IMG/VR virus record: IMGVR_UViG_3300047095_000752
Coordinates: 124,001-188,000 of that record
Reading direction: 5' to 3' (one strand)
Length of the DNA: 64,000 nt
In this document: piece after piece, positions 1-64,000 of the stretch
How the letters are laid out: each line of letters starts with the position of its first letter
Numbering within the stretch: the stretch's first letter is position 1
Made by a program: the position numbers and the translations under genes
The notes under the pieces: model-generated
What the model was told of the DNA's origin: nothing
What the model saw: the letters and a program-made list of their open reading frames with translations, nothing else
The model's database searches: none

Positions 1-499
1 CGTCAATCTGAATTGGTCTATATTCGGGTGAAATTACAGGTAATTTATTTATAAAGAAAGTTCGATCATCAACTGCTTTGTAAAGTACATCGATAATCTT
101 ATTTCGGTCTCCACCCTCTTCACCGGTCGAAAAACGTATCTTATGGATGTTGTTTACAAATGCAGTCATACCATTAATATCACCCATATCATCTTCGACT
201 AAATTATTATTCGAATCCAGTGAAAATATGGCTTCCCCAGATAATAAGTCGGGGATGCGTCTAAAGATACGCTTCTCTAAAATATCATATAGAAATGGGT
301 GAACAACATTACAGTTTAGATCAATCCAAGAATAATTAGAACGTCTCTCTTTAGATCCTTCTACCCCGAAGATAGTTTCTGAATATAAACCTTGAGGGTG
401 GAAATTCATAGACTTATCGAAGTAGATTTGATGTGATGTTATAGCTTCTAGTGCCTTCTTTTCTTTTAAAAAGACATCTACGTGAATTGGTTCGATCAT
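1..499 (-). CDS. Phage multisubunit RNA polymerase beta'-like subunit, N-terminal part (runs off the left edge; absent from the ORF track)
   Basis: Hand translation from ATG at 499 (RBS GAGG): MIEPIHVDVF...HPQGLYSETIFGVEGSKERRSNYSWIDLNCNVVHP...NKLPVISPEYRPIQID. This matches RpoC motifs GLFxExIFG, RRxxxGxIxL...H and LPVxPPxxRP. No stop before the edge. Confidence 0.85.
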   Translation of the reverse strand, partial: MIEPIHVDVFLKEKKALEAITSHQIYFDKSMNFHPQGLYSETIFGVEGSKERRSNYSWIDLNCNVVHPFLYDILEKRIFRRIPDLLSGEAIFSLDSNNNLVEDDMGDINGMTAFVNNIHKIRFSTGEEGGDRNKIIDVLYKAVDDRTFFINKLPVISPEYRPIQID

Positions 500-515
500 A
501 AAAATACCTCTAAAA

Positions 516-523
516 ATTTGTCC
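516..523 (-). promoter_or_regulatory. Candidate phage promoter motif GGACAAAT
   Basis: Same 8-mer recurs in short intergenic gaps upstream of co-oriented genes (16968, 22106, 28285, 48040, 55209; variant 13251). Confidence 0.55.
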
Positions 524-540
524 AATTAATTAAATTTTAT

Positions 541-574
541 AAAAAAACATGGTGGAAATACATATTCCACCATG
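541..574 (-). terminator. Intrinsic terminator
   Basis: CATGGTGGAA/TTCCACCATG 10-bp stem followed by a T-run on the minus strand, downstream of 593..955. Confidence 0.7.
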
Positions 575-592
575 CTTCTAATTTCTATTATA

Positions 593-955
593 TCACAGAT
601 CCTTATAGGATCCCTTAATAAAATGTTCGATTATGTTGTCTTTCATCTTGTCAAGGACTGGAAATGAGGATCGGTTCTTCTCAATCACAGTTTCCAATAT
701 CCCCAATATGACTTTATAGTCTATCTTATCTTTATCATCTTTAACATATTTATTATGGAATTCAACAAATTTTCTGATATCTTTTAAATTGTATTTTTTA
801 AGAATTTTGAAATGTCGTATGGATATGGGGTTGTGTTCTATATAAACGTCCTCATATACCGCGTATAATTCCTTCATATTTTTTATTGTTTTATATTTGA
901 CTTTGAATAGAATTAAGTCGATAAACACTTTGAGTTTATTATATTTTTCATCCAT
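593..955 (-). CDS. Hypothetical protein
   Basis: 120-aa ORF, operon-like spacing. Confidence 0.6.
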   Translation of the reverse strand: MDEKYNKLKVFIDLILFKVKYKTIKNMKELYAVYEDVYIEHNPISIRHFKILKKYNLKDIRKFVEFHNKYVKDDKDKIDYKVILGILETVIEKNRSSFPVLDKMKDNIIEHFIKGSYKDL

Positions 956-961
956 AATATA

Positions 962-1846
962 TCAGTCCGATTCGATCTTGGATTCAGGGGTGTGTCCAAT
1001 CTTGAAGAGCGAATCCATGTTGCCGCTCAGGGCGTCCAGATCAACTTTCGCGTTCTGGACATTGTCATGGATATAGTCGCCCCACGGGATTTTGCGTTTG
1101 TCGATGGACTTGAAGAAATCGATTTCGTATTCGCACCATTTCTGGTACATCGGGAAATCCGCCGCGTTGGCTTCTTCGTTCATCTGACCTTGGAAGTCCG
1201 CCATGTACAGTTCCCAAATCCGAAGGAGTTCCGTGTCCTTCAGCTTGACTATGAACAGGTCGGCTTCCTTGTCTGAGTTCATGGCGACAGCGTACAGGGA
1301 GAACAGAGTGTTCATCTGCGTGAAGGCGTACAGGAGAAGCTTGCACTGGTCCTTGGTGTACGGGAAGTGGGTCAGGTCGCCGTAACAGTCGTAGTTGGAG
1401 TCCTTGTGATCCTTCATGACATCGAAGACTTCATTCTTGAGGTTATCATAGTTCGGAAGCTTGGACAGGATCTTCCGGAAGGTGCCATCCGGATCGTCTT
1501 CAACGTCCTTGAGGAGTTCATCCATGTTGATATCGTTGACAAGGGTGTCGTGGATGTGCTGGACGAGGTTGTGATACAGACGCTGTTCAATGGTGAGTTG
1601 CTCACCACCATCTTCGGAGCATATGTTGGACATCATGGCTGTGGTGTAAAAGCGATTGATGTCAGCTTGACTGTTGAAGAATGCGATGGTGTTGACATTT
1701 CGGGCAACACGGTCGGGGGAGCCGAGTTCACCGTCGTAAAAGTCGATTCCCTTGATGTTGTGGAAGAAAACCATCCACGTCTCGGGGAGTTCAAGCGCGT
1801 CAATCCGCGCACGCATCTTCTTTGTGAGCTTTGCCATTGTTTTCAA
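962..1846 (-). CDS. Hypothetical acidic protein with atypically high GC / C-ending codons
   Basis: 294-aa ORF, AAGGA RBS; visibly higher GC than its neighbours. Confidence 0.75.
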   Translation of the reverse strand: MKTMAKLTKKMRARIDALELPETWMVFFHNIKGIDFYDGELGSPDRVARNVNTIAFFNSQADINRFYTTAMMSNICSEDGGEQLTIEQRLYHNLVQHIHDTLVNDINMDELLKDVEDDPDGTFRKILSKLPNYDNLKNEVFDVMKDHKDSNYDCYGDLTHFPYTKDQCKLLLYAFTQMNTLFSLYAVAMNSDKEADLFIVKLKDTELLRIWELYMADFQGQMNEEANAADFPMYQKWCEYEIDFFKSIDKRKIPWGDYIHDNVQNAKVDLDALSGNMDSLFKIGHTPESKIESD

Positions 1847-1885
1847 ATTCCTTTATTCACACTACGGTTTAAGAGACACAACAGT

Positions 1886-2230
1886 TTATATACTATAATA
1901 ATATTTTGCCCGTGGAACCAATTGTCTTAACATAAGCATAATGTCGACATCGTACTTATGATTCATCCCGCGAGGCTTTAAATACTTATAGAATACTAAA
2001 GAGTGGACCATACAATAATAGTCCAAACCGAATATCGGTGGCTTGCGTGATATATCAGTTTTCCAATTTAGTGTTTTAAGAATTAAAGTATTTATGAATT
2101 TTAGAAATAGCTCGTTCAATAGATTTACTACGGTATAATTTATATAGTTTAATTCTTTTGGTATTCTATTTACACGGTATGTTTTAGGAACATCTAATTG
2201 TACATTGTAGCTGTTATAAAGCATCTTCAA
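1886..2230 (-). CDS. Hypothetical protein
   Basis: ORF overlapping its neighbour in an operon. Confidence 0.45.
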   Translation of the reverse strand: MKMLYNSYNVQLDVPKTYRVNRIPKELNYINYTVVNLLNELFLKFINTLILKTLNWKTDISRKPPIFGLDYYCMVHSLVFYKYLKPRGMNHKYDVDIMLMLRQLVPRAKYYYSI

Positions 2231-2465
2231 ATACTAAAAGTTCGGTTAATATACATTTGTTGTATAAAGTGATACTATCAGTCATAGATTGTTTTGTCTT
2301 TTGGCGTGCCCATACTGTAAGTACAAGCTTCTCATACATAGATTTTTTTGGGAGATCGTTTATGTTATATTTGAATATAATTGTGAATAAATTTCGGACT
2401 AATATTAATGTATTCTCATAGAATGTATTAGTCTTCCACTTTTTTCGCAAAATGTCGATGTACAA
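2214..2465 (-). CDS. Hypothetical protein
   Basis: ORF with upstream AGGA. Confidence 0.45.
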   Translation of the reverse strand: MYIDILRKKWKTNTFYENTLILVRNLFTIIFKYNINDLPKKSMYEKLVLTVWARQKTKQSMTDSITLYNKCILTELLVFEDAL

Positions 2466-2497
2466 TCGTTATATCCTTTCTAAGTTAAAACAAATAT

Positions 2498-3934
2498 CTA
2501 TGCTGACTGCTCATCGAATTCCTTCTGAAGAGTTAGGAATGTATTATTGAGTCCATTTGCGTATAGATTGGTATAAAACTTAATCACATCATCTTCTAAA
2601 TCGCTATATGTGATCTTGTTTATATACTGCCCATCTACAATATTAATAAGATTTTTCTTAGAGGCATTTAAAATACCACATATAGGACTGATGATATCAT
2701 ATTTTAATTTTTTCGAAGATATACCGAATATAGGAGTATTATCTTTTAATATGGTTGTTATGTCCCTCAATTTGTATGAGGACCGGGAGATGACAGTGTT
2801 ACTTTTAATAGGGCACAACAACAGAAATTCTGACAATACTGGATAATCCTTACAAAGTGTATTTTTACCCAGTATGTATAACAAAGCACCAATTAAAACA
2901 ATATGCTTTGGTGGCGCTGTTTTAAGTGTGTTGTAGGGTACGTTAAATACCTTGGATATGATTGGAAGTGTGAACAGTCTCAGGGCAGGATCTAGAGTTT
3001 TGATCCCGTCGAGACGTTCCTTCATATAAATAAATTCAATATCATTAATGTCGAATTCTTCTTCTAATAACTTCATTCCAAGCTTTGCTGCTTTTGAAAT
3101 TAAATCATTACAACAATAAACGTGGAATATATCTTTATGGATAAAGGATCCGTGTACACTTTCTGAGGAAGTGTATGACTCGTCGTATATCACTTTTTCG
3201 CGATACACTTCCTTCATCATCCACTTCAGATTATCATCAATTACCTTAACAAGAAAGAACACTGGATTCTGAGTTATATCCAAAAGTGACAGGAGATTCG
3301 TCATAATGAAATTAAAGGTACTCATGCACGTCGAAGATGGATCCTCCAGAGTCCGTAATTTGATCAATTCCCACATATAGCGGTCTGTTGTTGAGGATCT
3401 AAAATTTCGAGATCGGATCAACTGAAAGATCTTATCGGTCGTGCCGTACTGGACACAATCTCTTATAAAAGAATTATATATAGTCTTATTAATATTTTCT
3501 GGTACTTTTAATTGTGTGTCGTAGGAAAATATAGAAAAAATCTTTAAGCAAGTTGAGGTTAGCGCGATGTTATACATATCGGTCTCATCGAACAATATAC
3601 TCGTCGAAGATGCCTTCTTACGGTTTACGAATGAGGCAAAATCGATCTGTTTAAGTTCAATGTATTTTTTGACCAATGCTGTTAATTCATCCGTGGAATC
3701 TCGGATAAGCTCTGAGTTATATTTAGACTCAATATACTTAGCTAAAAGATCATAATACCAATCGGAGAATTCTGGAATTAACGCTACGATATCTTGAACT
3801 GTAGTGCTAACCGTCTCGAACCGATTTGATAGGGACGACTGACCAAGTTTGATATCTAGGTTGATATCCTCACAATCTTTTTTTGTTAAGATAATATTCC
3901 AGATCCGCTTTTCTAATTGATTGAAAAAAATCAT
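2498..3934 (-). CDS. Hypothetical helical protein (likely start 3934, MIFFNQ)
   Basis: Long ORF; the upstream 3976 start overlaps a sigma70-like promoter. Confidence 0.7.
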   Translation of the reverse strand: MIFFNQLEKRIWNIILTKKDCEDINLDIKLGQSSLSNRFETVSTTVQDIVALIPEFSDWYYDLLAKYIESKYNSELIRDSTDELTALVKKYIELKQIDFASFVNRKKASSTSILFDETDMYNIALTSTCLKIFSIFSYDTQLKVPENINKTIYNSFIRDCVQYGTTDKIFQLIRSRNFRSSTTDRYMWELIKLRTLEDPSSTCMSTFNFIMTNLLSLLDITQNPVFFLVKVIDDNLKWMMKEVYREKVIYDESYTSSESVHGSFIHKDIFHVYCCNDLISKAAKLGMKLLEEEFDINDIEFIYMKERLDGIKTLDPALRLFTLPIISKVFNVPYNTLKTAPPKHIVLIGALLYILGKNTLCKDYPVLSEFLLLCPIKSNTVISRSSYKLRDITTILKDNTPIFGISSKKLKYDIISPICGILNASKKNLINIVDGQYINKITYSDLEDDVIKFYTNLYANGLNNTFLTLQKEFDEQSA

Positions 3935-3963
3935 AGTATTTTCCCATAGTATAGTGTATAATA

Positions 3964-3993
3964 ATGGTACCATCATGGGCGGTGAAATGTCAA
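3964..3993 (-). promoter_or_regulatory. Sigma70-like promoter
   Basis: TTGACA-N18-TACCAT with TG. Confidence 0.5.
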
Positions 3994-4017
3994 CAAAAAT
4001 ATAGATGAATTGTTTAA

Positions 4018-4040
4018 TTCAATAATTAATATATATAATA
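4018..4040 (-). promoter_or_regulatory. Candidate promoter motif ATTATATATATTAAWTAKTG (copy 1)
   Basis: Near-identical copies at 6072-6094, 28253-28272, 41116-41136 and 43720-43739 (plus strand). Confidence 0.55.
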
Positions 4041-4053
4041 AAAGGAAGTTATA

Positions 4054-4809
4054 ATGTCAAAAGCACACAGTCACGATTTTGTATTTAAGACATACGCAGC
4101 CGAGAACTACACGCTGGTTACTATGTATACCAATAGCCATAGTAAAGATGAATTACGTTGCCCCAAAGGGCATAAAGTAGATATGCTTTTTACAAATTTT
4201 TACAATAAAGGGTGTAGATGTCTAAAGTGTTCAGGATCTGAGAAATTTGATCATGAATTTGTATTTAATGAATATGCCAAAGAAGGGTATATTATGAAAA
4301 ATATTTATAAAAATTGTGATACACCTGATGAGTTACTTTGCCCTAGAAAACATGATGTACAAGCGCGTTTCTCGTATTTTCGGAGGGGTGACCGTTGTAG
4401 ATTTTGTAAATATGAAAATATACAGGGAGAAAATCATCCAAAATTTAATCCAGATCGAACTAGAGTGCGTAGATGTGCATATTTATCATTTAATTTAAAT
4501 AAAATTCAAATTTTACGGGATGATCCGAACTACGATCTGTATTTATCGTCGTATAATGAGGCGGAATTCCAAAGAAAACTTACTGGGAATAAATATATTA
4601 AATCCATCATGTCTGTAGATCATATATTACCACGAGTCGCTTTTATTGACAATAATTTAGATGAAATTTATGATAAAAAGGTAATTAAAAAAATCTGCAA
4701 CCTCCGTGAAAACTTACGAATAATACCAAAAGAAGAAAATGGCACTAAATCCGGCAAGTACAACCAAGATGAATTTATGAAATGGTTTATGTCTAAGATT
4801 AATACTTAA
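4054..4809 (+). CDS. Zinc-finger-repeat HNH homing endonuclease (2 repeats)
   Basis: Two CPxxH...RCxxC repeats; C-terminal DHILPR...ICNLRENLRI...N..K HNH motif. Confidence 0.8.
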   Translation: MSKAHSHDFVFKTYAAENYTLVTMYTNSHSKDELRCPKGHKVDMLFTNFYNKGCRCLKCSGSEKFDHEFVFNEYAKEGYIMKNIYKNCDTPDELLCPRKHDVQARFSYFRRGDRCRFCKYENIQGENHPKFNPDRTRVRRCAYLSFNLNKIQILRDDPNYDLYLSSYNEAEFQRKLTGNKYIKSIMSVDHILPRVAFIDNNLDEIYDKKVIKKICNLRENLRIIPKEENGTKSGKYNQDEFMKWFMSKINT

Positions 4810-5047
4810 ATTCAAACTCCAATTGTTCTTCTGTATTATATTTCATCGTATCTACACAATAATGGCAATATAAATATTTACCGATAGGCTTCCACCCAGC
4901 CCCCTCTAAAGTCTCAGTAGGATCTATTCGCTTTCCGTGTAGTTCTCCCCGGCACCCTCGGCATACAGCCCGCCATATGATTCCCCATTTCATATCAATA
5001 TCTCTATAAGTATTTAAGCATCTAACGCCTTGAATTTCGATTTGCAT
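4799..5047 (-). CDS. Small CxxC...CxxC zinc-finger protein
   Basis: CRGC and CHYC pairs. Confidence 0.55.
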   Translation of the reverse strand: MQIEIQGVRCLNTYRDIDMKWGIIWRAVCRGCRGELHGKRIDPTETLEGAGWKPIGKYLYCHYCVDTMKYNTEEQLEFEFKY

Positions 5048-5048
5048 A

Positions 5049-5267
5049 TTATATATCGATTCTTAATATTTCTATATTTTCACGATCTTTTAATGGAGGT
5101 AGTGGTATATACTGTTTTTTATTCCAACAAATACACCATTGACCTTGATGTCTATAATATACTCCGTATTCGTATTCTTTTGTATTTCGACATGCGTACA
5201 CACCGTCCTCAACTTCTTCATTAATCTTTTGCCATTTCATTCGAGTGTTCCTTTTCGTTTTGGACAA
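5049..5267 (-). CDS. Hypothetical protein (start uncertain)
   Basis: ORF abutting 4799..5047. Confidence 0.5.
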   Translation of the reverse strand: MSKTKRNTRMKWQKINEEVEDGVYACRNTKEYEYGVYYRHQGQWCICWNKKQYIPLPPLKDRENIEILRIDI

Positions 5268-5303
5268 AATATGGTATAATTATAGTTGAAAGAGGAATTT
5301 GAT

Positions 5304-6059
5304 ATGCCAGCAAAACTTAAACATGAATTCGTATTTAATGAATATGCTAAACGGGGATATACGTTACTCGACCTATATAAAAATAGTGATCATAAATCTA
5401 AAGTTATGTGCCCAAAAGGGTGTGTTACAGAAATGAGATATAATAATTTTAAATACGGTGCGGACTGCTTGTTATGTTCCGGGGTTGCCCCGTATACCCA
5501 CGAATTTATATTTAATGAATATGCCAAAGAGGGTTATGTATTAGATAGTATATATAAAAGAAATAAGCATAAAGATGACCTGATCTGCCCACGTGGACAT
5601 AAAATAAAAATGAAATATAATAATTTTCAACAAGGGGATCGGTGTAGAGATTGTAAGTATGAAGACATGAGTGGTGAAAATCATTATCGGTTTAATCATG
5701 ACCGTACACGCAAGCGCCGGACGGATTATCTTCGTTTTGATTTAAGAAGAATTAAAATTTTAAAAGATGATCCGAACTATGATACATACAAATCCGCAAA
5801 GATTAAATCCAAACTTGAAAGTAAACTTAATAATAACCCCCATGTGAAATGTAGTATGACTGTAGATCATATATTTCCACGTACAGCATTTATAGATAAT
5901 GATTTGGACTTAATTCACGATTCCAAAATTATACAAAAAATATGTAACTTACGTGAAAACTTAAGGATCTTACCAAGAGAAGAGAATGGATCCAAGGGTG
6001 GAAAATACGATCAAGAAGAGTTCATGAAATGGTTTAGTGAAATAATAAAAAAATATTGA
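5304..6059 (+). CDS. Zinc-finger-repeat HNH homing endonuclease (2 repeats)
   Basis: Paralog of 4054..4809; GAGGA RBS before ATG 5304; extended -10 TGGTATAAT upstream. Confidence 0.8.
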   Translation: MPAKLKHEFVFNEYAKRGYTLLDLYKNSDHKSKVMCPKGCVTEMRYNNFKYGADCLLCSGVAPYTHEFIFNEYAKEGYVLDSIYKRNKHKDDLICPRGHKIKMKYNNFQQGDRCRDCKYEDMSGENHYRFNHDRTRKRRTDYLRFDLRRIKILKDDPNYDTYKSAKIKSKLESKLNNNPHVKCSMTVDHIFPRTAFIDNDLDLIHDSKIIQKICNLRENLRILPREENGSKGGKYDQEEFMKWFSEIIKKY

Positions 6060-6071
6060 AACCATTATGAT

Positions 6072-6094
6072 TTCAATATTTAATATATATAATA
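6072..6094 (-). repeat. 23-bp direct repeat of 4018-4040 (1 mismatch) / promoter motif copy
   Basis: TTCAATATTTAATATATATAATA vs TTCAATAATTAATATATATAATA. Confidence 0.7.
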
Positions 6095-6106
6095 TATACA
6101 AAAAAA

Positions 6107-6640
6107 TTAGCGGCGAGTTACAGATTTTTGTCTCATATTATTGTTGACCATCGATTTAAGTAAAGCCATATTGAAGAAAGCGCCGGGGCAAGCCATGTCT
6201 TTGAAAAATGAAACCTCGGAGTGGGTTACGATATTCTTTTCCGAAATTCGAAAGGCTTTCATCATAGGGATTATAACTTTGATTGCCATGACATTATATA
6301 ATTTTCGATCTGGTTGATCGGCATTCATATTCCCCATAACGGCTATATGGATCCCTTCTTGGTGCATATCTTCCATGTCGAGGAAGGGGGCTTTAGTGAG
6401 GAGTGGTGCACAAACTATCGGATGAAACTCGTCTCCAACTTTTTCTATAACGAAATTGTATGGTAAATACATTCGATCTAATTCGTAAATTGTCTTAGCC
6501 AGTTTATTTACTTGAAATGATGGACGATCAAATACAACTGCCGCATCCGTAGGCTTAAGATCTTCTGTATGATGGATTATGATCCAATTTGGCCAAGATC
6601 TCGCATATTTATACATGTCTTGTTTTAATGACATTGCCAT
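6107..6640 (-). CDS. N-acetylmuramoyl-L-alanine amidase (Amidase_2, T7 lysozyme-like)
   Basis: IIIHHT...YNFVI...IAVMGN...THSEV...CPG zinc-ligand pattern; TAATG coupling to the upstream gene. Confidence 0.8.
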   Translation of the reverse strand: MAMSLKQDMYKYARSWPNWIIIHHTEDLKPTDAAVVFDRPSFQVNKLAKTIYELDRMYLPYNFVIEKVGDEFHPIVCAPLLTKAPFLDMEDMHQEGIHIAVMGNMNADQPDRKLYNVMAIKVIIPMMKAFRISEKNIVTHSEVSFFKDMACPGAFFNMALLKSMVNNNMRQKSVTRR

Positions 6641-7578
6641 TATCGTTCTCCCGCTGGTTTCGCTGCTTGTGCTGCCTTTGCTGGGCAACTTAGTGGGGTC
6701 TGGATGAATGAACTCTGCCCCTTGATTAATACTTTACCGCCAGTTTTGATCCCGGCTGCTTGCTTTCCTTCAATAAATACAGATGCGGAACTGGATTTCA
6801 TATTCATGGATCCTTTTGACTCAAGTGCAGCCAACCCATCTGTTTTTATATCGACTCCACCTTTAGCTTTAACTTGGAATTTACCTTCCGTCTCAAACAT
6901 TATGTCGCCTTTAAATTTACATTCTAATGTTTGTTTTTCTATATCAAAATTAATATAATCGCCCTTATGTGTTTTTATAATTAATTTTTCACTACCTTCG
7001 CGCTCGTCGATTAGGATTACAGTCTGGTTTCCATCAACCTCGTACACAGATGCCGCGTTACCTGAAGGTCCTTCTGAGTCGTCCAGCTTTCTCTTCTTAC
7101 CTGTTATCTCTACTCTCTGTTGATCCGGGGAGTCGCAAACTACAACGGATCTACCCATCCCAGATGTAATTACAGTATAAACTTTATGGGGTTCGTCTAC
7201 ATTTCGGTTAACTGCAGGTAGTGGAACCGCTTTCTCTTGCCAAGGACCTAAATAGAAGGCTCTTTCCATGTCACTATCTTCAAATTGGACTCTCACATAT
7301 GAATTCAATAATGGGATAAAAACATTAGCTGCAGCAAAGTGTGAGGAACTTTCAGGGTCGTCTTCATTGTAGCCGCCCAGTCCCATATTTGAAGGATATG
7401 CTAAAATACCATCTTTGAATTCGTCCAGTTCTTCGTGGATTTCCTTGGACATTAATTCTGGTATGTAAACTCTAACAGCGCCGTATTTATTCTTTTCCCC
7501 GTCATCATCTACATCGACTTCCGTAACGCGGGCGCGGTAGATCTTATCATACTTCTTTTCTTGCTTGGCTGGAGGCAT
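6640..7578 (-). CDS. Baseplate hub / spike protein, T4 gp5- or VgrG-like (OB fold + beta-helix)
   Basis: YRARV...GAVRVYIP...FIPLLNSYVRVQFEDSD...FYLG, followed by beta-strand repeats. Confidence 0.8.
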   Translation of the reverse strand: MPPAKQEKKYDKIYRARVTEVDVDDDGEKNKYGAVRVYIPELMSKEIHEELDEFKDGILAYPSNMGLGGYNEDDPESSSHFAAANVFIPLLNSYVRVQFEDSDMERAFYLGPWQEKAVPLPAVNRNVDEPHKVYTVITSGMGRSVVVCDSPDQQRVEITGKKRKLDDSEGPSGNAASVYEVDGNQTVILIDEREGSEKLIIKTHKGDYINFDIEKQTLECKFKGDIMFETEGKFQVKAKGGVDIKTDGLAALESKGSMNMKSSSASVFIEGKQAAGIKTGGKVLIKGQSSFIQTPLSCPAKAAQAAKPAGER

Positions 7579-7587
7579 TTTATATCC

Positions 7588-7962
7588 TTAATCGTCTTCA
7601 TGTTTTTGAGCAGCTATAACTCTATTTTGTGCAACTTGAATATTTCTTAAATATCCAAAACATACTCTACGTTCGTCAGGATCCATTATATCATCACAGC
7701 CGTGCTTGATCCATCTCTTACGCTTAACCTTATCTACAAGCTCTCTAGCAAGCATCCCACCCCCTGCAATAGCCGCTCCCATGGCAGCATACTTAATCCC
7801 AGTATTTAATTTACTTGAAACTTCTCTTGTAGCTTCTTTTGGATCTAAGTACCCAGCTTCCGCTAAATATTTATATTCTGCTACAGTTAAATTAGACATG
7901 GCTTCTTGGATTAAAGCATCTAATCTTTCTTGTAGTTTCAATAATCTTTGTATGTCATTCAT
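7588..7962 (-). CDS. Leader-bearing small virion-type protein, class A
   Basis: MNDIQRLL..ERLDALIQEA..LTVAEY..LAEAG leader; GAAIAGGG segment; GCxxIxDPxERxxC. Confidence 0.7.
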   Translation of the reverse strand: MNDIQRLLKLQERLDALIQEAMSNLTVAEYKYLAEAGYLDPKEATREVSSKLNTGIKYAAMGAAIAGGGMLARELVDKVKRKRWIKHGCDDIMDPDERRVCFGYLRNIQVAQNRVIAAQKHEDD

Positions 7963-7977
7963 AATACAATTTCCTTA

Positions 7978-8247
7978 CTATCTTTTTAATAATGGAGGTC
8001 CGGTTGGTAACTGATTTTTAAGTCTTTGTTGATGTCTTTCTTCTACTGCTTTTTGTTTCTTTTCAATCTCTTTTTCAAATTGATATATAATTTGTTTACG
8101 TCTTAAATCTCTATCTCGAATAGCTTTACGTGTAGCAGCAATTGAAGCACCCGCCATAAGACCAGCACCAATTCCCGCTGCAGCTTTAAGTCCGGCTTTA
8201 ACTCCGGATTCAATTAATTTATTTTTAGCATTAGTTAAAATACTCAT
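7978..8247 (-). CDS. Leader-bearing small protein, class B
   Basis: MSILTN...LIE leader; Ala/Gly hydrophobic segment; basic tail. Confidence 0.7.
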   Translation of the reverse strand: MSILTNAKNKLIESGVKAGLKAAAGIGAGLMAGASIAATRKAIRDRDLRRKQIIYQFEKEIEKKQKAVEERHQQRLKNQLPTGPPLLKR

Positions 8248-8251
8248 TTAA

Positions 8252-8668
8252 TTAACCCTTATTCAGATATGAATCGACCATATCCTTACCACGATTTGCT
8301 AAGCCTTTAGCACGGTCGACCACATCTTGTGTAAAGGTTGTCTTTCTTGTACTCTTCATCCAGTTTATACACTGTTTATATTCCGGTGTATTTCTTCCAT
8401 ATTTTCTATGGCATGTATTGTATATACCGCTTAGGTCGGCATTTCGATTCATTAACTTTGTATCTTGTCTATCATCATACCTCCCCTTAGCCCACCCACC
8501 AGCCATTAAAGTAGGTACGACGGCTGCAGTGCCCTTCCAGAATTTTTTAGTTTTTGCTAAATCTATACCAGATCTGACCAGTTGTCCGGCGTGTCTACCA
8601 ATAGTTCCGGCTAGACCTTCATTTAAAAATTCTTCTAAATTTTTATTCGAATTATTTAAAATACTCAT
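8252..8668 (-). CDS. Leader-bearing small protein, class B
   Basis: MSILNNS...FLNE; CHRKYG...YKQC. Confidence 0.7.
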   Translation of the reverse strand: MSILNNSNKNLEEFLNEGLAGTIGRHAGQLVRSGIDLAKTKKFWKGTAAVVPTLMAGGWAKGRYDDRQDTKLMNRNADLSGIYNTCHRKYGRNTPEYKQCINWMKSTRKTTFTQDVVDRAKGLANRGKDMVDSYLNKG

Positions 8669-8688
8669 ATTATCAATACCTTTATTTA

Positions 8689-9216
8689 TTACTTATTGTC
8701 ATAATACATAAAAGAGCTATCACTACCTAACGCAGCCGCCCCTACATTTAGAGCGCCATTTATAGTGGCTAATCTAGCGAACTTTTTTAGTTGTTGATTT
8801 CTGTACTGTCTCTTCGCTTCTTCCTTCTCTGCTTTCAGTCTTGCTAATTCTTTATCCTTAGCACCATTTCGGATTTTATCTTCAACTCTGTCGATCTTTC
8901 TCTTTAAATCTCCAGATCCTTTTTGAACATAGGCGGCGGCAACACATCGGTTATATGATCTAGTTCCCTTTTCACCAACTGCTAAACAGTCAATAATTGG
9001 ATTTCTAATTTTTCCATCTTTACCACCGGCTTTGTTTAGGCGCATTTTATCACCAATTTTATTTCTAGCTACATTACCAGCACCAAGTCCGGTAATGACA
9101 CCTGCTGTAAGTGCTTTATTATTTTTAACTGCGTTTAAAGCCGTACCAATTGATTTACTTAATACACTTTCTTTTAACAATTGTAGTTCATGATTAGATT
9201 TATTCAAAATGCTCAT
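8689..9216 (-). CDS. Leader-bearing small protein, class B
   Basis: MSILNKS...LLKE; C-x13-C motif. Confidence 0.7.
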   Translation of the reverse strand: MSILNKSNHELQLLKESVLSKSIGTALNAVKNNKALTAGVITGLGAGNVARNKIGDKMRLNKAGGKDGKIRNPIIDCLAVGEKGTRSYNRCVAAAYVQKGSGDLKRKIDRVEDKIRNGAKDKELARLKAEKEEAKRQYRNQQLKKFARLATINGALNVGAAALGSDSSFMYYDNK

Positions 9217-9229
9217 AATATAGATCCCT

Positions 9230-9622
9230 TTATTTTTCGATTAAATTATTTATTTTTGATTTCAACTGATCTTTATACGCCAGACTTTTATTATAAGCAA
9301 ATCTACCTCGATCTGTTACGTCATTTGCGATATTGTATTTTGGGTTCAGTTTAAATTTATCAACACACGATTTGTACTTTGGTGTACCAGATCCATATCT
9401 ATTGGAACATGCTGTGTATATACCATTTGACTTAGCGTCCTTATTTAGTTTTCTTGTTTTTCGGGTTAAAATATGATTTGCAAGGATAGCGTCGATAGAT
9501 ATAGCTGATGCTAAATTTTTTCGTCTGTATTTATAGAAGGTTGCTGCGGCTTTTCTAGCCATAGATCCTTTAGATTCATAAAAGAAATTTAATTTTTTTA
9601 TAGATTCAGTTAAAATACTCAT
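9230..9622 (-). CDS. Leader-bearing small protein, class B
   Basis: MSILTES...FFYE; CSNRYG...YKSC. Confidence 0.7.
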   Translation of the reverse strand: MSILTESIKKLNFFYESKGSMARKAAATFYKYRRKNLASAISIDAILANHILTRKTRKLNKDAKSNGIYTACSNRYGSGTPKYKSCVDKFKLNPKYNIANDVTDRGRFAYNKSLAYKDQLKSKINNLIEK

Positions 9623-10425
9623 TAGTCTAAACTCGGTTTATATAGCTTTTCATTTATTTTATCGCCTATTTTGTCTTTAAGGCTTCGTGCTCGATTTGCA
9701 ATTGAATTTGGATCTATACCATATCTCTTATTTAATTTATCGACACATTTTGAATGTGATTTGCTTCCATCTTTATACACTTTAGAGCAAGCTACTTTTG
9801 GGTCTTTACCGCCAAATCTTACTGTTAATGAGTTCATAGCCGCATTTGAGGCAAGACCTGCACCGGCAGCCCCACCCGTGAACACTGCTGTATCTCTTAA
9901 TTCCTTTATACCTCGATTGTTCTTATATTTTTTGGCAGCATTTATATGTTTATTGAATTGAATGTCATCCATGGTACCTCGGAGTCCATCTCTCAGACTA
10001 CCTATGTCTTTGTCTACTAAATCACGAAACGCCTGACGATCTGTCTTATTTTTAGGATCTAATTTTTTTAACTTTTCTATTTTTCCGATGGCCATGTCGC
10101 GGTCATATTTCATATCAAAATTTTTGACTTGTTCTGGGATTTTAGCTTTTCTTGAAACAACATTATAAAAATTAATTTTATTATTATATCGGCGAGAGGC
10201 ACGACTGGCACGCTTAACTTTTGCAGCATCTATTGCGACTTTATTAAATTTGGAGGAAAGAAAGCTATTAATTCTATTCTTGGCTCGGTTTAGAGTCAGA
10301 GGTTTTTTATTCTTCTTTACTATATTCCCTGCTGCCTTAGCTGCGTCAATAACATCAGTATAATCTACATCAACTAGGTTCGCCAATTGCTTACCTACAG
10401 CCGTTTTAAAAGTTTCATTAATCAT
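9622..10425 (-). CDS. Basic protein of the same family (minimal MINE leader)
   Basis: GGAAGAGLA segment; CSKVYK...HSKC. Confidence 0.65.
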   Translation of the reverse strand: MINETFKTAVGKQLANLVDVDYTDVIDAAKAAGNIVKKNKKPLTLNRAKNRINSFLSSKFNKVAIDAAKVKRASRASRRYNNKINFYNVVSRKAKIPEQVKNFDMKYDRDMAIGKIEKLKKLDPKNKTDRQAFRDLVDKDIGSLRDGLRGTMDDIQFNKHINAAKKYKNNRGIKELRDTAVFTGGAAGAGLASNAAMNSLTVRFGGKDPKVACSKVYKDGSKSHSKCVDKLNKRYGIDPNSIANRARSLKDKIGDKINEKLYKPSLD

Positions 10426-10481
10426 TTTATTTTCCTTTTAGTAATTATATTCTATGATAAGATATATATTAATATTTAAGT

Positions 10482-11129
10482 CTACTGTATTCCTAATCTT
10501 TCTTTAAGCTTTTGTAGTCTGGTCTTCGGCGCTGGCTTTGGTTGGAGAGCACGATTTACGGCATATCCACCACCAGCGGCGGCTGCACCACCGGCTGCTA
10601 TACCAGCACCAATCTTAGCTTGTCTACGCGCTTGTGCTACGGCGGACTGTGATGCTGTAAGTGCGGGAGCGGCTTCGTCGGCAGCTTTTAAAGATAGAGC
10701 GGATCGTGCGTCTCTGGACTTATTTTTCCAATTACGTTTTGCCCACGGTCCAACTACTTCAGCATAAGTATTGGCACCACTGGCTTCACGTGAAGCCTTT
10801 TTAATATCTTTAAGCCTCATACCACCCGGCTTGGTACCGAATTGTTTTATCTTTTCACCTTTTTCAATTGCCGCCTTTAGGGTACTTTGATTCTTTTTAT
10901 CACCCATCACATTAACGCCGAATCGTCTTACAGCCTGTCCGGCGCGAGTACCAACAGCAGCCTTACCAAGTCCTACTATAGTATCATATCCGGTTTTAAA
11001 CTTATTTTCAGTTAAAATACCAGCTTCATGTAACTGTACAAATTCACTTACGGTCAATTCGTTCGTGGCTTCTTCAATTAAACTTGCTAACTGTTCTCTC
11101 ATTTCTAACATTTCTAATAATTCGTTCAT
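10482..11129 (-). CDS. Leader-bearing small protein, class A
   Basis: MNELLEMLE...LTVSEF..LHEAGILTE; IGAGIAAGGAAAAGGG. Confidence 0.75.
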   Translation of the reverse strand: MNELLEMLEMREQLASLIEEATNELTVSEFVQLHEAGILTENKFKTGYDTIVGLGKAAVGTRAGQAVRRFGVNVMGDKKNQSTLKAAIEKGEKIKQFGTKPGGMRLKDIKKASREASGANTYAEVVGPWAKRNWKNKSRDARSALSLKAADEAAPALTASQSAVAQARRQAKIGAGIAAGGAAAAGGGYAVNRALQPKPAPKTRLQKLKERLGIQ

Positions 11130-11134
11130 TTTAT

Positions 11135-12010
11135 TTAACCTTTCTTAGCATTTTGTAATGCGATAAATACCATCTTCTCGTAAAGACCTTTATTGATCTT
11201 TCTAAAGAATGATGAAAAAACGGAACTACCCGACACTGATGATGCGACCAATGTTGCAAATAATCTCGATCCATCTTCATAAGCTGGTAGACTTGATAAC
11301 CCAGAGCTATTAATAATAGTCTGTGAAAATAAATTTTCGGAAATAGGAATAATATTATTTTTTCTAAGTGCTGTTAAAAATCCAATCATAGATGATAAAT
11401 CAAAATTCAAATTCAATTCTGATGCTGATTGTGCATAATATCTATTTGCAAGTTTATTTATAACACCTTGATTTATATCTCCGCCCATAATACCAGAATG
11501 AACATACAATCCAATTAACACTTGTAGGTTAGGAATCAAATATTTATACGAGCCTTGAAGACCATGTTTCTTAGAATAAAATTTCATGAATGCGGATATG
11601 TAGAAATTTGCGATATGAATGTCAATATCTTTTTCGAATGGCTTACGTTTAATATAAGATTGTAAAGTTATAGCGTAAAGGAACATGGAATAAATATCAG
11701 GAGAACTATAATCAGATACATACTGACTAGGTAATACAGATAGATTTACAACAGGTATAAAGTCACGAGTTACAAAGCCGGGTAGAGGATATTCGGGCAT
11801 TCTAACTACAAGGCATTTATCCATATTTTCGATCACATATGAACCACCACCATGTGCTCTAGCATAACCTTTGGTTAATACTTTAATATGGTGGTTATCA
11901 TCAGCATCTACTTCGAATGCCTTGATTGTATTAGCGGCTACCGGTGATATGTTATATACTTGGTGTCCACTTTTATCTTTGATTAATTCAAAAGATTCTT
12001 TAATTCTCAT
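11135..12010 (-). CDS. Hypothetical protein (virion region)
   Basis: 291-aa ORF with RBS. Confidence 0.65.
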   Translation of the reverse strand: MRIKESFELIKDKSGHQVYNISPVAANTIKAFEVDADDNHHIKVLTKGYARAHGGGSYVIENMDKCLVVRMPEYPLPGFVTRDFIPVVNLSVLPSQYVSDYSSPDIYSMFLYAITLQSYIKRKPFEKDIDIHIANFYISAFMKFYSKKHGLQGSYKYLIPNLQVLIGLYVHSGIMGGDINQGVINKLANRYYAQSASELNLNFDLSSMIGFLTALRKNNIIPISENLFSQTIINSSGLSSLPAYEDGSRLFATLVASSVSGSSVFSSFFRKINKGLYEKMVFIALQNAKKG

Positions 12011-12070
12011 TTTATATGTTCCTTAGATCAAATTAATTCATAATAGAATTTTATAATATTACTAAATTAT

Positions 12071-12562
12071 TTATTCCCAATAGTCATCGGGAACGTTCTT
12101 TTTTGGTACTCTTCTCGACATGTGTCTATTTATATCATCTTGAAAACTACTGTATATATCCAACTTCTTTCGGGTGCTTCTGGGTTTCGTACTACGGGCA
12201 CCGTGTATCATATTATCATCAAGATTTTTATGAATTAGTCCTTGAATTTTTTCTTTTCTTAGATGTGCTGGTGTAGATCTTAATTCATCTTTCATATCTC
12301 TAAATTTATTGGCGGACATTCCCCACCGTTTATATGTTTTTACTACATCCTCAGCTTGCTCTTCCGGTGTCGTAAAGAAATTCGCAGCCAAACGCCGACT
12401 CGTCGCTTGAGGGGTACGTTTTAGCTGTTCCCGGTTTGAGGACTTTGCAAATTTAATAAGATCTGATGGCGTTCCAGATTTTGATGCCTTCTTTAAAATC
12501 TTTTTTAATATACCTTCTTTAAATAATTGAAGGGTATTTTCGGATTCTGTTAATATACTCAT
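12071..12562 (-). CDS. Leader-bearing basic protein, class B
   Basis: MSILTES...LFKE. Confidence 0.7.
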   Translation of the reverse strand: MSILTESENTLQLFKEGILKKILKKASKSGTPSDLIKFAKSSNREQLKRTPQATSRRLAANFFTTPEEQAEDVVKTYKRWGMSANKFRDMKDELRSTPAHLRKEKIQGLIHKNLDDNMIHGARSTKPRSTRKKLDIYSSFQDDINRHMSRRVPKKNVPDDYWE

Positions 12563-12566
12563 TATA

Positions 12567-13220
12567 CTATCCTTTAGATGTAATAGATTTAATCTTAGCT
12601 TTAATTCTGTTAATTGGCTTTGCAGCTTCTGCGGCTTTAGCCATCATTTGTTGGTTGCGTTCATTACGATTTTGATTGGACTTCTTAACGCCAGCCCCTA
12701 CAACTGTACCACCAACTGCTGTCGCTCCCGCGTGTGTAGCTAATGTTTTTCTAGATTGATTTACATTCTTTTTAATTCTACGTAGTTTACCGGCCGCGAT
12801 ATATTTATCGGCTTCAGGTCCGGACATCTGAGAAAAATGTTTAGTTTCACTCTGGTCAATACCAGCAGCCTTCATGCTACGATCTGCTTTAGCGATTTTA
12901 CGCTTCAACTGGGCTTGCTTGAGTTTATCTCCACCCATTACATTTTTTGCGAATTTGGTGGTGACTCTTTTTGTATCTTTACCAAACCCAATAGCTTTTT
13001 GACCTGTCTTTGAGGCGGCAACTTTTTGACCAAAACTAGAACCAGCAATACGCTTGCTTAATTTTGATAAAGCTCCAATACCATTCTTAATATTAAGTTC
13101 GTTTAGTACACCACTTTCGGTTAACATTTGAACTTCATTCATAGTAAGATTATCAACGGATTCTTCAATCAATTGATCTAATTTCTTCTTCATTTCTAAC
13201 ATTTCTAATAAGTCGTTCAT
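12567..13220 (-). CDS. Leader-bearing small protein, class A
   Basis: MNDLLEMLE...LTMNEV..LTESGVLNE; shares NVMGxxK with 10482..11129. Confidence 0.75.
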   Translation of the reverse strand: MNDLLEMLEMKKKLDQLIEESVDNLTMNEVQMLTESGVLNELNIKNGIGALSKLSKRIAGSSFGQKVAASKTGQKAIGFGKDTKRVTTKFAKNVMGGDKLKQAQLKRKIAKADRSMKAAGIDQSETKHFSQMSGPEADKYIAAGKLRRIKKNVNQSRKTLATHAGATAVGGTVVGAGVKKSNQNRNERNQQMMAKAAEAAKPINRIKAKIKSITSKG

Positions 13221-13265
13221 AGTATAAATTCTCCTTGTTATTTATTATATATTTGTCGAAACTTT

Positions 13266-13367
13266 TTATAGAGCGAATGAATTAACAAACGCAATAATTA
13301 AAGTTACTACATCATTAATAAAACTATTTAACAGTACTTCTAATTGGCTTAATAATAAATCAAACAT
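13266..13367 (-). CDS. 33-aa hydrophobic peptide (below the ORF track cut-off)
   Basis: MFDLLLSQLEVLLNSFINDVVTLIIAFVNSFAL*; AAGGA RBS. Confidence 0.55.
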   Translation of the reverse strand: MFDLLLSQLEVLLNSFINDVVTLIIAFVNSFAL

Positions 13368-13533
13368 GTTTTTTATCCTTTTTGGGTTGGGTTTGGTTGA
13401 GTTTAAGTGAGTATTTTATATTTAATCTTATAAACCTAATAAATTATTACGTTTATATGACATTTTAGATTTGCGACTTCCTTCTTGTTCGTATTTGATA
13501 TATGTTACTTTGTCGATGGTACCTCCCCGTCAG

Positions 13534-14073
13534 CTAGACCTGTGGTACGCCGGGTTCCAGCGGTGCTCCGTTCCCATCTTCCGGCGCACCTTCCGACGGT
13601 TCGTTGTACTGACTTTCGTCAATCGCTTGGTTAAGTTCACCTGTGGTGTACCGCATCTTGAGTCCATCGATGATGTAGCGCAACGACTTAGGCGTCGGTT
13701 TCACCACCGGATCCACGGCGGGGGGTGCGGTATAATATAATCCATTGATCTCCCACTGCTGCTTGCTCGGATTCCAGACTTCCTCTTCCCTCCGACCATA
13801 GAACCAGCGGGTCGGTATACCCCACTTGCCACCACTGGATGATCGGTATGCGCCATCCCAGTACCAGACGATGAGAGGACCATTTTTATATTCTGCCCAA
13901 ATCGGCCACTTTTTCTCGGCTAGACTATCGGGTCTGTCTGGAGTGTTCGTTCGCCAGTCGTAACCACCCACATTGAGGTAAGGAGCGACTGTTCCATATT
14001 GGTCCTGAGCGCCGCCGACGCTATATCTTAATCGTGTTATCATTTTATTCCTTCTACACCGATGGAACACCAT
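13534..14073 (-). CDS. Trp/Gly-rich hypothetical protein, high GC (start may be MITR)
   Basis: ORF with visibly elevated GC. Confidence 0.6.
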   Translation of the reverse strand: MVFHRCRRNKMITRLRYSVGGAQDQYGTVAPYLNVGGYDWRTNTPDRPDSLAEKKWPIWAEYKNGPLIVWYWDGAYRSSSGGKWGIPTRWFYGRREEEVWNPSKQQWEINGLYYTAPPAVDPVVKPTPKSLRYIIDGLKMRYTTGELNQAIDESQYNEPSEGAPEDGNGAPLEPGVPQV

Positions 14074-14099
14074 CTTATATTAAATATATACTATTATAA

Positions 14100-14438
14100 T
14101 TAATATTTGCCGCGCCGGGTCGATGGAGATGATAACGTATCACCTTTCGGTCCAGCCCACAAATCTTTACAAGCCCAATATGCGGCAGAAAATCTATCTT
14201 TCTGCTGATCACATTTATGTCTTGCTCTAAATGACTTTCTTGCTACGTCACTGTAGTTGTGACCATATCCCGTAGCGCCATAATGAATTAACTTCTCACG
14301 ACCACCTTCACAGACCTTGACCATTTTCTTCTTACCGGGTCTGGTTGAATTCATTGGTTTATTACAGGGCATTTTACTTTTATCGCTATTTTCTTTTAAT
14401 ATTGATTCTAAAAATAATTTACAGTCGCGTATTAACAT
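14100..14438 (-). CDS. Small basic protein with KSFRARHxC...AAYW motif (widespread in large viruses)
   Basis: PGKKKMV...IHYG..GY...RKSFRARHKC...SAAYWAC. Confidence 0.6.
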   Translation of the reverse strand: MLIRDCKLFLESILKENSDKSKMPCNKPMNSTRPGKKKMVKVCEGGREKLIHYGATGYGHNYSDVARKSFRARHKCDQQKDRFSAAYWACKDLWAGPKGDTLSSPSTRRGKY

Positions 14439-14449
14439 TTTTATATTCC

Positions 14450-15325
14450 TTACACCGAAGGTATTCCATCAGCGATTCGGTATGTGATTGATACCGGATA
14501 AGTTATTGTAAGTCTAGATCCAACCCTGAGTTGTGTCGCCATATTTGATAGTAATGATGAATTTTCAGAATTTGCTATAATATCAGATGTCTTCCAACTA
14601 ATTCTTTGATGCTTAGCTTGACTATTATAAACTAAAGTATAGTCGTAATTGTATTTTTGTTGAATTGAGAAATTATTAAGTTTAATTGATATACCAGACG
14701 GATTTGAAGGTTCTCTTAGTAAGTCTACGTATTTATTGGCTAGATCGGTAGATGTTAATATTTTAATTTCAGTCTTCTCGGTATTGTATATCCCGAGTAT
14801 CTGGGGTTGACCGAATCCTAACAATTGTTTCTCAGCGTCCAGTCTTTCCATTTCCATTTTATCTAATGGGTATTTTTTATAATATTGATTTATTTTAGTA
14901 TCTGATAATACAGTTTCTTTTAGTGGGATTATATTTTTATCAACTTGTCTATCACTAAATAATTGAAATATTGATGTATACGGCGGCACTAAAATAGTTT
15001 CAAAATCAACAAAATCTTCTCTCGAACTAACATTGTTGACATATAAGATTAAAGGCCAATATATGGTAGTATTATAATAATCAAAACTAACATAGTCTGG
15101 TCTCATATACCAACGTGAACGAAACGCAACTTCTTCACTTGAGTTTAGTAAGATGAAGAAGTTGCGATCAAAAGTTAATATATCAAAAGCTGGGAATTTA
15201 ACTTCAATATTGTTTTCAGTATCAACATCTATATATCTATTTCTAAAATTATCAATATCTGTTGCTAATTTTGAATTTCTAGATGCTTCTGTTCTAATTG
15301 AAGATTCTATTGGTTTAAGGGACAT
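14450..15325 (-). CDS. Baseplate wedge protein, gp53/LysM-like
   Basis: RPDYVSFDYYNTTIYWPLILYVNN motif. Confidence 0.65.
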   Translation of the reverse strand: MSLKPIESSIRTEASRNSKLATDIDNFRNRYIDVDTENNIEVKFPAFDILTFDRNFFILLNSSEEVAFRSRWYMRPDYVSFDYYNTTIYWPLILYVNNVSSREDFVDFETILVPPYTSIFQLFSDRQVDKNIIPLKETVLSDTKINQYYKKYPLDKMEMERLDAEKQLLGFGQPQILGIYNTEKTEIKILTSTDLANKYVDLLREPSNPSGISIKLNNFSIQQKYNYDYTLVYNSQAKHQRISWKTSDIIANSENSSLLSNMATQLRVGSRLTITYPVSITYRIADGIPSV

Positions 15326-15356
15326 TATACGTTACCTTATATATTATACTTCCTTA

Positions 15357-15671
15357 TTATACGTTGGAAATTTTTGACTTACAATAATTAAGCATTTTAG
15401 GATCATTCTTGTATCTAAAATTGCACAACGCCAATTTACCTTTATTTACTATACTTGATATCCCCGTAGGTTGTACATTTAACATTTTTGTAGTTTTAAC
15501 CGGAGTTGCTTTTGGGTTGTATGGCATTTTTGTATATTTTGGAGTTGCTTCGCCTCGTTTACCTAACATATTAGTTATAAAGGATTCTGATAAACCTAAT
15601 TTATTTATTTTCTTGTTTATTAGATTGTCTAATTCTTGCTTAGCTTCTAATAATTCTAATATATCATTCAT
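15357..15671 (-). CDS. Leader-bearing small protein, class A (short)
   Basis: MNDILELLEAKQELD...LSE; CNFRYK...NYC. Confidence 0.7.
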   Translation of the reverse strand: MNDILELLEAKQELDNLINKKINKLGLSESFITNMLGKRGEATPKYTKMPYNPKATPVKTTKMLNVQPTGISSIVNKGKLALCNFRYKNDPKMLNYCKSKISNV

Positions 15672-15691
15672 TTATAGGATCCTTTAAGTTT

Positions 15692-16234
15692 CTAACTATA
15701 TATAATATCATCGACTTTAGTTTTGATTTTTTCTCTAATTTTTTGTAGTTCTGGTTTATTTGCTTCAGCTTTTGCGGCGGCAGAATCTCTTCTTTTATTT
15801 TGAATTGATTTTCCTGCAATGGCTGCGGGCACGGAAGATGTACCGATTACCTTGGCTGCTCGTTCGAGTCCAATATCTTTACGAACCGCTTTTTTATTCC
15901 AATTTAACATAGCACGCATATAATCTAGATTTTTCATCCCCTCAAACCCCTCTTCGGGATCTAAGTCTATTCCATACCCATCTAAAGTTTTGACTCTTTT
16001 ATTTAATTTTTGAGCTAATTCAGCGGGTTTTGGTTTTAGAAATCCGGTTGAAACTCCAATTTTACGAATTAATTTTTTAGTATTAATTATATTATCTTTA
16101 GTTATCTTAATTTCGGTTAAAATACCATTTTCTTGTAAATAATTAAATTCGTTTACCGTAAGATCCCGAACAGCTTCTTGAATTAATTCATCGAGTTTTT
16201 CTTTGGTTTGCAACATTTCTAATAGATCATTCAT
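15692..16234 (-). CDS. Leader-bearing small protein, class A
   Basis: MNDLLEMLQ...LTVNEF..LQENGILTE. Confidence 0.75.
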   Translation of the reverse strand: MNDLLEMLQTKEKLDELIQEAVRDLTVNEFNYLQENGILTEIKITKDNIINTKKLIRKIGVSTGFLKPKPAELAQKLNKRVKTLDGYGIDLDPEEGFEGMKNLDYMRAMLNWNKKAVRKDIGLERAAKVIGTSSVPAAIAGKSIQNKRRDSAAAKAEANKPELQKIREKIKTKVDDIIYS

Positions 16235-16315
16235 ATTATAGTCCTTTAAATTCTAAACTAAAGTGTATGATAACACATTTTATAAATATTAGTTACGTTA
16301 AAGTTTTTTATGAAA

Positions 16316-16909
16316 TTACATTCTATCTTTTACAATATCTTTTAGCTTGGTTAATTTTCCGGCTTTTGCGGCAGCATAAAGTTTTTGAGCGCATGCCTTT
16401 ACTTCTTCAGGCTTTGAATATCTAGATTTACACGCAGTTACAGCATTACCGGTTTCTTTGTACACAGATAGCATACTACGATTTTTAACCTTATTGTTTG
16501 CGAATTGACCGGTCTTATACGCGGCGGTACCAGCCGCTGCAGTAGTTGCTAGTCTAACGGGGCGTTCAGTTGCTTTAACTATGCCCTTCTGATTTTTATA
16601 TGCATTTCTAAACATATCTTTCATTACGGCAGGCGCAATTACCTTTCCGAGTGCGTCCTTTTGTGAACGCGCCGCCTGTTTAGCGACTCTATTTACCATT
16701 TGAACTCGTTCTGCTGGAGTCATTTTTAAAATTCCAGTTGCAGTCCCAACACGCCGTAAAATTTTTGATAAAGGTTTCGTCGCAGCTTCATTCAGTACGC
16801 CAGATTCTTGAAGTGTCTGGAATTCACCTACAGTAAGTTCACCTACAGCTTCTTGGATCAGATTGTCAAGATCCTGCTGCATCTCTAAAAGTTCGATTAA
16901 TTCATTCAT
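16316..16909 (-). CDS. Leader-bearing small protein, class A
   Basis: MNELIELLE...LTVGEF..LQESGVLNE; CKSRY...KAC. Confidence 0.75.
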   Translation of the reverse strand: MNELIELLEMQQDLDNLIQEAVGELTVGEFQTLQESGVLNEAATKPLSKILRRVGTATGILKMTPAERVQMVNRVAKQAARSQKDALGKVIAPAVMKDMFRNAYKNQKGIVKATERPVRLATTAAAGTAAYKTGQFANNKVKNRSMLSVYKETGNAVTACKSRYSKPEEVKACAQKLYAAAKAGKLTKLKDIVKDRM

Positions 16910-16978
16910 TGTAATATCCTTTCAATGTTATTAGAATTAAATGGTTTACGTAAAATTCTTTACATATATTTGTCCGGT

Positions 16979-17515
16979 TTACCCTATATATCTATTAGCT
17001 TTATCTTTGGCTTTATCAAATATAGATTTATTTTTTAAAATCTCAGCTTCTTTTTTCTTTTTCAATTGATCGTGCTTAAGTTTACCATAAACTCCAAGAG
17101 TCACACCAACCCCAGCCGTTGTATAAGGGCGAGCTTTCATATTCTTGGGTAAATCTTTTATATTTTTCTTACCAGTTTTAATAGAATCTATAACTTCAGC
17201 TTTAATATCACCTTTAAATTTAGCTATATCAGCGGCATCTTTACCTTTTAATAAGGTATGTCTTTTGTCAATAGCATCATCAATGGCGTTAATAACAAAT
17301 CGGGTGGCTTTAGTTCCGGTCTGTAATACCTTCTTAGATACATTTCGGTTCGCGGATTTAGCATATGTACCGGCGAGCTTAAGTCCGGTCATTCCAAACT
17401 TAGCTAAATTTTCATTTAATATATTGAATTCATTGACAGTTAAATTGTTGATATGATTCTCGATTAACATATCAACTTCTTGTTTTGCTTCTAATAATTC
17501 TAATAAGTTATTCAT
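16979..17515 (-). CDS. Leader-bearing small protein, class A (start 17515)
   Basis: MNNLLELLEAKQE...LTVNEF..LNE; AAGGA RBS. Confidence 0.75.
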   Translation of the reverse strand: MNNLLELLEAKQEVDMLIENHINNLTVNEFNILNENLAKFGMTGLKLAGTYAKSANRNVSKKVLQTGTKATRFVINAIDDAIDKRHTLLKGKDAADIAKFKGDIKAEVIDSIKTGKKNIKDLPKNMKARPYTTAGVGVTLGVYGKLKHDQLKKKKEAEILKNKSIFDKAKDKANRYIG

Positions 17516-17531
17516 TATGTTATAATCCTTT

Positions 17532-18062
17532 TTATATATGGACATGTTTCCATGATTTATTTAATATTATATTTGATATACTTCTTGTATTTACATTAAA
17601 CATTTTTGAAAGATCAGACTGATTAAAAATTTGGTTTTTACCGTAAAATCTAATTTTCTTAACTTGTATTTCAGTTAATTTAGATCTGGCGTTATTTTCA
17701 CCTTTACTTGTTCTTAATTCATTGTCATATGCGTGTTGTATATTTTCGCTTCTAGTGCACCACTCTAAATTGTCTATATGGTTATTTTCTTTATTACCAT
17801 CTATATGATTAACTTCATCATAATAACTTTTCACATCCAATTTAAATGTAAGCATTACTAGTCGGTGATTTGTATATGATTTTCCTTTTTTATTTTTACT
17901 TAAATCTACTTGATGATATCCGTATCGATTTTTAAATGATTTCAGTATAAGTTCTCTATTTCTTTGAAAACTTTTAACTCTACCTAAATTGCTTATTTGG
18001 TAAAGCCCTTCATATTCTGGTATATCTTTCCAAACTTCTGTAGTCAATGTAACTAACTCCAT
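17532..18062 (-). CDS. NUMOD4-HNH homing endonuclease
   Basis: EVWKDIPEYEGLYQISNLGRVKS (NUMOD4); HRLV...VNHIDGNKENN..DNLEWCT.SEN. Confidence 0.92.
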   Translation of the reverse strand: MELVTLTTEVWKDIPEYEGLYQISNLGRVKSFQRNRELILKSFKNRYGYHQVDLSKNKKGKSYTNHRLVMLTFKLDVKSYYDEVNHIDGNKENNHIDNLEWCTRSENIQHAYDNELRTSKGENNARSKLTEIQVKKIRFYGKNQIFNQSDLSKMFNVNTRSISNIILNKSWKHVHI

Positions 18063-18758
18063 TTACAGTTCAGGTTTATCCGAACCTTCTTTTTTCCAAC
18101 TGTATTTAAATTTATCATAACCGCAGTTAGACCAGTTGATCTTTAGCTTTTCCAATATAGGATCCAAATCGTCCGCTTCTAAATAATGACCATATGTTTG
18201 AACGAAGTATCCCATATCACCTTGACATAATTCAATGGGTAAGTTAATTGCCGCATTGTGGTACATCTCGTGGATCGACTTCAGCAGAACAATAAAGGGA
18301 ACTCTCATCTTATAGTGCATTTCCATCACTTCATCGATGATATCAATTGAAGAGAATTCTTTCTTACTTATGACGTGTTTCATTATAACCGCTTTAACTA
18401 TAACGTACAATGCGGCAGGGTGGTGGTGGATATCGCTCTTAGCGTTAACGTGACTCTCCCCCGTGATCTGGCATTCCGTCATTTCCATCACATTACGAAT
18501 GTAGTCCGTCCACTCCCCATACTCCGGGCACATCCGGATCATACTTTCACATTTCTTTATAAACTTATTTAATTCTTTATCGTCTGAAATTTCATCCCGT
18601 TTATATCTTAATGTATATTCGGAATTCTCGGAATGAAGTTTATTATTATCTTCGTCATAAGTTACGATATTAACTTCCGTTTTAACGGTGGATGCTTCTT
18701 CGAATAATGAATTTATCCGAGCATCAATATCATCGTCTGCTACAGCCATGAAACCCAT
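18063..18758 (-). CDS. Hypothetical protein with HNH-like motif
   Basis: CQITG...DIHHHP...L..S.HEMYH. Confidence 0.5.
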   Translation of the reverse strand: MGFMAVADDDIDARINSLFEEASTVKTEVNIVTYDEDNNKLHSENSEYTLRYKRDEISDDKELNKFIKKCESMIRMCPEYGEWTDYIRNVMEMTECQITGESHVNAKSDIHHHPAALYVIVKAVIMKHVISKKEFSSIDIIDEVMEMHYKMRVPFIVLLKSIHEMYHNAAINLPIELCQGDMGYFVQTYGHYLEADDLDPILEKLKINWSNCGYDKFKYSWKKEGSDKPEL

Positions 18759-18765
18759 CTGATAC

Positions 18766-18996
18766 CTACCTTTTCTTCTTTCTTAACTTTTCTTTCATTT
18801 TGTACATATACATGTCGCATTTAAAGCGTTCATTTGGATCGTCGATGCTAGTACAACCATTCTTAATCCAACCGGCTCTCTTCTTACTACGAGTGAGATA
18901 TTCAATACCACCAATAGCAGATATAGTGGCAAGACCAATACTAACTAGGGCTTGATCGCTAATTTCTTTTAAAAATTGTTTATGTAAATAATTCAT
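18766..18996 (-). CDS. Leader-bearing small protein, class C
   Basis: MNYLHK..LKE; hydrophobic segment; WIKNGCTSIDDPNERFKC, shared with 7588..7962. Confidence 0.65.
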   Translation of the reverse strand: MNYLHKQFLKEISDQALVSIGLATISAIGGIEYLTRSKKRAGWIKNGCTSIDDPNERFKCDMYMYKMKEKLRKKKR

Positions 18997-19002
18997 AATT
19001 CG

Positions 19003-19788
19003 TTATCCAGTAATCGAATCGATTGTTTGTCTTATCTTAGAAGTCTTATACTTAGCATATAATCTATTTTGACACTTTTTAATGTCTTCTGGTGAATTAT
19101 ATGATTGTTTACATGCCTTTACAGCATTTTGTAGTTTCTCATATGTGTATTCACTTTGTTTCGTCTTTAGTGCTTTGTTTGCGGTGATTGCCGTAGCTCC
19201 GGCACCGGTTGCTAATCCACCACTAACAACATTGTCAATCATATCAATTTTTCGTAATTTCTTTGCACGTTCGGCTGCGGTGCCACGTAAATTATTAAGC
19301 TTATCACCTACACCCTTTGTAGATGTATTAAAATTATTTACAATCGTATCCATACCTGCCTGACGGCGTTTTAATAGATCTTCTGCGTCTTTAGCCTTAC
19401 TTAATATGGCAGCTTCGGTCTCTTTCCACTTGGCTTTTTGCTGAGCGGATGCATTAGGCTTGCGAGCAGGGGACTTTGCCCATCTACGTTCAAGTTCGTC
19501 TTGTACGGCTTTAATATCCTGTTGTGGACCTACGCTGCGCTTCTGAATAGCGTCGAGTGCGCTTTCAACCTTAGCTTTTTTAGCAACTTGAGTTTTACGA
19601 ATACCAATAGAGGGCTTGAGTAAATCACCATATCTATCTTTAAGTTTAGTAAAGTCGATGTGTCCCTTTTTCATAGATGCTAGTTTATTTGGTACGTATC
19701 TTATTACTTTACCTAAATTTTCTAATGTCTTAGATTTAGCACCCTCTTCGAGGATAGCTTCAATTAACGCTTTGTGTTGGTAATTCAT
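19003..19788 (-). CDS. Leader-bearing basic protein, class C
   Basis: MNYQHK...ILEE; GGLATGAGA; CKQSY...KKC. Confidence 0.7.
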   Translation of the reverse strand: MNYQHKALIEAILEEGAKSKTLENLGKVIRYVPNKLASMKKGHIDFTKLKDRYGDLLKPSIGIRKTQVAKKAKVESALDAIQKRSVGPQQDIKAVQDELERRWAKSPARKPNASAQQKAKWKETEAAILSKAKDAEDLLKRRQAGMDTIVNNFNTSTKGVGDKLNNLRGTAAERAKKLRKIDMIDNVVSGGLATGAGATAITANKALKTKQSEYTYEKLQNAVKACKQSYNSPEDIKKCQNRLYAKYKTSKIRQTIDSITG

Positions 19789-19791
19789 ATC

Positions 19792-21276
19792 TTAAGACCT
19801 CGTTAATAAATCGTTAACTTTATGATATACGGATGCATAATTACTAGATTCGACAACCGCAGATCTGATATTTGACTGCTTAGCGGCAGTTTCTTTAGAC
19901 CACGCACTTGCACGTGAGGCTTCACTGTAATCCAGTACGTCTTTAAGATTTAATACCTTCTTAAGATAATCAAATGGAATTTCTTGACAGTGATTTAAAC
20001 GAGGAGTACAAAAATAAGCAGACTCTTTAGTTTCATTTGTAATAACTAAATCACCAAAAACATATTTTGTAAGCTTACGATAGTTATTGACGATATCCAT
20101 TAAAGCTTCGTTACGATCTAAGTCATAAGAAGATAAAATAATCATTGTGCTCCAAGAGCTTGAATCTTTACTTGTGAACTTCTTGGCGAGAGTTGTGGTA
20201 TTTGTAAGTTCGTCTCTGGTTGGTGAAAACATGATTGCTTCAGAGGCTTCATTTGGATCGATGTAATCACCTTTATTAATAGCTCTGCGCTTAGTAAACC
20301 AAATTTTAGTATTAACTTTACGGAAAGCATTTTTAAATTGACGTTCAAACCAATTCATATTTTTGGCTTCATTTAGAAGTTTAATAATAGAAGTAACATC
20401 ATCAATAATATAAGGTACGCACTTGACCCCTACTCTTATCATCTTTTGTTCGGAGTTTTCAATACCACTATAAAGAGGAATTTCAAGGATCGTAGGTTCT
20501 AATGAAATTTGATTGAAGAATTGAATACCAGTAGGTTGTTCAACTGAATCTAAACTTCCAAATGAACTTGGCCTGTGTGTATCTAACTCAGCGGAGTGGG
20601 CGCGACGACCCTTTTTAATAGCAGTTTTACGATCTTTGAGTTCAGCAGATATCTTCTTGGTAGTAACATCGCTCTGTCGAGCAGCGCCGAAGTTCTTTGC
20701 TATATTTGATTTATCTAGTCTACTCAGAGCTTCCGTGGCATCTTTATTAGCTTTACTACCGGCGGGTGCATTGATTCCCGCTATTATTTGTGCGGGGGTT
20801 ATACCAAGCGTATGTAGTTGGGGTGCGATGCCAGATACGATTTTAGCAGACTGTGCCTGTGTTCTTGGGTCTAAATTTGGGTGTGACATTTTTGGGTTAT
20901 TTGGATCTTTACCCTGAGACACTGAAGAGTGATATCTGAATAAATTTTTCAAATCTTCCACATCTTCGGAACTGTTATTGGACCACATATCTTCTTTGTC
21001 AGCACCATTCGCTTCGCTTATAAATCTACCAATATTACACATTGAAGAAATTTGTTCGTTGATTACACTATCAGAAATAATAGTTACGGGAATATCAACG
21101 CCCTCTTTATTTACAGACCAAGAACCGATACGACTGTATTTCTTCATGGCTGCATTTTTGAACAAGGCGGCGTTGTTTAAAAGAATGTTTCTTTCAATAA
21201 GTTTTGAAAGTGCGGGAATTAGTTTCTCGTTCACTTGAGGTGAAACCATCGCAGGTACTATGAATAAAGCTTCCAT
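19792..21276 (-). CDS. Hypothetical protein, probably structural
   Basis: 494-aa ORF in the virion operon; internal INE/ISE motifs. Confidence 0.6.
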   Translation of the reverse strand: MEALFIVPAMVSPQVNEKLIPALSKLIERNILLNNAALFKNAAMKKYSRIGSWSVNKEGVDIPVTIISDSVINEQISSMCNIGRFISEANGADKEDMWSNNSSEDVEDLKNLFRYHSSVSQGKDPNNPKMSHPNLDPRTQAQSAKIVSGIAPQLHTLGITPAQIIAGINAPAGSKANKDATEALSRLDKSNIAKNFGAARQSDVTTKKISAELKDRKTAIKKGRRAHSAELDTHRPSSFGSLDSVEQPTGIQFFNQISLEPTILEIPLYSGIENSEQKMIRVGVKCVPYIIDDVTSIIKLLNEAKNMNWFERQFKNAFRKVNTKIWFTKRRAINKGDYIDPNEASEAIMFSPTRDELTNTTTLAKKFTSKDSSSWSTMIILSSYDLDRNEALMDIVNNYRKLTKYVFGDLVITNETKESAYFCTPRLNHCQEIPFDYLKKVLNLKDVLDYSEASRASAWSKETAAKQSNIRSAVVESSNYASVYHKVNDLLTRS

Positions 21277-21295
21277 TGTAGATTAATACTCCTAT

Positions 21296-21529
21296 CTAAA
21301 TTATCCAAGGTATATCATCACCCGCATATTTAAATACGAAATCCTTTTCAGTTCTGAATCTGCTAGGTTTCATTTCAGGTTTTGGGGTTAGATCTTCAGT
21401 TATTGTTATTTTATCTTGTTTTGGTGTTGTATTTACAATATTTATGGTTTCTTTTTTTGTTGGAGTTTTTTCACCGTTTAAGTTTATAACATCACCAACA
21501 TCAAAGAATTTTGGGGCTTGTCTAAACAT
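21296..21529 (-). CDS. Hypothetical protein
   Basis: Translationally coupled ORF. Confidence 0.5.
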   Translation of the reverse strand: MFRQAPKFFDVGDVINLNGEKTPTKKETINIVNTTPKQDKITITEDLTPKPEMKPSRFRTEKDFVFKYAGDDIPWII

Positions 21530-22065
21530 TACCCTAAAGCTAGAGTGATTAAATCATTTCTAAATGAACGGTGAGCATTTAGAAGAATTTCGCCATGTTG
21601 ACTTTTAAACAGCTTTTGATCTGCGTTTGAAAGTGCGGTTTCTAACATGAGCATGTCAAGAGCGGTCTCTAAAAAGGTCTTAATTACAACCTTCTTGGCG
21701 ACTTCACGACGGTCCATCTTAGTATTTTCAGATAAGATAGAATCCACTTCGTAGTTGATTTCAGTCAGAACTTCAGCATTCTTGAGTACGTTCTGGGTCT
21801 CAACAAACACATCAAGTCCAAGTTGGTAAGAGTGCTTATTGATCTCAGGTACTCCACCTTTGTATGTATTTTCGGATATATGCTCTGCCATTTTATATAC
21901 TTCATAAAGATTTAATAGCATAGCATTTTTGATCTTTTTATATTGGTTTAGGTTGGTTTCAGACAGGCACGTAGAGGGTCTTGAACCGGGAAATAAAATT
22001 ACATCTATAGCAACAATATTCTCTAACATAGCGATTTTACGCTGCTTGCAAATGGGACAACTCAT
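21529..22065 (-). CDS. Hypothetical protein, probably structural
   Basis: Strong AAGGAG RBS; GGACAAAT motif upstream (22106-22113). Confidence 0.65.
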   Translation of the reverse strand: MSCPICKQRKIAMLENIVAIDVILFPGSRPSTCLSETNLNQYKKIKNAMLLNLYEVYKMAEHISENTYKGGVPEINKHSYQLGLDVFVETQNVLKNAEVLTEINYEVDSILSENTKMDRREVAKKVVIKTFLETALDMLMLETALSNADQKLFKSQHGEILLNAHRSFRNDLITLALG

Positions 22066-22128
22066 TTCAAATCTCCTTTATTTTTTAGTAATTTGAATTA
22101 TAACAATTTGTCCCGATAAATATTATAC

Positions 22129-22160
22129 AAAAAAATAACCCCAGCAAATACCGGGGTTAT
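22129..22160 (-). terminator. Intrinsic terminator
   Basis: ATAACCCC/GGGGTTAT stem plus T-run. Confidence 0.65.
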
Positions 22161-22172
22161 AAATATACGTAT

Positions 22173-23316
22173 TCAGAATATTTTATAAAATGTTCGGGAT
22201 GAATAACAGGGTCGTGTACCAATCCAGCCGGGACCTGCTTGCCCTTTATATAAATACCAAAATTTATTATCGAAAAACCTACATAAAATTTCAAGTCGAT
22301 CTGTAAACATTTTTGGGCTTATTCTTGGTGGTTGTTCATCTGTAACCCCAGTGTCAAATGCTATCACCGATGTGTCATGTATTATCATCGGAGTGCTCAT
22401 CTGTATACCTCCCCAATCCACAAATGGTATCATGATTGGTATGTCTATAATTATAGTAGGTTTATTAAATTTATTTTTTAATTTTTTAAACAATCTGAAT
22501 ATATCAAATATTATATCTATAAATCTACACGTCATCCTCAACGTTACACGTATATAATCTATTAATCCGGAATAGCTAGAAGTCATATATACTCGTAAAC
22601 ATTGGTATCGTGATCTATTGTAATACGATCAATGGATGTTATTTTTTTGTAGATTTTTATTAATTTATTTGTAAATCGACTTGTATTATAAAAGTTTTGT
22701 TCTCGGTGGGTATCGTACGTCTTAATGATACCGCCGTCCCTATATGTCTGCCTTGGATCTATGGTTATTTTAGACAGATTGAATGTATTGATGGTATACC
22801 CCCAACCGCTAGTTTCGAAATTTATAAAAATTCGAAATGTTGATAAATATTTGTATTGTTTTATAAAGCCCTCGGCGTAGTCTTCTGGTAAAAACAATAG
22901 ATTTAATCGGGTGATTAATTTAGTGATAATAGTTAAAGAATTTACTGCTTGACGACCTGCATCGTTTAGATTGAGTATAGAATTCATACTACAGTTAGAC
23001 CTTTTATATAACACGTTGAATCCTTATTTACTTCTTGAAGGAATCCTGTGTACTTATATAAAAATACCCGGATAAGCCCGCTACCATACGCCCATATAAG
23101 TGGTATAAATATAATGGCGACCGTATGACACCTCCGTGGGACTGGTCTATATTCTGGTAATTCATAAACAATCTTAAAATCAGATCTAGATCGTCGTTCT
23201 AGTTCGTTATATGCTTTATAGAATATACAATTAAAAAAGTGTAAAATTGTATCTTTAAGTTTAACTAAAAGCTCATATGTACCCCTCGAACTCCACTTCC
23301 CAATTTCGAATTTCAT
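22173..23316 (-). CDS. Three small overlapping hypothetical ORFs (22173-22586, 22583-23014, 22984-23316)
   Basis: Coupled ORFs with no recognisable motif. Confidence 0.45.
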
Positions 23317-24167
23317 ATTTTATATTTTTCAAGTACTTTATCTATTTCATTTATGATCTGGTTTGACAGTTTTGATTTCTTCATAGTACCATAATGCTCC
23401 TCTAAACAATTTTTCAATAGTTTTCGTATAGCTTTATGTTTCACATCTGAATTGATTTTAATATCACTTGGGCACATCGTTTCAACTCGTTGCTTCAATG
23501 TTTCGAAGTGAGATTGTAGTTCGGCGAAGTTGATTTCACCTTTGATTATATCCATATGCAACTCGTTGTCCGACAATAAATCGATGGAATGATATGTACA
23601 CCATTCTACAGCTTGATTCATAAGCCGAACACTATTTACCGCTAATTCAGGATCGAAGTTATGATTTTGAAGTTTTATTGTTTTCTTATTTCTTTTTCGA
23701 GTAGGCATAGTCACATTGTATGAATTGGAGGGTTCACGAAATGTTAATAACTTGTTGAATAGTTTTATCGAATGTTCATAGTACGCATGGTAAATAGTTG
23801 GTCCTACAAACAAATCCCGGTTTTCTATAATTAAATCAAATATTTTAGATCTGTTTTCAATTAATGAATCTTCGGTATACAACGAATCTATAGCATTTGT
23901 ATTTCTGTTTTTACACATAACCATAAAATTAATAAAATTGTGTAGGATTGTAGTGCTCGTGTCGTCCGTCTCGGTTATACAATCCGTTGTCCTCGGACTT
24001 GGGTCGTAACCGTGGATGTAAGCTAAGTTGTTGGTTAAATATATGTCTTCATACTGAGGCATATAAAATCCGAATTTTTGTATTTTTATAGCTTTATGTG
24101 TAATTCCGTATGCGATTGGCCATAACTGTGTTTTAAATCCGACTTCCAATTCAATTTTCTTTTGCAT
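23313..24167 (-). CDS. Degenerate Pol-beta-superfamily nucleotidyltransferase (paralog of 63409..64000)
   Basis: NTNAIDSLY ~ NPNMIDSLF; FDPELAVNSVRL ~ FDTKFAYHIVRL; LLKNCLEEHYG ~ LLLNCLEAHYG; GS..DxD motif not seen. Confidence 0.65.
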   Translation of the reverse strand: MQKKIELEVGFKTQLWPIAYGITHKAIKIQKFGFYMPQYEDIYLTNNLAYIHGYDPSPRTTDCITETDDTSTTILHNFINFMVMCKNRNTNAIDSLYTEDSLIENRSKIFDLIIENRDLFVGPTIYHAYYEHSIKLFNKLLTFREPSNSYNVTMPTRKRNKKTIKLQNHNFDPELAVNSVRLMNQAVEWCTYHSIDLLSDNELHMDIIKGEINFAELQSHFETLKQRVETMCPSDIKINSDVKHKAIRKLLKNCLEEHYGTMKKSKLSNQIINEIDKVLEKYKI

Positions 24168-26208
24168 TAAAACCCTTTCTGAAGCTTACATGTGGCGCGA
24201 ATTTCATTCTATACTGGAATGTTATTATTCTTATATCTTTACATCCTTCGTAATACCCCAGTCCCATCATAGATGCGACTACATAGGGGACAGATTCAAG
24301 TTTACCATCTTCGAATATAATAATGTCTGCTCGCAATATTTTGTTAGATTTTGTATTCTGTTGTTTAACCATAGAACTTAATAGTTTTAGATATAACCTT
24401 CTCATACACGTTATAATATCAAGTGTCATTGATTCTAATTTGTATCTCATATTATATAACCATATGTCTTACATAAAGGCGAAACATTCCGATGTAGATT
24501 TAAAGCGTTGTCAATATAAGAAACCATATTATCAATCGTTATTAACTTTTTATCGTGTATATACAATAGTCTTGTTGGTGAGAATTCTCTGCGCGGATGA
24601 TGTTGTTTTAATATACGGTCATATAGTTTAGTTATAAGTCCTTTAATTTCTATGAAGTTATATATAAGTTTGCCTCTAAGATAATAAATCACGACCCATG
24701 TAGATATGTTGATACAATAGCGTCCAACATCTCAACTAATAGTTTTCCTTTCATTTCAATCGATTTAGCGGACTTAAAATTAGGATCGATATTTTCAATA
24801 TGGTTGCTATTCATGATGGAATTCAATACGTGTAATACTCTGGCTTGTTCTTTGATGTTGTGATGATTTCCAACAACTGGATTTGAGTATACATTATATT
24901 CGGTTACGGTGCGGGCGTCTATATCAACTACTTCATATACATAAAGTTTATTCATAACATTTTTATAAAATGTATTTTCTTTTTCGGAATATGCTCGCAG
25001 GAGTCGGATAGATTGCTCAATTAGCTTAACATTAGTTTTTACAATCTTATGGAATTTTTTGAATTCTTGCTTTTCATCATCGGTGAAATATTTAGACTTA
25101 TTGATTTTAGTACGATCTTTACTTGTACTGTAAAGGTAATGGGTGATGTACGACTTAATCTTGTTTTTACTTTCGGGGGTACCGGGCATGGCAGAAGGTT
25201 CCTTTAAAAAAGAAAGATGACGTAAAGTATAGAAATCAAGAGTGGGATTAGTATTATTAATTTTAACATTTCTACCTTAAATTTATATTTAGATGCATTA
25301 GACTCATTTACATTTCTTTCTATTCTTTCGTCTATCTTTTTGATTGCTTTATTTCGTATATCAATAGATATCCGGATATAGTAGTTGGACCCTTCGCTTA
25401 GATTTGAAGCTATGACTTTTATTTTATCGAGTGTTTCTGAGAATTCCTCATGTAGCATAGAGGGATCATCTAAAGAATCTAATAAATTATTACACACATT
25501 TAGTTGTATTCTTAAATCTAACTCCCGAATCTTGCTAAAATCATCTCCTATAATTTCCATATATAATTCTTATATTGTTTTATTTCTTCGACTAGAAGCG
25601 GTTCGTCCTTACAATGAAATGTTACATTTGTATGTTTATTGATTATATCTTTAAATGCTATACGTAAGAAAGAACTGTTATAACCAATTAAGCCGTCCAA
25701 ATCTATACAAACACAACGAGATGGATTATCAAGAAATATTATTTTTGTTAAAAAATAATTGAATGTTTTTGCGTCTTGATCGTTTAATATAACTGTTTCG
25801 ACATCATTGTATATATCTTCGAAGAATTCTTTAACACTTATGGTAATTTTATCTTGTGTCATGTAATCTATTTGTTTTAATACTCGATCTAAACTTCTAG
25901 AGGTGGATATATAACCCACCCCTAGAAGCAAGATCAAACCGGTGAATAAACACCCAATAATTAACATTATATGATTAGTCTTTCATGCGAGCCTCTTTAG
26001 CGATAGCTTCGGAGACCTCCACGCTTTTCTGGATTCCAATCTTGGTGGCGGAATCAATTGCGATGAACATGAATTCACGGGGATTGTAGTCAGGGTGTTC
26101 TGCGATGAGTTCGGAGAACATGGTGTCCAACTGGAGTGAGAGTTTAGCTCCGTCTTCGTTGTGAGCGGAGGTGGCGGGGTTGAACAGGGGCTTAAGCTTC
26201 GTAGCCAT
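24151..26208 (-). CDS. Run of small hypothetical ORFs (24151-24450, 24447-24692, 24689-25189, 25204-25560, 25548-25967, 25975-26208)
   Basis: Coupled ORFs. 25204 has a C-terminal TM; 25548 has an N-terminal TM plus a STAS-like IDLDGLIGYNSSFL..AF segment; 25975 is higher GC. Confidence 0.5.
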
Positions 26209-26223
26209 TCTTAGTTTCCTTTG

Positions 26224-26550
26224 TTAGATGGGGTTTATTTTAACGCCGTACTTTTTGGCAAGGTCTTGACACTTGGGGCAGGGGTCTATGGGTAATAGAC
26301 CGCCTTTCTTATTGACTCTTATAATATAAATCGCATATAGGGCAGGTCCCGCCTTCTTTATGACTTCTTCTTCCGCGTGTACACCACCTGATTTTCGTAC
26401 AAATCGGGGCTTATTGTGTGATATGTATATTACTTCCCCTTTTCGATTAATTCCTATTGCTGATATTTTAAATCTACATACCGACTTATTTGCTTTTTTT
26501 ATAGCTTTAAATAGCTGTTGATTTTTTTTAAATTTCATATGTTGGATCAT
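26224..26550 (-). CDS. Zinc-dependent cytidine/dCMP deaminase-fold protein
   Basis: HAEE ... PCPKC signature. Confidence 0.8.
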   Translation of the reverse strand: MIQHMKFKKNQQLFKAIKKANKSVCRFKISAIGINRKGEVIYISHNKPRFVRKSGGVHAEEEVIKKAGPALYAIYIIRVNKKGGLLPIDPCPKCQDLAKKYGVKINPI

Positions 26551-27199
26551 TTATATTAGTAATTCGGTTCTTAGCTAATTCTATAATGTAATCCATTGGA
26601 TCGAAGTCTATTCGGTTTGTCGCGTTGTGGTACGTGTACGTCGGATCTATCTTGTACAATGGAGTGCCGCGCAGTAGACAATATAAAATATGATGTTGTC
26701 TGTACATTAACTTATATTCGTATATATGATCATAACATGATAACAAAGATCTATTGTATTTTGATATATAGTCGTCCGGTTTATTGTACCACAACGATTG
26801 ATATTCAGATGCGTTGTAATCGTTTGAGTTTGTATTATGAGTTTTACTGAAATTAGTTTTAAATGTTATCGCCGGTTTAAACACTCTATTCTCATATAAA
26901 TCCGCTGTGTAAGAATTATATAAAGAATAGTGCACGTTGGTTTCGTCAAAGTAATTGTCTCTAACGGTTGTCTTTATTTTATTATATTTTTTCCTGAATA
27001 TACGAATTATATATAGATCATATTTTAATACCCTATAAAGATTATCTACCAAAACCGCTTGGAAAGGATCTGTCATGAAATCCCTCCGTAAAACCCCCGG
27101 CTCACCCGGTTTAAGATTATAGTGGTATTTTATATAGTCTAATATCTGATTGTCATCTAAATTGAATTCAACTTCTTTATCTACATTTACAACTTCCAC
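26528..27199 (-). CDS. Hypothetical protein
   Basis: ORF with RQHHILYCLLRG.P...I motif typical of phage proteins. Confidence 0.55.
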   Translation of the reverse strand: MEVVNVDKEVEFNLDDNQILDYIKYHYNLKPGEPGVLRRDFMTDPFQAVLVDNLYRVLKYDLYIIRIFRKKYNKIKTTVRDNYFDETNVHYSLYNSYTADLYENRVFKPAITFKTNFSKTHNTNSNDYNASEYQSLWYNKPDDYISKYNRSLLSCYDHIYEYKLMYRQHHILYCLLRGTPLYKIDPTYTYHNATNRIDFDPMDYIIELAKNRITNINDPTYEI

Positions 27200-27259
27200 T
27201 AGCGATTCCTTTGGTCTATGATCTTAAATAATTCCATGATAGGAATATAAGTAATTATG

Positions 27260-27706
27260 TTATTTAACTTCAATTTTTATAGTATTGTCTTTGATTTCTT
27301 TTTGGCTGAATCCTAAGTATAGAATACCGTTATCCAGACTGTTTAACGACGGCTTATCAGCAACGTAGTTCGAGTTAATTTTAACTGTATAGTAATACTC
27401 TTTTGGTTTTGTCGATTCTTTAGAGTTGTAGTGTGGATTCGATACTATACCACGTACACTCAATTGATGATTCGATTTATTATATTGTACCGAGATGTCT
27501 TCTTTACGCACACCGGGTAACTCAAATGCGTACATGAGTTGTTTAGTGCCTTCACAAAAAGCCGTGGTGACGCCGTCTGGGTTGTAAACGTCTCCGTTTA
27601 ACACCGACTCTGGATTTGTGAACCACGCATCGAAACGGTCTAATTGGTTGAACATATCCTTTACTGGATTTAAATTTTTATGACGATTGTAAATATCTAC
27701 CCACAT
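27260..27706 (-). CDS. Small heat-shock protein (Hsp20 / alpha-crystallin)
   Basis: ELPGVRKEDISV...LSVRG...LDNGILYL. Confidence 0.88.
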   Translation of the reverse strand: MWVDIYNRHKNLNPVKDMFNQLDRFDAWFTNPESVLNGDVYNPDGVTTAFCEGTKQLMYAFELPGVRKEDISVQYNKSNHQLSVRGIVSNPHYNSKESTKPKEYYYTVKINSNYVADKPSLNSLDNGILYLGFSQKEIKDNTIKIEVK

Positions 27707-27785
27707 GATTATATCTCCTTTTTGGTTGGGTTTTAAAGTTAAACTAAAATTACAGCTTCCAGATGTTGGAAGCTGTATACATTAT

Positions 27786-27905
27786 AGCATTTGCCGTGCC
27801 AAAATGCAAATTTAGTTGTAACATGTTGATATAATTAGACTTATGATTTTTCTATATATTTGTGGATATAATATTCGCTCTATATTGAAACGGCAACTGT
27901 TTCAA
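27786..27905 (-). promoter_or_regulatory. Sigma54 promoter with IHF site and palindromic UAS upstream of hsp20
   Basis: TGGCACGGCAAATGCT (GG-N10-GC) at 27786-27801; TATCAAcatgTTA (WATCAANNNNTTR) at 27819-27831; TTGAAAC-N7-GTTTCAA at 27885-27905. Confidence 0.7.
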
Positions 27906-27915
27906 GGTGAAACGG

Positions 27916-28224
27916 TTAGTTTTTAAATTCTTTTACAATCTTATTGAATTTTCGGTTTATGGATCTTTGGTTTTCAGATTTAAATAATACTATCTCTTTT
28001 ATCTTTTTTACTACGGTTTTATCTACATGCTTTTGTTTTTTGTTTTTTACTTTTATATTAAAATTCCCAATAAAAGAATTTATTTTAGACTGTTTGTTGA
28101 GGGTGCAGACTGATATTGATACTGAGTACTTAAACTCTGAATCCGCCACACATTCGGGTAATTCCGTTATACTTAATATCTCATACTCTACATTAATTTG
28201 CTCTCTCATAGTACAAATCCTCAT
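27916..28224 (-). CDS. Hypothetical protein
   Basis: ORF preceded by both recurrent motifs. Confidence 0.5.
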   Translation of the reverse strand: MRICTMREQINVEYEILSITELPECVADSEFKYSVSISVCTLNKQSKINSFIGNFNIKVKNKKQKHVDKTVVKKIKEIVLFKSENQRSINRKFNKIVKEFKN

Positions 28225-28291
28225 ATTAAAAAAATAAATATATTTCTATACTCAATATTTAATATATATAATGTCTTTATATAAATTTGTC

Positions 28292-28678
28292 CTACGATTT
28301 GGCTTTGTAGTACTTTATACCAAGTTTGTCTAGCTCCGATTTTAACAATTGAATTCGCTCTTCGGAACTACTACAACAATCATTCTTTGTAATTGTATTT
28401 GAAACTCGGGTTGAATTCCAACCATATACTTTTCGCATTATACTAAGTGTGGTCATCTTTTGCTTTGAATTTTTATTTTCACACAGATTATATGTTATAC
28501 CATCGTCACCCTTTGGTTCCGAGTTTCTCAATATTGACTTTGATATTCCAGCTTTATTTATTAAAAACCCAACTAGACATTGACAGTCATCTTTATCGCA
28601 GAAGCTGCCTTTTATAAGCTTATCAGGTAACTGAACACGGGACGGCTTCTTGAGTGTGGGGGCTTTGACTGTTTTCAT
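28292..28678 (-). CDS. Hypothetical protein
   Basis: AAGGA RBS; CQCLVG motif. Confidence 0.55.
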   Translation of the reverse strand: MKTVKAPTLKKPSRVQLPDKLIKGSFCDKDDCQCLVGFLINKAGISKSILRNSEPKGDDGITYNLCENKNSKQKMTTLSIMRKVYGWNSTRVSNTITKNDCCSSSEERIQLLKSELDKLGIKYYKAKS

Positions 28679-29624
28679 TTTCGTATTCCTTTAGTCTAAG
28701 GTTAAACCAAGTGAGAAATTCATCTTGGTTGTATTTGGCTCTCTTGTCTGAGTTCTCGGTTCTTGTGATTATTCTTAAGTTTTCTCTTAAGTTGCAAATG
28801 GATTTGATTATGGCTTTATCATATTTTATGTCAAAATCGTTATCAACGAAAGCCGCTCGCGGAAATATATGATCCACTTCGTAAATATTTCTGAGATCGT
28901 GACGATGCTTTCTATTGTGTTTTGCTAGATATTTATTATTTAAAAAATCATTGTAGTTTGGATCATCTGATAGAATGTGAATTTGACTGTGGTGAAATGA
29001 TAAAAATTTTCGGCGAATATCTCTGGTCCGATCTATATTCCATCTCGTGTGGTTTTCACCTGATATACTTTTATAAAAACATTCTCTACATTTATAACCA
29101 TATTGAAAATCCCCAAATGTACGTTCAGATTTATGACCAGCCGGGCATTTCATTTCAAGTTTTGTATTAGCGTTTTTATATTCAGTGCTTAATAGAATAT
29201 AACCTGTAGATTCGATTGTTGATTTAACGTGTTCATATGAATGTTTTACTAAACCTGCGCATATCTTACATCTATTATTGTTATCTTTAAAACTATTAAA
29301 TATAACATCGTATGTATGATCTTTTGGGCATTTAACTGTTAATTTACTACAATTATTTTCATACACTCCCGATATATATTTATAACCTTTTGACTCTATA
29401 TAATTTATAACATCGTTTATATCTAATTTTCGTTTATTTAAACTGCATTGTTTACATCTACGTCCCGCTTTAAAATTGTTGTATATGGAGTAAAATATAT
29501 GATCATCGGGACATTTAATCTTTAGTTTATCACTATTTTTGGTATATGTTTTACTTAGTAGTTTATACCCGCTTTCTTTTTCAATTTCATTTTTAACATA
29601 TTCGTATTCTAATTTCTTAGGCAT
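28623..29624 (-). CDS. Zinc-finger-repeat HNH homing endonuclease (3 repeats)
   Basis: Three CPxxH..RCxxC repeats; DHIFPR...ICNLRENLRI. Confidence 0.8.
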   Translation of the reverse strand: MPKKLEYEYVKNEIEKESGYKLLSKTYTKNSDKLKIKCPDDHIFYSIYNNFKAGRRCKQCSLNKRKLDINDVINYIESKGYKYISGVYENNCSKLTVKCPKDHTYDVIFNSFKDNNNRCKICAGLVKHSYEHVKSTIESTGYILLSTEYKNANTKLEMKCPAGHKSERTFGDFQYGYKCRECFYKSISGENHTRWNIDRTRDIRRKFLSFHHSQIHILSDDPNYNDFLNNKYLAKHNRKHRHDLRNIYEVDHIFPRAAFVDNDFDIKYDKAIIKSICNLRENLRIITRTENSDKRAKYNQDEFLTWFNLRLKEYENENSQSPHTQEAVPCSVT

Positions 29625-31967
29625 TTATATCACTCCGTTGTCACTCAGATAATCTCCGATCAAGATGAACATACTGTCAGTATCGCCGTATGCAACATAT
29701 GGTAGATCGGAATTCTCAAAGTGTTCGATGTAGGATGTTTTAATAGTTGAATCATCCGTCTGTAAATAATTTGAAAGATGATATACGGAAAATTTAAGGG
29801 CTTCTTGACCTGTGCTGGTGATCGCTTTCGCCATATCTAGATTGTACATACGGAAAAATGGCAACCCCAGGATCCCATAAATGCTATTGCTGACAATTTT
29901 ATAACTGCTCTGTTTATTATCAAATTGCTTTAATTCTACCTTCATCCGCTCCTTAGTCACAGGATCCAGATCCGTATTTGTATTAATTTCTTGTCTAAGA
30001 TCGCCTAATTTCTTTTTATAAAGATCGCGCTGATCGCCCAAGTGAGTTAACACTTCGTGGAAGAATGATAGCTCAACTTCATGTTGAACAAAAAGGCATC
30101 CATTAATCGTTATAATATAATCATTCTTTACTATGAATTCTTCAAACTCAGCCGGAGTTAAATATATATCTTCGCTGGATCTAAGGATCGGATTAAGTGT
30201 AACCTTAATTTGATCCGGTAGTTGTGATTTTTTATATAGATATGAATATGCGTCTTTTTCTGACACTTTACCTTTGTATGTATTAGGTCCTATATTCATA
30301 GATTGAATTATTGATGGATACAGTGATTTAAAGTCAAAATCGACAACCCACTGGTGAACACCTACCTTTGGTTCCAGTACATATGCCCCTGAGAATGTCG
30401 CGTGATTTTGTTTTATTGAATTTCTGCATACTAAATTCTTATCCTTAGCGAACTTCAATAGAATTGGATCAACAAGACCAGATGTGGTCTCAGCCCGTCT
30501 CCAAGTACTACTACAAGTCTTTATAAGTTCAAATCGCAAATCTATATGGTGGAGAGCGTCTTCAAGTTCAGATAGCAGTACAGTATCAACCCCAGAATAT
30601 AATATAAACTTAACAAGATCACTTTCGTACATAGTATTAATGGTACCTTCAAAAGCGACTTTACCTTCACCCAGTACCTTCTGTGATATATTATTTAATT
30701 TATAACTTTCTTCTACATTTTGCGTAAGTTTTTTATATATTGCTAATTGGTCTACCATATATAGACCATATACTGTCGTCCCATAATATTCACTTATGTC
30801 AACATCAGCAAGTCCGATTGGAGACAATGAATCTACATCCAATCCCAATTTATGCATGCGATTTACTGTATAGGGCACATCGAATAGCTCTGAATTCCAC
30901 CCCGCCCAAACATCAGGATCGAGTTCTTTTGCTTTTTCTATAAATGCCGTTATAAGATCAGCTTCTGAGTCAAAAATCTTTATAATATATTCATTAATCT
31001 CTGGGAACACGCTTAAATTATCATATAAGCTCTTATGCCCTTTATTGTATGATGTTGTGTCCATTTCAGGTAGTTGTAGAATATAGACGTGTGTAGCCCC
31101 ATCACTGTCCAGTTTAAAAGATATCGAGTTAATCGGGAACTCAGCTTCAAGAGCGAATGGAAATGCTTTATGTTGTCCGGTATACACTTCAATATCCCAG
31201 TATAGTATCTTTAATTTATACTGGCATTCCGGTTCAGTTCTATTGTAATAATAGTCAATAGAATGTTTAATATCCGGTTTAACATCTTCTTCGTACATCG
31301 CTGTAGTTGGGAGAAGTCCAACTTTGGTTGTATGTAACTGTACGTCGGATACCTTCTTTATTATATCACTGTCTCTAATGTCCATAGGTACTGAATAGAA
31401 ATAAGTATCTTTTGAATTTACTGTGTGGTATTTTTTAGTTCCATTTGCATCTCTAAACACATATAGAATCTTACTTTTAAACTTATTGTATTGTATGTCA
31501 ATTAATATGTGATTTGAATCGTAACACCAATCGGGTAGTTTAAACGAGTGACATTTTGCTTCTTCATTTGTAACGACTGTGTTTATACTCTTTTCTCTAT
31601 TTTTAAAGTATAATTTAGATATGGTAGTAAATTGCTCTTCTACGAACGAATAGAAAAAGTCCAATTCACTACATACCTCGTCTAGATCATAAGTGATCAT
31701 CAACTTTATATCTTTATATTTAATACCTTTACCTACAACAGACTCAAACTTATCACCCAACTCGTCGTTAAACGTTTTCGTCACACCCTCCCCCATAATT
31801 ACAGTGAGTGTAGCATCTGTAGCTTTGATGTGATCTTCGGTTAGCTTACTTGTTGGATATATTTTATGATCTATCTTATCGAAGTTGTTAGTCTTCAAGA
31901 TCTTTTTGAATAACTTATTTTTTATAGTTTCTTGATTTGCATAAATTGCAATTGGAATTGAAGCCAC
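29625..31967 (-). CDS. Family B DNA polymerase, N-terminal subunit (UDG-like domain, 3'-5' exonuclease, palm motifs A-C)
   Basis: WDIEV (ExoI), GWNSELFD (ExoII), YSGVD (ExoIII), DFKSLYPS (A), KIVSNSIYG (B), YGDTDS (C); stop 15 aa after DTDS. Confidence 0.92.
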   Translation of the reverse strand: MASIPIAIYANQETIKNKLFKKILKTNNFDKIDHKIYPTSKLTEDHIKATDATLTVIMGEGVTKTFNDELGDKFESVVGKGIKYKDIKLMITYDLDEVCSELDFFYSFVEEQFTTISKLYFKNREKSINTVVTNEEAKCHSFKLPDWCYDSNHILIDIQYNKFKSKILYVFRDANGTKKYHTVNSKDTYFYSVPMDIRDSDIIKKVSDVQLHTTKVGLLPTTAMYEEDVKPDIKHSIDYYYNRTEPECQYKLKILYWDIEVYTGQHKAFPFALEAEFPINSISFKLDSDGATHVYILQLPEMDTTSYNKGHKSLYDNLSVFPEINEYIIKIFDSEADLITAFIEKAKELDPDVWAGWNSELFDVPYTVNRMHKLGLDVDSLSPIGLADVDISEYYGTTVYGLYMVDQLAIYKKLTQNVEESYKLNNISQKVLGEGKVAFEGTINTMYESDLVKFILYSGVDTVLLSELEDALHHIDLRFELIKTCSSTWRRAETTSGLVDPILLKFAKDKNLVCRNSIKQNHATFSGAYVLEPKVGVHQWVVDFDFKSLYPSIIQSMNIGPNTYKGKVSEKDAYSYLYKKSQLPDQIKVTLNPILRSSEDIYLTPAEFEEFIVKNDYIITINGCLFVQHEVELSFFHEVLTHLGDQRDLYKKKLGDLRQEINTNTDLDPVTKERMKVELKQFDNKQSSYKIVSNSIYGILGLPFFRMYNLDMAKAITSTGQEALKFSVYHLSNYLQTDDSTIKTSYIEHFENSDLPYVAYGDTDSMFILIGDYLSDNGVI

Positions 31968-31984
31968 GTGAAGTACCTTTTGGT

Positions 31985-33113
31985 TTATCTTTTAAATGCA
32001 GTTCTACGAATCAATCGAGTTGTATTTTTTCTGCTTACAAAATCATTTTCTGGAATCATATGATATAAATCTAAAAGAGACATACTCGCAAATTTACTAA
32101 ATAAAACTTTAAACATAGAATTTAAAATATAATCAAATCCATCGAGTCTTTCATAGGGTCTCTTTATGAATTTTGTTTTTTTATTATCATTTTTACAAAT
32201 AATAAATACGAATGAGAAAAAGTCAACTAATACACTATGTATAGCATCATGAATTAATAATGTAGTATAATATTCTATGTTTAGGTGATATCTAAATTTA
32301 GGCATAATTAAATACATGGGGTTGTAATAGTTTTCTTTTTTGTTCACTTTATAACCCTTACATTTTCATGATAGCGGTTGAATAGTTCTGAGTTACTACA
32401 GTAGTTGTGGTTATAATTTATTGTGAAGGATCTTCGGAAATTAGATCTGATCCCTAAGTCTAAAATTTTAACCGTGAACTTGAATTTCAGTCTGTTGAAA
32501 TCCAGATGTACGGTATAATAATCATTTCCTAATATTATAGCTATAAGTTTGGATAATTTTTTAACTTCTATTTGTTCCAACATATATGATATATAATATA
32601 TATTACTCCCGATATATCGAATTGATATTGGTGGTATAACTATTACACCGTGTGCCATAAATGCTCGTACTGATAATGGGTATATGACATTTGCTTAAAT
32701 TCAGTTCTTCTAAATTTATTTGAAGTTTTATCTTGTACAAGTATAGAACCATAAAACCAACATATCGCACGTAGATTGGCTGCGATTGGATAATGTATAT
32801 ATAAGGATAACTGAGTCAGGCATCCATAATATATATGCTTATCACTTTCGTTTCGGATACCATTTATTTTAAGTGTATTTTCGTTTTTCTTTCTGCGATA
32901 TCTTGGGATTATTATATTTGCATTCTTTCTTAGTGTAACCGACAACAATCCTTGAATGACACACATGGTCCTACCAAGTCCTTGTTGAAGTGTTTTTATT
33001 TTACCTTTATTCCCATATGAGATATCTTGATGTTGGTCGTGGATTTTATAATGATCTATATTTGGAAAGAATAAAAATAAAAATGGACTTTTACTTCTCT
33101 TTCTTATACTCAT
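31985..33113 (-). CDS. Three small hypothetical ORFs (31985-32347, 32344-32658, 32643-33113)
   Basis: Coupled ORFs between the two polymerase genes. Confidence 0.45.
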
Positions 33114-33445
33114 AGCAGTTTTATAAAGTTGGGGTTATTTTTTATTAGGGCGAGTAACGAATGTGATAATACTTCGATCATTTGCTCATAGAAGGAGTCG
33201 TCATCCTCGTCTAGGTTTAGACCGGCTTGAATCAGTATAGCGTGAAGGATCTCGTGTAAAATTGTAACTTCCATTTTACCTTTAGCTAAGGAACGTTTTA
33301 TAACGAGTTTTAAATTCTCATTATCTGTGTACGCAGAATAGTCGCCATCCGGGGTCATTTTTGGCTCATCTTCAAATACAATCTGATAGGTTAATGGTGA
33401 TATATATATTTCTTTTAGATCTGTTATTTTTTTGGCATCGGACAC
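33110..33445 (-). CDS. HExxH zinc metallopeptidase-like protein (ImmA/IrrE-like)
   Basis: TILHEILHAI ... EQMIE. Confidence 0.65.
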   Translation of the reverse strand: MSDAKKITDLKEIYISPLTYQIVFEDEPKMTPDGDYSAYTDNENLKLVIKRSLAKGKMEVTILHEILHAILIQAGLNLDEDDDSFYEQMIEVLSHSLLALIKNNPNFIKLL

Positions 33446-34404
33446 TGTGTTGACCTCTCGGTTGTATCGGTTGTATTATATTCATTTATCTTTTCATTAA
33501 ACCAAGCCATAAATTCTTCTTGGTTGTATTTACCACCTTTAGTGTTGTTATCTTTTTCGTGTATTATTCTTAAGTTTTCTCGTAGGTTGCAGATCTCTTT
33601 TATTATAGCCGGATCGTATATATTATCTAAGTTGTTATCAATAAATGCTATTCTCGGTTGAATGTGATCTACCGTATAATCAGATCTGTCCCATATATTA
33701 CTTGATGTCTTGGCGAGTTTTTGAGATTGGACGTGATTGTTGTAATTCGGATCATCATTTAATATATGTATTTTTTTATAATCAAACGATAAATATTTAG
33801 TTCTAGTTTGTCGGGTCCGGTCAGTCATCCAACGAACGTTATTTTCACCAGACTTATTTTCATAGGAACATTCCCTACACCTAACATCATTATTTTTAAA
33901 ATTATCAAAGATCATTTCTATTTTATGATTTTTAGGGCACAGTAGTTCGTCTTTATTTTTACAGCCTTTATATTCGGAAATTAACGTATAGCCATGATCT
34001 TTATAATAATTAAATACAAAATCATGACTATATTGCATTTTTATCTTATGACATTCTATACATCTACGTCGAGTCCTAAAATGGCTAAAACTCATTTCTA
34101 TTTTATGACCTTTCGGACATATCAATTCATCTTTTGTCATACACCCTTTATATTTAGAATTTAATGTATACCCACGTTTTTTATAATAATTTTCTACATA
34201 ACTTTCATCAGTTCTTTTATTTATATTTGAACATTCTCTACACTTGTGTCCGTTTTTAAAACTATTGAATAGCATTTCTATTTTATGATTTTTAGGACAT
34301 AATAATGTATTTTTTGTACGGGTATTAACATATTGTGTAAGTAATGTGTATCCACGTTCTGCATAATAATTAAATACGAATTCATGTGTTAATTTGTTTG
34401 GCAT
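33424..34404 (-). CDS. Zinc-finger-repeat HNH homing endonuclease (3 repeats)
   Basis: Three CPKxH repeats; DHIQPR...ICNLRENLRI. Confidence 0.8.
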   Translation of the reverse strand: MPNKLTHEFVFNYYAERGYTLLTQYVNTRTKNTLLCPKNHKIEMLFNSFKNGHKCRECSNINKRTDESYVENYYKKRGYTLNSKYKGCMTKDELICPKGHKIEMSFSHFRTRRRCIECHKIKMQYSHDFVFNYYKDHGYTLISEYKGCKNKDELLCPKNHKIEMIFDNFKNNDVRCRECSYENKSGENNVRWMTDRTRQTRTKYLSFDYKKIHILNDDPNYNNHVQSQKLAKTSSNIWDRSDYTVDHIQPRIAFIDNNLDNIYDPAIIKEICNLRENLRIIHEKDNNTKGGKYNQEEFMAWFNEKINEYNTTDTTERSTQCPMPKK

Positions 34405-34429
34405 AACTTTTCCTACATTATAGTTTAGT

Positions 34430-35206
34430 TTATTGAAATACTTGATCCATAGAATTTATGTTGTTTTGAATAAGAGCAAGAAGTACTTCCTTTACTCTGT
34501 CCGTCCATACGAATCGCAATTGTTCTGCCACGTTACATACATAATAGTCGGGTAACGATTCCTCTTCTGCGGGTAGGACCATATATTTCTGCTTAGATCC
34601 AATTAAATGCATGTTATCCAGAATACGCTGAGGTGCTTTCATTGGGTCGATCCCATTTATCCGGAAAAGATAACCTTTTGTACCGGGCGCAAAAGTTCGA
34701 TACTCTAGCATATTCCATAAGATCATCGCTTGTACCTGATACGGTGGCTTTCCCTTATATTCAGAAAGTGGCTTCGAAAAGTTCACGGATCCAGCAATCA
34801 ACTTAGAATTTTGATTACATAATTGTATAACTTCTTTTTCCGTGTCGACAATAAATTGCTTAATTTCATTTATGTTGATCTTCTCTACTTTCAAGATCAT
34901 ATCTAAGAGAGCTTGTACCTTTTCTTTGGTGTAAACCGGAAAGTTAGAGCGACGAATCACAAGTCCTTTTAGGTCGAATTCGGATACAGTTTTACCTTCT
35001 TTATTTTTTATAAAAAGACCATATTTCTTTTTTGTAAAGAATACCGCATTACTTGCCAATACTTCTTGTTTCAATTTTAGAGCATTATATTTGGGATTGG
35101 CTCGGTGCATCCTTATGAATTCGGGTAGTAGATCTTTATTTAAAATGTCTTCTAGCTTATGACACTCTTTTAAAACAATCTGTATAAGTTCTTCTTCGGT
35201 TTTCAT
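34430..35206 (-). CDS. Family B DNA polymerase, C-terminal subunit (rest of palm + thumb)
   Basis: LKQEV...FFTKKKYGL...KGLVIRRS (KKrY and KGxxxxRS motifs). Confidence 0.88.
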   Translation of the reverse strand: MKTEEELIQIVLKECHKLEDILNKDLLPEFIRMHRANPKYNALKLKQEVLASNAVFFTKKKYGLFIKNKEGKTVSEFDLKGLVIRRSNFPVYTKEKVQALLDMILKVEKININEIKQFIVDTEKEVIQLCNQNSKLIAGSVNFSKPLSEYKGKPPYQVQAMILWNMLEYRTFAPGTKGYLFRINGIDPMKAPQRILDNMHLIGSKQKYMVLPAEEESLPDYYVCNVAEQLRFVWTDRVKEVLLALIQNNINSMDQVFQ

Positions 35207-35670
35207 CTAAAAAGTTTCTTTTCAGCGATTGTTATTTTCTTTTTGGTTGGTTTTTTATTAGTCAACATATCTATAAGAGCTTTATTCTTTTCTTTTTCTG
35301 CAATCTTCATTAAAAGATCTATTTCATATTTTTTAAGTAGTGGGAATTTATCTTGAAGATCCTTGTATTCATATTTCTCTTTTTTCATATTTACATAGGA
35401 TAAAGTCCAAGGCGTTAATCTATTCTTTGTAGCTAGTTGTTTCAATTCTTTAAAGAAGCTCATTTTATATGGTTGTAAATTTTTATCATACAAATTATAT
35501 TTATTATATAGATCATTTAAGTATATAGTTATATCCGAGTTGATACAAGTAAACATTGCCAAAGCACTTACAATGTAAATAGCCTTGGTAATGTCTGGAT
35601 CTAATTCGGATTTCATATCACCGTCGCATAACCACTGTTTAAAAGTGTTATACGGACTTACTGGTGCCAT
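35203..35670 (-). CDS. Hypothetical protein, possibly a clamp-loader small subunit (gp62-like)
   Basis: Size, helical character and position next to the polymerase only. Confidence 0.3.
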   Translation of the reverse strand: MAPVSPYNTFKQWLCDGDMKSELDPDITKAIYIVSALAMFTCINSDITIYLNDLYNKYNLYDKNLQPYKMSFFKELKQLATKNRLTPWTLSYVNMKKEKYEYKDLQDKFPLLKKYEIDLLMKIAEKEKNKALIDMLTNKKPTKKKITIAEKKLFR

Positions 35671-36020
35671 TACGATACCTCTCGTCGTTGATTTTCAATT
35701 CGTTTATTATTCTGAGCGTTAAGAAATTTTTCGTGATTCAGTGAGTCTTTTCTAAAATTCAATAATACCTGTCTTAAATAAATCGATTGCTTTCTTACGC
35801 TTAGGGGTAATCGGTTCTTATTAGTAGTTGAAGCTTTCTCTGCTAAGTTTATTAATTTCCCGAATTCTTTCTTAAGATTTTCGAGAGAGTCTCTATAAAG
35901 CCGGTTTGTTTCAATATTGTTATTTATATCATTATAACAAACTTCGCACAAGGCTACACTTTTATCATCAAACATATACGACGTTTTTGATGGTTTAAAA
36001 CAATGAATACATTGATTCAT
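35670..36020 (-). CDS. CxxC-CxxC protein with a basic C-terminal helix
   Basis: CIHC/CEVC; VRKQS..LRQ.L..FRK.S resembles Hc1-like small proteins. Confidence 0.45.
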   Translation of the reverse strand: MNQCIHCFKPSKTSYMFDDKSVALCEVCYNDINNNIETNRLYRDSLENLKKEFGKLINLAEKASTTNKNRLPLSVRKQSIYLRQVLLNFRKDSLNHEKFLNAQNNKRIENQRREVS

Positions 36021-36031
36021 AATTTTAGCCT

Positions 36032-36892
36032 TTATGTTGGTGTTGGGGGGTGGGTATAGATTTCGGATTGTGATATTATCATACCTTTAGATCTATAAAA
36101 CATAGTTATATCATCCGGCATTTTATTGTTCGTGAATATATTCCACTGCTTATGTTTTTCATTAGAGTTCGTTACATCTATACATGTGTAGGTTCTATCT
36201 TTCAACCCTAATTTCATAGTTTTAAATTTGTAAATAACAGTTTCGGAATCATGTTCTATATAACCAACCACTGCACAGTTTCTATATTTTGATGTGGACT
36301 TCATATAATAATTTGAAATGTTATTATCATCAGATGCATAACTTTGATCTCGACTTCGAGACCCACACTCTACATATGCCCAAATAGGTTTATCTAATTT
36401 AAATATCCCATTTATAGATTTGTTATTTAATTCAAAATACAAAACACAGTGTAAATATACATGATTTGACTCCATGTTGTATACATATGGGGTCAATCTT
36501 AAATTTATCTTTATATCACCCTCTCGCATTTGTTCAGATGTCGAGGCTTGTCTATGTGGAGGGTAAACCTGACTCGCCAAATCATACGGTGTACTTGAAA
36601 TTTCAATACCTGCATTTTTTTGATCTGATGTAAATGCTGGGATTCGGCATCGTAAAAAGTATAATACTTTTCTTGAAAGTTGAACGGACTGATACATTGT
36701 GATATTGATGATTTTATGATATAAAGAATACGCTAAATCAAATTTTACGATACATGGTAGTATCGTTTTGTTGATTGCATATATTAACTTTAAATTATTT
36801 TTTATTCGATTGGATACAACAGCTTCTGACCCGAGTGAATATGAATATTCATCGTTGTTGTAGGAATCTTCTCTTGACCTCATATACGACAT
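36032..36892 (-). CDS. Hypothetical protein
   Basis: 286-aa ORF. Confidence 0.55.
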   Translation of the reverse strand: MSYMRSREDSYNNDEYSYSLGSEAVVSNRIKNNLKLIYAINKTILPCIVKFDLAYSLYHKIINITMYQSVQLSRKVLYFLRCRIPAFTSDQKNAGIEISSTPYDLASQVYPPHRQASTSEQMREGDIKINLRLTPYVYNMESNHVYLHCVLYFELNNKSINGIFKLDKPIWAYVECGSRSRDQSYASDDNNISNYYMKSTSKYRNCAVVGYIEHDSETVIYKFKTMKLGLKDRTYTCIDVTNSNEKHKQWNIFTNNKMPDDITMFYRSKGMIISQSEIYTHPPTPT

Positions 36893-37097
36893 GGCGCAAT
36901 ACTTTTCCTTTTTCGAAGTTGTTCTGAGCGGGTGGTAGAAAGCGATAATACTTAATCAATTGTTCATCAGTTGCATTTCGTACCTCATCGATTGTAGGAA
37001 AAGTTGCCTTCCAATCGAATCGCCCATAGTTAAACTTCTTGTAGGTGGAATTTGTATTGTCGGTTGATGTTTGCTCTGTCATTTTTGTGTTCTCCAT
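36849..37097 (-). CDS. Hypothetical protein
   Basis: ORF with YYRFLP motif. Confidence 0.5.
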   Translation of the reverse strand: MENTKMTEQTSTDNTNSTYKKFNYGRFDWKATFPTIDEVRNATDEQLIKYYRFLPPAQNNFEKGKVLRHVVYEVKRRFLQQR

Positions 37098-37137
37098 CGC
37101 TGAAGTTAAGGTTTAAGGTTATATCTACATTATACTG

Positions 37138-38490
37138 TTAATTTGTTGTTTTGTCAACCTTTTTAATCTGTTCTTCGAATGTATTGACTACGGATTCGGG
37201 ACTTATATGCTGTGTGCAACCGGGTAGTAAATTACTAACTCGGAATGGACATCTATGTTCCTTACTATTCAAATAACAGGGGTAAAAGCCACACTCATTG
37301 TTCCATGTATCGTCTGGATTCAGCCCCTGTACGGTTTCGTATCCACCAACCACATTGTATGCTGGGTAGGGTCCACAAATCGTCACAGCGGGCTTCCCGA
37401 GCGCCCCGGAAATATGGGCAAAGGAAGAGTCAATCGTAATCCCACCAACGCACGCGGAATAGATTGCAATTGCTTTTGTGATTGTATCGGACACGGCAGC
37501 AAGATTGAGTATATTATCACGATTTTCGATAAATGACTTATTTGACAACTGTGGGCTTAATATTGCGTTTGTACCTTTATTTTTAATATCAATATAATTT
37601 AAAGTATTAACGATAAAATTATTAACTTCAGGTTGCCTCTTAATATTATCAATAATACCAACCTTATATCCCCGCCCAATCAGAAGGCGACAAATCTCAG
37701 CCCATTTTTCATCTGGGTAGGCACGTAGATTTGATGTCGATGTCATATGTAGCAACACTGTATTATTTGGAATCAGTAACTTCATAGATTTCATTAAAAT
37801 GTGATTTGGAATTAATTTTGAAATGTAATCTTTTGAATCATATGTGAATTTACAAACGTCTCGATAAACATCATAATAATTCTGCTTCTGAGCAGCTTCA
37901 CAATTTTCAATGGCACCAATAAATGTAAGGTGATAATCATGAGCCATCATAAGCTTGGCGTCTAGAGGGAAGGGTACGACATTGTCAACGATACCCGGAG
38001 GGAAGTTGCTAAACAGTTCCATAAAGGCTGGCTTCGTAGAATATGTAATTTTACAGGAAGGCCATCGGTCTTTAATATGCTTGAGTACACTCTGGGATAC
38101 AATCAAGTCACCCAACCCACCCATACGCATTACAAGTAGAGATTTGTTGGTTAGGTCTTGACCCATATATCGGTTACATATATCTTCGAACTTAAGCTTA
38201 GATGGTTTTAAACATTTCTTTGTATCACCCTTTGTCTTATATCCATCCATAAAAATTGAAAGTGGGAGAACGTAATTATTTCCCGACTTCATTTGATATA
38301 CGTCGTCGAATGTAAAATCGCGAGTCACTCTTGCGATTGTCATTGCCGTGGGTGCTTCAAGAAGTTCTTGTATATTTTTAAACTTACGATCCGTCACATA
38401 ATTTTCAAGTCCAAATTTCTTAACCACATCTTTTGTTAACTTGAATTTCTTATGTGCATCTTTATATGAATTTAGATTTTTCTTCGCCAT
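37138..38490 (-). CDS. Glycosyltransferase family 9 (heptosyltransferase-like); likely start MAKK at 38490
   Basis: RMGGLGDLI; ITIDSSFAHISGALGKPAVTICGP; C-terminal CxPC...C...C. Confidence 0.85.
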   Translation of the reverse strand: MAKKNLNSYKDAHKKFKLTKDVVKKFGLENYVTDRKFKNIQELLEAPTAMTIARVTRDFTFDDVYQMKSGNNYVLPLSIFMDGYKTKGDTKKCLKPSKLKFEDICNRYMGQDLTNKSLLVMRMGGLGDLIVSQSVLKHIKDRWPSCKITYSTKPAFMELFSNFPPGIVDNVVPFPLDAKLMMAHDYHLTFIGAIENCEAAQKQNYYDVYRDVCKFTYDSKDYISKLIPNHILMKSMKLLIPNNTVLLHMTSTSNLRAYPDEKWAEICRLLIGRGYKVGIIDNIKRQPEVNNFIVNTLNYIDIKNKGTNAILSPQLSNKSFIENRDNILNLAAVSDTITKAIAIYSACVGGITIDSSFAHISGALGKPAVTICGPYPAYNVVGGYETVQGLNPDDTWNNECGFYPCYLNSKEHRCPFRVSNLLPGCTQHISPESVVNTFEEQIKKVDKTTN

Positions 38491-38564
38491 GCCTTTAGTC
38501 CTCTGCGGTGATTGTTTCGGTTTGTGAGTGTATGATATCACACAAAACTTTTTTTTTCAATACC

Positions 38565-39395
38565 GGACAGATTTATGTAAACCACTCGGGGGAGGAACGA
38601 AGAGGGGGGTTAGGGGGGTGATGAAAGGAGGGGGCAAAACTAATTGAAATCGGAAGAATAGGAAATTGTAATTTATGGAACGAAGTGGAATAAATTAGAA
38701 TTTCTGTAGAAAGATCATGAAAATATAAAAACAGAAAGATCAAAAATAAAATTGTAATAAATAGAGAAATATATTGAATATGTGAAACTACTAAAATATA
38801 AAGAAATAGATCTAAGTAAAAATTAAAAGTGAAACTTTAAAATTTACTTGCTAAAAAGTTTAGATCGAAATTAATAAAAAAGATCAAGTAAATGGAATAA
38901 ATTAAAACTTCAATATTATTTTCAAGTGGGAACTCCTTTTTTGGATTTCCCATCTTTTAATTAATATTTCCGAATTTCAATATGAAATAATTTTACAATA
39001 TTGTTTTCAAGCGTAAGCTTTTAAATAATATTGTTTTTTATTTTTAATAAAATTTATTTATTGAGATTTTATTTTAAAGATCAGATATAAGATCAGGAAT
39101 ACTGTTTACGAATATTAATTTAAAATCCAGAGTCATACTCCCATTTCATTCCCGTATGACTCTGGACATATTGAGATATAATATACAATCTTCTTATAAT
39201 ATGTACTATATAATATTATATCTATAACTTTTTTGTAAAATATCTCAATTATCTCAATTTAGTATATAAAGTATTGATATTGAAAGAGTTACAAAACTTG
39301 AGATAAGGTTGAGTAGTTGAGATGTAGCGGAAAAATTCAGGGACTGTAATTTTTCCATAGCTTAAATTATAATAAAACTTGAATTTTGACCTATT
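38565..39395. other. Long non-coding region, candidate replication origin
   Basis: No ORF of 60 aa or more. G-tracts 38588-38634; A-rich strand-biased tract with 7 AGATC; 16-bp direct repeat 38911/38996; 13-bp hairpin 39126-39166; TTGAGAT repeats; IHF consensus 39267-39279. Confidence 0.6.
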
Positions 39396-40930
39396 TAAAT
39401 TACAAGTGGACTCAAATCCGCTTGAGATGATGTGTGGAGGTTAGGATCCAATTTAAACTTTGTGGTGTGTCCGAATTTTGAGAAAGAAACAGTCCACCCA
39501 TTCATTTCCAGTACATCAGTGTTTTCTTTTAATCTTCTGGCGAATACTCTTGGTTTTAATTTATTTGAATATGCTGTATTGGACTCCAATATTTTGATAA
39601 TTTCAGTCGGAGTACCTTCAATATAATTATATCCAATTTTATTAAAATCAAATTCTATAATCGATTGTATCAGTGGATCTAGATCCGTAAGGTTTTGCAG
39701 TTGAGAATTTACAATTGTTTTAATTATAGTAGAAATGTTAAATGTAGAATCAGTCGGTATTAAATGTTGAAGTAATTCACCAAATCTTGTAAATCTATAT
39801 TTCTCGGTAAATTTAATATTATTTGTATTCTTTAAAAATGATTGTGCTTCGTAAGCTAATTCCGATAATATATTACTTCTATTATCTAATATAAATTTTA
39901 TTAATAATTCTTCAGGTATTGAATAATCTATTCTATCTTCAAAGAATATTGGGAGGACTCTATCCTTGATATCCTCCCGCTTAGCGAAGTTCGCATTCCT
40001 CGTAGTTATAATCATAGATGATACAATTTGTTTTTTATGAGTTTTAGAATCTGAGAATAAAATTCGCTCACCAAGTTCACCACCAGTTGCAGCCAATGTC
40101 ATTGTGTCTGGAAACCAACTCGGCGGTTTTGAATCTAAGTTATCTATAGCGTAAACAAAATTCTCAGTTATACAAGCCATCAGACTTCTTTTATTATCTG
40201 GAAAAATTGAAACATTACTTCTCTCGCCCATGAATAATTTTATGATAGCTTTTGAAGTTAATGTCTTACCCGAACTTTTATTTCCGTAAAATAATAAAAT
40301 TGGTAGTGGTTTTATTTTTAATAGAGTACCTACAATCCAAGACTTCAACACATATTTTTGAATCTCTCCGGTGTAGATATAAGTACCATCTGGAATAAGG
40401 ACATTTATATTAAAAGCGTCGGTACATGAATATACAGAATTACAATTAGAAGGTTCCCAATCGGGAAGTGTATAGTCGCCATCAAAATATATATCGCTGT
40501 ATCCATTTTTAACTTTAATTAGATTATCATGTTCGTCGAAAGTCACTATATGTTTATCGCCACAACTTACATATAATTTATTATTAAAGATACAAGTGAA
40601 TTTATGTAAAGTTATAATTCGGTCACTTAGTAGTATCTTGTCTTTTATATAATTGAATAATTCTTTTGAAAATTTGTTTTGAAAAAAATCAACTCCGAAG
40701 GTTACATTAAACAGAGATTGAATTTCCTGATATGATGCGTCGAACTGGACGACTTCCCCGGATGGTAGGTGTATATATGGCACATACTTTTCTTTTTCGT
40801 TTATAACTTTAAATACATGATTACCTTCATATAGTATGTTAAATATAGTTTCTTTTATTTTTATTAGAGCCTTTGGATTTTTCTTTCTTTTATTTAGAAA
40901 CGAAAAAATCAACTTTTGAATTGAGTCCAT
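39395..40930 (-). CDS. P-loop replication ATPase / helicase-like protein with C-terminal wHTH
   Basis: Walker A GNKSSGKT; YAIDNLD; ATGG..xERILFSD; ITT; DIKDR. Confidence 0.7.
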   Translation of the reverse strand: MDSIQKLIFSFLNKRKKNPKALIKIKETIFNILYEGNHVFKVINEKEKYVPYIHLPSGEVVQFDASYQEIQSLFNVTFGVDFFQNKFSKELFNYIKDKILLSDRIITLHKFTCIFNNKLYVSCGDKHIVTFDEHDNLIKVKNGYSDIYFDGDYTLPDWEPSNCNSVYSCTDAFNINVLIPDGTYIYTGEIQKYVLKSWIVGTLLKIKPLPILLFYGNKSSGKTLTSKAIIKLFMGERSNVSIFPDNKRSLMACITENFVYAIDNLDSKPPSWFPDTMTLAATGGELGERILFSDSKTHKKQIVSSMIITTRNANFAKREDIKDRVLPIFFEDRIDYSIPEELLIKFILDNRSNILSELAYEAQSFLKNTNNIKFTEKYRFTRFGELLQHLIPTDSTFNISTIIKTIVNSQLQNLTDLDPLIQSIIEFDFNKIGYNYIEGTPTEIIKILESNTAYSNKLKPRVFARRLKENTDVLEMNGWTVSFSKFGHTTKFKLDPNLHTSSQADLSPLVI

Positions 40931-40953
40931 AAAAGGTTTCCTTGTTTGAAAAT

Positions 40954-40977
40954 GCCGCCCGGTAAGTTCCGGGCGGC
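40954..40977 (-). terminator. GC-rich hairpin (terminator or attenuator) upstream of the ATPase gene
   Basis: GCCGCCCGG-N6-CCGGGCGGC. Confidence 0.55.
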
Positions 40978-40991
40978 GATTAATTCGTTTA

Positions 40992-41087
40992 TCAGTCGTC
41001 TGTGTAGTCGTCTCCTATGGAACGAGCTACTGTTATAAGGAGGACCACAAAAATGAAAAACGCAAATAAAACATTAACCAATTCCAT
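40992..41087 (-). CDS. 31-aa single-pass membrane peptide (not in the ORF track)
   Basis: MELVNVLFAFFIFVVLLITVARSIGDDYTDD*; GGAG RBS. Confidence 0.55.
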   Translation of the reverse strand: MELVNVLFAFFIFVVLLITVARSIGDDYTDD

Positions 41088-41141
41088 TACTTCACTCCCG
41101 AGTTAAAGTTTAGATTCAATAATTAATATATATAATCGGGT

Positions 41142-41170
41142 TTGACTTTAGACCAAAAGGGTGGTATCAT
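41142..41170 (+). promoter_or_regulatory. Sigma70-like promoter
   Basis: TTGACT-N17-TATCAT with TGG. Confidence 0.55.
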
Positions 41171-41200
41171 TTAGATACAAACCACAACGGAGTTTCTTTT

Positions 41201-43147
41201 ATGAAAATCGAACAAGAGTTCAATTGGTATTCCAACACGGTATATGAATATTTCGATAATGTTCAAAATTCAAAACTATCATTTCATCTAGAATCTGGAT
41301 TATCTAAAAATGACACTGGAATGATGAATTATACAAATACAAGACTATCCGTTAAAATTAAAGATAATCAGATTAATCAAAAGGTTGAGTTTGAGCTTAG
41401 CTTTGATGACGTATACATATTAAATACAATTATAGGGTCCATATCCAAAACCCCCGGTAAACCACCAATTCCAATTAATTCATACACGAAAAATAAACAA
41501 AGACAATTAGTCGTGTATGAACCGTCTCCCGGCTTATTTAATTTAAGCATAACAGATAATAGTACAATCGCTAAGACATTGGTAGTCGCTTTTAAAAAGG
41601 TGACCCTTGCGGCTATGAATGATGTAATCTCCCAGTTAAAATCCAATTGGCTTATACTGTCATCAAATGCACAATCAATTGTAACTACCCATAGCGTCCT
41701 TAATCATCTAGAAGCTATTGATAAACATATAACAGAATCTAATGTAATTGCTTTACATAATACAAATAACGTAAAACAACCTACAGCCATCCGCCGTGTA
41801 GATCCGGTTACATCGGTGGTTGCCCCTCCTGTAGTACATATAGATAATGAATTTGAACCAGACCTTGAAATGGAGACTTCCGAATATGAAGACATAGACT
41901 CAACTCCCGTATTTGATATCGATACCAGTGGGGCGAGTGAAGCTGAAACTGATCCACCGGTCGGGTTTGTACTTGATGATAATGTCCTTAGTTCAGTGTC
42001 CCTGACCGCTGCTGGGGAGTCTGGTACAACAGACTACACTAAACGACCAAAGCAAGTCATAACCCCTCGTCCGTTTATCAATAATTTTATCGAATGGAAT
42101 TTGGATAATATTTATCAATGGGTTACCGGATTTGTATATTGTGATCAGAATTCAGATCAACTGACATTAACGCCACTGGACCTTATATTAACTAAATCTA
42201 TTGGAAAACATAAATATGAATTTTTAACTAACAATCCCCATCATTATGAATTTGAATATCACATTTTAGATGTCATTAAAAAGGCTATGAAGTCTTATGT
42301 GGAAACTGGTAAGACTAAGACAACCGTAAATTATTATGTAGATACTAATACAATTGATAAAAATAATGATATAGATTTATGGAATTTCACGGTAGATCTA
42401 ACAGTATTAATTAATGTCTTCAAAATATTCTTGATAAATGTAAATCAACTTAATCTTAAGTCTGAAGAAAGTCTTGAAAAGACATTCAATGTAAAGATGG
42501 CATATATATTCTTAGACACCATCGCATGTACATTTTTATCAAAAATAAACCATGAAGATACAGAACAATTTACGTCAGACTCAATTAATGTATTCCAGCA
42601 GATGTCAGATCGTGGTTCGTTTGATTCTATATTGAATACATACTCAGCATTATCAATGGGTGGAAAACTCCAACTGAACATAAGCATGTTCAAGGCTTGC
42701 GCGGACAAATTCTTAGAAATACAGTCTAATAAAGACAAAGTATGTATAGACACTTTAAATATTGGTATAAATGGTATAGAACATATACGTGAAAAATTAG
42801 AGACAGTTATACAAAAGCCGAAGAAAGTAAAATCACCTCAAGTTAAATTATTCTGTAAGTATTTGAAAAATAATGACTTAGACGACTCTAACTATAAAGA
42901 TTGCTACGAATTATTAGAATTCGACATGACGGAAGAAACCAACACTGATATTATAAAGGTATACGGTATTCTACGTATGAACCCAAATATAACTAAAATG
43001 ATCCAGTTAGAAAATCACATTGATTCTAAAGAACAAGTAGAAGAAACCCCCACAGTTCCTGAACCAACTCAAAAGTCTGAGCATGAAGTATTCGATATCT
43101 GGGATATTGACGACTCCGACGAATCCCTTTTCAACTTGGAAGATTAA
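41201..43147 (+). CDS. Hypothetical protein with acidic linker and acidic C-terminus
   Basis: 648-aa ORF. Confidence 0.7.
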   Translation: MKIEQEFNWYSNTVYEYFDNVQNSKLSFHLESGLSKNDTGMMNYTNTRLSVKIKDNQINQKVEFELSFDDVYILNTIIGSISKTPGKPPIPINSYTKNKQRQLVVYEPSPGLFNLSITDNSTIAKTLVVAFKKVTLAAMNDVISQLKSNWLILSSNAQSIVTTHSVLNHLEAIDKHITESNVIALHNTNNVKQPTAIRRVDPVTSVVAPPVVHIDNEFEPDLEMETSEYEDIDSTPVFDIDTSGASEAETDPPVGFVLDDNVLSSVSLTAAGESGTTDYTKRPKQVITPRPFINNFIEWNLDNIYQWVTGFVYCDQNSDQLTLTPLDLILTKSIGKHKYEFLTNNPHHYEFEYHILDVIKKAMKSYVETGKTKTTVNYYVDTNTIDKNNDIDLWNFTVDLTVLINVFKIFLINVNQLNLKSEESLEKTFNVKMAYIFLDTIACTFLSKINHEDTEQFTSDSINVFQQMSDRGSFDSILNTYSALSMGGKLQLNISMFKACADKFLEIQSNKDKVCIDTLNIGINGIEHIREKLETVIQKPKKVKSPQVKLFCKYLKNNDLDDSNYKDCYELLEFDMTEETNTDIIKVYGILRMNPNITKMIQLENHIDSKEQVEETPTVPEPTQKSEHEVFDIWDIDDSDESLFNLED

Positions 43148-43152
43148 CTTTT

Positions 43153-43719
43153 ATGACAAACCAGCACACAACAACTGAAAATCCAATCGTAGTAAAAAAT
43201 CAAGACAACAACTATTATAACCGAACTGTAACACTTGGATTTCAATGTGTTCCAAATAGTTCACACTATTATATTGACATTTTTTTAAATAAGAATAATA
43301 ATCTATTTAATTTCAATTATGACCTCTTACCGGGGTATCAAATCAATGTCATCCGAAATCTTGACAATAGTTTTTTTGTAAAAAAATATTTGACTACACA
43401 ATCCGTTCTCGACTCACACACTACGATCCGAGTTGGTCCTGATAAGGGAACAAAGATTAAACTAGATGGGCGTTGTATCTTGAACGGCAATGGCGATCCA
43501 AAGCTTGATACATGCTACAAATTTATGTCAGAAAAATTAACATTTGGTAAAGATAATAACCTATCATATATTGGATATGGTATTAAAGACTACAAAGACG
43601 ACTATTCATTCATATATGTAACCCGCACTAAATTTTATAAAAATACAAATACCCGTAAGTTCCGCACTGCAGGTATTGAAATTCGGAGAATCGATTCTTC
43701 GTTACAACTAGGCGACTAG
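43153..43719 (+). CDS. Hypothetical protein
   Basis: 188-aa ORF. Confidence 0.55.
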   Translation: MTNQHTTTENPIVVKNQDNNYYNRTVTLGFQCVPNSSHYYIDIFLNKNNNLFNFNYDLLPGYQINVIRNLDNSFFVKKYLTTQSVLDSHTTIRVGPDKGTKIKLDGRCILNGNGDPKLDTCYKFMSEKLTFGKDNNLSYIGYGIKDYKDDYSFIYVTRTKFYKNTNTRKFRTAGIEIRRIDSSLQLGD

Positions 43720-43804
43720 ATTATATATATTAAATAGTGTACCAATTAATAGTTGGATCTTTTTTTAAAGGTCCAATTATTTTTTATAAGAGGATATAAA
43801 ATAA

Positions 43805-45019
43805 ATGGCAAACATGCAACCACTGGTTCAAACGTCCCCACACCATGTAACTTACCTCAATTCTATTTTTAGTAGTTTTATTTCAGGGCTTGGTGATTAT
43901 GTTCGATCCGATCTATTTCCACGAGCGAAAGATACCATCATCTCAACACACACCAAAGCCGTTGAGATGGTCCGTACGAGAAAGAATTTAGCCAATGAGA
44001 ACTGGAGTCCTAAGTTCCCATTCTTGGTCGTACAACCCAATATGGATATAAAGCCTGAGCCGCTATTAGGGCGGTTATACCACTCATATCCAAACTACTA
44101 TTCAAGATTCGCTTCTAAATTATATGCGCCCCGCATGTACGAAGATGACGATGTGTACATAGCACCTGTACTTAATAGATATGTCGGTAGTATGGATTGT
44201 ATTGCATGGTGCTCATCTATTTACGAAGCTATTGATTTGAGACTCGGTGTGTTCCAGATGTTCGGCGGCGAGGGCGTTTATATCCAACCTCGAAATTTAG
44301 ACTGCCTTTTAATTATTCCGGAATTCTTAGAAAATTATACATATGAGAATAAATACACCGAAGAGACCAAAGTATTAGACTGGTCATCATCACAGTCATC
44401 TCAGGTATTAATTAGAAATATTAATAAGAATCAATTATGTGCCCCCATTACACTCAGACCAATTATCAAGTTACTGTCAATAGATGACAGTTACGACTCT
44501 TATGGTGGTAGTGGAGATACAATTACAGACCACCGAGTGTCTATTCAAATAGAGTGGGAATGTAATATTCCAACTCACCTTGTTATGATCGAAAAGAAAA
44601 TGCCCAGACCAAGCATACCGATTTCTTTTGAAACTAGTTATAAATATAAATTTGTAAGAGATCCATTGACCGATGAACTGTTGAAATTACCCGATGAAAT
44701 GTTTAATACATCGGTGGTGGATTTAGATAGTACCTCAGTTGAAAAGAAATTTCTTGAGTACAATAAACTTGAAAATTATATTATAACCGACGAGGACATC
44801 GTTAAATTCGCAAATAATGAAAACGTATACGTCACACCAAATACTGTAATAACAGACTCTAGATTCCTACGAGTACATGGTAAGTATGGATTCTTACGTG
44901 AACCGATTCACTATGATGTAAAGTCCGACGGGCGCATTGTACTTTTTGGTCAGAATATGAAATCCTTACTTGAAGATGATATATTAACTTTTGTGTTTTA
45001 TCTCGCCAATGAAATTTAA
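43805..45019 (+). CDS. Hypothetical protein, possibly tail completion / neck
   Basis: 404-aa ORF with RBS; function inferred from composition only. Confidence 0.5.
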   Translation: MANMQPLVQTSPHHVTYLNSIFSSFISGLGDYVRSDLFPRAKDTIISTHTKAVEMVRTRKNLANENWSPKFPFLVVQPNMDIKPEPLLGRLYHSYPNYYSRFASKLYAPRMYEDDDVYIAPVLNRYVGSMDCIAWCSSIYEAIDLRLGVFQMFGGEGVYIQPRNLDCLLIIPEFLENYTYENKYTEETKVLDWSSSQSSQVLIRNINKNQLCAPITLRPIIKLLSIDDSYDSYGGSGDTITDHRVSIQIEWECNIPTHLVMIEKKMPRPSIPISFETSYKYKFVRDPLTDELLKLPDEMFNTSVVDLDSTSVEKKFLEYNKLENYIITDEDIVKFANNENVYVTPNTVITDSRFLRVHGKYGFLREPIHYDVKSDGRIVLFGQNMKSLLEDDILTFVFYLANEI

Positions 45020-45027
45020 CTTACCAG

Positions 45028-45057
45028 TTGACAAACTACACAGCTATCATGTACAAT
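45028..45057 (+). promoter_or_regulatory. Sigma70-like promoter
   Basis: TTGACA-N18-TACAAT. Confidence 0.55.
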
Positions 45058-45097
45058 ACCTTTGCTAGCAACAAACCTTTAACCAAAAGGAAACTAA

Positions 45098-46087
45098 ATG
45101 CCTGACCTTATTCGGGATAAAATGTGGGTCGAGAAATATCGACCACGCGACCTGAAGGACTTAATCCTTCCGGATAATATGAAATCATTTTTTGAAAATT
45201 GTATAGCAAATAAATCGATACCAAATTTAATATTACATGGTCGCCCCGGAACGGGTAAGACTACATTAGCTCAAATATTAATTGATAATATAGTTGGTAC
45301 ATCCAGCGAAGACAGAGAATATAATTTACTACAATTGAATGGAAGTTTAAATACCGGTGTAGATACTGCCAGAAATCTTATAACCGGATTCATTAAGATT
45401 CCCGCCCTTAATGAATCACAATTGAAAATTATACATATTGACGAGGCAGACTACACATCCAGCGCGTTGCAAGCTGCCTTAAGAAATATAATTGAAGAGA
45501 GTGCATCTTCATGTCGATTTATTTTTACACTAAATTCTAAACATAAGATTATGGAAGCCTTATTTTCTCGTTGCCAATCGTTCGAATTTAAGAAAACCAT
45601 ATCTAAAGAATATATCCTAAAACATATAGCAAATATACTAAAAATTGAAACTGGTCTTGAAAATAAAGATAGTATTATCTCAGAACATATTAAAAGATCA
45701 TACCCAGATATTAGACGAATTATAAACGATGTCCAACAGACTGTTGTAGACAATGTAATATCAGAAGAAATAGTAATACAACATACATTTGAAGATGACA
45801 TTATAAATAATATTAAAGAATTTGGTAAATATGTAAAATTGAATGATAAAGTTGGATTGACATCCAAAATAAAAGAAATTGAAAAACTATTAAATGATAA
45901 TGATATAGATTATATTAATATATACGAAAAATTGTTCGAAGATGAGGGGATAAGCTTCGCATCAAAGATATTAGTAAGCGAACATTGTAATAAACATCAA
46001 GATACATTAGTACCTAATATGAACTTTATAGCAATGCTTTATAAAATAATCGAAACTATGTATAAAAAATTAAAACTGATATCATAA
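45098..46087 (+). CDS. Clamp loader AAA+ subunit (RFC small / T4 gp44-like)
   Basis: WVEKYRP, GRPGTGKTT, IDEAD, QAALR, SRC, PDIRR. Confidence 0.93.
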   Translation: MPDLIRDKMWVEKYRPRDLKDLILPDNMKSFFENCIANKSIPNLILHGRPGTGKTTLAQILIDNIVGTSSEDREYNLLQLNGSLNTGVDTARNLITGFIKIPALNESQLKIIHIDEADYTSSALQAALRNIIEESASSCRFIFTLNSKHKIMEALFSRCQSFEFKKTISKEYILKHIANILKIETGLENKDSIISEHIKRSYPDIRRIINDVQQTVVDNVISEEIVIQHTFEDDIINNIKEFGKYVKLNDKVGLTSKIKEIEKLLNDNDIDYINIYEKLFEDEGISFASKILVSEHCNKHQDTLVPNMNFIAMLYKIIETMYKKLKLIS

Positions 46088-47070
46088 TGAAAGATAAAGA
46101 AATATTACGGCAAGACCTGACTGCAAAGACGGGTCTTGCCTATTTTAACTCTATGGAGTTGATTACATTCTGCCCCCGATGTGAAAAAGATAGATTCCAC
46201 GGCGGACGTAGTCACGGTCACCTGTATATAAGTATAAACGACCCAATATTCAAATGTTTCCGGTGTGACTTTAAAGGCTTTATATATAAGTTATTTAAAG
46301 AACTTCAGTTAGATATAAACAAATATTATGATTTAGATACATTAAAGATCAACTGGTCTAAGACAGACTCAGACCGATTTGTCGATAAAGAGTATAATAC
46401 AGGAGTATTAGTACCGGTAATTAATAAAGATTTCTATACCGATAAGCTGAATTATATAAAGAGCCGAATTCCAAATTACGATGAAGAAATATTATCAAAC
46501 AACATTGTGTTTAATATAAAAGAATTCATAAGCTTAAATAAAATCAATATTGATAAAGAACAATCATTTATAGATTTCTTAGAGTCTAACTTCGTGGGAT
46601 TCCTATCAGCTAGAAAATCTCAGCTTATATGTCGTAATATAGATACAACCTCACAGTTCAGATACTTTAAAATCAAACTGTTAGATATATACTTTAAAGA
46701 TTTTTACGCTAAGCCGCTTGATTTATACAGTAATAAGGTTGTATTATGTGAAGGTGTATTTGATTTACATAACATTATAGCAAATGACAGAACTAAACCT
46801 ATAATCAAGAATTCGGCTATAATAGCGACAGCCTTAAACAATGATTATAAAAATACATTGATATCCGTACTAGATTATGTTAAAATTCCATTTGCAGATG
46901 TTATAATCTTTAGTGACGCCGACTTAAAAGAAGCGGACTATATGCCCATATACTTCAATAATGCTGCAAAGTCTGTTACCCTCTACTACAATTCTTTAAA
47001 TAAGGATTTTGGTACTCACTTAATAGACCCAGTTAAAATACCGATTACAAAATATATAAAAAGGAAATAA
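46087..47070 (+). CDS. DNA primase (T4 gp61-like; zinc finger + TOPRIM)
   Basis: CPRC..HLY..CFRC; LCEGVFD; FSDAD. Confidence 0.8.
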   Translation: MKDKEILRQDLTAKTGLAYFNSMELITFCPRCEKDRFHGGRSHGHLYISINDPIFKCFRCDFKGFIYKLFKELQLDINKYYDLDTLKINWSKTDSDRFVDKEYNTGVLVPVINKDFYTDKLNYIKSRIPNYDEEILSNNIVFNIKEFISLNKINIDKEQSFIDFLESNFVGFLSARKSQLICRNIDTTSQFRYFKIKLLDIYFKDFYAKPLDLYSNKVVLCEGVFDLHNIIANDRTKPIIKNSAIIATALNNDYKNTLISVLDYVKIPFADVIIFSDADLKEADYMPIYFNNAAKSVTLYYNSLNKDFGTHLIDPVKIPITKYIKRK

Positions 47071-47076
47071 TACATC

Positions 47077-47490
47077 ATGGCTAAACCAAAGAAGGTATTA
47101 AAATGTAAGAAATCCAAGATTAAGTCCATTGTGGATGAAATGACGGTATCAGATACATTAGATGTAGCCCGTGATGAATTCGATATGTATTCCAATGTGA
47201 TTAAGGGAAAGAAGACCAAATCCTTTAAGCACATTGGAAATTTTTATTTTTTTCATACAATAAAAAATGAAACTCCGAAATTAATGTTATTTTGTGTCTT
47301 GGAATTTCCTATGGATAAAAAAGACTCAATTGAACTTAATGAGAAGGTTATAAGCGTAATAGACTTCTTGGAAAAGATTTTTATTGAAGTCACTGTAGAG
47401 AATATAGTAAAATACAATAAGTATGAAACTGAACAACATCTGGTGTTCTTGAAAATTTTAGTTGACCCATCACATTTAAACGAGGATTAA
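47077..47490 (+). CDS. Hypothetical protein
   Basis: ORF with RBS. Confidence 0.55.
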   Translation: MAKPKKVLKCKKSKIKSIVDEMTVSDTLDVARDEFDMYSNVIKGKKTKSFKHIGNFYFFHTIKNETPKLMLFCVLEFPMDKKDSIELNEKVISVIDFLEKIFIEVTVENIVKYNKYETEQHLVFLKILVDPSHLNED

Positions 47491-47493
47491 GAA

Positions 47494-48030
47494 ATGAAAA
47501 AAGAAAAAGTATATTTGATTCAAATTTGGTACGCAAATCAGGTTCTAAATAAGATCTCAACAAGCGATATGAGTATTGCTGCTGGATTTAATGTCCTTAA
47601 GTTGAAGGAAACTATTTCCCGCGAGTTCGCACTGGTTGAACAACAGCGAGTAGCTCTACTGAAGAAGTACGGTGCCGGAGACGGTGTACCTCTTCCAGAA
47701 GAATTTATTAATGAGTTTACTTCTAAATTTAATGATTTCCTAGTCTCAAATCAAACTGAAATTTATGTCAATAAGATTAAGCTTAGTGCTATTATTAATG
47801 AAAATATTAGACTTACACCGGACGAACTGGCTACGGCTGGCTTTATTATTGATAATGATATCGATCAAGCCGAACCAGAAGAAGAACCCGAAACCCCAGT
47901 CGATGAAGTCACTCCCGAAGTCGTAGACGATGAAGGTAGGTCCCCGGCAATTAAGTCTAAAACTAAGATTAAAGCAAATCTAACGGTCGTAAACACGGAT
48001 GATGTCAAAGATCAAGTATTACTCGAATAA
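47494..48030 (+). CDS. Hypothetical phage protein with acidic tail
   Basis: R..LLKKYG motif. Confidence 0.55.
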   Translation: MKKEKVYLIQIWYANQVLNKISTSDMSIAAGFNVLKLKETISREFALVEQQRVALLKKYGAGDGVPLPEEFINEFTSKFNDFLVSNQTEIYVNKIKLSAIINENIRLTPDELATAGFIIDNDIDQAEPEEEPETPVDEVTPEVVDDEGRSPAIKSKTKIKANLTVVNTDDVKDQVLLE

Positions 48031-48070
48031 AGAAATGGGGGACAAATGATTGTAACATAAGGAATTTTTT

Positions 48071-48784
48071 ATGCCCTGCGATCACACATCCCAAATAGAT
48101 AGATTCTTAGTAAGAAGAAAAGTCTCCGGACCAATGGATAGCTCCTCGTTATTAAACGGGGAGTTTGCTTTTGGGAATACGGAAAAATGTTTATACGTTA
48201 AAGATGCCACTTCATCTACCGTATATCAATTTGGAAAAATAAGCGACTCTCTTACTGTAAATGCAAACTCAGTTTGGTCAAGCACTTATACAAAAGATTA
48301 CATCGATGCCGCCGTTTCAAAGCCAAAAACAATACTACTAACGGCGGGCGGGTTAAACCCTACCCAAACTAGCGGATGTACCGTCCCATACGTAGCAACT
48401 GATAATACAATTCCTAAAGTTTTTGTAGATTTCACATCTGGTACATATGGGTTTTGGAACATCTCTATCCCTACCGATTACACCGGTTCTCTGTCTAAAA
48501 TTTCGATTATATACAGCGGACCCGCATCGGCGTGTACTTGGGAAGTTCAAGCCCGAATATTGACAGACAACGACGCTATCAACTCAGGTGGATCGTGGAG
48601 TACAGCACAGTCTATAAGCGACACTCCGGCTAACGCAGATCGATTAGAGATTGCGGACTTGGCAGGGAATATCAATATGCTCGGGTCTGCAGCAAATGCA
48701 AATAAATTTGTATGTATTCGACTTAATTTGGCATCGGGTACTGGTACTTATAAATTACTACAATTGAAATTAGAATATTATTAA
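48071..48784 (+). CDS. Tail-fibre-associated structural protein
   Basis: LLNGEFAF...LYVKD N-terminal motif; VWSSTYT; GGACAAAT upstream. Confidence 0.55.
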   Translation: MPCDHTSQIDRFLVRRKVSGPMDSSSLLNGEFAFGNTEKCLYVKDATSSTVYQFGKISDSLTVNANSVWSSTYTKDYIDAAVSKPKTILLTAGGLNPTQTSGCTVPYVATDNTIPKVFVDFTSGTYGFWNISIPTDYTGSLSKISIIYSGPASACTWEVQARILTDNDAINSGGSWSTAQSISDTPANADRLEIADLAGNINMLGSAANANKFVCIRLNLASGTGTYKLLQLKLEYY

Positions 48785-48793
48785 AAGGTTTAT

Positions 48794-49798
48794 ATGAGTA
48801 ATACAAGATATAACATACAAACAGCAACCGAAGTGTTTAAACAATATGGTTTAGAATTACTCGAAACTGAATATAAAAATTTAGACGTACGAATGAAGTA
48901 TAAATGCTTAACATGTCATTATGTGGGGGATAAGCCTTTATATGATGTTTTAAGATTTAAATCTGGATGTAAAAGTTGTAATTTAAATAAATTATACGAA
49001 TCAAAGAAATATACCATAGATTTTGCGAGAGACAGTTTTTTAAAAAATGGGTTGATTCTATTAGATGATGTATATATAAATAATCAGACTCCTATGAAAT
49101 TTGAATGTGCAACGTGTTGTAATTCAGGTCAAAATAATTTAGCAAATATATTAAATCAAGGTCAAGGGTGTAAAAAATGTAAAGATGAGGCGTCAGCCTC
49201 CAAAAAACGATTCAATATAGAATATGCTAAAACTGTATATTTAGAAAAAAATTTAGAACTCCTTGAAAATGTTTATATAAATAGTAACACAAAAATGAAA
49301 TATCGGTGTTTGATTTGTAATTATATAGGACAAAATAGTTTAGGTAGTATGGATGATAAAAGCCGTGGGTGTAGAGAATGTCATTATAGAAATATGTGCG
49401 GTAAAAATCATTGGGCGTGGAATCCCAAAAAAACTGAATTGAATGAAATGATTAGAGTAAAAAGATCTAAACATTGGGTTATAAAACATATGACTGATGA
49501 TCCGTTGTATAATGAATGGTTATTAGGGTATGACACTTATGAAATTCACCACACTCCTCAAATTAATGACTGGAGTTCGTATTTAATTGAAAATAACCTA
49601 ACTGATAATAATGAAATTATAATGTATGTAAGAGAGACTGCAAATACTAGAGAAAGACTTAGTATAGTTCCGACTAAAATTCATAAATCCATGCATAAAA
49701 ATAGAAGTTATAAGTTCAATAAAGAAAAATTCGAAAAATTTTTAGAAGAAAATGATATAGGAGTATTAGATTATGCCAATCGAAGTCCCATACAATGA
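48794..49798 (+). CDS. Zinc-finger-repeat HNH-like endonuclease (3 CxxC-type repeats)
   Basis: GLELLE..Y...MKYKC..C...GC..C repeats; KHMxDDP; EIHH...N...L...H. Confidence 0.7.
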   Translation: MSNTRYNIQTATEVFKQYGLELLETEYKNLDVRMKYKCLTCHYVGDKPLYDVLRFKSGCKSCNLNKLYESKKYTIDFARDSFLKNGLILLDDVYINNQTPMKFECATCCNSGQNNLANILNQGQGCKKCKDEASASKKRFNIEYAKTVYLEKNLELLENVYINSNTKMKYRCLICNYIGQNSLGSMDDKSRGCRECHYRNMCGKNHWAWNPKKTELNEMIRVKRSKHWVIKHMTDDPLYNEWLLGYDTYEIHHTPQINDWSSYLIENNLTDNNEIIMYVRETANTRERLSIVPTKIHKSMHKNRSYKFNKEKFEKFLEENDIGVLDYANRSPIQ

Positions 49799-50281
49799 AT
49801 TTGTATATTCAAAAGACGAGATCGATGCCCTACTAGGAGTCAAGGCGGATAAGGTACCGGGTGCAGTAGGTAATAACATCGCCGGTTTAACTGCATCGCA
49901 AGGGAACCTTCTCGATACAGGATTCGACATATGTGATCTATCAATCGGGGCGGTTATAGACGCAGGTACATTCTAATGGCTAACCGAACCGATATAACCC
50001 GTAATCATAAAGGTTATGGAGTTAATATAAGATCAAATAAACCTTGGCAACATAATGATGTATATTCATACGATCCGTTACCAATAACAATACCAGATCG
50101 AACAATGATTACATACAGGGTCGAAGAATTCGATCCATTAGTAATAAATAAAGCGACTAAAACAGGTGAGACCACTCAAGGTAATATAGCACTATTATCG
50201 GATAATGAGGGGGATCTCGTAGACTCGGGTGTGCACCCTAGCGATTTGGTCGTATGTGTAATAGACTGTGGAGAATTTTAA
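49773..50281 (+). CDS. Two small related structural proteins (49773-49976, 49976-50281)
   Basis: Shared KA.K...NIA.L...G.L.D.G and C-terminal ID(A/C)G(T/E)F motif typical of tail-fibre proteins. Confidence 0.55.
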
Positions 50282-51058
50282 ATGCATATTAAAAAGGGAA
50301 TCGAATTATATAATAAAAATAAGAATTACTATTTATCACTTACAGACGTAAATAATAAAGAAGAAATATTAGCCAGCGGACCTTTAGATTTAAAAAAAGG
50401 AATCAAGCTCCATCAAGATATGACAATAGAAGGCGTATTGAGCGTACAATACGAGTTAGAAGTAGGTAACAGAAATAATAGAGTAACTGAAGATGGAAAA
50501 TTATTAACATCTCAGTTGTCAAACAAAAACTTTTCGGATGGTACTTTAGTCGGATTTAACAATTCTCTAAGTCAAGCTATACAGCCCCGTGAACACATGT
50601 ACATACAGTCGTCTGGAAATTCCCGTATAAAACATAATGACATTGTATATCAAGCAGACGAATTCCCACCAGAAGATATGGGTATTAATTATACGTTTAC
50701 CTTACCTTCTTTTTTTATAAATAATATTTTGGACATAACGTTTTATTTTATAAATCCCTCTGAACATAGCTTAGACACTGTGGAATTTACATATAATATA
50801 GTATCACCAGAACACGGGATACAAACAGACTTTAGTAAAATTGTATTTAAGAAAAAAGGTTTTGTGTCTACACCTAGCTTTAGAAATAAAGTTGCAAACA
50901 ATGATTCGGTAGATTTAAGTAATTCACTTTTAAGTCTACAATTAAAACGAAACAAAGGAGTTGGTAGTTCGGACTCTGTTGATCGATCAGTTTATTTCAT
51001 AGGGATGAATATCGAACATCATATCAATTATTATAAAGGAATTAGATATAATGAATAA
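50282..51058 (+). CDS. Hypothetical structural protein
   Basis: 258-aa ORF; beta-rich C-terminus resembling 48071..48784. Confidence 0.5.
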   Translation: MHIKKGIELYNKNKNYYLSLTDVNNKEEILASGPLDLKKGIKLHQDMTIEGVLSVQYELEVGNRNNRVTEDGKLLTSQLSNKNFSDGTLVGFNNSLSQAIQPREHMYIQSSGNSRIKHNDIVYQADEFPPEDMGINYTFTLPSFFINNILDITFYFINPSEHSLDTVEFTYNIVSPEHGIQTDFSKIVFKKKGFVSTPSFRNKVANNDSVDLSNSLLSLQLKRNKGVGSSDSVDRSVYFIGMNIEHHINYYKGIRYNE

Positions 51059-51365
51059 TAATAAGGGTATGCCGAAGGATACAGATTCCGATTGGAATAC
51101 GTATAGATTGTATGTATTAGATTACATAAAGAAATTAGTAACATCAATGGAAGACTGTGAAAAGAAAATTGGGAATATTCAACTAGAAAACGTAACGAAG
51201 ATATACGAGACTAAAGAAGAATTCCAAGCTCAACTTCAAGAATTAGCAACAACCGTTCTAAAGCTACAAATTCGGGTAGGACTAATACTAACCGGATTGA
51301 CCGTAATTATCACCTTACTGTTCAATGTGGTTTCAAAATATTTATTAGCATATATAGAAAAATAA
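51051..51365 (+). CDS. Coiled-coil + C-terminal TM protein (holin / XhlA-like)
   Basis: Architecture and position. Confidence 0.5.
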   Translation: MNNNKGMPKDTDSDWNTYRLYVLDYIKKLVTSMEDCEKKIGNIQLENVTKIYETKEEFQAQLQELATTVLKLQIRVGLILTGLTVIITLLFNVVSKYLLAYIEK

Positions 51366-51376
51366 AGGAGACGGTA

Positions 51377-51940
51377 ATGATGTTGCTCACATTAGAAAGG
51401 ATTGCAACCAATATATTCATAGGGAGTGTAGCGGACCCAATTCTAACAAAACTTGAAAACCCTGTAAATAACTATGAAAAAGAAAAAAGTGAGATTATAG
51501 AAAAAATTCGATCCAGCCAAAGGGTGACCGAGTCTCAGTTTAGTAGAAATCGTAAATTCCTCCAAAAATTGGAGGACATGGCAATGGATTTGAAAAAACG
51601 AATTGGACCGATAGACGACAGTTTAGAAGCATTTAAAGACTCAGATAATATGGTTGTGTTATACGATCATAAATTTAACATTTTGAAATATAATAATTCG
51701 TTTAAAGATGAATTTTGGGTGGATGACATAAAGAATTCGGGGATATTTAAATCATTTATTAGAAAGGGGTCTAAAGAAAACATATTATACGAGACAATAA
51801 CTATTTATAAAAAACAAATTAAATATGAAGCCGAATTTGAAACAACTATAAATAATAATAAATATCACGTCATTACAAAACCTATTTATGATGAATTTCA
51901 CCACTTCGACTTCTTCTTAAGGATATATACAAAACTATAA
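51377..51940 (+). CDS. Coiled-coil + PAS-domain protein
   Basis: DNMVVLYDHKFNILKYNNSF ... VITKPIYDE (PAS/PAC pattern). Confidence 0.55.
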   Translation: MMLLTLERIATNIFIGSVADPILTKLENPVNNYEKEKSEIIEKIRSSQRVTESQFSRNRKFLQKLEDMAMDLKKRIGPIDDSLEAFKDSDNMVVLYDHKFNILKYNNSFKDEFWVDDIKNSGIFKSFIRKGSKENILYETITIYKKQIKYEAEFETTINNNKYHVITKPIYDEFHHFDFFLRIYTKL

Positions 51941-51952
51941 GGAGATGGTATA

Positions 51953-52339
51953 ATGTTAACAGAATCTCAGATTACAATGCTTAAAAAGCAAAAAGAATTT
52001 TCTATATTCAACACTCCAATCCTCAATTCTTTTTTTGGATTTTGGTTATATATTATTAAAAAGATTATATTCGCGTGCACTTCAGTAAAAGTATGGGCAT
52101 TAGTAGGATTCAGTTGGATCAACGCATGGCTCTTGGTACAGGGGTATCTCGAATCATCCGGTTTCGCTGCGATCCAGATCTCCTTAATTACAACCACATT
52201 AGTTGCCCGCGAATTTTCTAAAAGTGCAAATAATTCTATAGTTGAAAAAATTCAAAATATGCCTATTGTAGAAAAGTTGACCGAAGCTGCAGGATTTGGA
52301 ACTCAAGATAAAACTCTAGGGACTGAACTGGAAGATTAA
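51953..52339 (+). CDS. Multi-pass membrane protein, holin candidate
   Basis: 2-3 hydrophobic segments; S.K.W motif; charged C-terminus. Confidence 0.55.
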   Translation: MLTESQITMLKKQKEFSIFNTPILNSFFGFWLYIIKKIIFACTSVKVWALVGFSWINAWLLVQGYLESSGFAAIQISLITTTLVAREFSKSANNSIVEKIQNMPIVEKLTEAAGFGTQDKTLGTELED

Positions 52340-52343
52340 GTCT

Positions 52344-53267
52344 ATGCCTAAAATAATAACACATAACGAAGTGTTTGAATATTACAAAAAAGAAGGTTAT
52401 GTTTTAGAATCTATATATAGAGGCTGTAAGTATAAAGACGAACTTATTTGCCCAGAAGGTCATAAGATTGAAATGACTTTTAATAACTTTAAAAGTTATG
52501 GTAAAAAGACGGGTAAAAGATGTGGTGAATGTTTCGGAACTGAAAAATATTCGCAAGAATATGTATTCAATTATTATAAAAAATATGGATATACACTAAG
52601 ATCTATCTATAAAAACAATCACACTAAAGACGAGTTAACATGCCCGGATAATCACAAAGTTGACATGTTATTTGATAATTTCAAAAATAAAGGCAGTCGT
52701 TGTGTAAAATGTTCCGGTGTTGAAAAATTTACTCAAGAATATGTATTTAATTATTATAAGAATGAAGGATATACATTAACAAGCATTTATAATGGGTGCG
52801 AGTCTAAAGATGAATTGATATGCCCCGAAGGTCACAAGATAGATATGCTTTTCAATAACTTCAAAAATAAAGATAGTAGATGTAAAGAATGTTATATAGA
52901 AAATAATAGGGGTGAAAACCATCCAAACTTTAACCCAAATAGAGAAGAACTTTTATTAAATCATAGATTAAGAACAAGTAAAAAGAATCCATGGATTAAA
53001 AAACATATGAAAGATGACCCAAATTATAACAATTGGATATTAGACTCAAAGCAATTTGTAGTAGATCATATAATACCGGTAAAGTTATTTTGTAAATTAT
53101 ATAATGAATATAATTTAGATGAATATAAACTTAGAAAAGCAATTAATAAAATAGACAATCTACAATTATTAACAATAGAACAAAATTCAAATAAACACGC
53201 CAAAGGTTGTATAAATGAAGCCAAGGAATATTTAATTAAAAACAATATACAATTAATCAACACATAA
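52344..53267 (+). CDS. Zinc-finger-repeat HNH homing endonuclease (3 repeats)
   Basis: Three CPxxH repeats; DHIIP...NKIDNLQLL...NSNK. Confidence 0.8.
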   Translation: MPKIITHNEVFEYYKKEGYVLESIYRGCKYKDELICPEGHKIEMTFNNFKSYGKKTGKRCGECFGTEKYSQEYVFNYYKKYGYTLRSIYKNNHTKDELTCPDNHKVDMLFDNFKNKGSRCVKCSGVEKFTQEYVFNYYKNEGYTLTSIYNGCESKDELICPEGHKIDMLFNNFKNKDSRCKECYIENNRGENHPNFNPNREELLLNHRLRTSKKNPWIKKHMKDDPNYNNWILDSKQFVVDHIIPVKLFCKLYNEYNLDEYKLRKAINKIDNLQLLTIEQNSNKHAKGCINEAKEYLIKNNIQLINT

Positions 53268-53278
53268 GGAGAAATACC

Positions 53279-53749
53279 ATGGATGAATTAGAACAAATCC
53301 CCGTAGATGAAGTAGTCCAACAAGGAGTAGATGGTGGTGCAAGCTTTGACGGTATATTTGATGGTATAATGGGATTAGCTGGCAGTAGCGGTATGGTCGG
53401 CGTTGTAATTGTAGCCGTACTCGGACTTATAGCTTTCCTAAAATTTGGTAAAAAGACTAAACAATTAAATAAGATTCAAAAAGAAGATGTTAAAGTATAT
53501 AAAGAAAATAAAAAAGAGTCTTTAAAAGAAATTAAACAAATAGATAAAAAAGCAGAAGATATTATAAACAAAATTGTAAAGAATAGCGAAGAAGAAGATG
53601 ACATTGAAATGGAAATTGCAACGGGTATAATTGACGTTGTAGATGAAATTGAAGAGATAAAGAAAGATCCAACCCGCCGGACCATACCTTCCGCTAATGA
53701 ACGACTGAGAATCGCCCTACAAAAGGCGAAAGAACGTAGAGGACACTAA
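53279..53749 (+). CDS. TM + coiled-coil protein, i-spanin-like
   Basis: Single TM followed by a charged coiled coil; upstream of a lipoprotein gene. Confidence 0.5.
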   Translation: MDELEQIPVDEVVQQGVDGGASFDGIFDGIMGLAGSSGMVGVVIVAVLGLIAFLKFGKKTKQLNKIQKEDVKVYKENKKESLKEIKQIDKKAEDIINKIVKNSEEEDDIEMEIATGIIDVVDEIEEIKKDPTRRTIPSANERLRIALQKAKERRGH

Positions 53750-53751
53750 TT

Positions 53752-54306
53752 ATGTACAAGCACACAATACTTTTAATTACAATTATGGTTGCACTTATGG
53801 GTTGTGCTTCCGATGGACAGGATGCTTTAGAAACGTACAAGTCACCTGAGATTACCTTTGAACCCACTTTAGAATATTCTCTAGACACTTCAAAGCTAGA
53901 CGATCTACATGAAGAGACTTTGAGTGGTTTACTCGATGCTCCTATTTATGCGAATATCACCGATGATGGTACTATGAGTTTAACTTTTGATGATACTGAG
54001 GCGAACGCCGTCTTACTTTACAGTGAAGATTATAGTAAGATCGCTGATCTTGCAGAAATCACCGAAGGTTATAGAAATATTGTTATGAGTCAAGTCGAAC
54101 TAATTAAGGTTAAGGATTCTACGATTCAAGCTTTACAACAATTAGTATTACTCCAGCAAAGTTCGAAAGAGATCTACAAGGAAAATTTCGTATTGGCGGA
54201 CAAGCTGTATAGGGCTGAACATAAGCTTAGGATGCGAGAAAAGGTATACGGAGAGATCAGGTTTTTTAGCACAATACTTGGCATTATAGCTGTTGGTGTT
54301 ATTTAA
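53752..54306 (+). CDS. Lipoprotein with C-terminal TM, spanin-like
   Basis: Signal peptide with lipobox LMGC; C-terminal FFSTILGIIAVGVI. Confidence 0.6.
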   Translation: MYKHTILLITIMVALMGCASDGQDALETYKSPEITFEPTLEYSLDTSKLDDLHEETLSGLLDAPIYANITDDGTMSLTFDDTEANAVLLYSEDYSKIADLAEITEGYRNIVMSQVELIKVKDSTIQALQQLVLLQQSSKEIYKENFVLADKLYRAEHKLRMREKVYGEIRFFSTILGIIAVGVI

Positions 54307-55073
54307 TGTCTCATAATAAATTACCATATGAAGAAGTTTATAAGGTCTTTAAAGATCAAGGCTGCGAATTATTAGGAAGAGAATACATTAATAAAAAAAC
54401 TTTAATGAAATATAGATGTAAGTGTGGTATTGAAGGTAAGATACGATTAAATAATTTTAAAGATGGTCAACGATGTCAAACGTGCCGATGTGATAGAAAA
54501 TCTAAATATGAAGACGCCTATAAGTGTTTCAAAGATCAAGGTTGCGAATTATTAGAAAATGAATATACATATATATCATCTAAATCTAAACTTAAATACA
54601 AATGTGAATGTGGTTTTCCCAGTATAATACGATTAGATGCTTTTAAGGGCGGGTCTCGATGTAAAGAATGTCAAAGATCAAATAGGATAGGTGAAAAAAA
54701 TTCAAATTATAAAACAGATAGGACACGAAAGCGGCGCGGAGATTTATTAAAATTTGACTACAAACATGAAATTATATTAAGTGATGATCCAATGTATAAC
54801 TTATATATAGCATCTAAACAAATATTCACACAAACAAAAAAATCTAAATATGGAGCTAAGCCTAAATATTCTATCGATCATATACAACCAAGAATTGCCT
54901 TTATCGATAATGATCTAGATAATATTCATGGTACAAAAATAATTAAGAAGATCTGTAACCTTCGTGAAAATCTTAGAATAATCCCAAAAGAAGAAAATGG
55001 ATCTAAAGGCGGCAAATACATCCAAGAAGAATTCATGGCTTGGTTCAATGATAAAATAAAGGAGTATGAATAA
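54306..55073 (+). CDS. Zinc-finger-repeat HNH homing endonuclease (2 CxCG-type repeats)
   Basis: FKDQGCELL..EY...KY.C.CG repeats; DHIQPR...ICNLRENLRI. Confidence 0.8.
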   Translation: MSHNKLPYEEVYKVFKDQGCELLGREYINKKTLMKYRCKCGIEGKIRLNNFKDGQRCQTCRCDRKSKYEDAYKCFKDQGCELLENEYTYISSKSKLKYKCECGFPSIIRLDAFKGGSRCKECQRSNRIGEKNSNYKTDRTRKRRGDLLKFDYKHEIILSDDPMYNLYIASKQIFTQTKKSKYGAKPKYSIDHIQPRIAFIDNDLDNIHGTKIIKKICNLRENLRIIPKEENGSKGGKYIQEEFMAWFNDKIKEYE

Positions 55074-55207
55074 TGGGTAGCATTGAAGTTCTAAAGAATA
55101 TAGTCTCAAAACAAGCAAATATAGATAATGAGGTTGATCCTAAACTTCTACCCAAAGAAAAAGGGTGTGGATGTCAGCATAAGAAGCTTATAATGACAGA
55201 AAAGTAA
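55073..55207 (+). CDS. 44-aa peptide with GCGC motif (not in the ORF track)
   Basis: MGSIEVLKNIVSKQANIDNEVDPKLLPKEKGCGCQHKKLIMTEK*; AAGGAG RBS. Confidence 0.45.
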   Translation: MGSIEVLKNIVSKQANIDNEVDPKLLPKEKGCGCQHKKLIMTEK

Positions 55208-55239
55208 GGGACAAATTTAAAATAAATAGGAATTATATT

Positions 55240-55647
55240 ATGAACTCTGTGTGTAAGAAAGTTATATACGAAAAATATATTGTGAATGAATTTAGTCTGA
55301 CCGGTGCTATGCAAGGCGCAGAAAATTTCATTTCGAAGAATAGTAATGTCATCGGTCTTGGAATGCCAGCCGTTGGTGCGGGACTCTCCATGGCAATTTC
55401 GGCAAAAGACGCTATACAGCGTAAGATGATGGAACACAAGTGGAAGCGTAAAGGATGTGACCAAGAGATCAACCCTCAGCTAAAACAGCAATGCGAAGTT
55501 CGCCAAAGAAATATGCTTATAGCATCAATCGGAAAAGAAAAGGGTCGCTGCAGAGGAGCCAAAGATCCACAAGCATGTATGGCTCAAATTGATCAAAGAA
55601 TCAGTACCCTACGTGGACAGAACGCTCAAGAGTACTCAGGAGAATAA
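55240..55647 (+). CDS. Leader-bearing small protein (outlier of the array family)
   Basis: ..IVNE leader; GLGMPAVGAGL; GC...C and C..AKDPQAC; GGACAAAT upstream. Confidence 0.65.
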   Translation: MNSVCKKVIYEKYIVNEFSLTGAMQGAENFISKNSNVIGLGMPAVGAGLSMAISAKDAIQRKMMEHKWKRKGCDQEINPQLKQQCEVRQRNMLIASIGKEKGRCRGAKDPQACMAQIDQRISTLRGQNAQEYSGE

Positions 55648-55648
55648 T

Positions 55649-56008
55649 ATGCTTCATCATCACAAACAACGTATCTCGGAGAGTCTTGCCGTTGTCGGTG
55701 GAATGGCTGCAGCGGCTGCTATGGGTGCTTTAGCCGCTAAGGGTCTCTCGTCCTTCCGTAGCCGTTACATGTCCTGTAAATCGATTGAGGACCCCTACCA
55801 GAGAGATATGTGTACTGTTCGTATCCTTGACTCAATGATTGAGAATATGATGGAACTTCGTGGTAGTTGTGATAATACAGCAGACCCCGCCGCCTGTAAA
55901 TTAGAATTAGCTTATAAGATCGATAAGTTAACCGCGAAGAAAGCCAGACTCCAACAGGGTGTAAACCGTAAGCACCGCGCAAGAATAATTGATAGAGAAA
56001 CGAGTTAA
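55649..56008 (+). CDS. Leader-bearing small protein (start 55649)
   Basis: MLHHHKQRISE; VGGMAAAAAMGALAA; CKSIEDPYQRDMC; CDNTADPAAC. Confidence 0.65.
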   Translation: MLHHHKQRISESLAVVGGMAAAAAMGALAAKGLSSFRSRYMSCKSIEDPYQRDMCTVRILDSMIENMMELRGSCDNTADPAACKLELAYKIDKLTAKKARLQQGVNRKHRARIIDRETS

Positions 56009-56025
56009 ATTATAAAATCATTTAT

Positions 56026-56068
56026 AAAAAAATAAATCCCGATCCATTAAGTTGGATCGGGATTTTTT
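56026..56068. terminator. Bidirectional intrinsic terminator between convergent blocks
   Basis: AAATCCCGATCCA/TGGATCGGGATTT stem with A- and T-runs on both sides. Confidence 0.8.
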
Positions 56069-56101
56069 CATGTTATTAATATTTAGTCGCTATAATATAG
56101 G

Positions 56102-56512
56102 CTAACGCATTTCCTTCATGTGTACATGGTCGTCGTTGGGACCAAAGTGCTTAAGGGGGTGATCTCCGCATACGTACTCGGCTAGAGAAATTGCTGCCGC
56201 ATCGACTAAGTGTTCTGTGTTACCATCTTCAAGATACATTTGAAGGCGGTCTATTATACTACTCACACGTTTATATGAAGGTCGATCTGAATCTTTTAGA
56301 AGCCCGTAACGAAAACTACCGACAATAAGCCTGTTACGCATTAGTTGTTCAAATGTATCATCCCATTCAGATTTCTTTAATTCATCTAATGGTGGTAGAG
56401 TTTTAATCTTATTTTCTTTATATTTTTTACCGGCGAGTTCAAACCAAAGCTCTTTCAAAAATGGACAGTTAGACATAAGGTTCTCTCGTAGTTGACTAAT
56501 AGTTGATATCAT
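56102..56512 (-). CDS. Hypothetical protein, possibly a dNTP diphosphohydrolase-like helical fold
   Basis: G..RYG...S...RL..Y...G..EHL.DAA pattern. Confidence 0.35.
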   Translation of the reverse strand: MISTISQLRENLMSNCPFLKELWFELAGKKYKENKIKTLPPLDELKKSEWDDTFEQLMRNRLIVGSFRYGLLKDSDRPSYKRVSSIIDRLQMYLEDGNTEHLVDAAAISLAEYVCGDHPLKHFGPNDDHVHMKEMR

Positions 56513-56547
56513 CCTAATTGTATCATACTTAAGCTATATTGGCAAAC

Positions 56548-58081
56548 TCATTTAACCTGTTTCATATATTGGTTCAAAGTCCGGATTAACACATCTTCTA
56601 AAATATATGGGTCTAATCCGTTAAAATTATATCCTTCGGACTTACACATACAATCATACTTATCGTTATAATAAGTGAATACAATTGGTTTGTTATATAT
56701 GTTTAATTCTTCTTGTAAAATTTTACCCAAACATTGTTTCAATATTGTTATATCAAGTTCACATCGTCTATTGAATAGGTATTTAAGTTCACCATTCTCA
56801 TACCGTATCATAATCGCATTATTAAATCGTTCTAAAAATTTAGTACACACCCCATCAATATGCTCGACCAGCGTATCAAATCCTCGTTTTTCTATTTCTA
56901 AACGATTGGATTTTTGATATAAACCATCTAGTGGATTATCCATATTCAGTTTCCTTTTCTAAAAAACTATTTAATATATCTGCTAATTCTAAATAATATC
57001 GGTTTGAAATCTGATATTTATTGTAATTATCATAATAAACAATATTTGGTCCGAGTGGATCTATTCTGAAGTTACTGTTAGACATTAAATACTCACCAAG
57101 TCTTCTACTTGTACCTTCGTATAAAGGGCTTAATGACAACAATACAGAAAAATGATGGGGCATAGTTAAAGCTATATAATGTGTGTATTTTTTATTAAAG
57201 TTATCTACGGCGGATACTAAACATTCAATGGCGTTTAGATCTGCCTTTAAACTCGATATATAAGATTCTACAGTTAAATTAAATGCATATGGAGTTTCAG
57301 TCTTAGATTCAATAAGTCGATCTAGAGTCGAGGGCTGGTTTATTATTGGCTTAGGGTTTTTATTTATTACTATCGTGGTTGACATTGTTTAGACTTTTTA
57401 GTTTTCATATCATAAAAAATATTTAAGCACTTTATTAAGTTGTCATACATATCAGTATAAACATGTGGTATCTCATATGCCATCCCGGATGTAATACCCT
57501 TTTCTTTAGTTATGATATGTCCGTATTCACCATATCTTAAATCTATATAATGATATTTATTATTATTTTTATTTTCTCTAAAAATTTTATTTAATAATTT
57601 GATATTTTCATTTTCGGCGGATTTATGTAAATAAAAAACAATTGGACAACAATGAAAATCTTCGGGATCGTTATAGTCATAATTTCGGCAAGATAATATA
57701 AATCTGGGAAATTTTTTATTAAATTTATCTAAATCTTTTATAATATTTTCTAAGATTCTTTTATTTTCAGATAACTCTTTTATTTCATCTTCGAATTCTT
57801 GTATTACATCTATTATTTCTTTAATGGACTTACTTGGCATATATTAGTTCTTTCGGTTTTCCGTGAATACAACCAAAATCTGGACCTGTCTTAAAATGTG
57901 CGCTATATCCATCCGAATCACAATACATCAACGAATCTGGTTTAGATTCTTCGATGTTTGGATCATATAGGAATTTATCACCATCTAATAAACAATCGTA
58001 ATAATAATCCGATCTATATCCTTCTAGGTGGCTGTTATCATCATCGGAATACCAATATTTACATTCTTTACAAGTTATCAT
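56548..58081 (-). CDS. Four small hypothetical ORFs (56548-56943, 56936-57385, 57370-57840, 57830-58081)
   Basis: Coupled ORFs. The first three share a coiled-coil then FN..F pattern; the last has CKECKYW...T.PDFGC..G. Confidence 0.5.
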
Positions 58082-58100
58082 TTTAACATCCTTTCTAAGT

Positions 58101-58133
58101 AAAAAAAGACCCACCATATATTTTGGTGGGTCT
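58101..58133 (-). terminator. Intrinsic terminator
   Basis: AGACCCACCA/TGGTGGGTCT stem plus T-run. Confidence 0.7.
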
Positions 58134-58143
58134 ACTAAATATA

Positions 58144-58572
58144 CTACGCACGATAGGTTTTTCTTTTATTAAATGAAAATCTTGGTATGAAATTTTTAAA
58201 AGTAAATTGTCTACCAATCCAGTTTAAATTACATATTGAAAATATCAATGATCCAAGTATAGTAACAAGAGATTGAACAACACGAAGTCGGTATGGGTAT
58301 ACAACCCATTTTAGGGCGGCTAGGTGGGGTAGACCATAAGACATGACCCACCCTCTTCTCCAGTCTTTACAATTGAATTCTCTATTATAATGATTCCAAC
58401 CATTTGCTATTGATATATCGGGAGACTGATAATCCATCCAAACCGCGTCCCTGTGAACTCCACCCTTACGATGAACAGAGTGCAGACCGCGCCGACAATA
58501 TAAATAACCACGAAATGGATAGAATAGCACATGTGTTCTGAGTTTTGTTGTCAATTTTATATTGAACTCCAA
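58144..58572 (-). CDS. Hypothetical protein
   Basis: ORF; start uncertain. Confidence 0.4.
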   Translation of the reverse strand: MEFNIKLTTKLRTHVLFYPFRGYLYCRRGLHSVHRKGGVHRDAVWMDYQSPDISIANGWNHYNREFNCKDWRRGWVMSYGLPHLAALKWVVYPYRLRVVQSLVTILGSLIFSICNLNWIGRQFTFKNFIPRFSFNKRKTYRA

Positions 58573-58585
58573 ATAAGGGTTTGAT

Positions 58586-60187
58586 TTATAATGTTTGGTT
58601 TATAAGGTAGCGACCACAATCCCATATTTTAACGGTATATTCTTTTGAGTACTTACTATATCTATTGCTAAAATTGTCATCTATATAATAAAAGTCTGGT
58701 TCAATGCTTGTAGAAATTTCGCATTGAGAATCTAATTTAAAATATCGCTTATTTATTAAAACTGGCATTCCAATACCCCAAATATAATCTATAACAGAAT
58801 GGTCTAGTTTAGTTCCACACCTCATGACAATATTATCCTTTATCAGTACCACAAATACAAGTTCATCATTATAATAATATCCAACATTAGTATCAGACTT
58901 AGTATATCCTTCTATGTGATTTTTATTTAAGAATTTTCGGGATATTCTTTTATTAATATATCTCATGTCACACTCATTGAAATCTATAATTTTGTTTAGA
59001 TTTAATTTTTCTTTTATTATTGACTGGATGATGTCGGATTTATATATCCATTCATCCTCAAATATATGTAATAAGTCAATACCTTTATTAAGACATAGAT
59101 TCGTTTTGTTTAAGTGGTATTGAGAGTCTTTACCTTGGAGTTCAGAATGCCAATACAATCCGTTAAATTCTATAGCTAAGTTATAGTCGGGTAAATAGAT
59201 ATCAAGTTCGAGAGGTGATATTATAGATCGATTTGAAGTTGATATGTTATAATCTATAGGTAAAATGGATTTAATAAAATCAACAATTTCGTTTTCATAT
59301 TTTGATGTATATGGTAGTGGATCGCATACATAGCATCTTGGTATTCGACCATTATCTAAATGATCTTCGAAGGTTGTGTTACAATCGTTACATTGAAATC
59401 TATATTTCTCATTTTTGACTCCATTGTAATTATATAAATTAAATAATGGAGTCAAAGATTTAAACTTATGTGAATTTAATATTTTATTGAATTTACGAGC
59501 TAATGATTTTTTTCTAAGTTTAGTCTTTCCTAAATCCGTTTTTAAATAATGTATTTCACCATAACGTTTTATGTTTGTTTCCTTTATTTTTTGTTTTACC
59601 GTATCACTTTGAAAAGTATATTTTACACCATACTTCTCTAAATTTGTTTTTTTGATATTATTTTGTATGGTTGGATTATTAAATGGGTTTTCAAATCCAT
59701 GTTGCTTTAAATTGGTTTGTTTAATTTGTTCTAAAATAATATCGGATTTGAGTGGGTTATCCACGCCATATTTTTTAAAGCACGTAGTTTTAATTTTCTC
59801 TCTACACTCATTATTTTCTTTCGAAAGAAATTCTTCAACCCCATATCTTTCTAAATTAGTTTTCTTTATTTTATCTCGTATTTGTTTAATTTGTGTTATA
59901 TACTCAACTCCGTATTTTTCTAAATTAGTTTTCTTTGTTTTTTCAGTTCTTTTTTGTATAAATTCTGGATCTTTAAACTTACACTTCGTCGAACAATAAA
60001 TATAAAACCCCTTAGCTAGATTTTTAAATTTTAATTTGTTATTACAAACCCTACAGTTAAGTTTTACATTAGGATTTATATATTTTATATAGAATTCTTC
60101 TTTAGAAGCTTCAGGATGAATTTTTGATAAGTGTGTCGATAATTGATTTATATTTGAATACTTTTTATCACATAGGCTGCAATCCAT
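58586..60187 (-). CDS. Homing endonuclease, PD-(D/E)XK/Vsr-like (Hef-type) with KxTNLEKYGV repeats
   Basis: Six K.T....(Y/H)G repeats; ELDIYLPDYNLAIEFNGLYWHS; HIFEDEW. Confidence 0.85.
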   Translation of the reverse strand: MDCSLCDKKYSNINQLSTHLSKIHPEASKEEFYIKYINPNVKLNCRVCNNKLKFKNLAKGFYIYCSTKCKFKDPEFIQKRTEKTKKTNLEKYGVEYITQIKQIRDKIKKTNLERYGVEEFLSKENNECREKIKTTCFKKYGVDNPLKSDIILEQIKQTNLKQHGFENPFNNPTIQNNIKKTNLEKYGVKYTFQSDTVKQKIKETNIKRYGEIHYLKTDLGKTKLRKKSLARKFNKILNSHKFKSLTPLFNLYNYNGVKNEKYRFQCNDCNTTFEDHLDNGRIPRCYVCDPLPYTSKYENEIVDFIKSILPIDYNISTSNRSIISPLELDIYLPDYNLAIEFNGLYWHSELQGKDSQYHLNKTNLCLNKGIDLLHIFEDEWIYKSDIIQSIIKEKLNLNKIIDFNECDMRYINKRISRKFLNKNHIEGYTKSDTNVGYYYNDELVFVVLIKDNIVMRCGTKLDHSVIDYIWGIGMPVLINKRYFKLDSQCEISTSIEPDFYYIDDNFSNRYSKYSKEYTVKIWDCGRYLINQTL

Positions 60188-60255
60188 TTATAATCCTAAA
60201 AATAATTCGTTATATTAAAATTAATATAACGAATTATTACGTTGTTGGTTTCATA

Positions 60256-61035
60256 TTAGATCTTGTGGTTCTCGAAGGTCCATTCCCCGTCTTCATTCCG
60301 ACTCATATCTTGATAAATGTTTGGAAACTCTTCCTTAAGTAAAGTAGCAATTTTATCAAATACAACTCGAATTTCTATCTCAGCGTGTTTGGATGTACGA
60401 AGCTCGATGACATGTCGTAGAGTCCGGTGATTGGCGGTGAAGACCATCTTACACATCTTACCTGTAGGGGCAATGCGTCGGAATGCGGAAGTTAAAATCT
60501 TCTTAGTATCAAAGTCTTTAATATTATCAATGTCATATATTTTTTCGAGTTCTTTAATTGATTTTTCAACACTTAGAACCGCATCTTGAAATACTTTATA
60601 TGCTTCTTCGTTATCTTTAATAATATCTGGAGCATACATAGAAATATCGTCGCAACGAATGTATCGATCTGATGACTGTGCATAGGCGGTTCCTGCCCTA
60701 TGCCGGACTAACTCATGAGTAGCTACACGAGATAGCTCCAACAGAAATCCGACGTTACAATGCTCTAGAACTGAACCGTGCCCGGATTTAAGAATGTTAT
60801 TGATATAGATATCATTACCTTCTCTTACACGAGAAATATTCTTATTTTCAAATGTACCATCTTCTTTAGACCACGATTCATAGCAATTTCTACCGGCAAA
60901 TTCAATTAATGATTCGGCACAGGTAACACCAAGTGCTGGTTTCCATGCGATTTCATTGTCGCTAAGATAATCCCACAGTCCTGATGTAATTTGAGTCTTT
61001 GAAATGATATACACTTTGGGGTCTGTAATTCTCAT
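60256..61035 (-). CDS. thyX: FAD-dependent thymidylate synthase
   Basis: GHGSVLEH; SRVATHELVRHR...AQSSDRY; N.R.LRH..ELR....AE.EIR. Confidence 0.93.
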   Translation of the reverse strand: MRITDPKVYIISKTQITSGLWDYLSDNEIAWKPALGVTCAESLIEFAGRNCYESWSKEDGTFENKNISRVREGNDIYINNILKSGHGSVLEHCNVGFLLELSRVATHELVRHRAGTAYAQSSDRYIRCDDISMYAPDIIKDNEEAYKVFQDAVLSVEKSIKELEKIYDIDNIKDFDTKKILTSAFRRIAPTGKMCKMVFTANHRTLRHVIELRTSKHAEIEIRVVFDKIATLLKEEFPNIYQDMSRNEDGEWTFENHKI

Positions 61036-61092
61036 TGAAATTCCTTTGTTGCGGTTTCGGTTGGATTATTATATCATACGAATTTCAAGGCA

Positions 61093-61906
61093 TCAATACT
61101 TCTTACCATAATATATAGACTGTTCACGTTCATGCCGAATTTTAAAATCTATTAGAATGTTACTTATTATATTCCACATCATACTATGCAGATTTAAATC
61201 CTCTAATTCTTCATTCACAATATTACCATCACTGACGCTTAGAAGATCTGTACCATCCAATGTAAACCTCACTGCTAGACCTAATAGTGTTGGAATACCA
61301 TAAAATTTAATATGTTTAGTGGGAGCTTGAATATACACGTCCCCTAATTTCATGTTCATCTTATCATTTGGGCTGGTGTTATGTATTGGTACCGTCGCTG
61401 TATAAATATTAGGATAAACTTGAACCTCATTAAAAGTACAATTTACAAATATATCACCTTCTTTATAATTTAATATATCATCATTTGTTAATATTTTATT
61501 CGTGGTTATATACATAACAAACCTCCAGTTAGGTGAAAGAGTAACTAAACTTTATAAGGTTTTTATCAAATTCTTCAGATCTATACAAATAAGCGAAGTT
61601 ATCTAATTCATTCTTAAACTTATCAAATCCCATATCATCCAATATATAATCGAGTCTAGTACATATATCATACATATTTTGATTATATTTAACATTACCA
61701 TCCCTTGGTTTATCTCTTGGTGATAGACCTCTCGGACCTAAAGTCATACGATAGGTTTGATCTTTAAATACATTTATAATATGACCGAGATTATCATCCT
61801 TTGTAATTTGGGAGGTTACCGAAACCATTTCGATAGAATAATACCACGTGTATTCTAATTGGGTATATCCTAAATCATGTAAATTTTTTGGTTGAGCGCC
61901 TTGCAT
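61093..61906 (-). CDS. Two hypothetical ORFs (61093-61515, 61529-61906)
   Basis: ORFs in an operon. Confidence 0.5.
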
Positions 61907-62561
61907 TATTCAAGTCCTTTAGTTGTATATATCGACATACTGTTAGATTCCTGTTGAGAGCATAGGGTACAGTTAAACTACCCCTAGACTGCATAGCAAC
62001 TAAATCTAAATTAATCATACCAGCATTTCGAGTTGACGGCTTTTCATTTATAGCATATATACCTTGAAATTTAGATGTCAACTCACTCTTAGTTATAGCT
62101 AATGCTTGTTTATAAGACTGAGAGTTTATATCAACTCTAAAGTGATATCCAGTAGAACTAATTGTAACATAGCACTTATATCTATTATATAATTGAAATA
62201 GATCCGTTACACATTTCTTTAAATCTTTTTCTGTAATCTTATTAGATCTACTGTCTATGTCAATTATTTTTTGTCGGAGAGTCTGACCGGGATATTCACT
62301 TTCGACAGATATGGAAACTGTGTAGCCAGTTATAATATCTTCATAGTTATCTTTATTTAATATTATAGCCGAATCTTTATATTTACGAACTACGGTGAAG
62401 GAATCGTGTGTATCGTATTTATTAAACAGTAAAACTTTTCTGTAATTACACTCCTTAAGTATTTTGTCTTTGTTTGAAATGTAATACTCGTACAACTCAC
62501 CTGTAGTCGTACGAGTATTACCAACTGTTATTGTCTTGTCTGGTTCCGATGGTTGCGGCAT
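61875..62561 (-). CDS. Archaeo-eukaryotic primase / LigD-polymerase-like protein
   Basis: T.G.L..YY; IIDID; SSTGYH; RGSLTVPYAL. Confidence 0.65.
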   Translation of the reverse strand: MPQPSEPDKTITVGNTRTTTGELYEYYISNKDKILKECNYRKVLLFNKYDTHDSFTVVRKYKDSAIILNKDNYEDIITGYTVSISVESEYPGQTLRQKIIDIDSRSNKITEKDLKKCVTDLFQLYNRYKCYVTISSTGYHFRVDINSQSYKQALAITKSELTSKFQGIYAINEKPSTRNAGMINLDLVAMQSRGSLTVPYALNRNLTVCRYIQLKDLNNARRSTKKFT

Positions 62562-62569
62562 AATATCTC

Positions 62570-63412
62570 CTAGCCTCTATAACGATGATAATGCATTTCT
62601 ATATATTTACCGTTTTTCAATTCTCGTCTTGTTGATTGATGTAGAACACGAAGAGTATTCCCATTCAAGTTAGACTTTGTATGTAGTTTATGGTTTATTT
62701 TATTTTTAAACCCTATATTATACATAAGTTTTTTAGACATGAATCTATTTTTAGTTTCTAAAAATCTTTTAATAACATAGGGGCTTATGGAATACATCCA
62801 CTGGTCGGACATTGGTAGATACTCACATGCACACCAATTATAAAGATTATCGTAAAAATATGACTTTAAACTTTTATTACATTTTATATATTGTAACATA
62901 TTTAGACGTGGTCGATATAAGATTAAATTTGTAAGCAGAGAGTAATTTATCATAGATTTTACTAAATACATTCTGGTTAAGTCGGACATATCTAAGGTTC
63001 AACCATCAAGAATTTTTTGAAATATTTATTACCTCGATATAAGTCGAACCAATGCCCATTAACAAAGCCAAATATAGAAATGTATAGTAAATTAGTATAA
63101 AATGCGAATGTATTATATGTATCGTATTCAAATATGAAAATTCTAAATATACGCCTAATGCCGGACCAACAACGTGTAATTTTATCTATAATCATGACAT
63201 TTAACCCAATCGTCTGAAAAGAATTTTTTGAAATACACAGTACTATCGTATAACTCTTTCCATTGGTCATTAATGAAACCATACAATGTGATGAAGGTCA
63301 TATTTGCATATACTGTAAATGTATAAAATGAATTACGAATCTGGTTTCCTATAAAACATGTAAATATGCGTCTAATTATACCCATACATATTCGGATGTT
63401 CGTTTCAATCAT
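62570..63412 (-). CDS. Three small hypothetical ORFs; 62992-63282 and 63182-63412 are tandem paralogs
   Basis: Shared IRRIF..FI...F..Y.N...I...GF.N..W..LY....YFKKF. Confidence 0.55.
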
Positions 63413-64000
63413 ACATTGAACCTATCTATAACTTTTTGCATTTCAGATAATATGGATTCTGCTTTGGTGTTGCGAGGTACCATTTTATCTAAAGATCCAT
63501 AGTGGGCTTCAAGGCAATTCAATAGAAGTTCCTTAATTGGTTCATACTGTATGTCGTGAGGGAGAGAAGTAGTTTCATATAGTGTCTGGAGTGTCTTTTC
63601 TTTTTCATAAAAATGATTTTCAACTTGATCTAAGTTCCACTCTCCCGCGCGTATTGACTTCCACCGTTCTCGATCCCGTTGCATGTCCATATCACCAAAT
63701 TGTAATAATTGTTCAGCATAATCTATTAGTCGAACGATGTGATATGCGAATTTAGTATCAAATCCGTATTTATCTATTAATTCTTTTCTTTTACCGGAAT
63801 TTGGATCTTTATTTTTCAATTTTCGTAATTGAGAATACGCATAGCCTTTGTAAGTGTGCCAGAGCTTAGAACATAAGAACTTATGTCTATTATTACGAAC
63901 CATCTCACCGATCTTGGTCATATGGCATATACAATTATCAGGAACAAATAAACTGTCGATCATATTTGGATTATTATTTACACATAAATCAAAATACTTT
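63409..64000 (-). CDS. Pol-beta-superfamily nucleotidyltransferase, C-terminal part (starts beyond the right edge)
   Basis: Frame open to the edge (KYFDLCVNNNPNMIDSLF); YKGYAYSQL; R.ELI.KYGFDTKFAYH.VRL; IRAGEW. Confidence 0.8.
   Translation of the reverse strand, partial: KYFDLCVNNNPNMIDSLFVPDNCICHMTKIGEMVRNNRHKFLCSKLWHTYKGYAYSQLRKLKNKDPNSGKRKELIDKYGFDTKFAYHIVRLIDYAEQLLQFGDMDMQRDRERWKSIRAGEWNLDQVENHFYEKEKTLQTLYETTSLPHDIQYEPIKELLLNCLEAHYGSLDKMVPRNTKAESILSEMQKVIDRFNV

What the first reader, a model, noticed from the sequence alone, without database searches (positions are those of the whole stretch)
1..499. Multisubunit RNAP beta' lacking the zinc-binding domain, in a phage with a T4-like replisome
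Seen: GLYSETIFG is followed after only six residues by RRSNYSWIDL, so the four-Cys zinc-binding domain found between these motifs in cellular RpoC is absent. The gene is preceded by the same GGACAAAT motif as structural genes. Known: phiKZ-like phages encode msRNAPs but use a highly divergent DNA polymerase, whereas this window has canonical PolB, gp44-like and gp61-like genes. Inference: a member of a poorly characterised msRNAP-encoding phage lineage; the enzyme may be autoregulated or virion-packaged.
Basis: partly seen in the sequence, partly recalled or inferred. Interest (0 to 1): 0.65.

Follow-up and report, generated by a model that had tools for sequence, protein, structure and literature searches.

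The report
Phage RNA polymerase gene fractured by split intein
The flagged ORF is the first piece of a lake jumbo phage's virion-type RNA polymerase beta' subunit. Its missing zinc domain is normal for that family, but the gene is cut into three ORFs, and two of them are probably rejoined as protein by an unusually lopsided split intein sitting in the enzyme's trigger loop.

Summary
In detail: window 2-499 (minus strand) encodes the start of an RNAP beta' homologue in which six residues replace the four-Cys zinc domain, and GGACAAAT precedes it. The missing zinc domain is not special. AR9's virion and non-virion beta'N, Listeria phage LPJP1 and all metagenomic orthologues lack it too. The odd copy is this phage's second, contiguous 902-aa beta', which keeps four Cys.

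The record is a 245-kb lake-water phage with two msRNAP sets and a T4-type (but split) PolB. The flagged gene is only 306 aa. The rest of this beta' lies left of the window in two more ORFs. P0002 (496 aa) carries DFDGD and ends in a 23-aa N-intein. A Hef-like homing endonuclease gene and a small ORF follow. P0003 (518 aa) starts with a 256-aa C-intein that runs into the trigger-loop motif SFHTGG.

Relatives show the empty site, the same intein unsplit, and the split form. The catalytic residues are invariant, the fold matches inteins, and co-folding passes its controls. Orthology and a late-promoter-like motif (GACA-N6-TR, compare AR9 AACA-N6-TR) point to the virion RNAP. This is a new variant of the known "fractured gene" arrangement, in a new host gene.

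The parts
2..499 (-). First 166 codons of the 306-aa N-terminal subunit (P0001) of the virion-type RNAP beta' (set B). It has no zinc-binding domain.
   Evidence: ORF. phrog_2986 E 1.3e-37 and Pfam PF00623 positions 1-49. Best annotated hit is AR9 g145, virion RNAP beta' N-terminus. The rest lies left of the window, on the minus strand, in genome coordinates G000:C1 (window = genome - 124000): P0001 123579-124499; 108-aa ORF 123234-123560; 120-aa ORF 122856-123218; P0002 (DFDGD plus 23-aa N-intein) 121344-122834; endonuclease P0004 119606-121324; small ORF about 119334-119603; P0003 (256-aa C-intein plus 262-aa C-extein) 117767-119323.
511..523 (-). Late-promoter-like motif GGACAAAT-N3-T-R. 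In AR9's frame GACA is -11..-8 (window 522-519), T(-1) is 512 and the predicted start A(+1) is 511. The Shine-Dalgarno AGAGG is 511-507.
   Evidence: Sequence. Genome-wide statistics and consensus. AR9 late consensus A(-11)ACA-N6-T-A/G(+1): PMC7598289. AR9 g145 is itself preceded by AACAAAT-TAT-TA. The start site is inferred, not measured.
16968..16975 (-). Another intergenic GGACAAAT copy, 58 nt upstream of a 197-aa ORF
22106..22113 (-). Another intergenic GGACAAAT copy, 40 nt upstream of a 178-aa ORF
28285..28292 (-). Another intergenic GGACAAAT copy, 60 nt upstream of a 102-aa ORF
48040..48047 (+). Another intergenic GGACAAAT copy, 23 nt upstream of a 237-aa ORF
55209..55216 (+). Another intergenic GGACAAAT copy, 23 nt upstream of a 135-aa ORF
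58586..60187 (-). Second copy (41% identity) of the Hef-like/DUF7487 homing endonuclease family that sits between the intein halves. Here it stands free, downstream of a ThyX-like gene.

Best explanation
The flagged ORF is the 306-aa N-terminal subunit (clamp region up to the start of Rpb1 domain 2) of the virion-type multisubunit RNA polymerase of an uncultured freshwater jumbo phage. Like its AR9 and LPJP1 orthologues it has no zinc-binding domain.

The remainder of this beta' is encoded downstream as a 'fractured gene'. P0002 carries the catalytic DFDGD, the funnel and bridge region and the first half of the trigger loop, and ends in a 23-residue N-intein (Cys1, blocks A and N2). A free-standing Hef-like homing endonuclease gene and a small ORF follow. 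P0003 begins with a 256-residue C-intein (block B His, a degenerate endonuclease-like insert, blocks F and G ending in His-Asn) fused to the C-extein. The C-extein starts with Ser at the trigger-loop motif SFHTGG.

Inferred mechanism: after translation the short N-intein tail docks into the large C-intein and completes a Hint fold. Protein trans-splicing then joins ...EKIMK to SFHTGG..., giving a 735-residue beta' C-terminal module with an intact trigger loop, two residues before the catalytic His. The endonuclease is the mobility engine that inserted at the DNA level into a loop of a formerly contiguous intein.

The genes of this polymerase (beta'N and betaC) are led by GGACAAAT-N3-TR. This is inferred to be a late promoter read by the phage's second polymerase, the contiguous set A that keeps the zinc domain. 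That would match the phiKZ/AR9 scheme, in which virion RNAP is made late and packaged.

Shown: the sequence architecture, homology, fold, conservation, allelic series and predicted docking. Inferred: actual splicing, packaging and promoter use.
For: Identity as beta'N:
- Family matches, DFDGD in P0002, Rpb1_5.
- An internal ruler against the contiguous paralogue shows P1, P2 and P3 cover it in order without loss.

Virion-type:
- Reciprocal best hits to AR9 g145/g264 and phiKZ gp80, which is annotated 'structural head protein'.
- The tree puts set B with the virion clade, support 85/96.

Intein:
- Junctions line up with the paralogue and with cellular beta' at ...LTMR|TFHxGG.
- About 20 relatives have the empty site ...SEKIMK|SFHTGG in one roughly 720-aa chain, and about 25 end 20-28 aa after a conserved Cys.
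- In 19 C-intein sequences (28-87% identical) H50, V237-Y238-D239, N256 and S257 are invariant.
- 17 of 19 match Pfam Intein_splicing. Ours covers profile positions 39-155 only, so the first 38 positions are missing as expected.
- The AF2 model has pLDDT 83. The top 50 Foldseek PDB hits are all inteins, best E 1.7e-8.
- The exhaustive search finds 29 split-form and 10 contiguous-form representatives at E<=1e-30. The contiguous ones have both junctions in one chain.
- In the model of a contiguous form the tail-equivalent segment is structured, and the break point maps to a loop with pLDDT below 50.
- Co-fold of the P0002 tail with P0003 1-300: score 0.76, best control 0.01. The mark was reached by 51 of 78 solved complexes and 2 of 108 mismatched pairs. 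Runs agree in at least 27% of contacts and partner pLDDT is at least 52. Contacts come from tail residues 484-493 onto hairpin 6-26 and block F 236-240.

Endonuclease: phrog_3339/559 and DUF7487; 37% identical to AR9 g146/g265.

Real DNA: the same layout occurs in independent assemblies and in 100%-identical contigs from other lake samples that bridge the junctions.

Promoter.
Against: - No experiment shows splicing, packaging or transcription starts, and no RNA run holds the locus.
- Our own C-intein is below Pfam's cut-off (14 bits against 35.8), and a sequence profile found no solved intein.
- The co-fold pass may reflect likeness to solved split inteins rather than binding by this pair (the tool's caveat).
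- Support for the virion clade is moderate (85/96), with long phiKZ branches. Set A does not resolve with the non-virion clade.
- No homologue of AR9's promoter-specificity subunit gp226 was found, so who reads GGACAAAT is unproven.
- Only two motif-led operons have virion-type annotation.
- The record is only about 78% complete.
Confidence: 0.75

Rival explanations
1. The halves are never ligated. The intein pieces act only as a non-covalent dimerisation module (or are inert tails), and the polymerase works with a physically split trigger loop, as an extra subunit boundary.
For: Jumbo-phage RNAPs tolerate many subunit breaks. Here beta' also breaks after about residue 300 and beta is in two genes. 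AR9 g264 and its LPJP1 orthologue end at or next to the same trigger-loop position with no recognisable intein. The predicted docking would serve dimerisation equally well.
Against: The nucleophile Cys1 (Ser in a minority of relatives), the block-B His, the terminal Asn and the +1 Ser are invariant or nearly so across 28-87% identity, while the middle of the intein drifts. That pattern is expected for chemistry, not for mere binding. The break lies two residues from the catalytic trigger-loop His, where 279 foreign residues would be hard to accommodate.
Confidence: 0.15
2. The set B beta' is a decaying gene, wrecked by mobile elements and no longer functional. The phage would rely on set A or on the host polymerase.
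For: Several homing-endonuclease genes litter the genome. The gene is in three pieces with unrelated small ORFs between them. The beta gene has been relocated and split.
Against: All pieces are open, with their own Shine-Dalgarno sites, and catalytic motifs are intact. The same architecture is maintained in relatives down to 36% identity. The exteins are as conserved as in uninterrupted relatives: 46% identity to P0051 over 537 columns.
Confidence: 0.04
3. The interruptions are removed at the RNA level (group I or II introns carrying the endonuclease), as in AR9 g145, and not at the protein level.
For: AR9's orthologous gene has two group I introns with endonucleases of the same family.
Against: No intron family was found in the 9 kb around the genes, even at E<=1. 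The sequences flanking the endonuclease are translated intein blocks in frame with the exteins. Contiguous relatives carry the same intein as one ORF.
Confidence: 0.03
4. The arrangement is an assembly artefact of a metagenomic contig.
For: The record is an uncultured, linear, roughly 78%-complete IMG/VR contig.
Against: An identical layout appears in a 123-kb contig from another run at 71% protein identity. Contigs from four further lake samples match at 100% and bridge the P0002/endonuclease and endonuclease/P0003 borders. Dozens of separately predicted proteins begin or end at the same intein break.
Confidence: 0.01

Closest known systems
Virion RNAP beta' of Bacillus phage AR9/PBS1 (g145 N-terminal part, g264 C-terminal part) and relatives (Listeria LPJP1, Staphylococcus S6-like phages, Yersinia phiR1-37)
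   Same: Best annotated homologues, 26-32% identity. Same zinc-domain-less N-terminus with a G-S-K-E-R linker. Same late-promoter frame in front of the gene (AACA-N6-TA against GACA-N6-TA). The gene is invaded by the same Hef-like endonuclease family (E 1e-58). AR9 g264 ends at the same trigger-loop motif and is followed by such an endonuclease.
   Different: AR9 splits beta' after the DPBB domain (PMC7598289), whereas ours splits before DFDGD. AR9 uses group I introns, ours a split intein. AR9's non-virion beta' is split and lacks the zinc domain, whereas ours is one 902-aa chain with four Cys. The polymerases are unrelated: T4-type PolB here. A ThyX-like gene here argues for thymine rather than uracil DNA. 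No gp226 homologue was found.
'Fractured genes' of Dassa et al. 2009 (NAR 37:2560; PMC2677866): a split intein with a free-standing homing endonuclease gene between the halves, mostly in phage metagenomes
   Same: The two gene halves keep order and orientation. The intein halves flank a free-standing endonuclease gene. The source is an environmental phage.
   Different: The host genes there are DNA synthesis and repair enzymes, and RNA polymerase is not mentioned. Here the split lies after block N2 (23-aa N-intein) rather than at the canonical position. The C-intein retains a large degenerate insert. An extra small ORF accompanies the endonuclease.
Natural atypical split inteins AceL-TerL (N-intein 25 aa) and GOS-TerL (37 aa)
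   Same: A very short N-intein that must dock into a large, nearly complete C-intein. Found in environmental phages (PMC11766414).
   Different: Their host gene is terminase, ours is RNAP beta'. Their C-inteins are 104-115 aa, ours is 256 aa. Ours uses Cys1/Ser+1. For ours the unsplit, conventionally split (P0041) and empty-site alleles are all on record.
phiKZ virion RNAP (gp180, gp80 and partners)
   Same: Two-polymerase strategy. P0002 matches only gp80, which is annotated as a structural head protein.
   Different: Very distant (25% identity over 136 residues). Different split sites, different promoters, divergent PolB.
Cellular RpoC (beta')
   Same: Rpb1 domains 2 and 5, NADFDGD, and the trigger-loop motif RTFHxGG at the intein site.
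   Different: No zinc-binding domain in set B. Three ORFs. No Rpb1_1 match above the cut-off.

Membership tests
Multisubunit RNAP beta' (RpoC/Rpb1) | Double-psi beta-barrel with the Mg-binding NADFDGD loop (Pfam Rpb1 domain 2) | tested here: met
   The domain is shared between two ORFs: P0001 residues 234-282 match profile positions 1-49 (37 bits) and P0002 residues 38-112 match positions 90-164 (58 bits), both above the 25.3-bit cut-off. MADFDGDQMA is in P0002.
Multisubunit RNAP beta' (RpoC/Rpb1) | Bridge helix and trigger loop region (Rpb1 domain 5) | tested here: met
   P0002 matches PF04998 with 35 bits (cut-off 28.5). The trigger-loop motif SFHTGG is at the start of the P0003 extein.
Multisubunit RNAP beta' (RpoC/Rpb1) | N-terminal four-Cys zinc-binding domain between the GLFxxxIFGP and RRxRMGxIxL motifs (bacterial beta') | tested here: not met
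   Six residues (VEGSKE) stand in place of the roughly 30-residue Cys cluster. The domain is present in the paralogue set A and absent in AR9 and LPJP1 orthologues.
Multisubunit RNAP beta' (RpoC/Rpb1) | Rpb1 domain 1 (clamp core) recognised by Pfam | tested here: inconclusive
   PF04997 E 0.05, 13 bits against a 39.7-bit cut-off. The PHROG match (E 1e-37) covers residues 15-272.
Jumbo-phage virion RNAP (vRNAP) beta' | Orthology to experimentally virion-associated subunits (AR9 g145/g264, phiKZ gp80) | tested here: met
   Reciprocal best hits. Clade support 85/96, found in 86% of bootstrap trees. This support is moderate, not decisive.
Jumbo-phage virion RNAP (vRNAP) beta' | Physical presence in the virion | not testable with these tools
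   Uncultured phage. Virion proteomics are needed.
Jumbo-phage virion RNAP (vRNAP) beta' | Canonical beta' split site just after the DPBB domain (PMC7598289) | tested here: not met
   The break is inside Rpb1 domain 2, before DFDGD (between profile positions 49 and 90). A second break lies in the trigger loop.
Intein (Hint domain) | Nucleophile (Cys or Ser) as first intein residue, with blocks A and N2 | tested here: met
   Cys474 of P0002 directly follows the extein end ...EKIMK. Cys occupies this position in most of the ~35 split and contiguous relatives inspected, and Ser in a few (P0047, P0164, P0167). The tail matches the N-termini of contiguous inteins.
Intein (Hint domain) | Block B His, blocks F and G ending in His-Asn, +1 Ser/Thr/Cys | tested here: met
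   H50, V237-Y238-D239, N256 and S257 are invariant, and H255 is at least 90% conserved, in 19 sequences.
Intein (Hint domain) | Hint fold | tested here: met
   AF2 model pLDDT 83.4, pTM 0.84. The top 50 Foldseek PDB hits are all inteins, 17 of them at E<=1e-3.
Intein (Hint domain) | Pfam PF14890 above the gathering score | tested here: inconclusive
   Ours scores 14.2 bits against 35.8. However, 17 of 19 family members match at E<=0.1, the best at 3e-7.
Intein (Hint domain) | Protein-splicing activity | not testable with these tools
   Only indirect evidence: residue conservation and predicted docking, score 0.76 against control 0.01.
Fractured gene (Dassa et al. 2009) | Two co-oriented gene halves ending and starting with intein halves, with a free-standing homing endonuclease gene between them | tested here: met
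   P0002, then P0004, then a small ORF, then P0003, all on the minus strand. The layout is conserved in L013 and L015.
Fractured gene (Dassa et al. 2009) | Endonuclease of the Vsr-like, GIY-YIG or HNH families | tested here: inconclusive
   P0004 matches DUF7487 (E 3e-25), PHROGs 'homing endonuclease'/'HNH endonuclease' (E 1e-121 and 6e-91) and, only weakly, the Vsr-related REase_MTES_1575 (E 0.0012, below the cut-off). It is homologous to AR9 'Hef-like' endonucleases.
Atypical (short N-fragment) natural split intein | N-intein of roughly 40 residues or fewer, complemented by a near-complete C-intein | tested here: met
   N-intein 23 aa, C-intein 256 aa. Known examples have 25 and 37 aa.

The most novel reading that the evidence does not exclude
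Trans-splicing is not just tolerated parasitism but an obligatory, possibly timing-controlling maturation step of a virion-packaged RNA polymerase. The trigger loop, and hence catalysis, would be completed only when both late-expressed halves meet. This would occur in a phage lineage that joins phiKZ/AR9-type dual msRNAPs to a T4-type replisome, and so falls outside the current jumbo-phage groups.
Probability: 0.12. Interest if true: 0.85.

Novelty: new variant of a known kind. Interest (0 to 1): 0.62.

Why it matters
- **Inteins.** This is a natural split intein with a 23-residue N-fragment, a class known from very few examples and valued for protein labelling. Nature also supplies the empty site, the contiguous form, a conventionally split form and a neighbouring second intein. 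How a contiguous intein becomes split by an endonuclease insertion can therefore be studied directly.
- **Transcription.** The most conserved catalytic elements of a phage msRNAP (the trigger loop here, and the DFDGD loop in a sister lineage) are intein hot spots. A virion polymerase may need protein splicing to become active.
- **RNAP evolution.** The contiguous, zinc-domain-bearing second beta' and the non-canonical split sites argue against a single inherited split site (the cyanobacterial-origin idea in PMC7598289). They bear on the debate whether phage msRNAPs are primitively multi-part (PMC7824862).
- **Phage taxonomy.** Two msRNAPs combined with a T4-type PolB blur the group 1 / group 2 distinction among jumbo phages.

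Tried and rejected
- **Intron.** Rfam at E<=1 over 9 kb found no intron family.
- **Sequence profile against PDB.** The C-intein profile found no intein, only a marginal 27-residue SUMO resemblance that I take for chance. The fold search then succeeded.
- **C-extein counterpart.** None found in AR9, LPJP1 or phiKZ. This is uninformative at such divergence.
- **AR9 gp226.** No homologue of the promoter-specificity subunit by blastp or phmmer.
- **Capsid type.** Pfam Gp23 found nothing and PHROG scans did not identify a capsid gene, so the type stays open.
- **Small gap ORFs.** The 108-aa and 120-aa ORFs between P0001 and P0002 have no Pfam or PHROG hits and no usable Atlas lead. They are conserved only in the closest relative and not across the clade, so I treat them as cargo of unknown function rather than RNAP subunits.
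- **Variants lacking the endonuclease or intein.** None seen in contigs from four other lake samples. Short contigs cannot prove absence.
- **Set A as non-virion.** This assignment rests on best hits only. The tree leaves set A unresolved at the base of the phage clade.
- **Complex prediction.** The tool was unreachable on thirteen attempts before it ran. As a substitute I also folded a contiguous homologue.
- **Second intein at SFH|TGG.** Present in the 93%-identical relative but absent here.
Full report
**Setting.** The window is bases 124001-188000 of a 245,225-bp linear IMG/VR virus record, estimated at about 78% complete and 34.8% G+C. Near-identical DNA occurs in at least 24 lake-water metagenome runs, and no RNA run holds it. 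I laid the whole record in the Python box and fetched the region to the left of the window (L002 = genome 110001-126000).

**Checking the observation.** The feature lies on the minus strand. An ORF starts at window 499 and runs off the left edge. The complete gene has only 306 codons. It matches phrog_2986 'RNA polymerase beta subunit' (E 1.3e-37) and the first 49 positions of Pfam Rpb1 domain 2.

The genome holds a second, contiguous beta' of 902 aa (set A, genome 55285-57993). It serves as an internal ruler. At the same point it carries a roughly 30-residue insert with C-x-C ... C-x-x-C. So the zinc-binding domain is truly missing from the flagged copy.

The loss is not peculiar to this phage. 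AR9 g145 (virion beta'N), AR9 g270 (non-virion beta'N), the Listeria LPJP1 orthologue and three metagenomic orthologues all lack the Cys cluster. The virion-type ones share a short G-S-K/P-E-R linker. The unusual copy is set A, which keeps the four Cys.

**The GGACAAAT motif.** It lies at window 523-516 (minus strand), 16 nt before the ATG.
- It occurs 22 times against about 8 expected. Seventeen copies lie in the 6.9% of the genome that is non-coding, each oriented toward the next ORF, mostly 16-75 nt upstream.
- The extended form is GGACAAAT-N3-T-R-T-A-A, and the R position is a purine in 17 of 17 copies.
- In the frame of AR9's experimentally defined late promoter, A(-11)ACA-N6-T-A/G(+1) (PMC7598289), it reads GACA-N6-T-R.
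- AR9's orthologous gene g145 is itself preceded by AACAAAT-TAT-TA.
- The motif also leads set B betaC, an operon with a 1513-aa virion/tail lysin next to the large terminase, and a PHROG 'virion structural protein'.
- A second, AT-rich motif (TATATATAT followed by TATTG) marks about 20 other upstream regions. Its core stands in front of set A beta'. It resembles AR9's annotated early promoters.

I infer that GGACAAAT marks late promoters read by the other polymerase, not autoregulation. The start sites are predicted, not measured.

**Which polymerase it is.** The genome has two sets, as phiKZ and AR9 do.
- Set A: beta of 1012 aa and beta' of 902 aa.
- Set B: betaN of 546 aa (86724-88364), betaC of 827 aa (77830-80313), and the fragmented beta'.

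Set B pieces hit AR9 g145 and g264 (annotated as virion RNAP) and phiKZ gp80 (annotated 'structural head protein') best. Set A hits AR9 g270/g154 and phiKZ gp74 best. A maximum-likelihood tree of the C-terminal module, rooted on cellular beta', groups set B and its metagenomic kin with the virion subunits (support 85/96). It leaves set A unresolved at the base. 'Virion-packaged' is therefore supported by orthology, at moderate strength.

**What the gene really looks like.** Downstream of the 306-aa ORF come, in order:
- two small ORFs (108 and 120 aa, no family hits);
- P0002 (496 aa);
- P0004 (572 aa; phrog_3339 'homing endonuclease' E 1.6e-121, DUF7487);
- a small ORF of about 89 aa;
- P0003 (518 aa).

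Each has its own ribosome-binding site. P0002 resumes Rpb1 domain 2 at profile position 90 and holds MADFDGDQMA. The first break is thus a clean fission before the catalytic loop, not the canonical post-DPBB split described for phiKZ and AR9. A relative with the simplest layout has beta'N (309 aa), a 120-aa ORF, the beta' remainder (723 aa) and beta (1367 aa) in a row. This fission is therefore ancestral to the clade.

**The split intein.** P0002 follows the paralogue up to ...AAQ..SEKIMK and then ends with 23 foreign residues that begin with Cys. P0003 has 256 foreign residues ending in His-Asn and then continues with SFHTGG. In cellular beta' this is ...LTMR|TFHxGG, two residues before the trigger-loop His. 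The evidence that the foreign parts are two halves of one intein is as follows.
1. *Allelic series.* About 20 relatives read ...SEKIMK|SFHTGG... in one roughly 720-aa chain. About 25 end 20-28 residues after the Cys (Ser in one of them).
2. *Conservation.* Across 19 C-intein sequences that are 28-87% identical, the block-B His, block F V-Y-D, the terminal Asn and the +1 Ser are invariant, while the central roughly 130 residues drift.
3. *Family match.* 17 of 19 match Pfam Intein_splicing. Ours covers only profile positions 39-155, so exactly the N-terminal part is missing.
4. *Fold.* The AF2 model (pLDDT 83, pTM 0.84) finds only inteins among its top 50 PDB matches.
5. *Exhaustive search.* A profile search of 1.84 billion representatives finds 29 split-form and 10 contiguous-form clusters at E<=1e-30. 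The contiguous ones carry both junctions in one polypeptide, with inteins of 260-393 residues and a LAGLIDADG-like motif in the consensus.
6. *Break point.* In a model of a contiguous form, the segment equivalent to our tail is structured and the break point falls in a low-confidence loop.
7. *Co-folding.* The P0002 tail with P0003 1-300 scores 0.76 against a best control of 0.01. That mark was reached by 51 of 78 solved complexes and 2 of 108 mismatched pairs. The runs agree in at least 27% of contacts and the partner's pLDDT is at least 52. The contacts come from tail residues 484-493 onto the first hairpin and block F of the C-intein. The tool warns that such a pass may reflect likeness to solved split inteins.

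Rfam finds no intron. The layout recurs in independent assemblies and in 100%-identical contigs from other lakes that bridge the borders.

**How it most likely works (inferred).** The arrangement is the 'fractured gene' of Dassa et al. 2009, in which a free-standing endonuclease gene has landed inside an intein and split it. That paper lists DNA-metabolism host genes and never RNA polymerase. Here the cut lies after block N2, so the N-intein has 23 residues. That is the rare 'atypical' class, known from AceL-TerL (25 aa) and GOS-TerL (37 aa).

The short tail should dock into the nearly complete C-intein. Splicing would then produce a 735-aa beta' module with an intact trigger loop. The endonuclease is 36-37% identical to AR9's 'Hef-like' endonucleases g146 (inside an intron of g145) and g265. 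The latter stands directly after g264, which itself ends at the same trigger-loop motif. The same endonuclease family therefore haunts the same gene in distant phages.

**Further variation in relatives.**
- The 93%-identical relative and several others carry a second, contiguous intein three residues further on (SFH|TGG).
- One lineage (P0041) is split at the conventional position, after block B.
- Another lineage (L016) appears fractured by a different split intein directly after DFDGD.

**Context claim.** The window's PolB (29625-31967, minus strand) is closest to T4-type gp43 of cyanomyoviruses, KVP40-like and other T4-like phages (26-30% identity). It is unrelated to AR9's polymerase. It stops just after motif C and is followed by an HNH-type endonuclease gene. 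A clamp-loader-like AAA+ gene and a primase homologous to AR9 g225 lie at 45098-47070. In Iyer et al.'s scheme, msRNAPs go with a divergent PolB (group 1) and a classic PolB goes with no RNAP (group 2). This phage combines the two.

**Literature.** Within the searchable library I found no report of an intein in a jumbo-phage msRNAP gene.

**Verdict.** The real point of interest is the architecture of the gene: a non-canonical fission plus an atypically split intein, with a free-standing endonuclease, in the trigger loop of a virion-type RNAP, in a lineage that mixes jumbo-phage hallmarks. Splicing, packaging and promoter use remain to be shown experimentally.

Noticed in passing
genome 55285-57993 (minus strand; L011:11285-13993), outside the window: The second beta' (set A) is one contiguous 902-aa chain that keeps a four-Cys zinc-binding insert. 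It is the phage beta' least diverged from cellular ones (29% identity). Published phiKZ/AR9 non-virion beta' subunits are split after the DPBB domain, and AR9's lacks the Cys cluster.
   Followed up: partly
window 29625-31967 (-), 28623-29624 (-), 34430-35206 (-), 33424-34404 (-): The T4-type PolB ends just after motif C (YGDTDS) and is followed by an HNH-type endonuclease gene. A weak candidate for its thumb part (phmmer E 1.6e-4) lies upstream at 34430-35206 and is also followed by an HNH-type endonuclease gene. The polymerase may be a second fractured or permuted gene.
   Followed up: partly
window 60256-61035 (-): A ThyX-like gene (RHR...S-x-RY signature) suggests the phage makes dTMP and has thymine DNA, unlike its nearest cultured relatives of the AR9/PBS1 type, which use uracil. 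This is relevant to how the GACA promoter element is recognised.
   Followed up: no
about 20 upstream regions genome-wide, e.g. window 2498-3976 ORF upstream (near window 4040) and window 41201 ORF upstream: A conserved AT-rich motif, A-(T/C)-TATATATAT-W-W-A-N-TATTG-W, resembles AR9's annotated early promoters (AAATATATATTAT). It is the likely early (virion-RNAP) promoter. Its core precedes set A beta'.
   Followed up: partly
L016:7467-8147 and L016:10001-12049 (relative, protein P0029): In a sister lineage the same beta' appears fractured by a different split intein, directly after the catalytic DFDGD. The N-half starts with Ser and the C-half ends ...VQD before Thr. A beta-helix protein gene and a methyltransferase gene lie between the halves instead of an endonuclease.
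   Followed up: partly
proteins P0005, P0014, P0016, P0017, P0019, P0020, P0022, P0026 (relatives): A second, contiguous intein is inserted three residues downstream of the split one (SFH|TGG), in P0020 with a LAGLIDADG domain. It is absent from this genome. The trigger loop is an intein hot spot with two insertion points.
   Followed up: yes
AR9 KU878088.1 220773-223776 (L027:1774-4777): AR9's virion beta'C (g264) ends at the same trigger-loop motif (...KAFH plus 16 residues) and is followed by a free-standing Hef-like endonuclease (g265) homologous to P0004. No counterpart of our C-extein was found in AR9, so the AR9 enzyme may lack that module or encode it in unrecognisable form.
   Followed up: partly
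genome 86724-88364 and 77830-80313 (minus strand): Set B beta is split into a 546-aa and an 827-aa gene about 6.4 kb apart and far from the beta' genes. Relatives encode one beta of 1354-1370 aa directly after beta'. An adjacent 475-aa ORF (88400-89827) weakly resembles the beta N-terminus too.
   Followed up: partly
genome 123234-123560 and 122856-123218 (window -766..-440 and -1144..-782): Two small ORFs (108 and 120 aa) fill the gap between the first two beta' pieces. The 108-aa one is 91% identical in a relative whose beta' pieces are only about 71% identical. It has no family, fold or Atlas lead.
   Followed up: partly
L013:16382-18583 (relative contig): The 71% relative carries a 733-aa ORF with faint Cas12/TnpB-like RuvC hits a few kb downstream of the beta' cluster. 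I did not look for a counterpart in this genome.
   Followed up: no

What the first reader, a model, noticed from the sequence alone, without database searches (positions are those of the whole stretch)
4054..55073. Seven natural zinc-finger nucleases with 2-3 tandem ~60-aa repeats and mix-and-match HNH domains
Seen: genes at 4054, 5304, 28623, 33424, 48794, 52344 and 54306 combine tandem repeats (e.g. HEFVFNxYxKxGYxLxSxYKxxxxKDELICPxGHKIxMxFxxFxxGxRCxxC) with an HNH domain. The repeat scaffold is conserved while the Y-xxxxx-K and F-xx-F positions vary (TNSHS/KNCDT/KRNKH/KGCMT; TN/SY/NN/SH/DN). Modules are swapped between genes: 54306 has CxCG-type repeats on the ICNLRENLRI nuclease; 52344 has CPxGH repeats on a different nuclease; 48794 shares the W..KHMxDDP linker with 52344 but has CxxC repeats. 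Inference: an expanding homing-endonuclease family that retargets by repeat variation, possibly with a readable repeat-to-DNA code useful for engineering.
Basis: partly seen in the sequence, partly recalled or inferred. Interest (0 to 1): 0.75.

Follow-up and report, generated by a model that had tools for sequence, protein, structure and literature searches.

The report
Zinc-finger-array HNH homing endonuclease family
A 245-kb lake-water jumbo phage carries 14 copies (7 in this window) of a selfish "homing" nuclease gene built from 2-4 zinc-finger repeats plus an HNH cutting domain; it is a real, well-preserved gene family, but it belongs to a kind of phage element already described.

Summary
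All seven ORFs exist. Together they hold 18 repeats of about 52 residues on a 60-residue period, each followed by a linker and a nuclease domain. The whole genome has 14 such genes and 38 repeats.

The repeats belong to the CapR/DUF4379 treble-clef zinc-finger superfamily. Its founding member, CapR, is an experimentally shown DNA binder. The nuclease is a His-Me (HNH_4/Cas9-like) domain with an invariant D-H...N...N motif.

Six of the seven genes sit at exact intergenic points that are empty in syntenic relatives from other metagenomes. One ortholog pair has dN/dS of 0.12. These are therefore live, free-standing homing endonuclease genes.

"Mix-and-match" is supported. Repeat types and nuclease classes are reassorted. 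At one site, sister nucleases carry entirely different repeat arrays.

A "readable repeat-to-DNA code" has no support.

Tandem CapR-type zinc-finger arrays with domain shuffling are already described for T5orf172 homing endonucleases (Barth 2023). An HNH enzyme with two zinc fingers is also known (I-TevIII, 2007). This is a new member of a known kind, of moderate interest.

The parts
4054..4809 (+). HEG A: two type-I repeats (array 4075-4407), then linker and class N1 HNH (4408-4809). It lies antisense to the flanking minus-strand genes.
   Evidence: The site is empty in relative L006, where the 80-aa gene is followed directly by the spacer and the 478-aa gene.
5304..6059 (+). HEG B: two type-I repeats (array 5325-5654), then linker and class N1 HNH (5655-6059). 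It lies antisense, between the amidase gene and a 72-aa gene.
   Evidence: The site is empty in L006. Its nuclease is sister to that of A (91/87; 95/91).
28623..29624 (-). HEG C: three type-III repeats (array 29079-29603), then linker and class N1 HNH (28623-29078). Its ATG directly follows the stop codon of the DNA polymerase N-terminal piece (TAAATG).
   Evidence: (CapR PF21817, 43.4 bits). The site is also occupied in L001, by a gene whose nuclease is sister (95/90) but whose array is three type-I repeats.
33424..34404 (-). HEG D: three type-I repeats (array 33868-34383), then linker and class N1 HNH (33424-33867). The inserted segment is about 33446-34429.
   Evidence: AF2 model pLDDT is 92.9. 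The site is empty in L001, where an 18-nt spacer takes its place. It is occupied by an 80%-identical ortholog in L011, with dN/dS 0.12.
48794..49798 (+). HEG E: three type-IV (CxxC) repeats (array 48821-49381), then linker and a class N3 canonical H-N-H domain (49382-49798). The inserted segment is 48785-49772.
   Evidence: The site is empty in L002, L004, L005 and contig V0iq0pCh. In L002 an 11-nt spacer takes its place.
52344..53267 (+). HEG F: three type-I repeats (array 52365-52892), then linker and class N2 HNH (52893-53267).
   Evidence: (DUF4379). The site is occupied in L002 by its best match (48% identity). It is empty in L004, L005 and V0iq0pCh.
54306..55073 (+). HEG G: two type-II (CxCG) repeats (array 54330-54671), then linker and class N1 HNH (54672-55073). 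TAATG overlaps join it to both neighbouring genes.
   Evidence: The site is occupied in L002 (array I, I, III) and V0iq0pCh (array of three type-I repeats). It is empty in L004 and L005.
29625..31967 (-). Context: family B DNA polymerase N-terminal piece (exonuclease domain plus motifs A, B and C). It ends 15 residues after YGDTDS, where HEG C starts.
34430..35206 (-). Context: family B DNA polymerase C-terminal (thumb, KKKY) piece, encoded upstream of the N-terminal piece. HEG D lies directly downstream of it.
   Evidence: The arrangement is conserved in L001 and L011.

Best explanation
**What it is.** These are free-standing homing endonuclease genes of one family, expanded to 14 copies in a 245-kb freshwater jumbo phage.

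**Protein anatomy.** Each protein is a modular site-specific nuclease.
- The N-terminus is an array of 2-4 independently folded treble-clef zinc modules. Each is a helix, a beta-hairpin carrying a Cx3H, CxC or CxxC knuckle, a short helix, and a CxxC at the start of a further helix. They belong to the CapR/DUF4379 superfamily.
- A conserved linker follows (G-E-N-H...D-R-T-R...D-D-P-N-Y).
- The C-terminus is a His-Me finger nuclease, either of the HNH_4/Cas9-like type (D-H...N...N) or, in one gene, a canonical H-N-H.

**Likely mechanism.**
- In a mixed infection, the zinc-finger array binds an extended DNA site in a related phage that lacks the gene.
- The tethered HNH domain nicks or cuts nearby.
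- Recombinational repair from the HEG-carrying genome copies the gene, and some flanking DNA, into the empty intergenic site.
- New specificities most likely arise by exchange of whole repeats or arrays between paralogs, and between arrays and nuclease classes.

**Shown here.** Domain architecture; conserved Zn ligands and catalytic residues; purifying selection; precise insertion polymorphism; reassortment of modules.

**Inferred.** Zinc binding, sequence-specific DNA binding, cleavage and homing.
For: **Repeats**
- There are 18 in the window and 38 in the genome, with HMM E-values of 1e-11 to 1e-25.
- Across 112 homologs there are 329 repeats, 2-6 per protein.
- Pfam CapR (PF21817) exceeds its cut-off in C, D and E, and DUF4379 does so in F.
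- C29, C48 and C51 are invariant, and the fourth ligand is always present.
- The arrays are basic, with pI 8.1-9.3.
- The AF2 model has pLDDT 92.9 and shows three equal helix/hairpin/helix modules.
- 226 BFVD viral proteins match at E <= 1e-3. Several are annotated as homing endonuclease, CapR-homology or treble-clef proteins.
- CapR itself binds a specific promoter region, and this needs its four Cys (PMC8096241).

**Nuclease**
- D246, H247, N273, N277 and N286 are invariant in 74 proteins.
- The profile matches the Cas9 HNH domain at E 0.003 and the BrxU HNH domain at E 0.009, with the DH aligned.
- 28 of 80 C-terminal domains hit Pfam HNH_4 and 7 hit GmrSD_C.
- Structural hits to many HNH domains recur but are weak, at Z about 3.

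**Mobility**
- Sites A and B are empty in L006.
- Site D is empty in L001. About 984 bp replace an 18-nt spacer.
- Site E is empty in four relatives. 988 bp replace an 11-nt spacer.
- Sites F and G are empty in L004 and L005.
- No intron-like RNA was found.

**Function retained**
- dN/dS is 0.12 for the D ortholog pair: 0.09 in the repeats and 0.08 in the HNH domain. Flanking genes give 0.04-0.08.

**Reassortment**
- The N1 nuclease clade has 100/99 support.
- Repeat clades I, II+IV and III each mix N1- and N2-linked repeats.
- The gene at genome position 225063 carries type I, II and II repeats in one array.
- At site C, the nucleases are sister (95/90) but the arrays are three type-III versus three type-I repeats.
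Against: - No biochemical data exist for any member. DNA binding, cleavage, target sites and homing are all inferred.
- The HNH assignment rests on motifs and marginal statistics. No window protein reaches a Pfam HNH gathering score. Foldseek finds no PDB match at E <= 0.001.
- Site C has no empty-site relative in the data.
- Contigs from four other lake samples all carry F and G unchanged. No HEG-less variant of this same phage was seen, although contigs cannot show absence.
- Paralogs share at most about 81% nucleotide identity over 330 bp, so the shuffling is old. Ongoing retargeting is not demonstrated.
- At sites C and G, different arrays occupy the same locus. Array type therefore does not map simply to genomic position.
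Confidence: 0.8

Rival explanations
1. The genes are domesticated phage weapons rather than selfish homing elements. They would be nucleases kept because they cut competing phages or host DNA (interference competition or host shut-off). The zinc-finger arrays would aim them at foreign DNA rather than at their own empty sites.
For: - Purifying selection on the D ortholog is as strong as on neighbouring core genes.
- Sites C, F and G are occupied in several relatives.
- F and G are identical in four lake populations.
- There are 14 intact copies and no obvious pseudogene in the genome.
- The genes are tightly packed with their neighbours through TAATG or TAAATG junctions, which suggests co-expression.
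Against: - Six of seven genes show clean presence/absence at intergenic points, which is the classic signature of mobile free-standing HEGs.
- The two roles are not exclusive, because homing itself excludes markers of the competitor.
- Nothing here identifies a host or competitor target.
Confidence: 0.12
2. Some or all copies are DNA-binding regulators like CapR. They would be repressors or activators of phage genes that keep the zinc-finger array but no longer cut DNA.
For: - CapR is exactly such a derivative of a homing endonuclease DNA-binding domain (PMC8096241, PMC10448857).
- The arrays are more conserved than the linker between the D orthologs.
Against: - The catalytic D-H...N...N is invariant in all 74 aligned family members, and the HNH domain has dN/dS 0.08.
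- All 14 genome copies keep a nuclease domain with catalytic motifs.
- No array-only protein exists in this genome.
Confidence: 0.05
3. The repeats are not DNA-reading modules. They would serve as structural zinc ribbons for dimerisation or protein-protein contacts, with specificity residing in the linker and nuclease region.
For: - In I-TevIII the dimer interface maps to the zinc-finger-containing DNA-binding domain (PMC1865063).
- Sister nucleases at site C carry unrelated arrays.
- The conserved linker (DRTR, DDPNY) resembles the segment preceding the catalytic DH in the Cas9 HNH domain.
Against: - DNA binding by a single-module CapR protein depends on its zinc ligands.
- The arrays are basic.
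- This module is fused to several unrelated nuclease types across viruses. That pattern fits a portable DNA-binding module.
Confidence: 0.03

Closest known systems
T5orf172 homing endonucleases with tandem CapR/DUF723/DUF4379 zinc-finger domains (ICP1, T5-like and Vibrio phages; Barth, Dunham & Seed 2023, PMC10448857)
   Same: - They use the same superfamily of about 50-60-residue zinc-finger DNA-binding modules, repeated 1-6 times as "beads on a string".
- They are free-standing genes next to essential phage genes.
- Recombination occurs between repeats, and domains are swapped between HEGs.
- Their authors discuss how exchange or alteration of the DNA-binding modules could diversify target recognition.
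- tblastn of HEG D finds exactly these proteins, through the repeat region only.
   Different: - Their nuclease is T5orf172 (GIY-YIG superfamily). Here it is a His-Me/HNH_4-like domain joined by its own conserved linker. Only 1 of 80 C-terminal domains gave even a weak T5orf172 hit.
- The present linker-plus-nuclease module is a small, metagenome-only family. It has 438 representatives at E <= 1e-3 among 1.84 billion, and no full-length match among 50,697 deposited phage records.
CapR of Vibrio cholerae PLE satellites (Netter et al. 2021, PMC8096241); Pfam PF21817
   Same: - It has a homologous zinc-finger module. PF21817 is above its cut-off in C, D and E.
- It has two conserved Cys pairs about 25 residues apart.
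- It is the only member of the superfamily with experimentally shown sequence-specific DNA binding.
   Different: CapR is a transcriptional repressor with no nuclease domain. The genes here carry 2-4 modules plus an intact nuclease.
I-TevIII (phage RB3 nrdB intron; Robbins et al. 2007, PMC1865063)
   Same: [quoted passage not shown] This makes it a characterised natural "zinc finger + HNH" enzyme.
   Different: - It is intron-encoded, not free-standing.
- Its finger motif is CX2CX12-13HX3C, unlike the Cx3H/CxC...CxxC module here.
- Homology to the present repeats was not tested here.
- It acts as a dimer, which is unknown for this family.
Annotated "homing endonuclease" / "HNH endonuclease" genes with the same repeats in cultured phages and giant viruses (Bacillus phage Eldridge gp065, Campylobacter phage F336, Staphylococcus phage phiSA_BS1; PHROG 559, 681, 5104)
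   Same: - They match the tandem repeat fold (BFVD E down to 5e-20).
- PHROG 559 and 681 match the arrays of all seven genes.
- Eldridge gp065 contains CapR and DUF4379 domains.
   Different: - Identity is only 27-34% and is confined to the arrays.
- Their C-terminal nucleases differ or are unassigned.
- PHROG 5104, the one PHROG that spans both array and nuclease, is labelled "unknown function".
Engineered zinc-finger nucleases and TALENs
   Same: The design logic is the same: a tandem array of small DNA-binding modules tethered to a nuclease domain.
   Different: - The fold differs (a 52-residue treble-clef module versus a 28-residue C2H2 finger or a 34-residue TALE repeat).
- The nuclease differs (HNH versus FokI).
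- No base-per-module rule is known or indicated here.

Membership tests
CapR / DUF4379 / DUF723 treble-clef zinc-finger superfamily | Match to the curated Pfam model above its gathering score | tested here: met
   - PF21817 scores 43.4 bits in C, 29.7 in D and 29.8 in E, against a cut-off of 24.2.
- PF14311 scores 24.9 bits in F, against a cut-off of 24.5.
- A, B and G reach no Pfam cut-off on their own. Their repeats match the family HMM at 1e-18 to 1e-24.
CapR / DUF4379 / DUF723 treble-clef zinc-finger superfamily | Two ligand pairs (a knuckle in a beta-hairpin, plus a CxxC at the start of a helix) about 15-25 residues apart | tested here: met
   - C29, C48 and C51 are invariant in 323 repeats.
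- The second ligand is H33 (Cx3H), C31 (CxC) or a CxxC variant.
- AF2 places the ligands on a hairpin and a helix N-terminus.
- Zinc binding itself was not tested.
CapR / DUF4379 / DUF723 treble-clef zinc-finger superfamily | Sequence-specific DNA binding | not testable with these tools
   Known only for CapR (PMC8096241). The repeat profile has no significant sequence match among PDB chains, the best being E 0.47.
HNH / His-Me finger endonuclease (Pfam HNH_4-like) | A beta-beta-alpha core with a catalytic His on the first strand (usually D-H) and downstream Asn or His metal ligands | tested here: met
   - D246, H247, N273, N277 and N286 are invariant.
- The model has strand 243-247, strand 278-282 and helix 283-289.
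- HEG E has HH...N...H instead.
HNH / His-Me finger endonuclease (Pfam HNH_4-like) | Significant match to curated HNH models or solved HNH structures | tested here: inconclusive
   - The best window hit is HNH_4 at 16.4 bits, below the cut-off of 22.
- 28 of 80 family C-terminal domains hit HNH_4 at E <= 0.01, and 7 hit GmrSD_C.
- The profile matches the Cas9 HNH domain at E 0.003.
- Foldseek gives no match at E <= 0.001, and VIA gives Z about 3 to many HNH domains.
Free-standing homing endonuclease gene | Presence/absence polymorphism at the same point in otherwise collinear genomes | tested here: met
   A, B, D, E, F and G each have at least one syntenic relative with an empty site. C does not.
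Free-standing homing endonuclease gene | Not embedded in an intron or intein; lies between genes | tested here: met
   No Rfam family, including group I or II introns, matches in the window. The ORFs abut or slightly overlap their neighbours.
Free-standing homing endonuclease gene | Cleaves the HEG-less allele and is copied into it by repair | not testable with these tools
   The phage is uncultured, being a lake-water metagenome assembly.
T5orf172-CapR homing endonucleases (Barth 2023) | T5orf172 / GIY-YIG-type nuclease domain | tested here: not met
   No T5orf172 hit occurs in any window protein. One of 80 family C-terminal domains gave a hit at E 0.003. The genes work like that family but are not members of it.
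Programmable modular DNA readers (C2H2 zinc-finger or TALE-like code) | A few defined specificity positions on an otherwise fixed repeat | tested here: inconclusive
   - High entropy is spread over about 15-20 of 51 positions, both overall and within type I.
- Within type I the most variable positions are 49, 46, 22, 44, 26, 38, 31 and 15.
- No DNA targets are known, so residues cannot be correlated with bases.

The most novel reading that the evidence does not exclude
Each roughly 60-residue CapR-type module might read a fixed short stretch of DNA largely independently of its neighbours. Natural arrays of 2-6 modules would then amount to a combinatorial, re-assortable recognition system. If so, a residue-to-base rule could be learned from many array and empty-site pairs and used to build programmable HNH nickases or nucleases.

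The evidence does not exclude this. Modules are independently folded, are re-used in different arrays and positions, and whole arrays are exchanged on a constant nuclease.
Probability: 0.1. Interest if true: 0.8.

Novelty: new member of a known kind. Interest (0 to 1): 0.4.

Why it matters
**Homing endonuclease evolution.** This is a clean natural example. One uncultured freshwater jumbo phage holds 14 intact paralogs, about 12.9 kb or 5% of the genome. They combine four repeat types with three nuclease classes. Metagenomic relatives supply matched empty and occupied sites for most copies.

**A ready experimental panel.** The arrays, swapped arrays on sister nucleases, and candidate target junctions are all available. 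They could be used to test whether CapR-type zinc modules are modular DNA readers. No sequence relative of the module was found among PDB chains.

**Phage genomics.** The family shows how these elements sit at, and probably helped create, a split and reordered DNA polymerase gene. It also shows how an insertion can rewire the translation start of the downstream gene.

**Limits.** The general principle has already been published for a sister class (T5orf172), so the finding extends the picture rather than changing it.

Tried and rejected
- **Cultured relatives.** Megablast and tblastn of window core genes against 50,697 phage records found no close relative. The DNA polymerase is under 30% identical to any deposited phage.
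- **IMG/VR.** Scans with two flanking proteins found nothing.
- **Searching the 137.7-kb relative as a whole.** Only two stretches of it, L001 and L002, were used.
- **Foldseek against the PDB.** Neither the full-length model nor the C-terminal domain gave a hit at E <= 0.001. AFDB/Swiss-Prot gave only weak HNH hits. NCBIfam gave nothing.
- **Repeat profile against PDB sequences.** Only insignificant CSL/DPH3-type zinc-finger hits appeared, the best at E 0.47.
- **Co-conversion near site D.** The two HEG-carrying genomes are closer to each other everywhere, so plain phylogeny explains the pattern. It was rejected as evidence.
- **HEG-less variants of the same phage.** Contigs from four other lake runs showed none. 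The two "joints" have short sides (24-40 nt) and fall in paralogous motifs, so they were rejected as cross-matches between paralogs.
- **Promoter and terminator scan around the antisense genes A and B.** It gave only generic AT-rich matches and was not used.
- **Chance, ORF artefact or pseudogene.** This was rejected on the repeat E-values, invariant ligands and dN/dS.

Full report
**Observation.**

An HMM seeded on three repeats of the 33424 gene and iterated to convergence finds 18 repeats in the seven genes. The counts are 2, 2, 3, 3, 3, 3 and 2, with independent E-values of 1e-14 to 1e-25.

A blastp and HMM sweep of all ORFs and of the six-frame translation shows that the window holds only half the family. 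There are 14 genes and 38 repeats in the genome, and no protein carries repeats without the nuclease. Together the genes make up about 12.9 kb, or 5% of the genome.

**Anatomy.**

The repeat core is 51-53 residues on a 60-residue period. In 323 distinct repeats from 112 homologous proteins (2-6 repeats each), three Cys are invariant. A fourth ligand is always present, as Cx3H, CxC or CxxC. E1, V3, G11, Y12, L14, Y18, F42 and R47 are strongly conserved.

AlphaFold2 on a 74-sequence alignment gives a confident model of the 33424 protein (pLDDT 92.9). It contains three equal modules. Each is a helix, a short strand, a beta-hairpin bearing the first ligand pair, a short helix, and the CxxC at the start of a further helix that runs into the inter-repeat linker. 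This is a treble-clef-type zinc module.

Pfam places it in the CapR homology domain (PF21817). The match is above the cut-off in 28623, 33424 and 48794. DUF4379 is above its cut-off in 52344. The arrays are basic, with pI 8.1-9.3.

A repeat profile has no significant sequence match among PDB chains, the best being E 0.47. By fold, however, 226 viral proteins in BFVD match at E <= 1e-3. Many are annotated as homing endonuclease, HNH nuclease, CapR-homology or treble-clef proteins, from Bacillus, Campylobacter, Staphylococcus, Klebsiella and Escherichia phages and from giant viruses.

**The nuclease.**

After the last repeat comes a conserved linker (G-E-N-H, D-R-T-R, D-D-P-N-Y) and then a domain of about 80 residues. 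D246, H247, N273, N277 and N286 are invariant across 74 proteins.

- A profile of 80 C-terminal regions hits the HNH domain of Cas9 at E 0.003 and of the GmrSD enzyme BrxU at E 0.009. The D-H aligns to the catalytic D839/H840 segment (residue numbering from my own knowledge of SpCas9).
- 28 of the 80 members individually hit Pfam HNH_4, and 7 hit GmrSD_C.
- Structure searches return many HNH domains (ZRANB3, Gme, GVE2, Cas9, BrxU, T5 SciA), but only at Z about 3.

I take the His-Me/HNH assignment as sound on motifs and weak on statistics.

Three nuclease classes exist in the genome.
- N1 (VDHIxPRxAFIDN...ICNLRENLRI) occurs in nine genes and forms a clade with 100/99 support.
- N2 (VDHIIPVKLF...NLQLL) is seen in 52344 and the gene at genome position 50336. 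The genes at 39583 and 93513 are looser relatives.
- N3 is a canonical HH...N...H domain, found in 48794 only.

**Are they mobile?**

Homologs exist only in metagenome assemblies. Several lie on contigs collinear with the window, and I compared these.

- **Site D.** In L001, part of a 137.7-kb contig with core proteins 72-89% identical, the 258-aa and 111-aa genes are separated by 18 nt. In the window, about 984 bp carrying gene 33424 replace that spacer. The downstream gene now starts at a GTG inside the 3' end of the endonuclease gene.
- **Site E.** In L002, 11 nt separate the 237-aa and 67-aa genes. In the window, 988 bp carrying gene 48794 replace them. This site is also empty in L004, L005 and a 13,967-bp JGI contig.
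- **Sites F and G.** Both are occupied in L002. G is also occupied in the JGI contig. Both are empty in L004 and L005.
- **Sites A and B.** In L006 the order is amidase, 140-aa gene, 80-aa gene, 478-aa gene, with no endonuclease. The window has genes 5304 and 4054 inserted on the opposite strand at two of those junctions.
- **Site C.** The only site with no empty relative is that of gene 28623. It is occupied in L001 as well.

No Rfam family, and so no group I or II intron, is found in the window. These are therefore free-standing genes.

Another contig, L011, carries an 80%-identical ortholog of 33424 at the same site. dN/dS is 0.12 overall: 0.09 in the repeats, 0.22 in the linker and 0.08 in the HNH domain. 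The three flanking genes give 0.04-0.08. The genes are maintained by selection and are not decaying.

**Mix-and-match.**

A maximum-likelihood tree of the 38 repeats gives three clades: type I (CPxGH), type III, and type II plus IV (CxCG and CxxC). Each of the three clades mixes repeats linked to N1 and to N2 nucleases. Strongly supported branches force at least three changes of partner, and the labels are no more clustered than shuffled labels.

- Types I, II and III each occur with both N1 and N2 nucleases.
- The gene at genome position 225063 has a type I, II, II array, and the gene at 85507 has a type II, III, III, III array.
- The clearest case is site C. The window gene and the L001 gene have sister nucleases (95/90). 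One carries three type-III repeats and the other three type-I repeats.
- At site G the three occupants carry arrays of II-II, I-I-III and I-I-I.
- Nucleotide identity between paralogs peaks at about 81% over 330 bp, so these exchanges are old.

**The "code".**

Within type I the most variable positions are 49, 46, 22, 44, 26, 38, 31 and 15. The F-xx-F pair is mid-range. This is the ordinary pattern of a conserved core with variable surface residues.

No DNA target is known for any member. A residue-to-base rule can therefore be neither derived nor excluded.

**What is known.**

- Netter et al. (PMC8096241) showed that CapR binds a specific promoter region, and that mutating its four conserved Cys abolishes binding.
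- Barth et al. (PMC10448857) described T5orf172 homing endonucleases carrying one to six CapR/DUF723/DUF4379 modules as "beads on a string". They reported recombination between repeats and domain swapping between genes, and argued that this modularity allows rapid diversification of target recognition.
- I-TevIII is a characterised HNH homing endonuclease with two zinc fingers in its DNA-binding domain.

What is specific here is the partner. It is an HNH_4-like nuclease with its own linker, forming a small family: 438 representatives at E <= 1e-3, and 96 at E <= 1e-10, among 1.84 billion proteins. The nuclease module starts near residue 120, 180, 240 or 300, which corresponds to two to five repeats. 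No full-length counterpart exists among 50,697 deposited phage genomes. PHROG 5104, the one PHROG that spans both array and nuclease, is labelled "unknown function".

**Context.**

The phage comes from lake-water metagenomes and recurs in many lake samples. Contigs from four other runs carry genes F and G unchanged. Relatives encode split beta-prime-like RNA polymerase subunits. From my own knowledge, this is typical of phiKZ-like jumbo phages.

The family B DNA polymerase is in two pieces. The 780-residue piece has the exonuclease motifs and motifs A-C, and ends 15 residues after YGDTDS. The 258-residue thumb piece, with KKKY, is encoded 2.4 kb upstream. Endonuclease genes of this family sit directly after each piece, and 28623 starts immediately after the stop codon at the break point.

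**Verdict.**

The reading as an expanding, module-shuffling homing endonuclease family is well supported. Retargeting by repeat exchange is plausible but untested, and a readable code is unsupported. This is a new member of a known kind, of moderate interest.

Noticed in passing
window 29625-31967 (-) and 34430-35206 (-): The family B DNA polymerase is split just after motif C into a 780-aa piece and a 258-aa thumb piece. The C-terminal piece is encoded 2.4 kb upstream of the N-terminal piece, with three or four small genes and HEG D between them. The arrangement is conserved in L001 and L011. HEG C begins directly after the stop codon at the break point.
   Followed up: partly
window 33424-33445 (- strand); L001 6145-6165: The 111-aa gene downstream of HEG D starts at a GTG inside the last 22 nt of the HEG. 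The HEG-less relative uses its own ATG and spacer. Likewise, the 67-aa gene after HEG E starts 26 nt inside HEG E. The insertions supply the translation start regions of their downstream neighbours.
   Followed up: partly
L001 4586-5371; genome positions 14059-14760, 188282-188812 (just past the window end) and 216128-216640: A second, unrelated homing endonuclease family (HNH_3 + NUMOD4) occupies a site in the relative, between the 155-aa and 258-aa genes. That site is empty in the window. The window's genome has three homologs of it elsewhere.
   Followed up: partly
L005 2859-3254: A 131-aa ORF in a relative consists of the class N2 linker and nuclease only, with no zinc-finger repeats (54-57% identical to the C-terminal parts of 52344 and of the gene at genome position 50336). 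Several nuclease-only representatives also appear in the library search. They could be truncated remnants or stand-alone nucleases.
   Followed up: no
window 4054-6059: HEGs A and B lie on the plus strand inside a run of about 40 kb of minus-strand genes. They bracket two small minus-strand genes (4799-5047 and 5049-5267). The 72-aa gene lacks the C-terminal Cys-rich half of its 140-aa homolog in L006.
   Followed up: partly
L006 7902-11112, L007 3322-6405, L008 9332-13443 (regions syntenic to sequence just upstream of window position 1): Relatives encode split multisubunit RNA polymerase beta-prime-like proteins (RNA_pol_Rpb1_2 and Rpb1_5 domains). This suggests a phiKZ-like (nucleus-forming type) jumbo phage lineage from fresh water, with no close cultured relative.
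   Followed up: no
window 33110-33445 (-): The 111-aa protein next to HEG D gives a sub-threshold match to the IrrE/Peptidase_M78 N-terminal domain (E 2.7e-4) and matches PHROG 1233 (unknown function).
   Followed up: no
window 54520-55060: Contigs from other lake samples break or switch to paralog-like sequence inside the conserved nuclease motifs of HEG G. This is likely assembly-graph branching among the 14 paralogs, and a caution for metagenome assemblies of this phage.
   Followed up: no

What the first reader, a model, noticed from the sequence alone, without database searches (positions are those of the whole stretch)
7588..19788. Array of ~15 'leader + hypervariable cationic cargo' genes: a candidate capsid-packaged, protease-matured effector arsenal
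Seen: about 15 small genes here, plus two at 55240-56008, share conserved N-terminal leaders that end in Glu. Class A is MN(D/E)LLE(M/L)L...L..LI.E....LT(V/M).E...L.E.G.L.E (7962, 11129, 13220, 15671, 16234, 16909, 17515). Class B is MSIL(T/N)..x...L...xE (8247, 8668, 9216, 9622, 12562). Class C is MNYxHK...LxE (18996, 19788). After the leader the bodies diverge strongly, but most keep a Lys/Arg/Ala-rich region, a Gly/Ala hydrophobic segment and a basic tail. Known: T4 internal proteins carry a Glu-terminated capsid-targeting sequence removed by the prohead protease gp21, the IP locus is hypervariable, and IPI* inhibits the GmrSD restriction enzyme; the phiKZ head protease also cuts after Glu. 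Inference: this is a much expanded, modular 'address tag + cargo' system that loads many membrane- or DNA-active peptides into the head for injection (anti-defence, membrane channel or DNA condensation). The leaders might be portable packaging tags.
Basis: partly seen in the sequence, partly recalled or inferred. Interest (0 to 1): 0.9.

Follow-up and report, generated by a model that had tools for sequence, protein, structure and literature searches.

The report
Leader-tagged basic protein array, jumbo phage
An uncultured 245-kb jumbo phage has about 17 small, very basic, helical proteins that share three kinds of short acidic N-terminal leader on reshuffled bodies, most likely a larger version of phage T4's tag system for loading injected proteins into the virus particle, though packaging and cleavage are not shown.

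Summary
On the minus strand of 7588-19788 there are 7 class A genes (41-aa acidic leader), 5 class B (about 16 aa) and 2 class C (about 11-15 aa). Leader HMMs hit only these genes, always at residue 1. The family also includes a leaderless relative (9622-10425), a 112-aa protein with a B/C-like leader, two genes at 55.2-56.0 kb, and one at about 229 kb of the source contig. Bodies have pI about 10 and net charge up to +31, and class A leaders carry up to -10. The bodies are related to each other: they share a Gly/Ala segment, a basic linker, a Cys-x12-14-Cys helical hairpin and a K-rich tail. Leaders and bodies are reshuffled, and one strain-specific gene is flanked by 60-nt leader-coding repeats. 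The array lies among virion genes: a gp53-like wedge protein, a gp5/gpV-type spike, an amidase and virion-RNAP subunits. The AR9 group, the nearest relatives found, uses a T4 gp21-type head protease. Class B/C leaders fit the T4 capsid-targeting pattern (Φ-x-Glu). A virion-targeting tag system is therefore the best reading (about 0.45). Packaging and cleavage are untested, and this phage's own protease was not found in the 130 kb searched. The bodies show no motif avoidance, and only 2-3 of 17 look membrane-spanning. I rate it a new variant of a known kind.

The parts
19003..19788 (-). Class C member, 261 aa. Leader M-N-Y-Q-H-K-A-L-I-E|A, Gly/Ala segment at 187-203, Cys226/Cys239.
18766..18996 (-). 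Class C member, 76 aa, the minimal unit: an 11-aa leader ending L-K-E, a hydrophobic Gly/Ala helix, a basic linker and a Cys48...Cys60 helix-loop-helix.
16979..17515 (-). Class A member, 178 aa. The ORF can extend to 17545.
16316..16909 (-). Class A member, 197 aa. The AF2 model is all-helical, with a confident C-terminal Cys160/Cys173 domain.
15692..16234 (-). Class A member, 180 aa.
15357..15671 (-). Class A member, 104 aa, Cys83/Cys97.
14100..14438 (-). 112-aa protein with a class B/C-like 16-aa leader (…L-F-L-E-S-I-L-K-E|N) on a domain that matches phrog_220 'minor head protein and DNA pilot'.
12567..13220 (-). Class A member, 217 aa (leader charge -7, body +31).
12071..12562 (-). Class B member, 163 aa.
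10482..11129 (-). Class A member, 215 aa (leader charge -9, body +24). Gly/Ala run at 173-191.
9622..10425 (-). Leaderless relative, 267 aa, with the shared Gly/Ala + Cys213/Cys227 module.
9230..9622 (-). Class B member, 130 aa, Cys72/Cys86.
8689..9216 (-). Class B member, 175 aa, Cys77/Cys91.
8252..8668 (-). Class B member, 138 aa. Its leader-coding 60 nt is the repeat that flanks the extra gene in strain L003.
7978..8247 (-). Class B member, 89 aa.
7588..7962 (-). Class A member, 124 aa. Its body is homologous to that of the class C 76-aa protein.
55240..55647 (+). Dispersed relative, 135 aa, with a TM-like Gly/Ala segment and two Cys pairs.
55649..56008 (+). Dispersed relative, 119 aa as called, with a class C-like start (M-L-H-H-H-K-Q-R-I-S-E) and two Cys pairs.
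14450..15325 (-). Context gene inside the array: a 291-aa protein with a T4 gp53-type baseplate wedge segment.
6640..7578 (-). Context gene: the central tail spike (gp5/gpV/VgrG type).
6107..6640 (-). Context gene: N-acetylmuramoyl-L-alanine amidase directly after the spike.
18063..18758 (-). Context gene inside the array: an acidic 231-aa protein with an HNH-like H-H-x-P…H…H-x-x-x-H site, found only in AR9-group jumbo phages. It is not a peptidase.
17532..18062 (-). Context gene inside the array: an HNH/NUMOD4 homing endonuclease.
1..499 (-). Context gene: the N-terminal part of the virion-type RNA polymerase beta' subunit (cut by the window edge).

Best explanation
The array is a lineage-specific, recombination-shuffled family of small, all-helical, strongly basic proteins. 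Their acidic N-terminal leaders come in three interchangeable classes and act as virion-targeting sequences of the T4 'capsid targeting sequence' kind. In this reading the leader docks the precursor to the assembling particle, most likely the prohead core. A gp21-family head protease then removes the leader after a hydrophobic-x-Glu site, and the basic mature proteins stay with the packaged DNA and are ejected into the host. Shown here: the leader classes, their restriction to these genes, purifying selection on the leader peptide, leader/body reshuffling, gain and loss of genes by recombination between leader-coding repeats, the basic helical bodies with a shared Cys-pair hairpin domain, and the virion-gene neighbourhood. 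Inferred: packaging, cleavage, the cleavage site, the compartment, and what the proteins do after ejection. DNA charge neutralisation or condensation is the simplest guess from 21% Lys+Arg.
For: Leader HMMs hit only these genes, always at residue 1. A leader-only profile scanned against 1.84 billion proteins found 21 hits. 18 of them are small proteins (104-217 aa) with the leader at the N-terminus and very different bodies, and conservation stops at ...G-[IV]-L-x-E near residue 41. Class A leaders have pS 0.73 against pN 0.35. In strain L003 a class B leader (81% identical to the one at 8668) sits on a body that resembles a class A body, and that 541-bp indel is flanked by about 60-nt leader-coding direct repeats. 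Class A leaders carry net charge -6 to -10 and bodies +14 to +31. Class C (M-N-Y-Q-H-K-A-L-I-E|A) matches the length and pattern of the T4 ipII/ipIII CTS, and the T4 internal proteins are likewise small and basic; ipII and ipIII carry Φ-x-E only in the leader (PMC9026906). Multiple cleavage motifs inside long propeptides, and expanded head paralog families, are documented in SPN3US and phiKZ (PMC5694885; PMC10052503). Context: a gp53-like wedge gene sits inside the array. The spike's homologues carry PF04717. An amidase follows the spike. Both RNAP beta' pieces best match AR9's virion RNAP subunits. The 112-aa 'minor head protein/DNA pilot' domain protein carries a B/C-like leader in two phages. 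AR9 has a T4 gp21-type protease and a PF07068 capsid protein.
Against: There is no proteomic or experimental evidence, because the phage is known only from metagenomes. Its own protease and capsid genes were not found in record positions 94,784-235,055. Bodies are not depleted in [LIF]-x-E (9 observed against 12.8 expected, not significant), and [LIF]-x-K is enriched in the bodies in the same way, so Φ-x-E in the leaders may simply reflect acidic amphipathic helices. No Pfam, PHROG, NCBIfam, BLAST or Foldseek link to any known internal protein was found. AR9 itself has no such family. A distant relative keeps the spike-amidase-vRNAP synteny without the array. The neighbours are baseplate genes, not head genes.
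Confidence: 0.45

Rival explanations
1. The proteins are tail or baseplate cargo, or pilot proteins. The leaders dock them to the baseplate hub, spike or tube lumen rather than to the prohead core. They leave first on contraction and act at the envelope, with the Gly/Ala segments inserting into membrane and the Cys pair oxidising outside the cytoplasm. The leader need not be cleaved.
For: The array is interleaved with a gp53-like wedge gene and ends at the central spike and amidase. Glycine-zipper-like Gly/Ala segments and conserved Cys pairs are present. SPN3US gp47 is a precedent for an ejection protein with a membrane segment after propeptide removal.
Against: Only 2-3 of 17 segments reach a transmembrane threshold, and AF2 models them as low-confidence or disordered. 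A distant relative has the same spike module without any array. T4's own internal-protein genes also lie near gene 5 and gene e, so position does not discriminate between compartments.
Confidence: 0.2
2. The proteins are not in the virion. They are a lineage-specific expansion of small DNA- or RNA-binding (histone-like or regulatory) proteins made in the infected cell. The acidic N-terminal helix would be an uncleaved oligomerisation or self-masking module for the basic body.
For: Bodies are 21% Lys+Arg and all-helical. The acidic leader opposite a basic body suggests intramolecular masking. A 35-copy expansion of a small zinc-ribbon protein in phage G is a precedent (PMC7824862). No protease was found and there is no motif avoidance. 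Replication genes flank the array on the upstream side.
Against: It does not explain three unrelated, interchangeable leader classes on related bodies. It does not explain the sharp end of conservation at a Glu, the T4-CTS-like short leaders, or the leader on a 'head/pilot' domain protein.
Confidence: 0.2
3. The proteins are membrane proteins of the infected cell, such as holin/antiholin-like lysis regulators or superinfection-exclusion factors, encoded next to the amidase.
For: They are small, with one weakly hydrophobic Gly/Ala segment and a highly charged C-terminus, and they lie next to a cell-wall amidase.
Against: 15 of 17 fail a classical transmembrane threshold. The segments lie far from the N-terminus, behind long, highly basic stretches. 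There is no signal peptide. About 17 paralogs is out of scale for lysis control.
Confidence: 0.07
4. The proteins are exported bacteriocin-like precursors whose class A leader is a double-glycine-type export signal.
For: The class A leader has the same spacing of hydrophobic and acidic residues (L...E-F..L) as double-glycine leaders, and the precursors are cationic with GxxxG-like segments. The comparison with double-glycine leaders is from my own knowledge.
Against: There is no Gly-Gly/Gly-Ala/Gly-Ser at the predicted site (Glu occupies -2). Bodies of 60-220 aa are far too long. No C39-peptidase ABC transporter was seen in any scanned gene.
Confidence: 0.03

Closest known systems
Phage T4 internal proteins (IPI, IPII, IPIII, Alt) with their capsid targeting sequence, cleaved by the gp21 prohead protease
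   Same: Both are small basic proteins with a short shared N-terminal leader that ends in hydrophobic-x-Glu followed by a small residue. The leader is shared by otherwise divergent bodies. The locus varies between strains. The genes lie outside the head module, near lysis and baseplate genes.
   Different: There is no sequence homology. This system has about 17 members instead of 3-4, and three leader classes, one of them 41 aa long, strongly acidic and carrying two or three candidate sites. The bodies share a Cys-pair helical hairpin domain that T4's internal proteins lack (0 Cys in the T4 proteins). Neither the protease nor packaging has been shown.
Head paralog families of phiKZ-like giant phages (phiKZ gp93-95/162/163 and SPN3US gp53/54 = pfam12699; SPN3US paralog family B, up to 20 members), with long propeptides
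   Same: Both are expanded families of internal or ejected proteins in a jumbo phage that packages a virion RNA polymerase. N-terminal propeptides are shared between paralogs, carry several Glu-ending motifs, and the copy number varies between phages.
   Different: There is no match to PF12699 or to any PHROG. The S/A/G-x-E motif of those proteases is absent from the leaders (0 observed against 6.4 expected). The proteins here are much smaller and more basic.
MuF-anchored polymorphic toxins and polyvalent injected proteins of phages
   Same: Both follow the logic of a conserved N-terminal virion-loading module joined to variable C-terminal cargo. The 112-aa domain in the array occurs in a PHROG built from such large 'minor head protein/DNA pilot' proteins.
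   Different: There is no MuF domain. The cargos are separate small genes rather than one multidomain protein, and no enzymatic or toxin domain is recognisable.
N-terminal packaging signals of extracellular contractile injection system (PVC-type) payloads
   Same: Both are short N-terminal tags on diverse payload genes clustered beside a contractile-tail or spike module (from my own knowledge).
   Different: Those tags are not conserved in sequence and are not known to be cleaved. These are genes of a true phage.

Membership tests
T4-type CTS-bearing internal proteins | N-terminal leader of about 10-20 aa ending in (L/I)-x-E followed by a small residue | tested here: met
   Class B (13-17 aa) and class C (11-15 aa) end in [LF]-x-E followed by S/G/A/I. 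Class A is 41 aa long, with [VML]-x-E29 invariant, L-x-E35 in 6 of 7 and L-x-E41 in 4 of 7. This is a match of pattern only and cannot be given a significance value.
T4-type CTS-bearing internal proteins | Sequence homology to known internal proteins | tested here: not met
   No PHROG, Pfam or NCBIfam hit, no tblastn hit in 50,697 phage records, and no Foldseek match.
T4-type CTS-bearing internal proteins | A gp21-family (S77) prohead protease encoded by the same genome | tested here: inconclusive
   None was detected in record positions 94,784-235,055 (130 of 245 kb), and 115 kb was never read. The related AR9 has one (g114) together with a PF07068 capsid protein.
T4-type CTS-bearing internal proteins | Present in virions with the leader removed | not testable with these tools
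   The phage is uncultured and known only from metagenomes, and no proteome is available.
T4-type CTS-bearing internal proteins | Small basic proteins in a strain-variable locus that share the leader | tested here: met
   pI 9.4-10.7 for all but one member (7.8). Strain L003 has two extra genes, one of them bounded by leader-coding repeats. The L007 orthologs range from 24 to 77% identity.
phiKZ-type inner-body / internal head proteins (PF12699) | Match to the PF12699 domain | tested here: not met
   Pfam scan at E up to 0.1 gave only noise.
phiKZ-type inner-body / internal head proteins (PF12699) | S/A/G-x-E cleavage motif at the propeptide boundary | tested here: not met
   0 [SAG]-x-E in 385 leader residues against 6.4 expected.
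Double-glycine-leader bacteriocin precursors | Gly-Gly/Gly-Ala/Gly-Ser at positions -2/-1 and a C39-peptidase exporter | tested here: not met
   Glu occupies position -2 in the only register that fits. No such transporter was found among the scanned window genes.
Holins / small phage membrane proteins | At least one bona fide transmembrane helix | tested here: not met
   A Kyte-Doolittle 19-residue score of at least 1.6 with no charged residue occurs in 2 of 17, with one more borderline. AF2 gives pLDDT below 50 for the segment.
MuF polymorphic toxins | N-terminal MuF (SPP1 gp7-like) domain | tested here: not met
   No Pfam or PHROG match in any member.

The most novel reading that the evidence does not exclude
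The three leader classes are interchangeable address tags of a cassette system. Homologous recombination between leader-coding repeats swaps, adds and deletes cargo genes, so a jumbo phage can load a large, fast-changing set of small cationic proteins into its particle. The strongly acidic 41-aa class A leader would also serve as a built-in charge mask that keeps the cargo inert until a Glu-specific protease removes it inside the particle. The tags would then be portable packaging signals for this uncultured phage clade.
Probability: 0.3. Interest if true: 0.75.

Novelty: new variant of a known kind. Interest (0 to 1): 0.58.

Why it matters
If the leaders are packaging tags, this would be the largest and most modular example of the T4 tag principle, found in a phage lineage far from T4. 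It would show three tag types, a long acidic pro-piece, and a visible recombination mechanism for exchanging cargo. That would give a sequence-based way to find injected proteins in uncultured jumbo phages, where most virion contents are unannotated. It would also give candidate portable tags for loading foreign proteins into large capsids. The cargo family itself, a basic helical protein with a Cys-stapled hairpin domain, is undescribed, and its role (DNA condensation, host takeover or envelope crossing) is open.

Tried and rejected
- **Zincin peptidase inside the array.** The 231-aa protein (18063-18758) contains H-E-M-Y-H, but the Glu is E/D/Q in its homologues. The invariant pattern H-H-x-P…H…H-x-x-x-H fits an HNH-like site, so I rejected the peptidase idea.
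- **Motif avoidance in the bodies.** Not significant.
- **Homologues in AR9.** Leader, family and C-module HMMs against 229 of the 251 kb of AR9 gave nothing.
- **Fold matches.** Foldseek of the AF2 model against BFVD and PDB gave nothing below E = 1.
- **Family libraries.** Pfam, PHROGs and NCBIfam gave nothing on the family proteins.
- **Finding this phage's capsid and protease.** An exact-protein walk failed or returned no DNA. The AR9 capsid search listed no protein from the 245,225-bp contig. The capsid-profile scan of metagenome contigs gave 71 loci, none from this contig. Walking through IMG/VR covered record positions 94,784-235,055 without a recognisable protease or capsid gene.
- **Promoters.** The sigma-70 consensus scan found no more than chance, and I did not trust AT-rich intergenic motifs.
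- **Host.** No relative was found in the GTDB genomes.
- **Double-glycine leader reading.** Rejected because there is no Gly-Gly.
- **Second indel in L003.** It has only short microhomology, not leader repeats.

Full report
**What is there**

The region 7588-19788 is a tightly packed minus-strand gene block. Every gene has a good Shine-Dalgarno site, and most intergenic gaps are 3-20 nt.
- Seven genes open with a 41-residue leader of consensus MNDLLELLEMKxxLDxLIxEAxxxLTVxEFxxLxExGxLxE (class A).
- Five open with MSIL(T/N)xSxxxLxxFxE (class B).
- Two open with MNYxHK…(L/I)xE (class C).

Leader-only HMMs scanned against all six-frame ORFs of the window hit exactly these genes, always at the N-terminus. 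A gap of many orders of magnitude separates them from the next hit.

The class A leader is an old, selected peptide. Between paralogs the synonymous sites are saturated (mean pS 0.73) while pN is 0.35.

**Anatomy of the proteins**

- Class A leaders carry net charge -6 to -10, except two at -3 and -1. Bodies carry +14 to +31, and pI is about 10 throughout.
- Bodies are 14% Lys, 7% Arg and 12% Ala. Leaders are 16% Glu and 18% Leu.
- The bodies are not unrelated. 11 of 17 share an uncharged Gly/Ala segment, a 15-25 residue basic linker and a Cys-x12-14-Cys motif, followed by a Lys-rich amphipathic tail. This module crosses leader classes: 16909~19788, 7962~18996~55240/55649, and 8668~9622~10425.
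- AlphaFold2 models are all-helical. The Cys-pair region of the 197-aa member is a confident small domain (pLDDT 86-95), the leader helices are moderate, and the Gly/Ala segment falls below 50.
- The 76-aa minimal member is a helix-loop-helix with one Cys on each side of the loop.
- No fold match was found in BFVD or PDB.
- Only 2-3 of 17 Gly/Ala segments reach a classical transmembrane threshold.

**Modularity and dynamics**

The close strain L003 has two extra genes.
- One has a leader 81% identical to that of the gene at 8668, but a body that resembles a class A member's body. At the DNA level, this 541-bp insertion is flanked by about 60-nt direct repeats, which are the leader-coding sequences themselves. 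This is the signature of homologous recombination between leaders.
- The second indel has only microhomology.

In the more divergent relative L007, flanking genes are 74-89% identical while family members range from 24 to 77%. One ortholog pair keeps the leader (about 80%) and the Cys domain, but its middle has diverged to about 20%.

A leader-only profile scanned against 1.84 billion representative proteins found only 21 hits. 18 of them are small proteins (104-217 aa) with the leader at the N-terminus. Their bodies differ widely, and conservation stops at a Glu near residue 41. The other three were one short and two very long proteins with internal or repeated matches.

The family is confined to a narrow, uncultured clade. 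A distant relative with the same spike-amidase-vRNAP synteny lacks the array.

**The phage and the neighbourhood**

The window is positions 124,001-188,000 of a 245,225-bp contig. The phage has:
- a split family-B DNA polymerase with HNH insertions and a clamp loader;
- split multisubunit RNA polymerase genes.

The 231-aa gene inside the array has homologues only in AR9/PBS1-type jumbo phages. Both RNAP beta' pieces just downstream best match AR9's virion RNAP subunits.

Other genes in or next to the array:
- A 291-aa gene inside the array carries a T4 gp53-type wedge segment.
- The 312-aa gene at the array's end is the central spike. Its homologues carry PF04717 and DUF2345.
- An amidase follows the spike.
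- A 112-aa gene inside the array matches a domain of the 'minor head protein and DNA pilot' family (E = 1e-19). Its N-terminus is the best non-family match to class C leaders among the 98 window genes. In a second phage the same protein starts with a class B-like 16-mer ending Q-L-L-K-E.

**Comparison with known systems**

In T4, a 10-residue N-terminal capsid targeting sequence is shared by otherwise divergent basic internal proteins. Residues 4 and 7 target the protein, and residues 8 and 10 direct cleavage by gp21 (PMC9026906). I fetched the T4 proteins from the database. ipII and ipIII begin with a 10-mer ending F-I-A-E|A and carry the hydrophobic-x-Glu motif only there, and all three proteins have pI 8.9-9.5. 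The class C leader M-N-Y-Q-H-K-A-L-I-E|A has the same length and pattern.

The T4 ip genes also lie near gene e and gene 5, so a baseplate- or lysis-side location is not evidence against a head destination.

Giant phages of the phiKZ/SPN3US type have expanded head paralog families with long propeptides that contain several cleavage motifs (PMC5694885; PMC10052503). AR9 has a T4 gp21-type protease and a PF07068 capsid protein.

**What weakens the interpretation**

- I could not find this phage's own protease or capsid gene. Exact-protein walking, a capsid-profile scan and a walk through IMG/VR covered record positions 94,784-235,055. The only new virion gene was a homologue of AR9 g112 at about 208.6 kb.
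- Bodies are not significantly depleted in [LIF]-x-E (9 observed against 12.8 expected).
- The leaders are enriched in [LIF]-x-E (42 against 16.5), but the bodies are enriched in [LIF]-x-K in the same way. Amphipathic-helix periodicity therefore explains part of the signal.
- The phiKZ-type [SAG]-x-E motif is absent from the leaders.
- AR9 has no homologue of the family.
- A candidate array-encoded peptidase turned out to be an HNH-like protein.

**Verdict**

The best-supported reading is a virion-targeting tag system of the T4 kind, greatly expanded and reshuffled by recombination at the tags (confidence about 0.45).

| Rival reading | Confidence |
|---|---|
| Tail or baseplate loading of pilot proteins | 0.2 |
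| Non-virion nucleic-acid-binding expansion with an uncleaved acidic helix | 0.2 |
| Cell-membrane proteins | 0.07 |
| Exported bacteriocin-like precursors | 0.03 |

It is a new variant of a known kind, not a new category. The new elements are the three leader classes, including a long acidic one, the visible leader-mediated cassette exchange, and an undescribed Cys-stapled helical cargo domain.

Noticed in passing
L100:15202-15711 (source contig about 229.2 kb, outside the window): Another dispersed family member: 164 aa, pI 9.0. It has Cys pairs at 72/84 and 103/112, the same 12- and 9-residue spacing as the two genes at 55.2-56.0 kb, and a class B-like start (M-N-Q-L-N-K-N-I-K-Q-L-R-E-D-I-I-E).
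   Followed up: partly
window 18063-18758 (-): An acidic 231-aa protein with invariant H-H-x-P…H…H-x-x-x-H, an HNH-like metal site. It is conserved only in AR9/PBS1/PALS_2/phiR1-37-type jumbo phages, each with two copies. It lies next to virion genes in AR9 and phiR1-37. Function unknown.
   Followed up: partly
window 3977-4053, 6060-6106, 28225-28291, 40931-41200, 43720-43804: A recurrent intergenic motif, about TTCAATA(A/T)TTAATATATATAAT, in either orientation. It is often beside HNH homing-endonuclease genes and could be a phage promoter or a homing-related site.
   Followed up: no
window 28623-35206 (-): The family-B DNA polymerase is split into a 780-aa gene and a 258-aa gene. Two HNH endonuclease genes and four small genes lie among them, as in AR9. 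Rfam found no group I intron.
   Followed up: partly
window 60256-61035 (-): A Thy1 (ThyX) thymidylate synthase gene is present. [quoted passage not shown]
   Followed up: no
window 7588-7962 (-) and 9622-10425 (-): Possible relics of leader swapping. Downstream of its class A leader, the 124-aa protein has A-T-R-E-V-S-S-K, which aligns with the class C leader end F-L-K-E-I-S-D-Q. The 267-aa protein has an internal stretch (residues about 43-58) that aligns with class B leaders but has lost the Glu.
   Followed up: no
window 13221-14073: This is the largest gap in the array (313 nt), followed by a 179-aa ORF. The ORF's region carries many overlapping ORFs in other frames and looks compositionally different from its neighbours. 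A homologous fragment precedes a class A gene in L014.
   Followed up: no
window 58586-60187 (-); L006:13656-15350; L018:8055-9983 and 18809-20635: There are several copies of a DUF7487 protein that matches AR9's 'Hef-like homing endonuclease'. One sits beside the virion RNAP genes, and in the distant relative one sits where the array would be.
   Followed up: no
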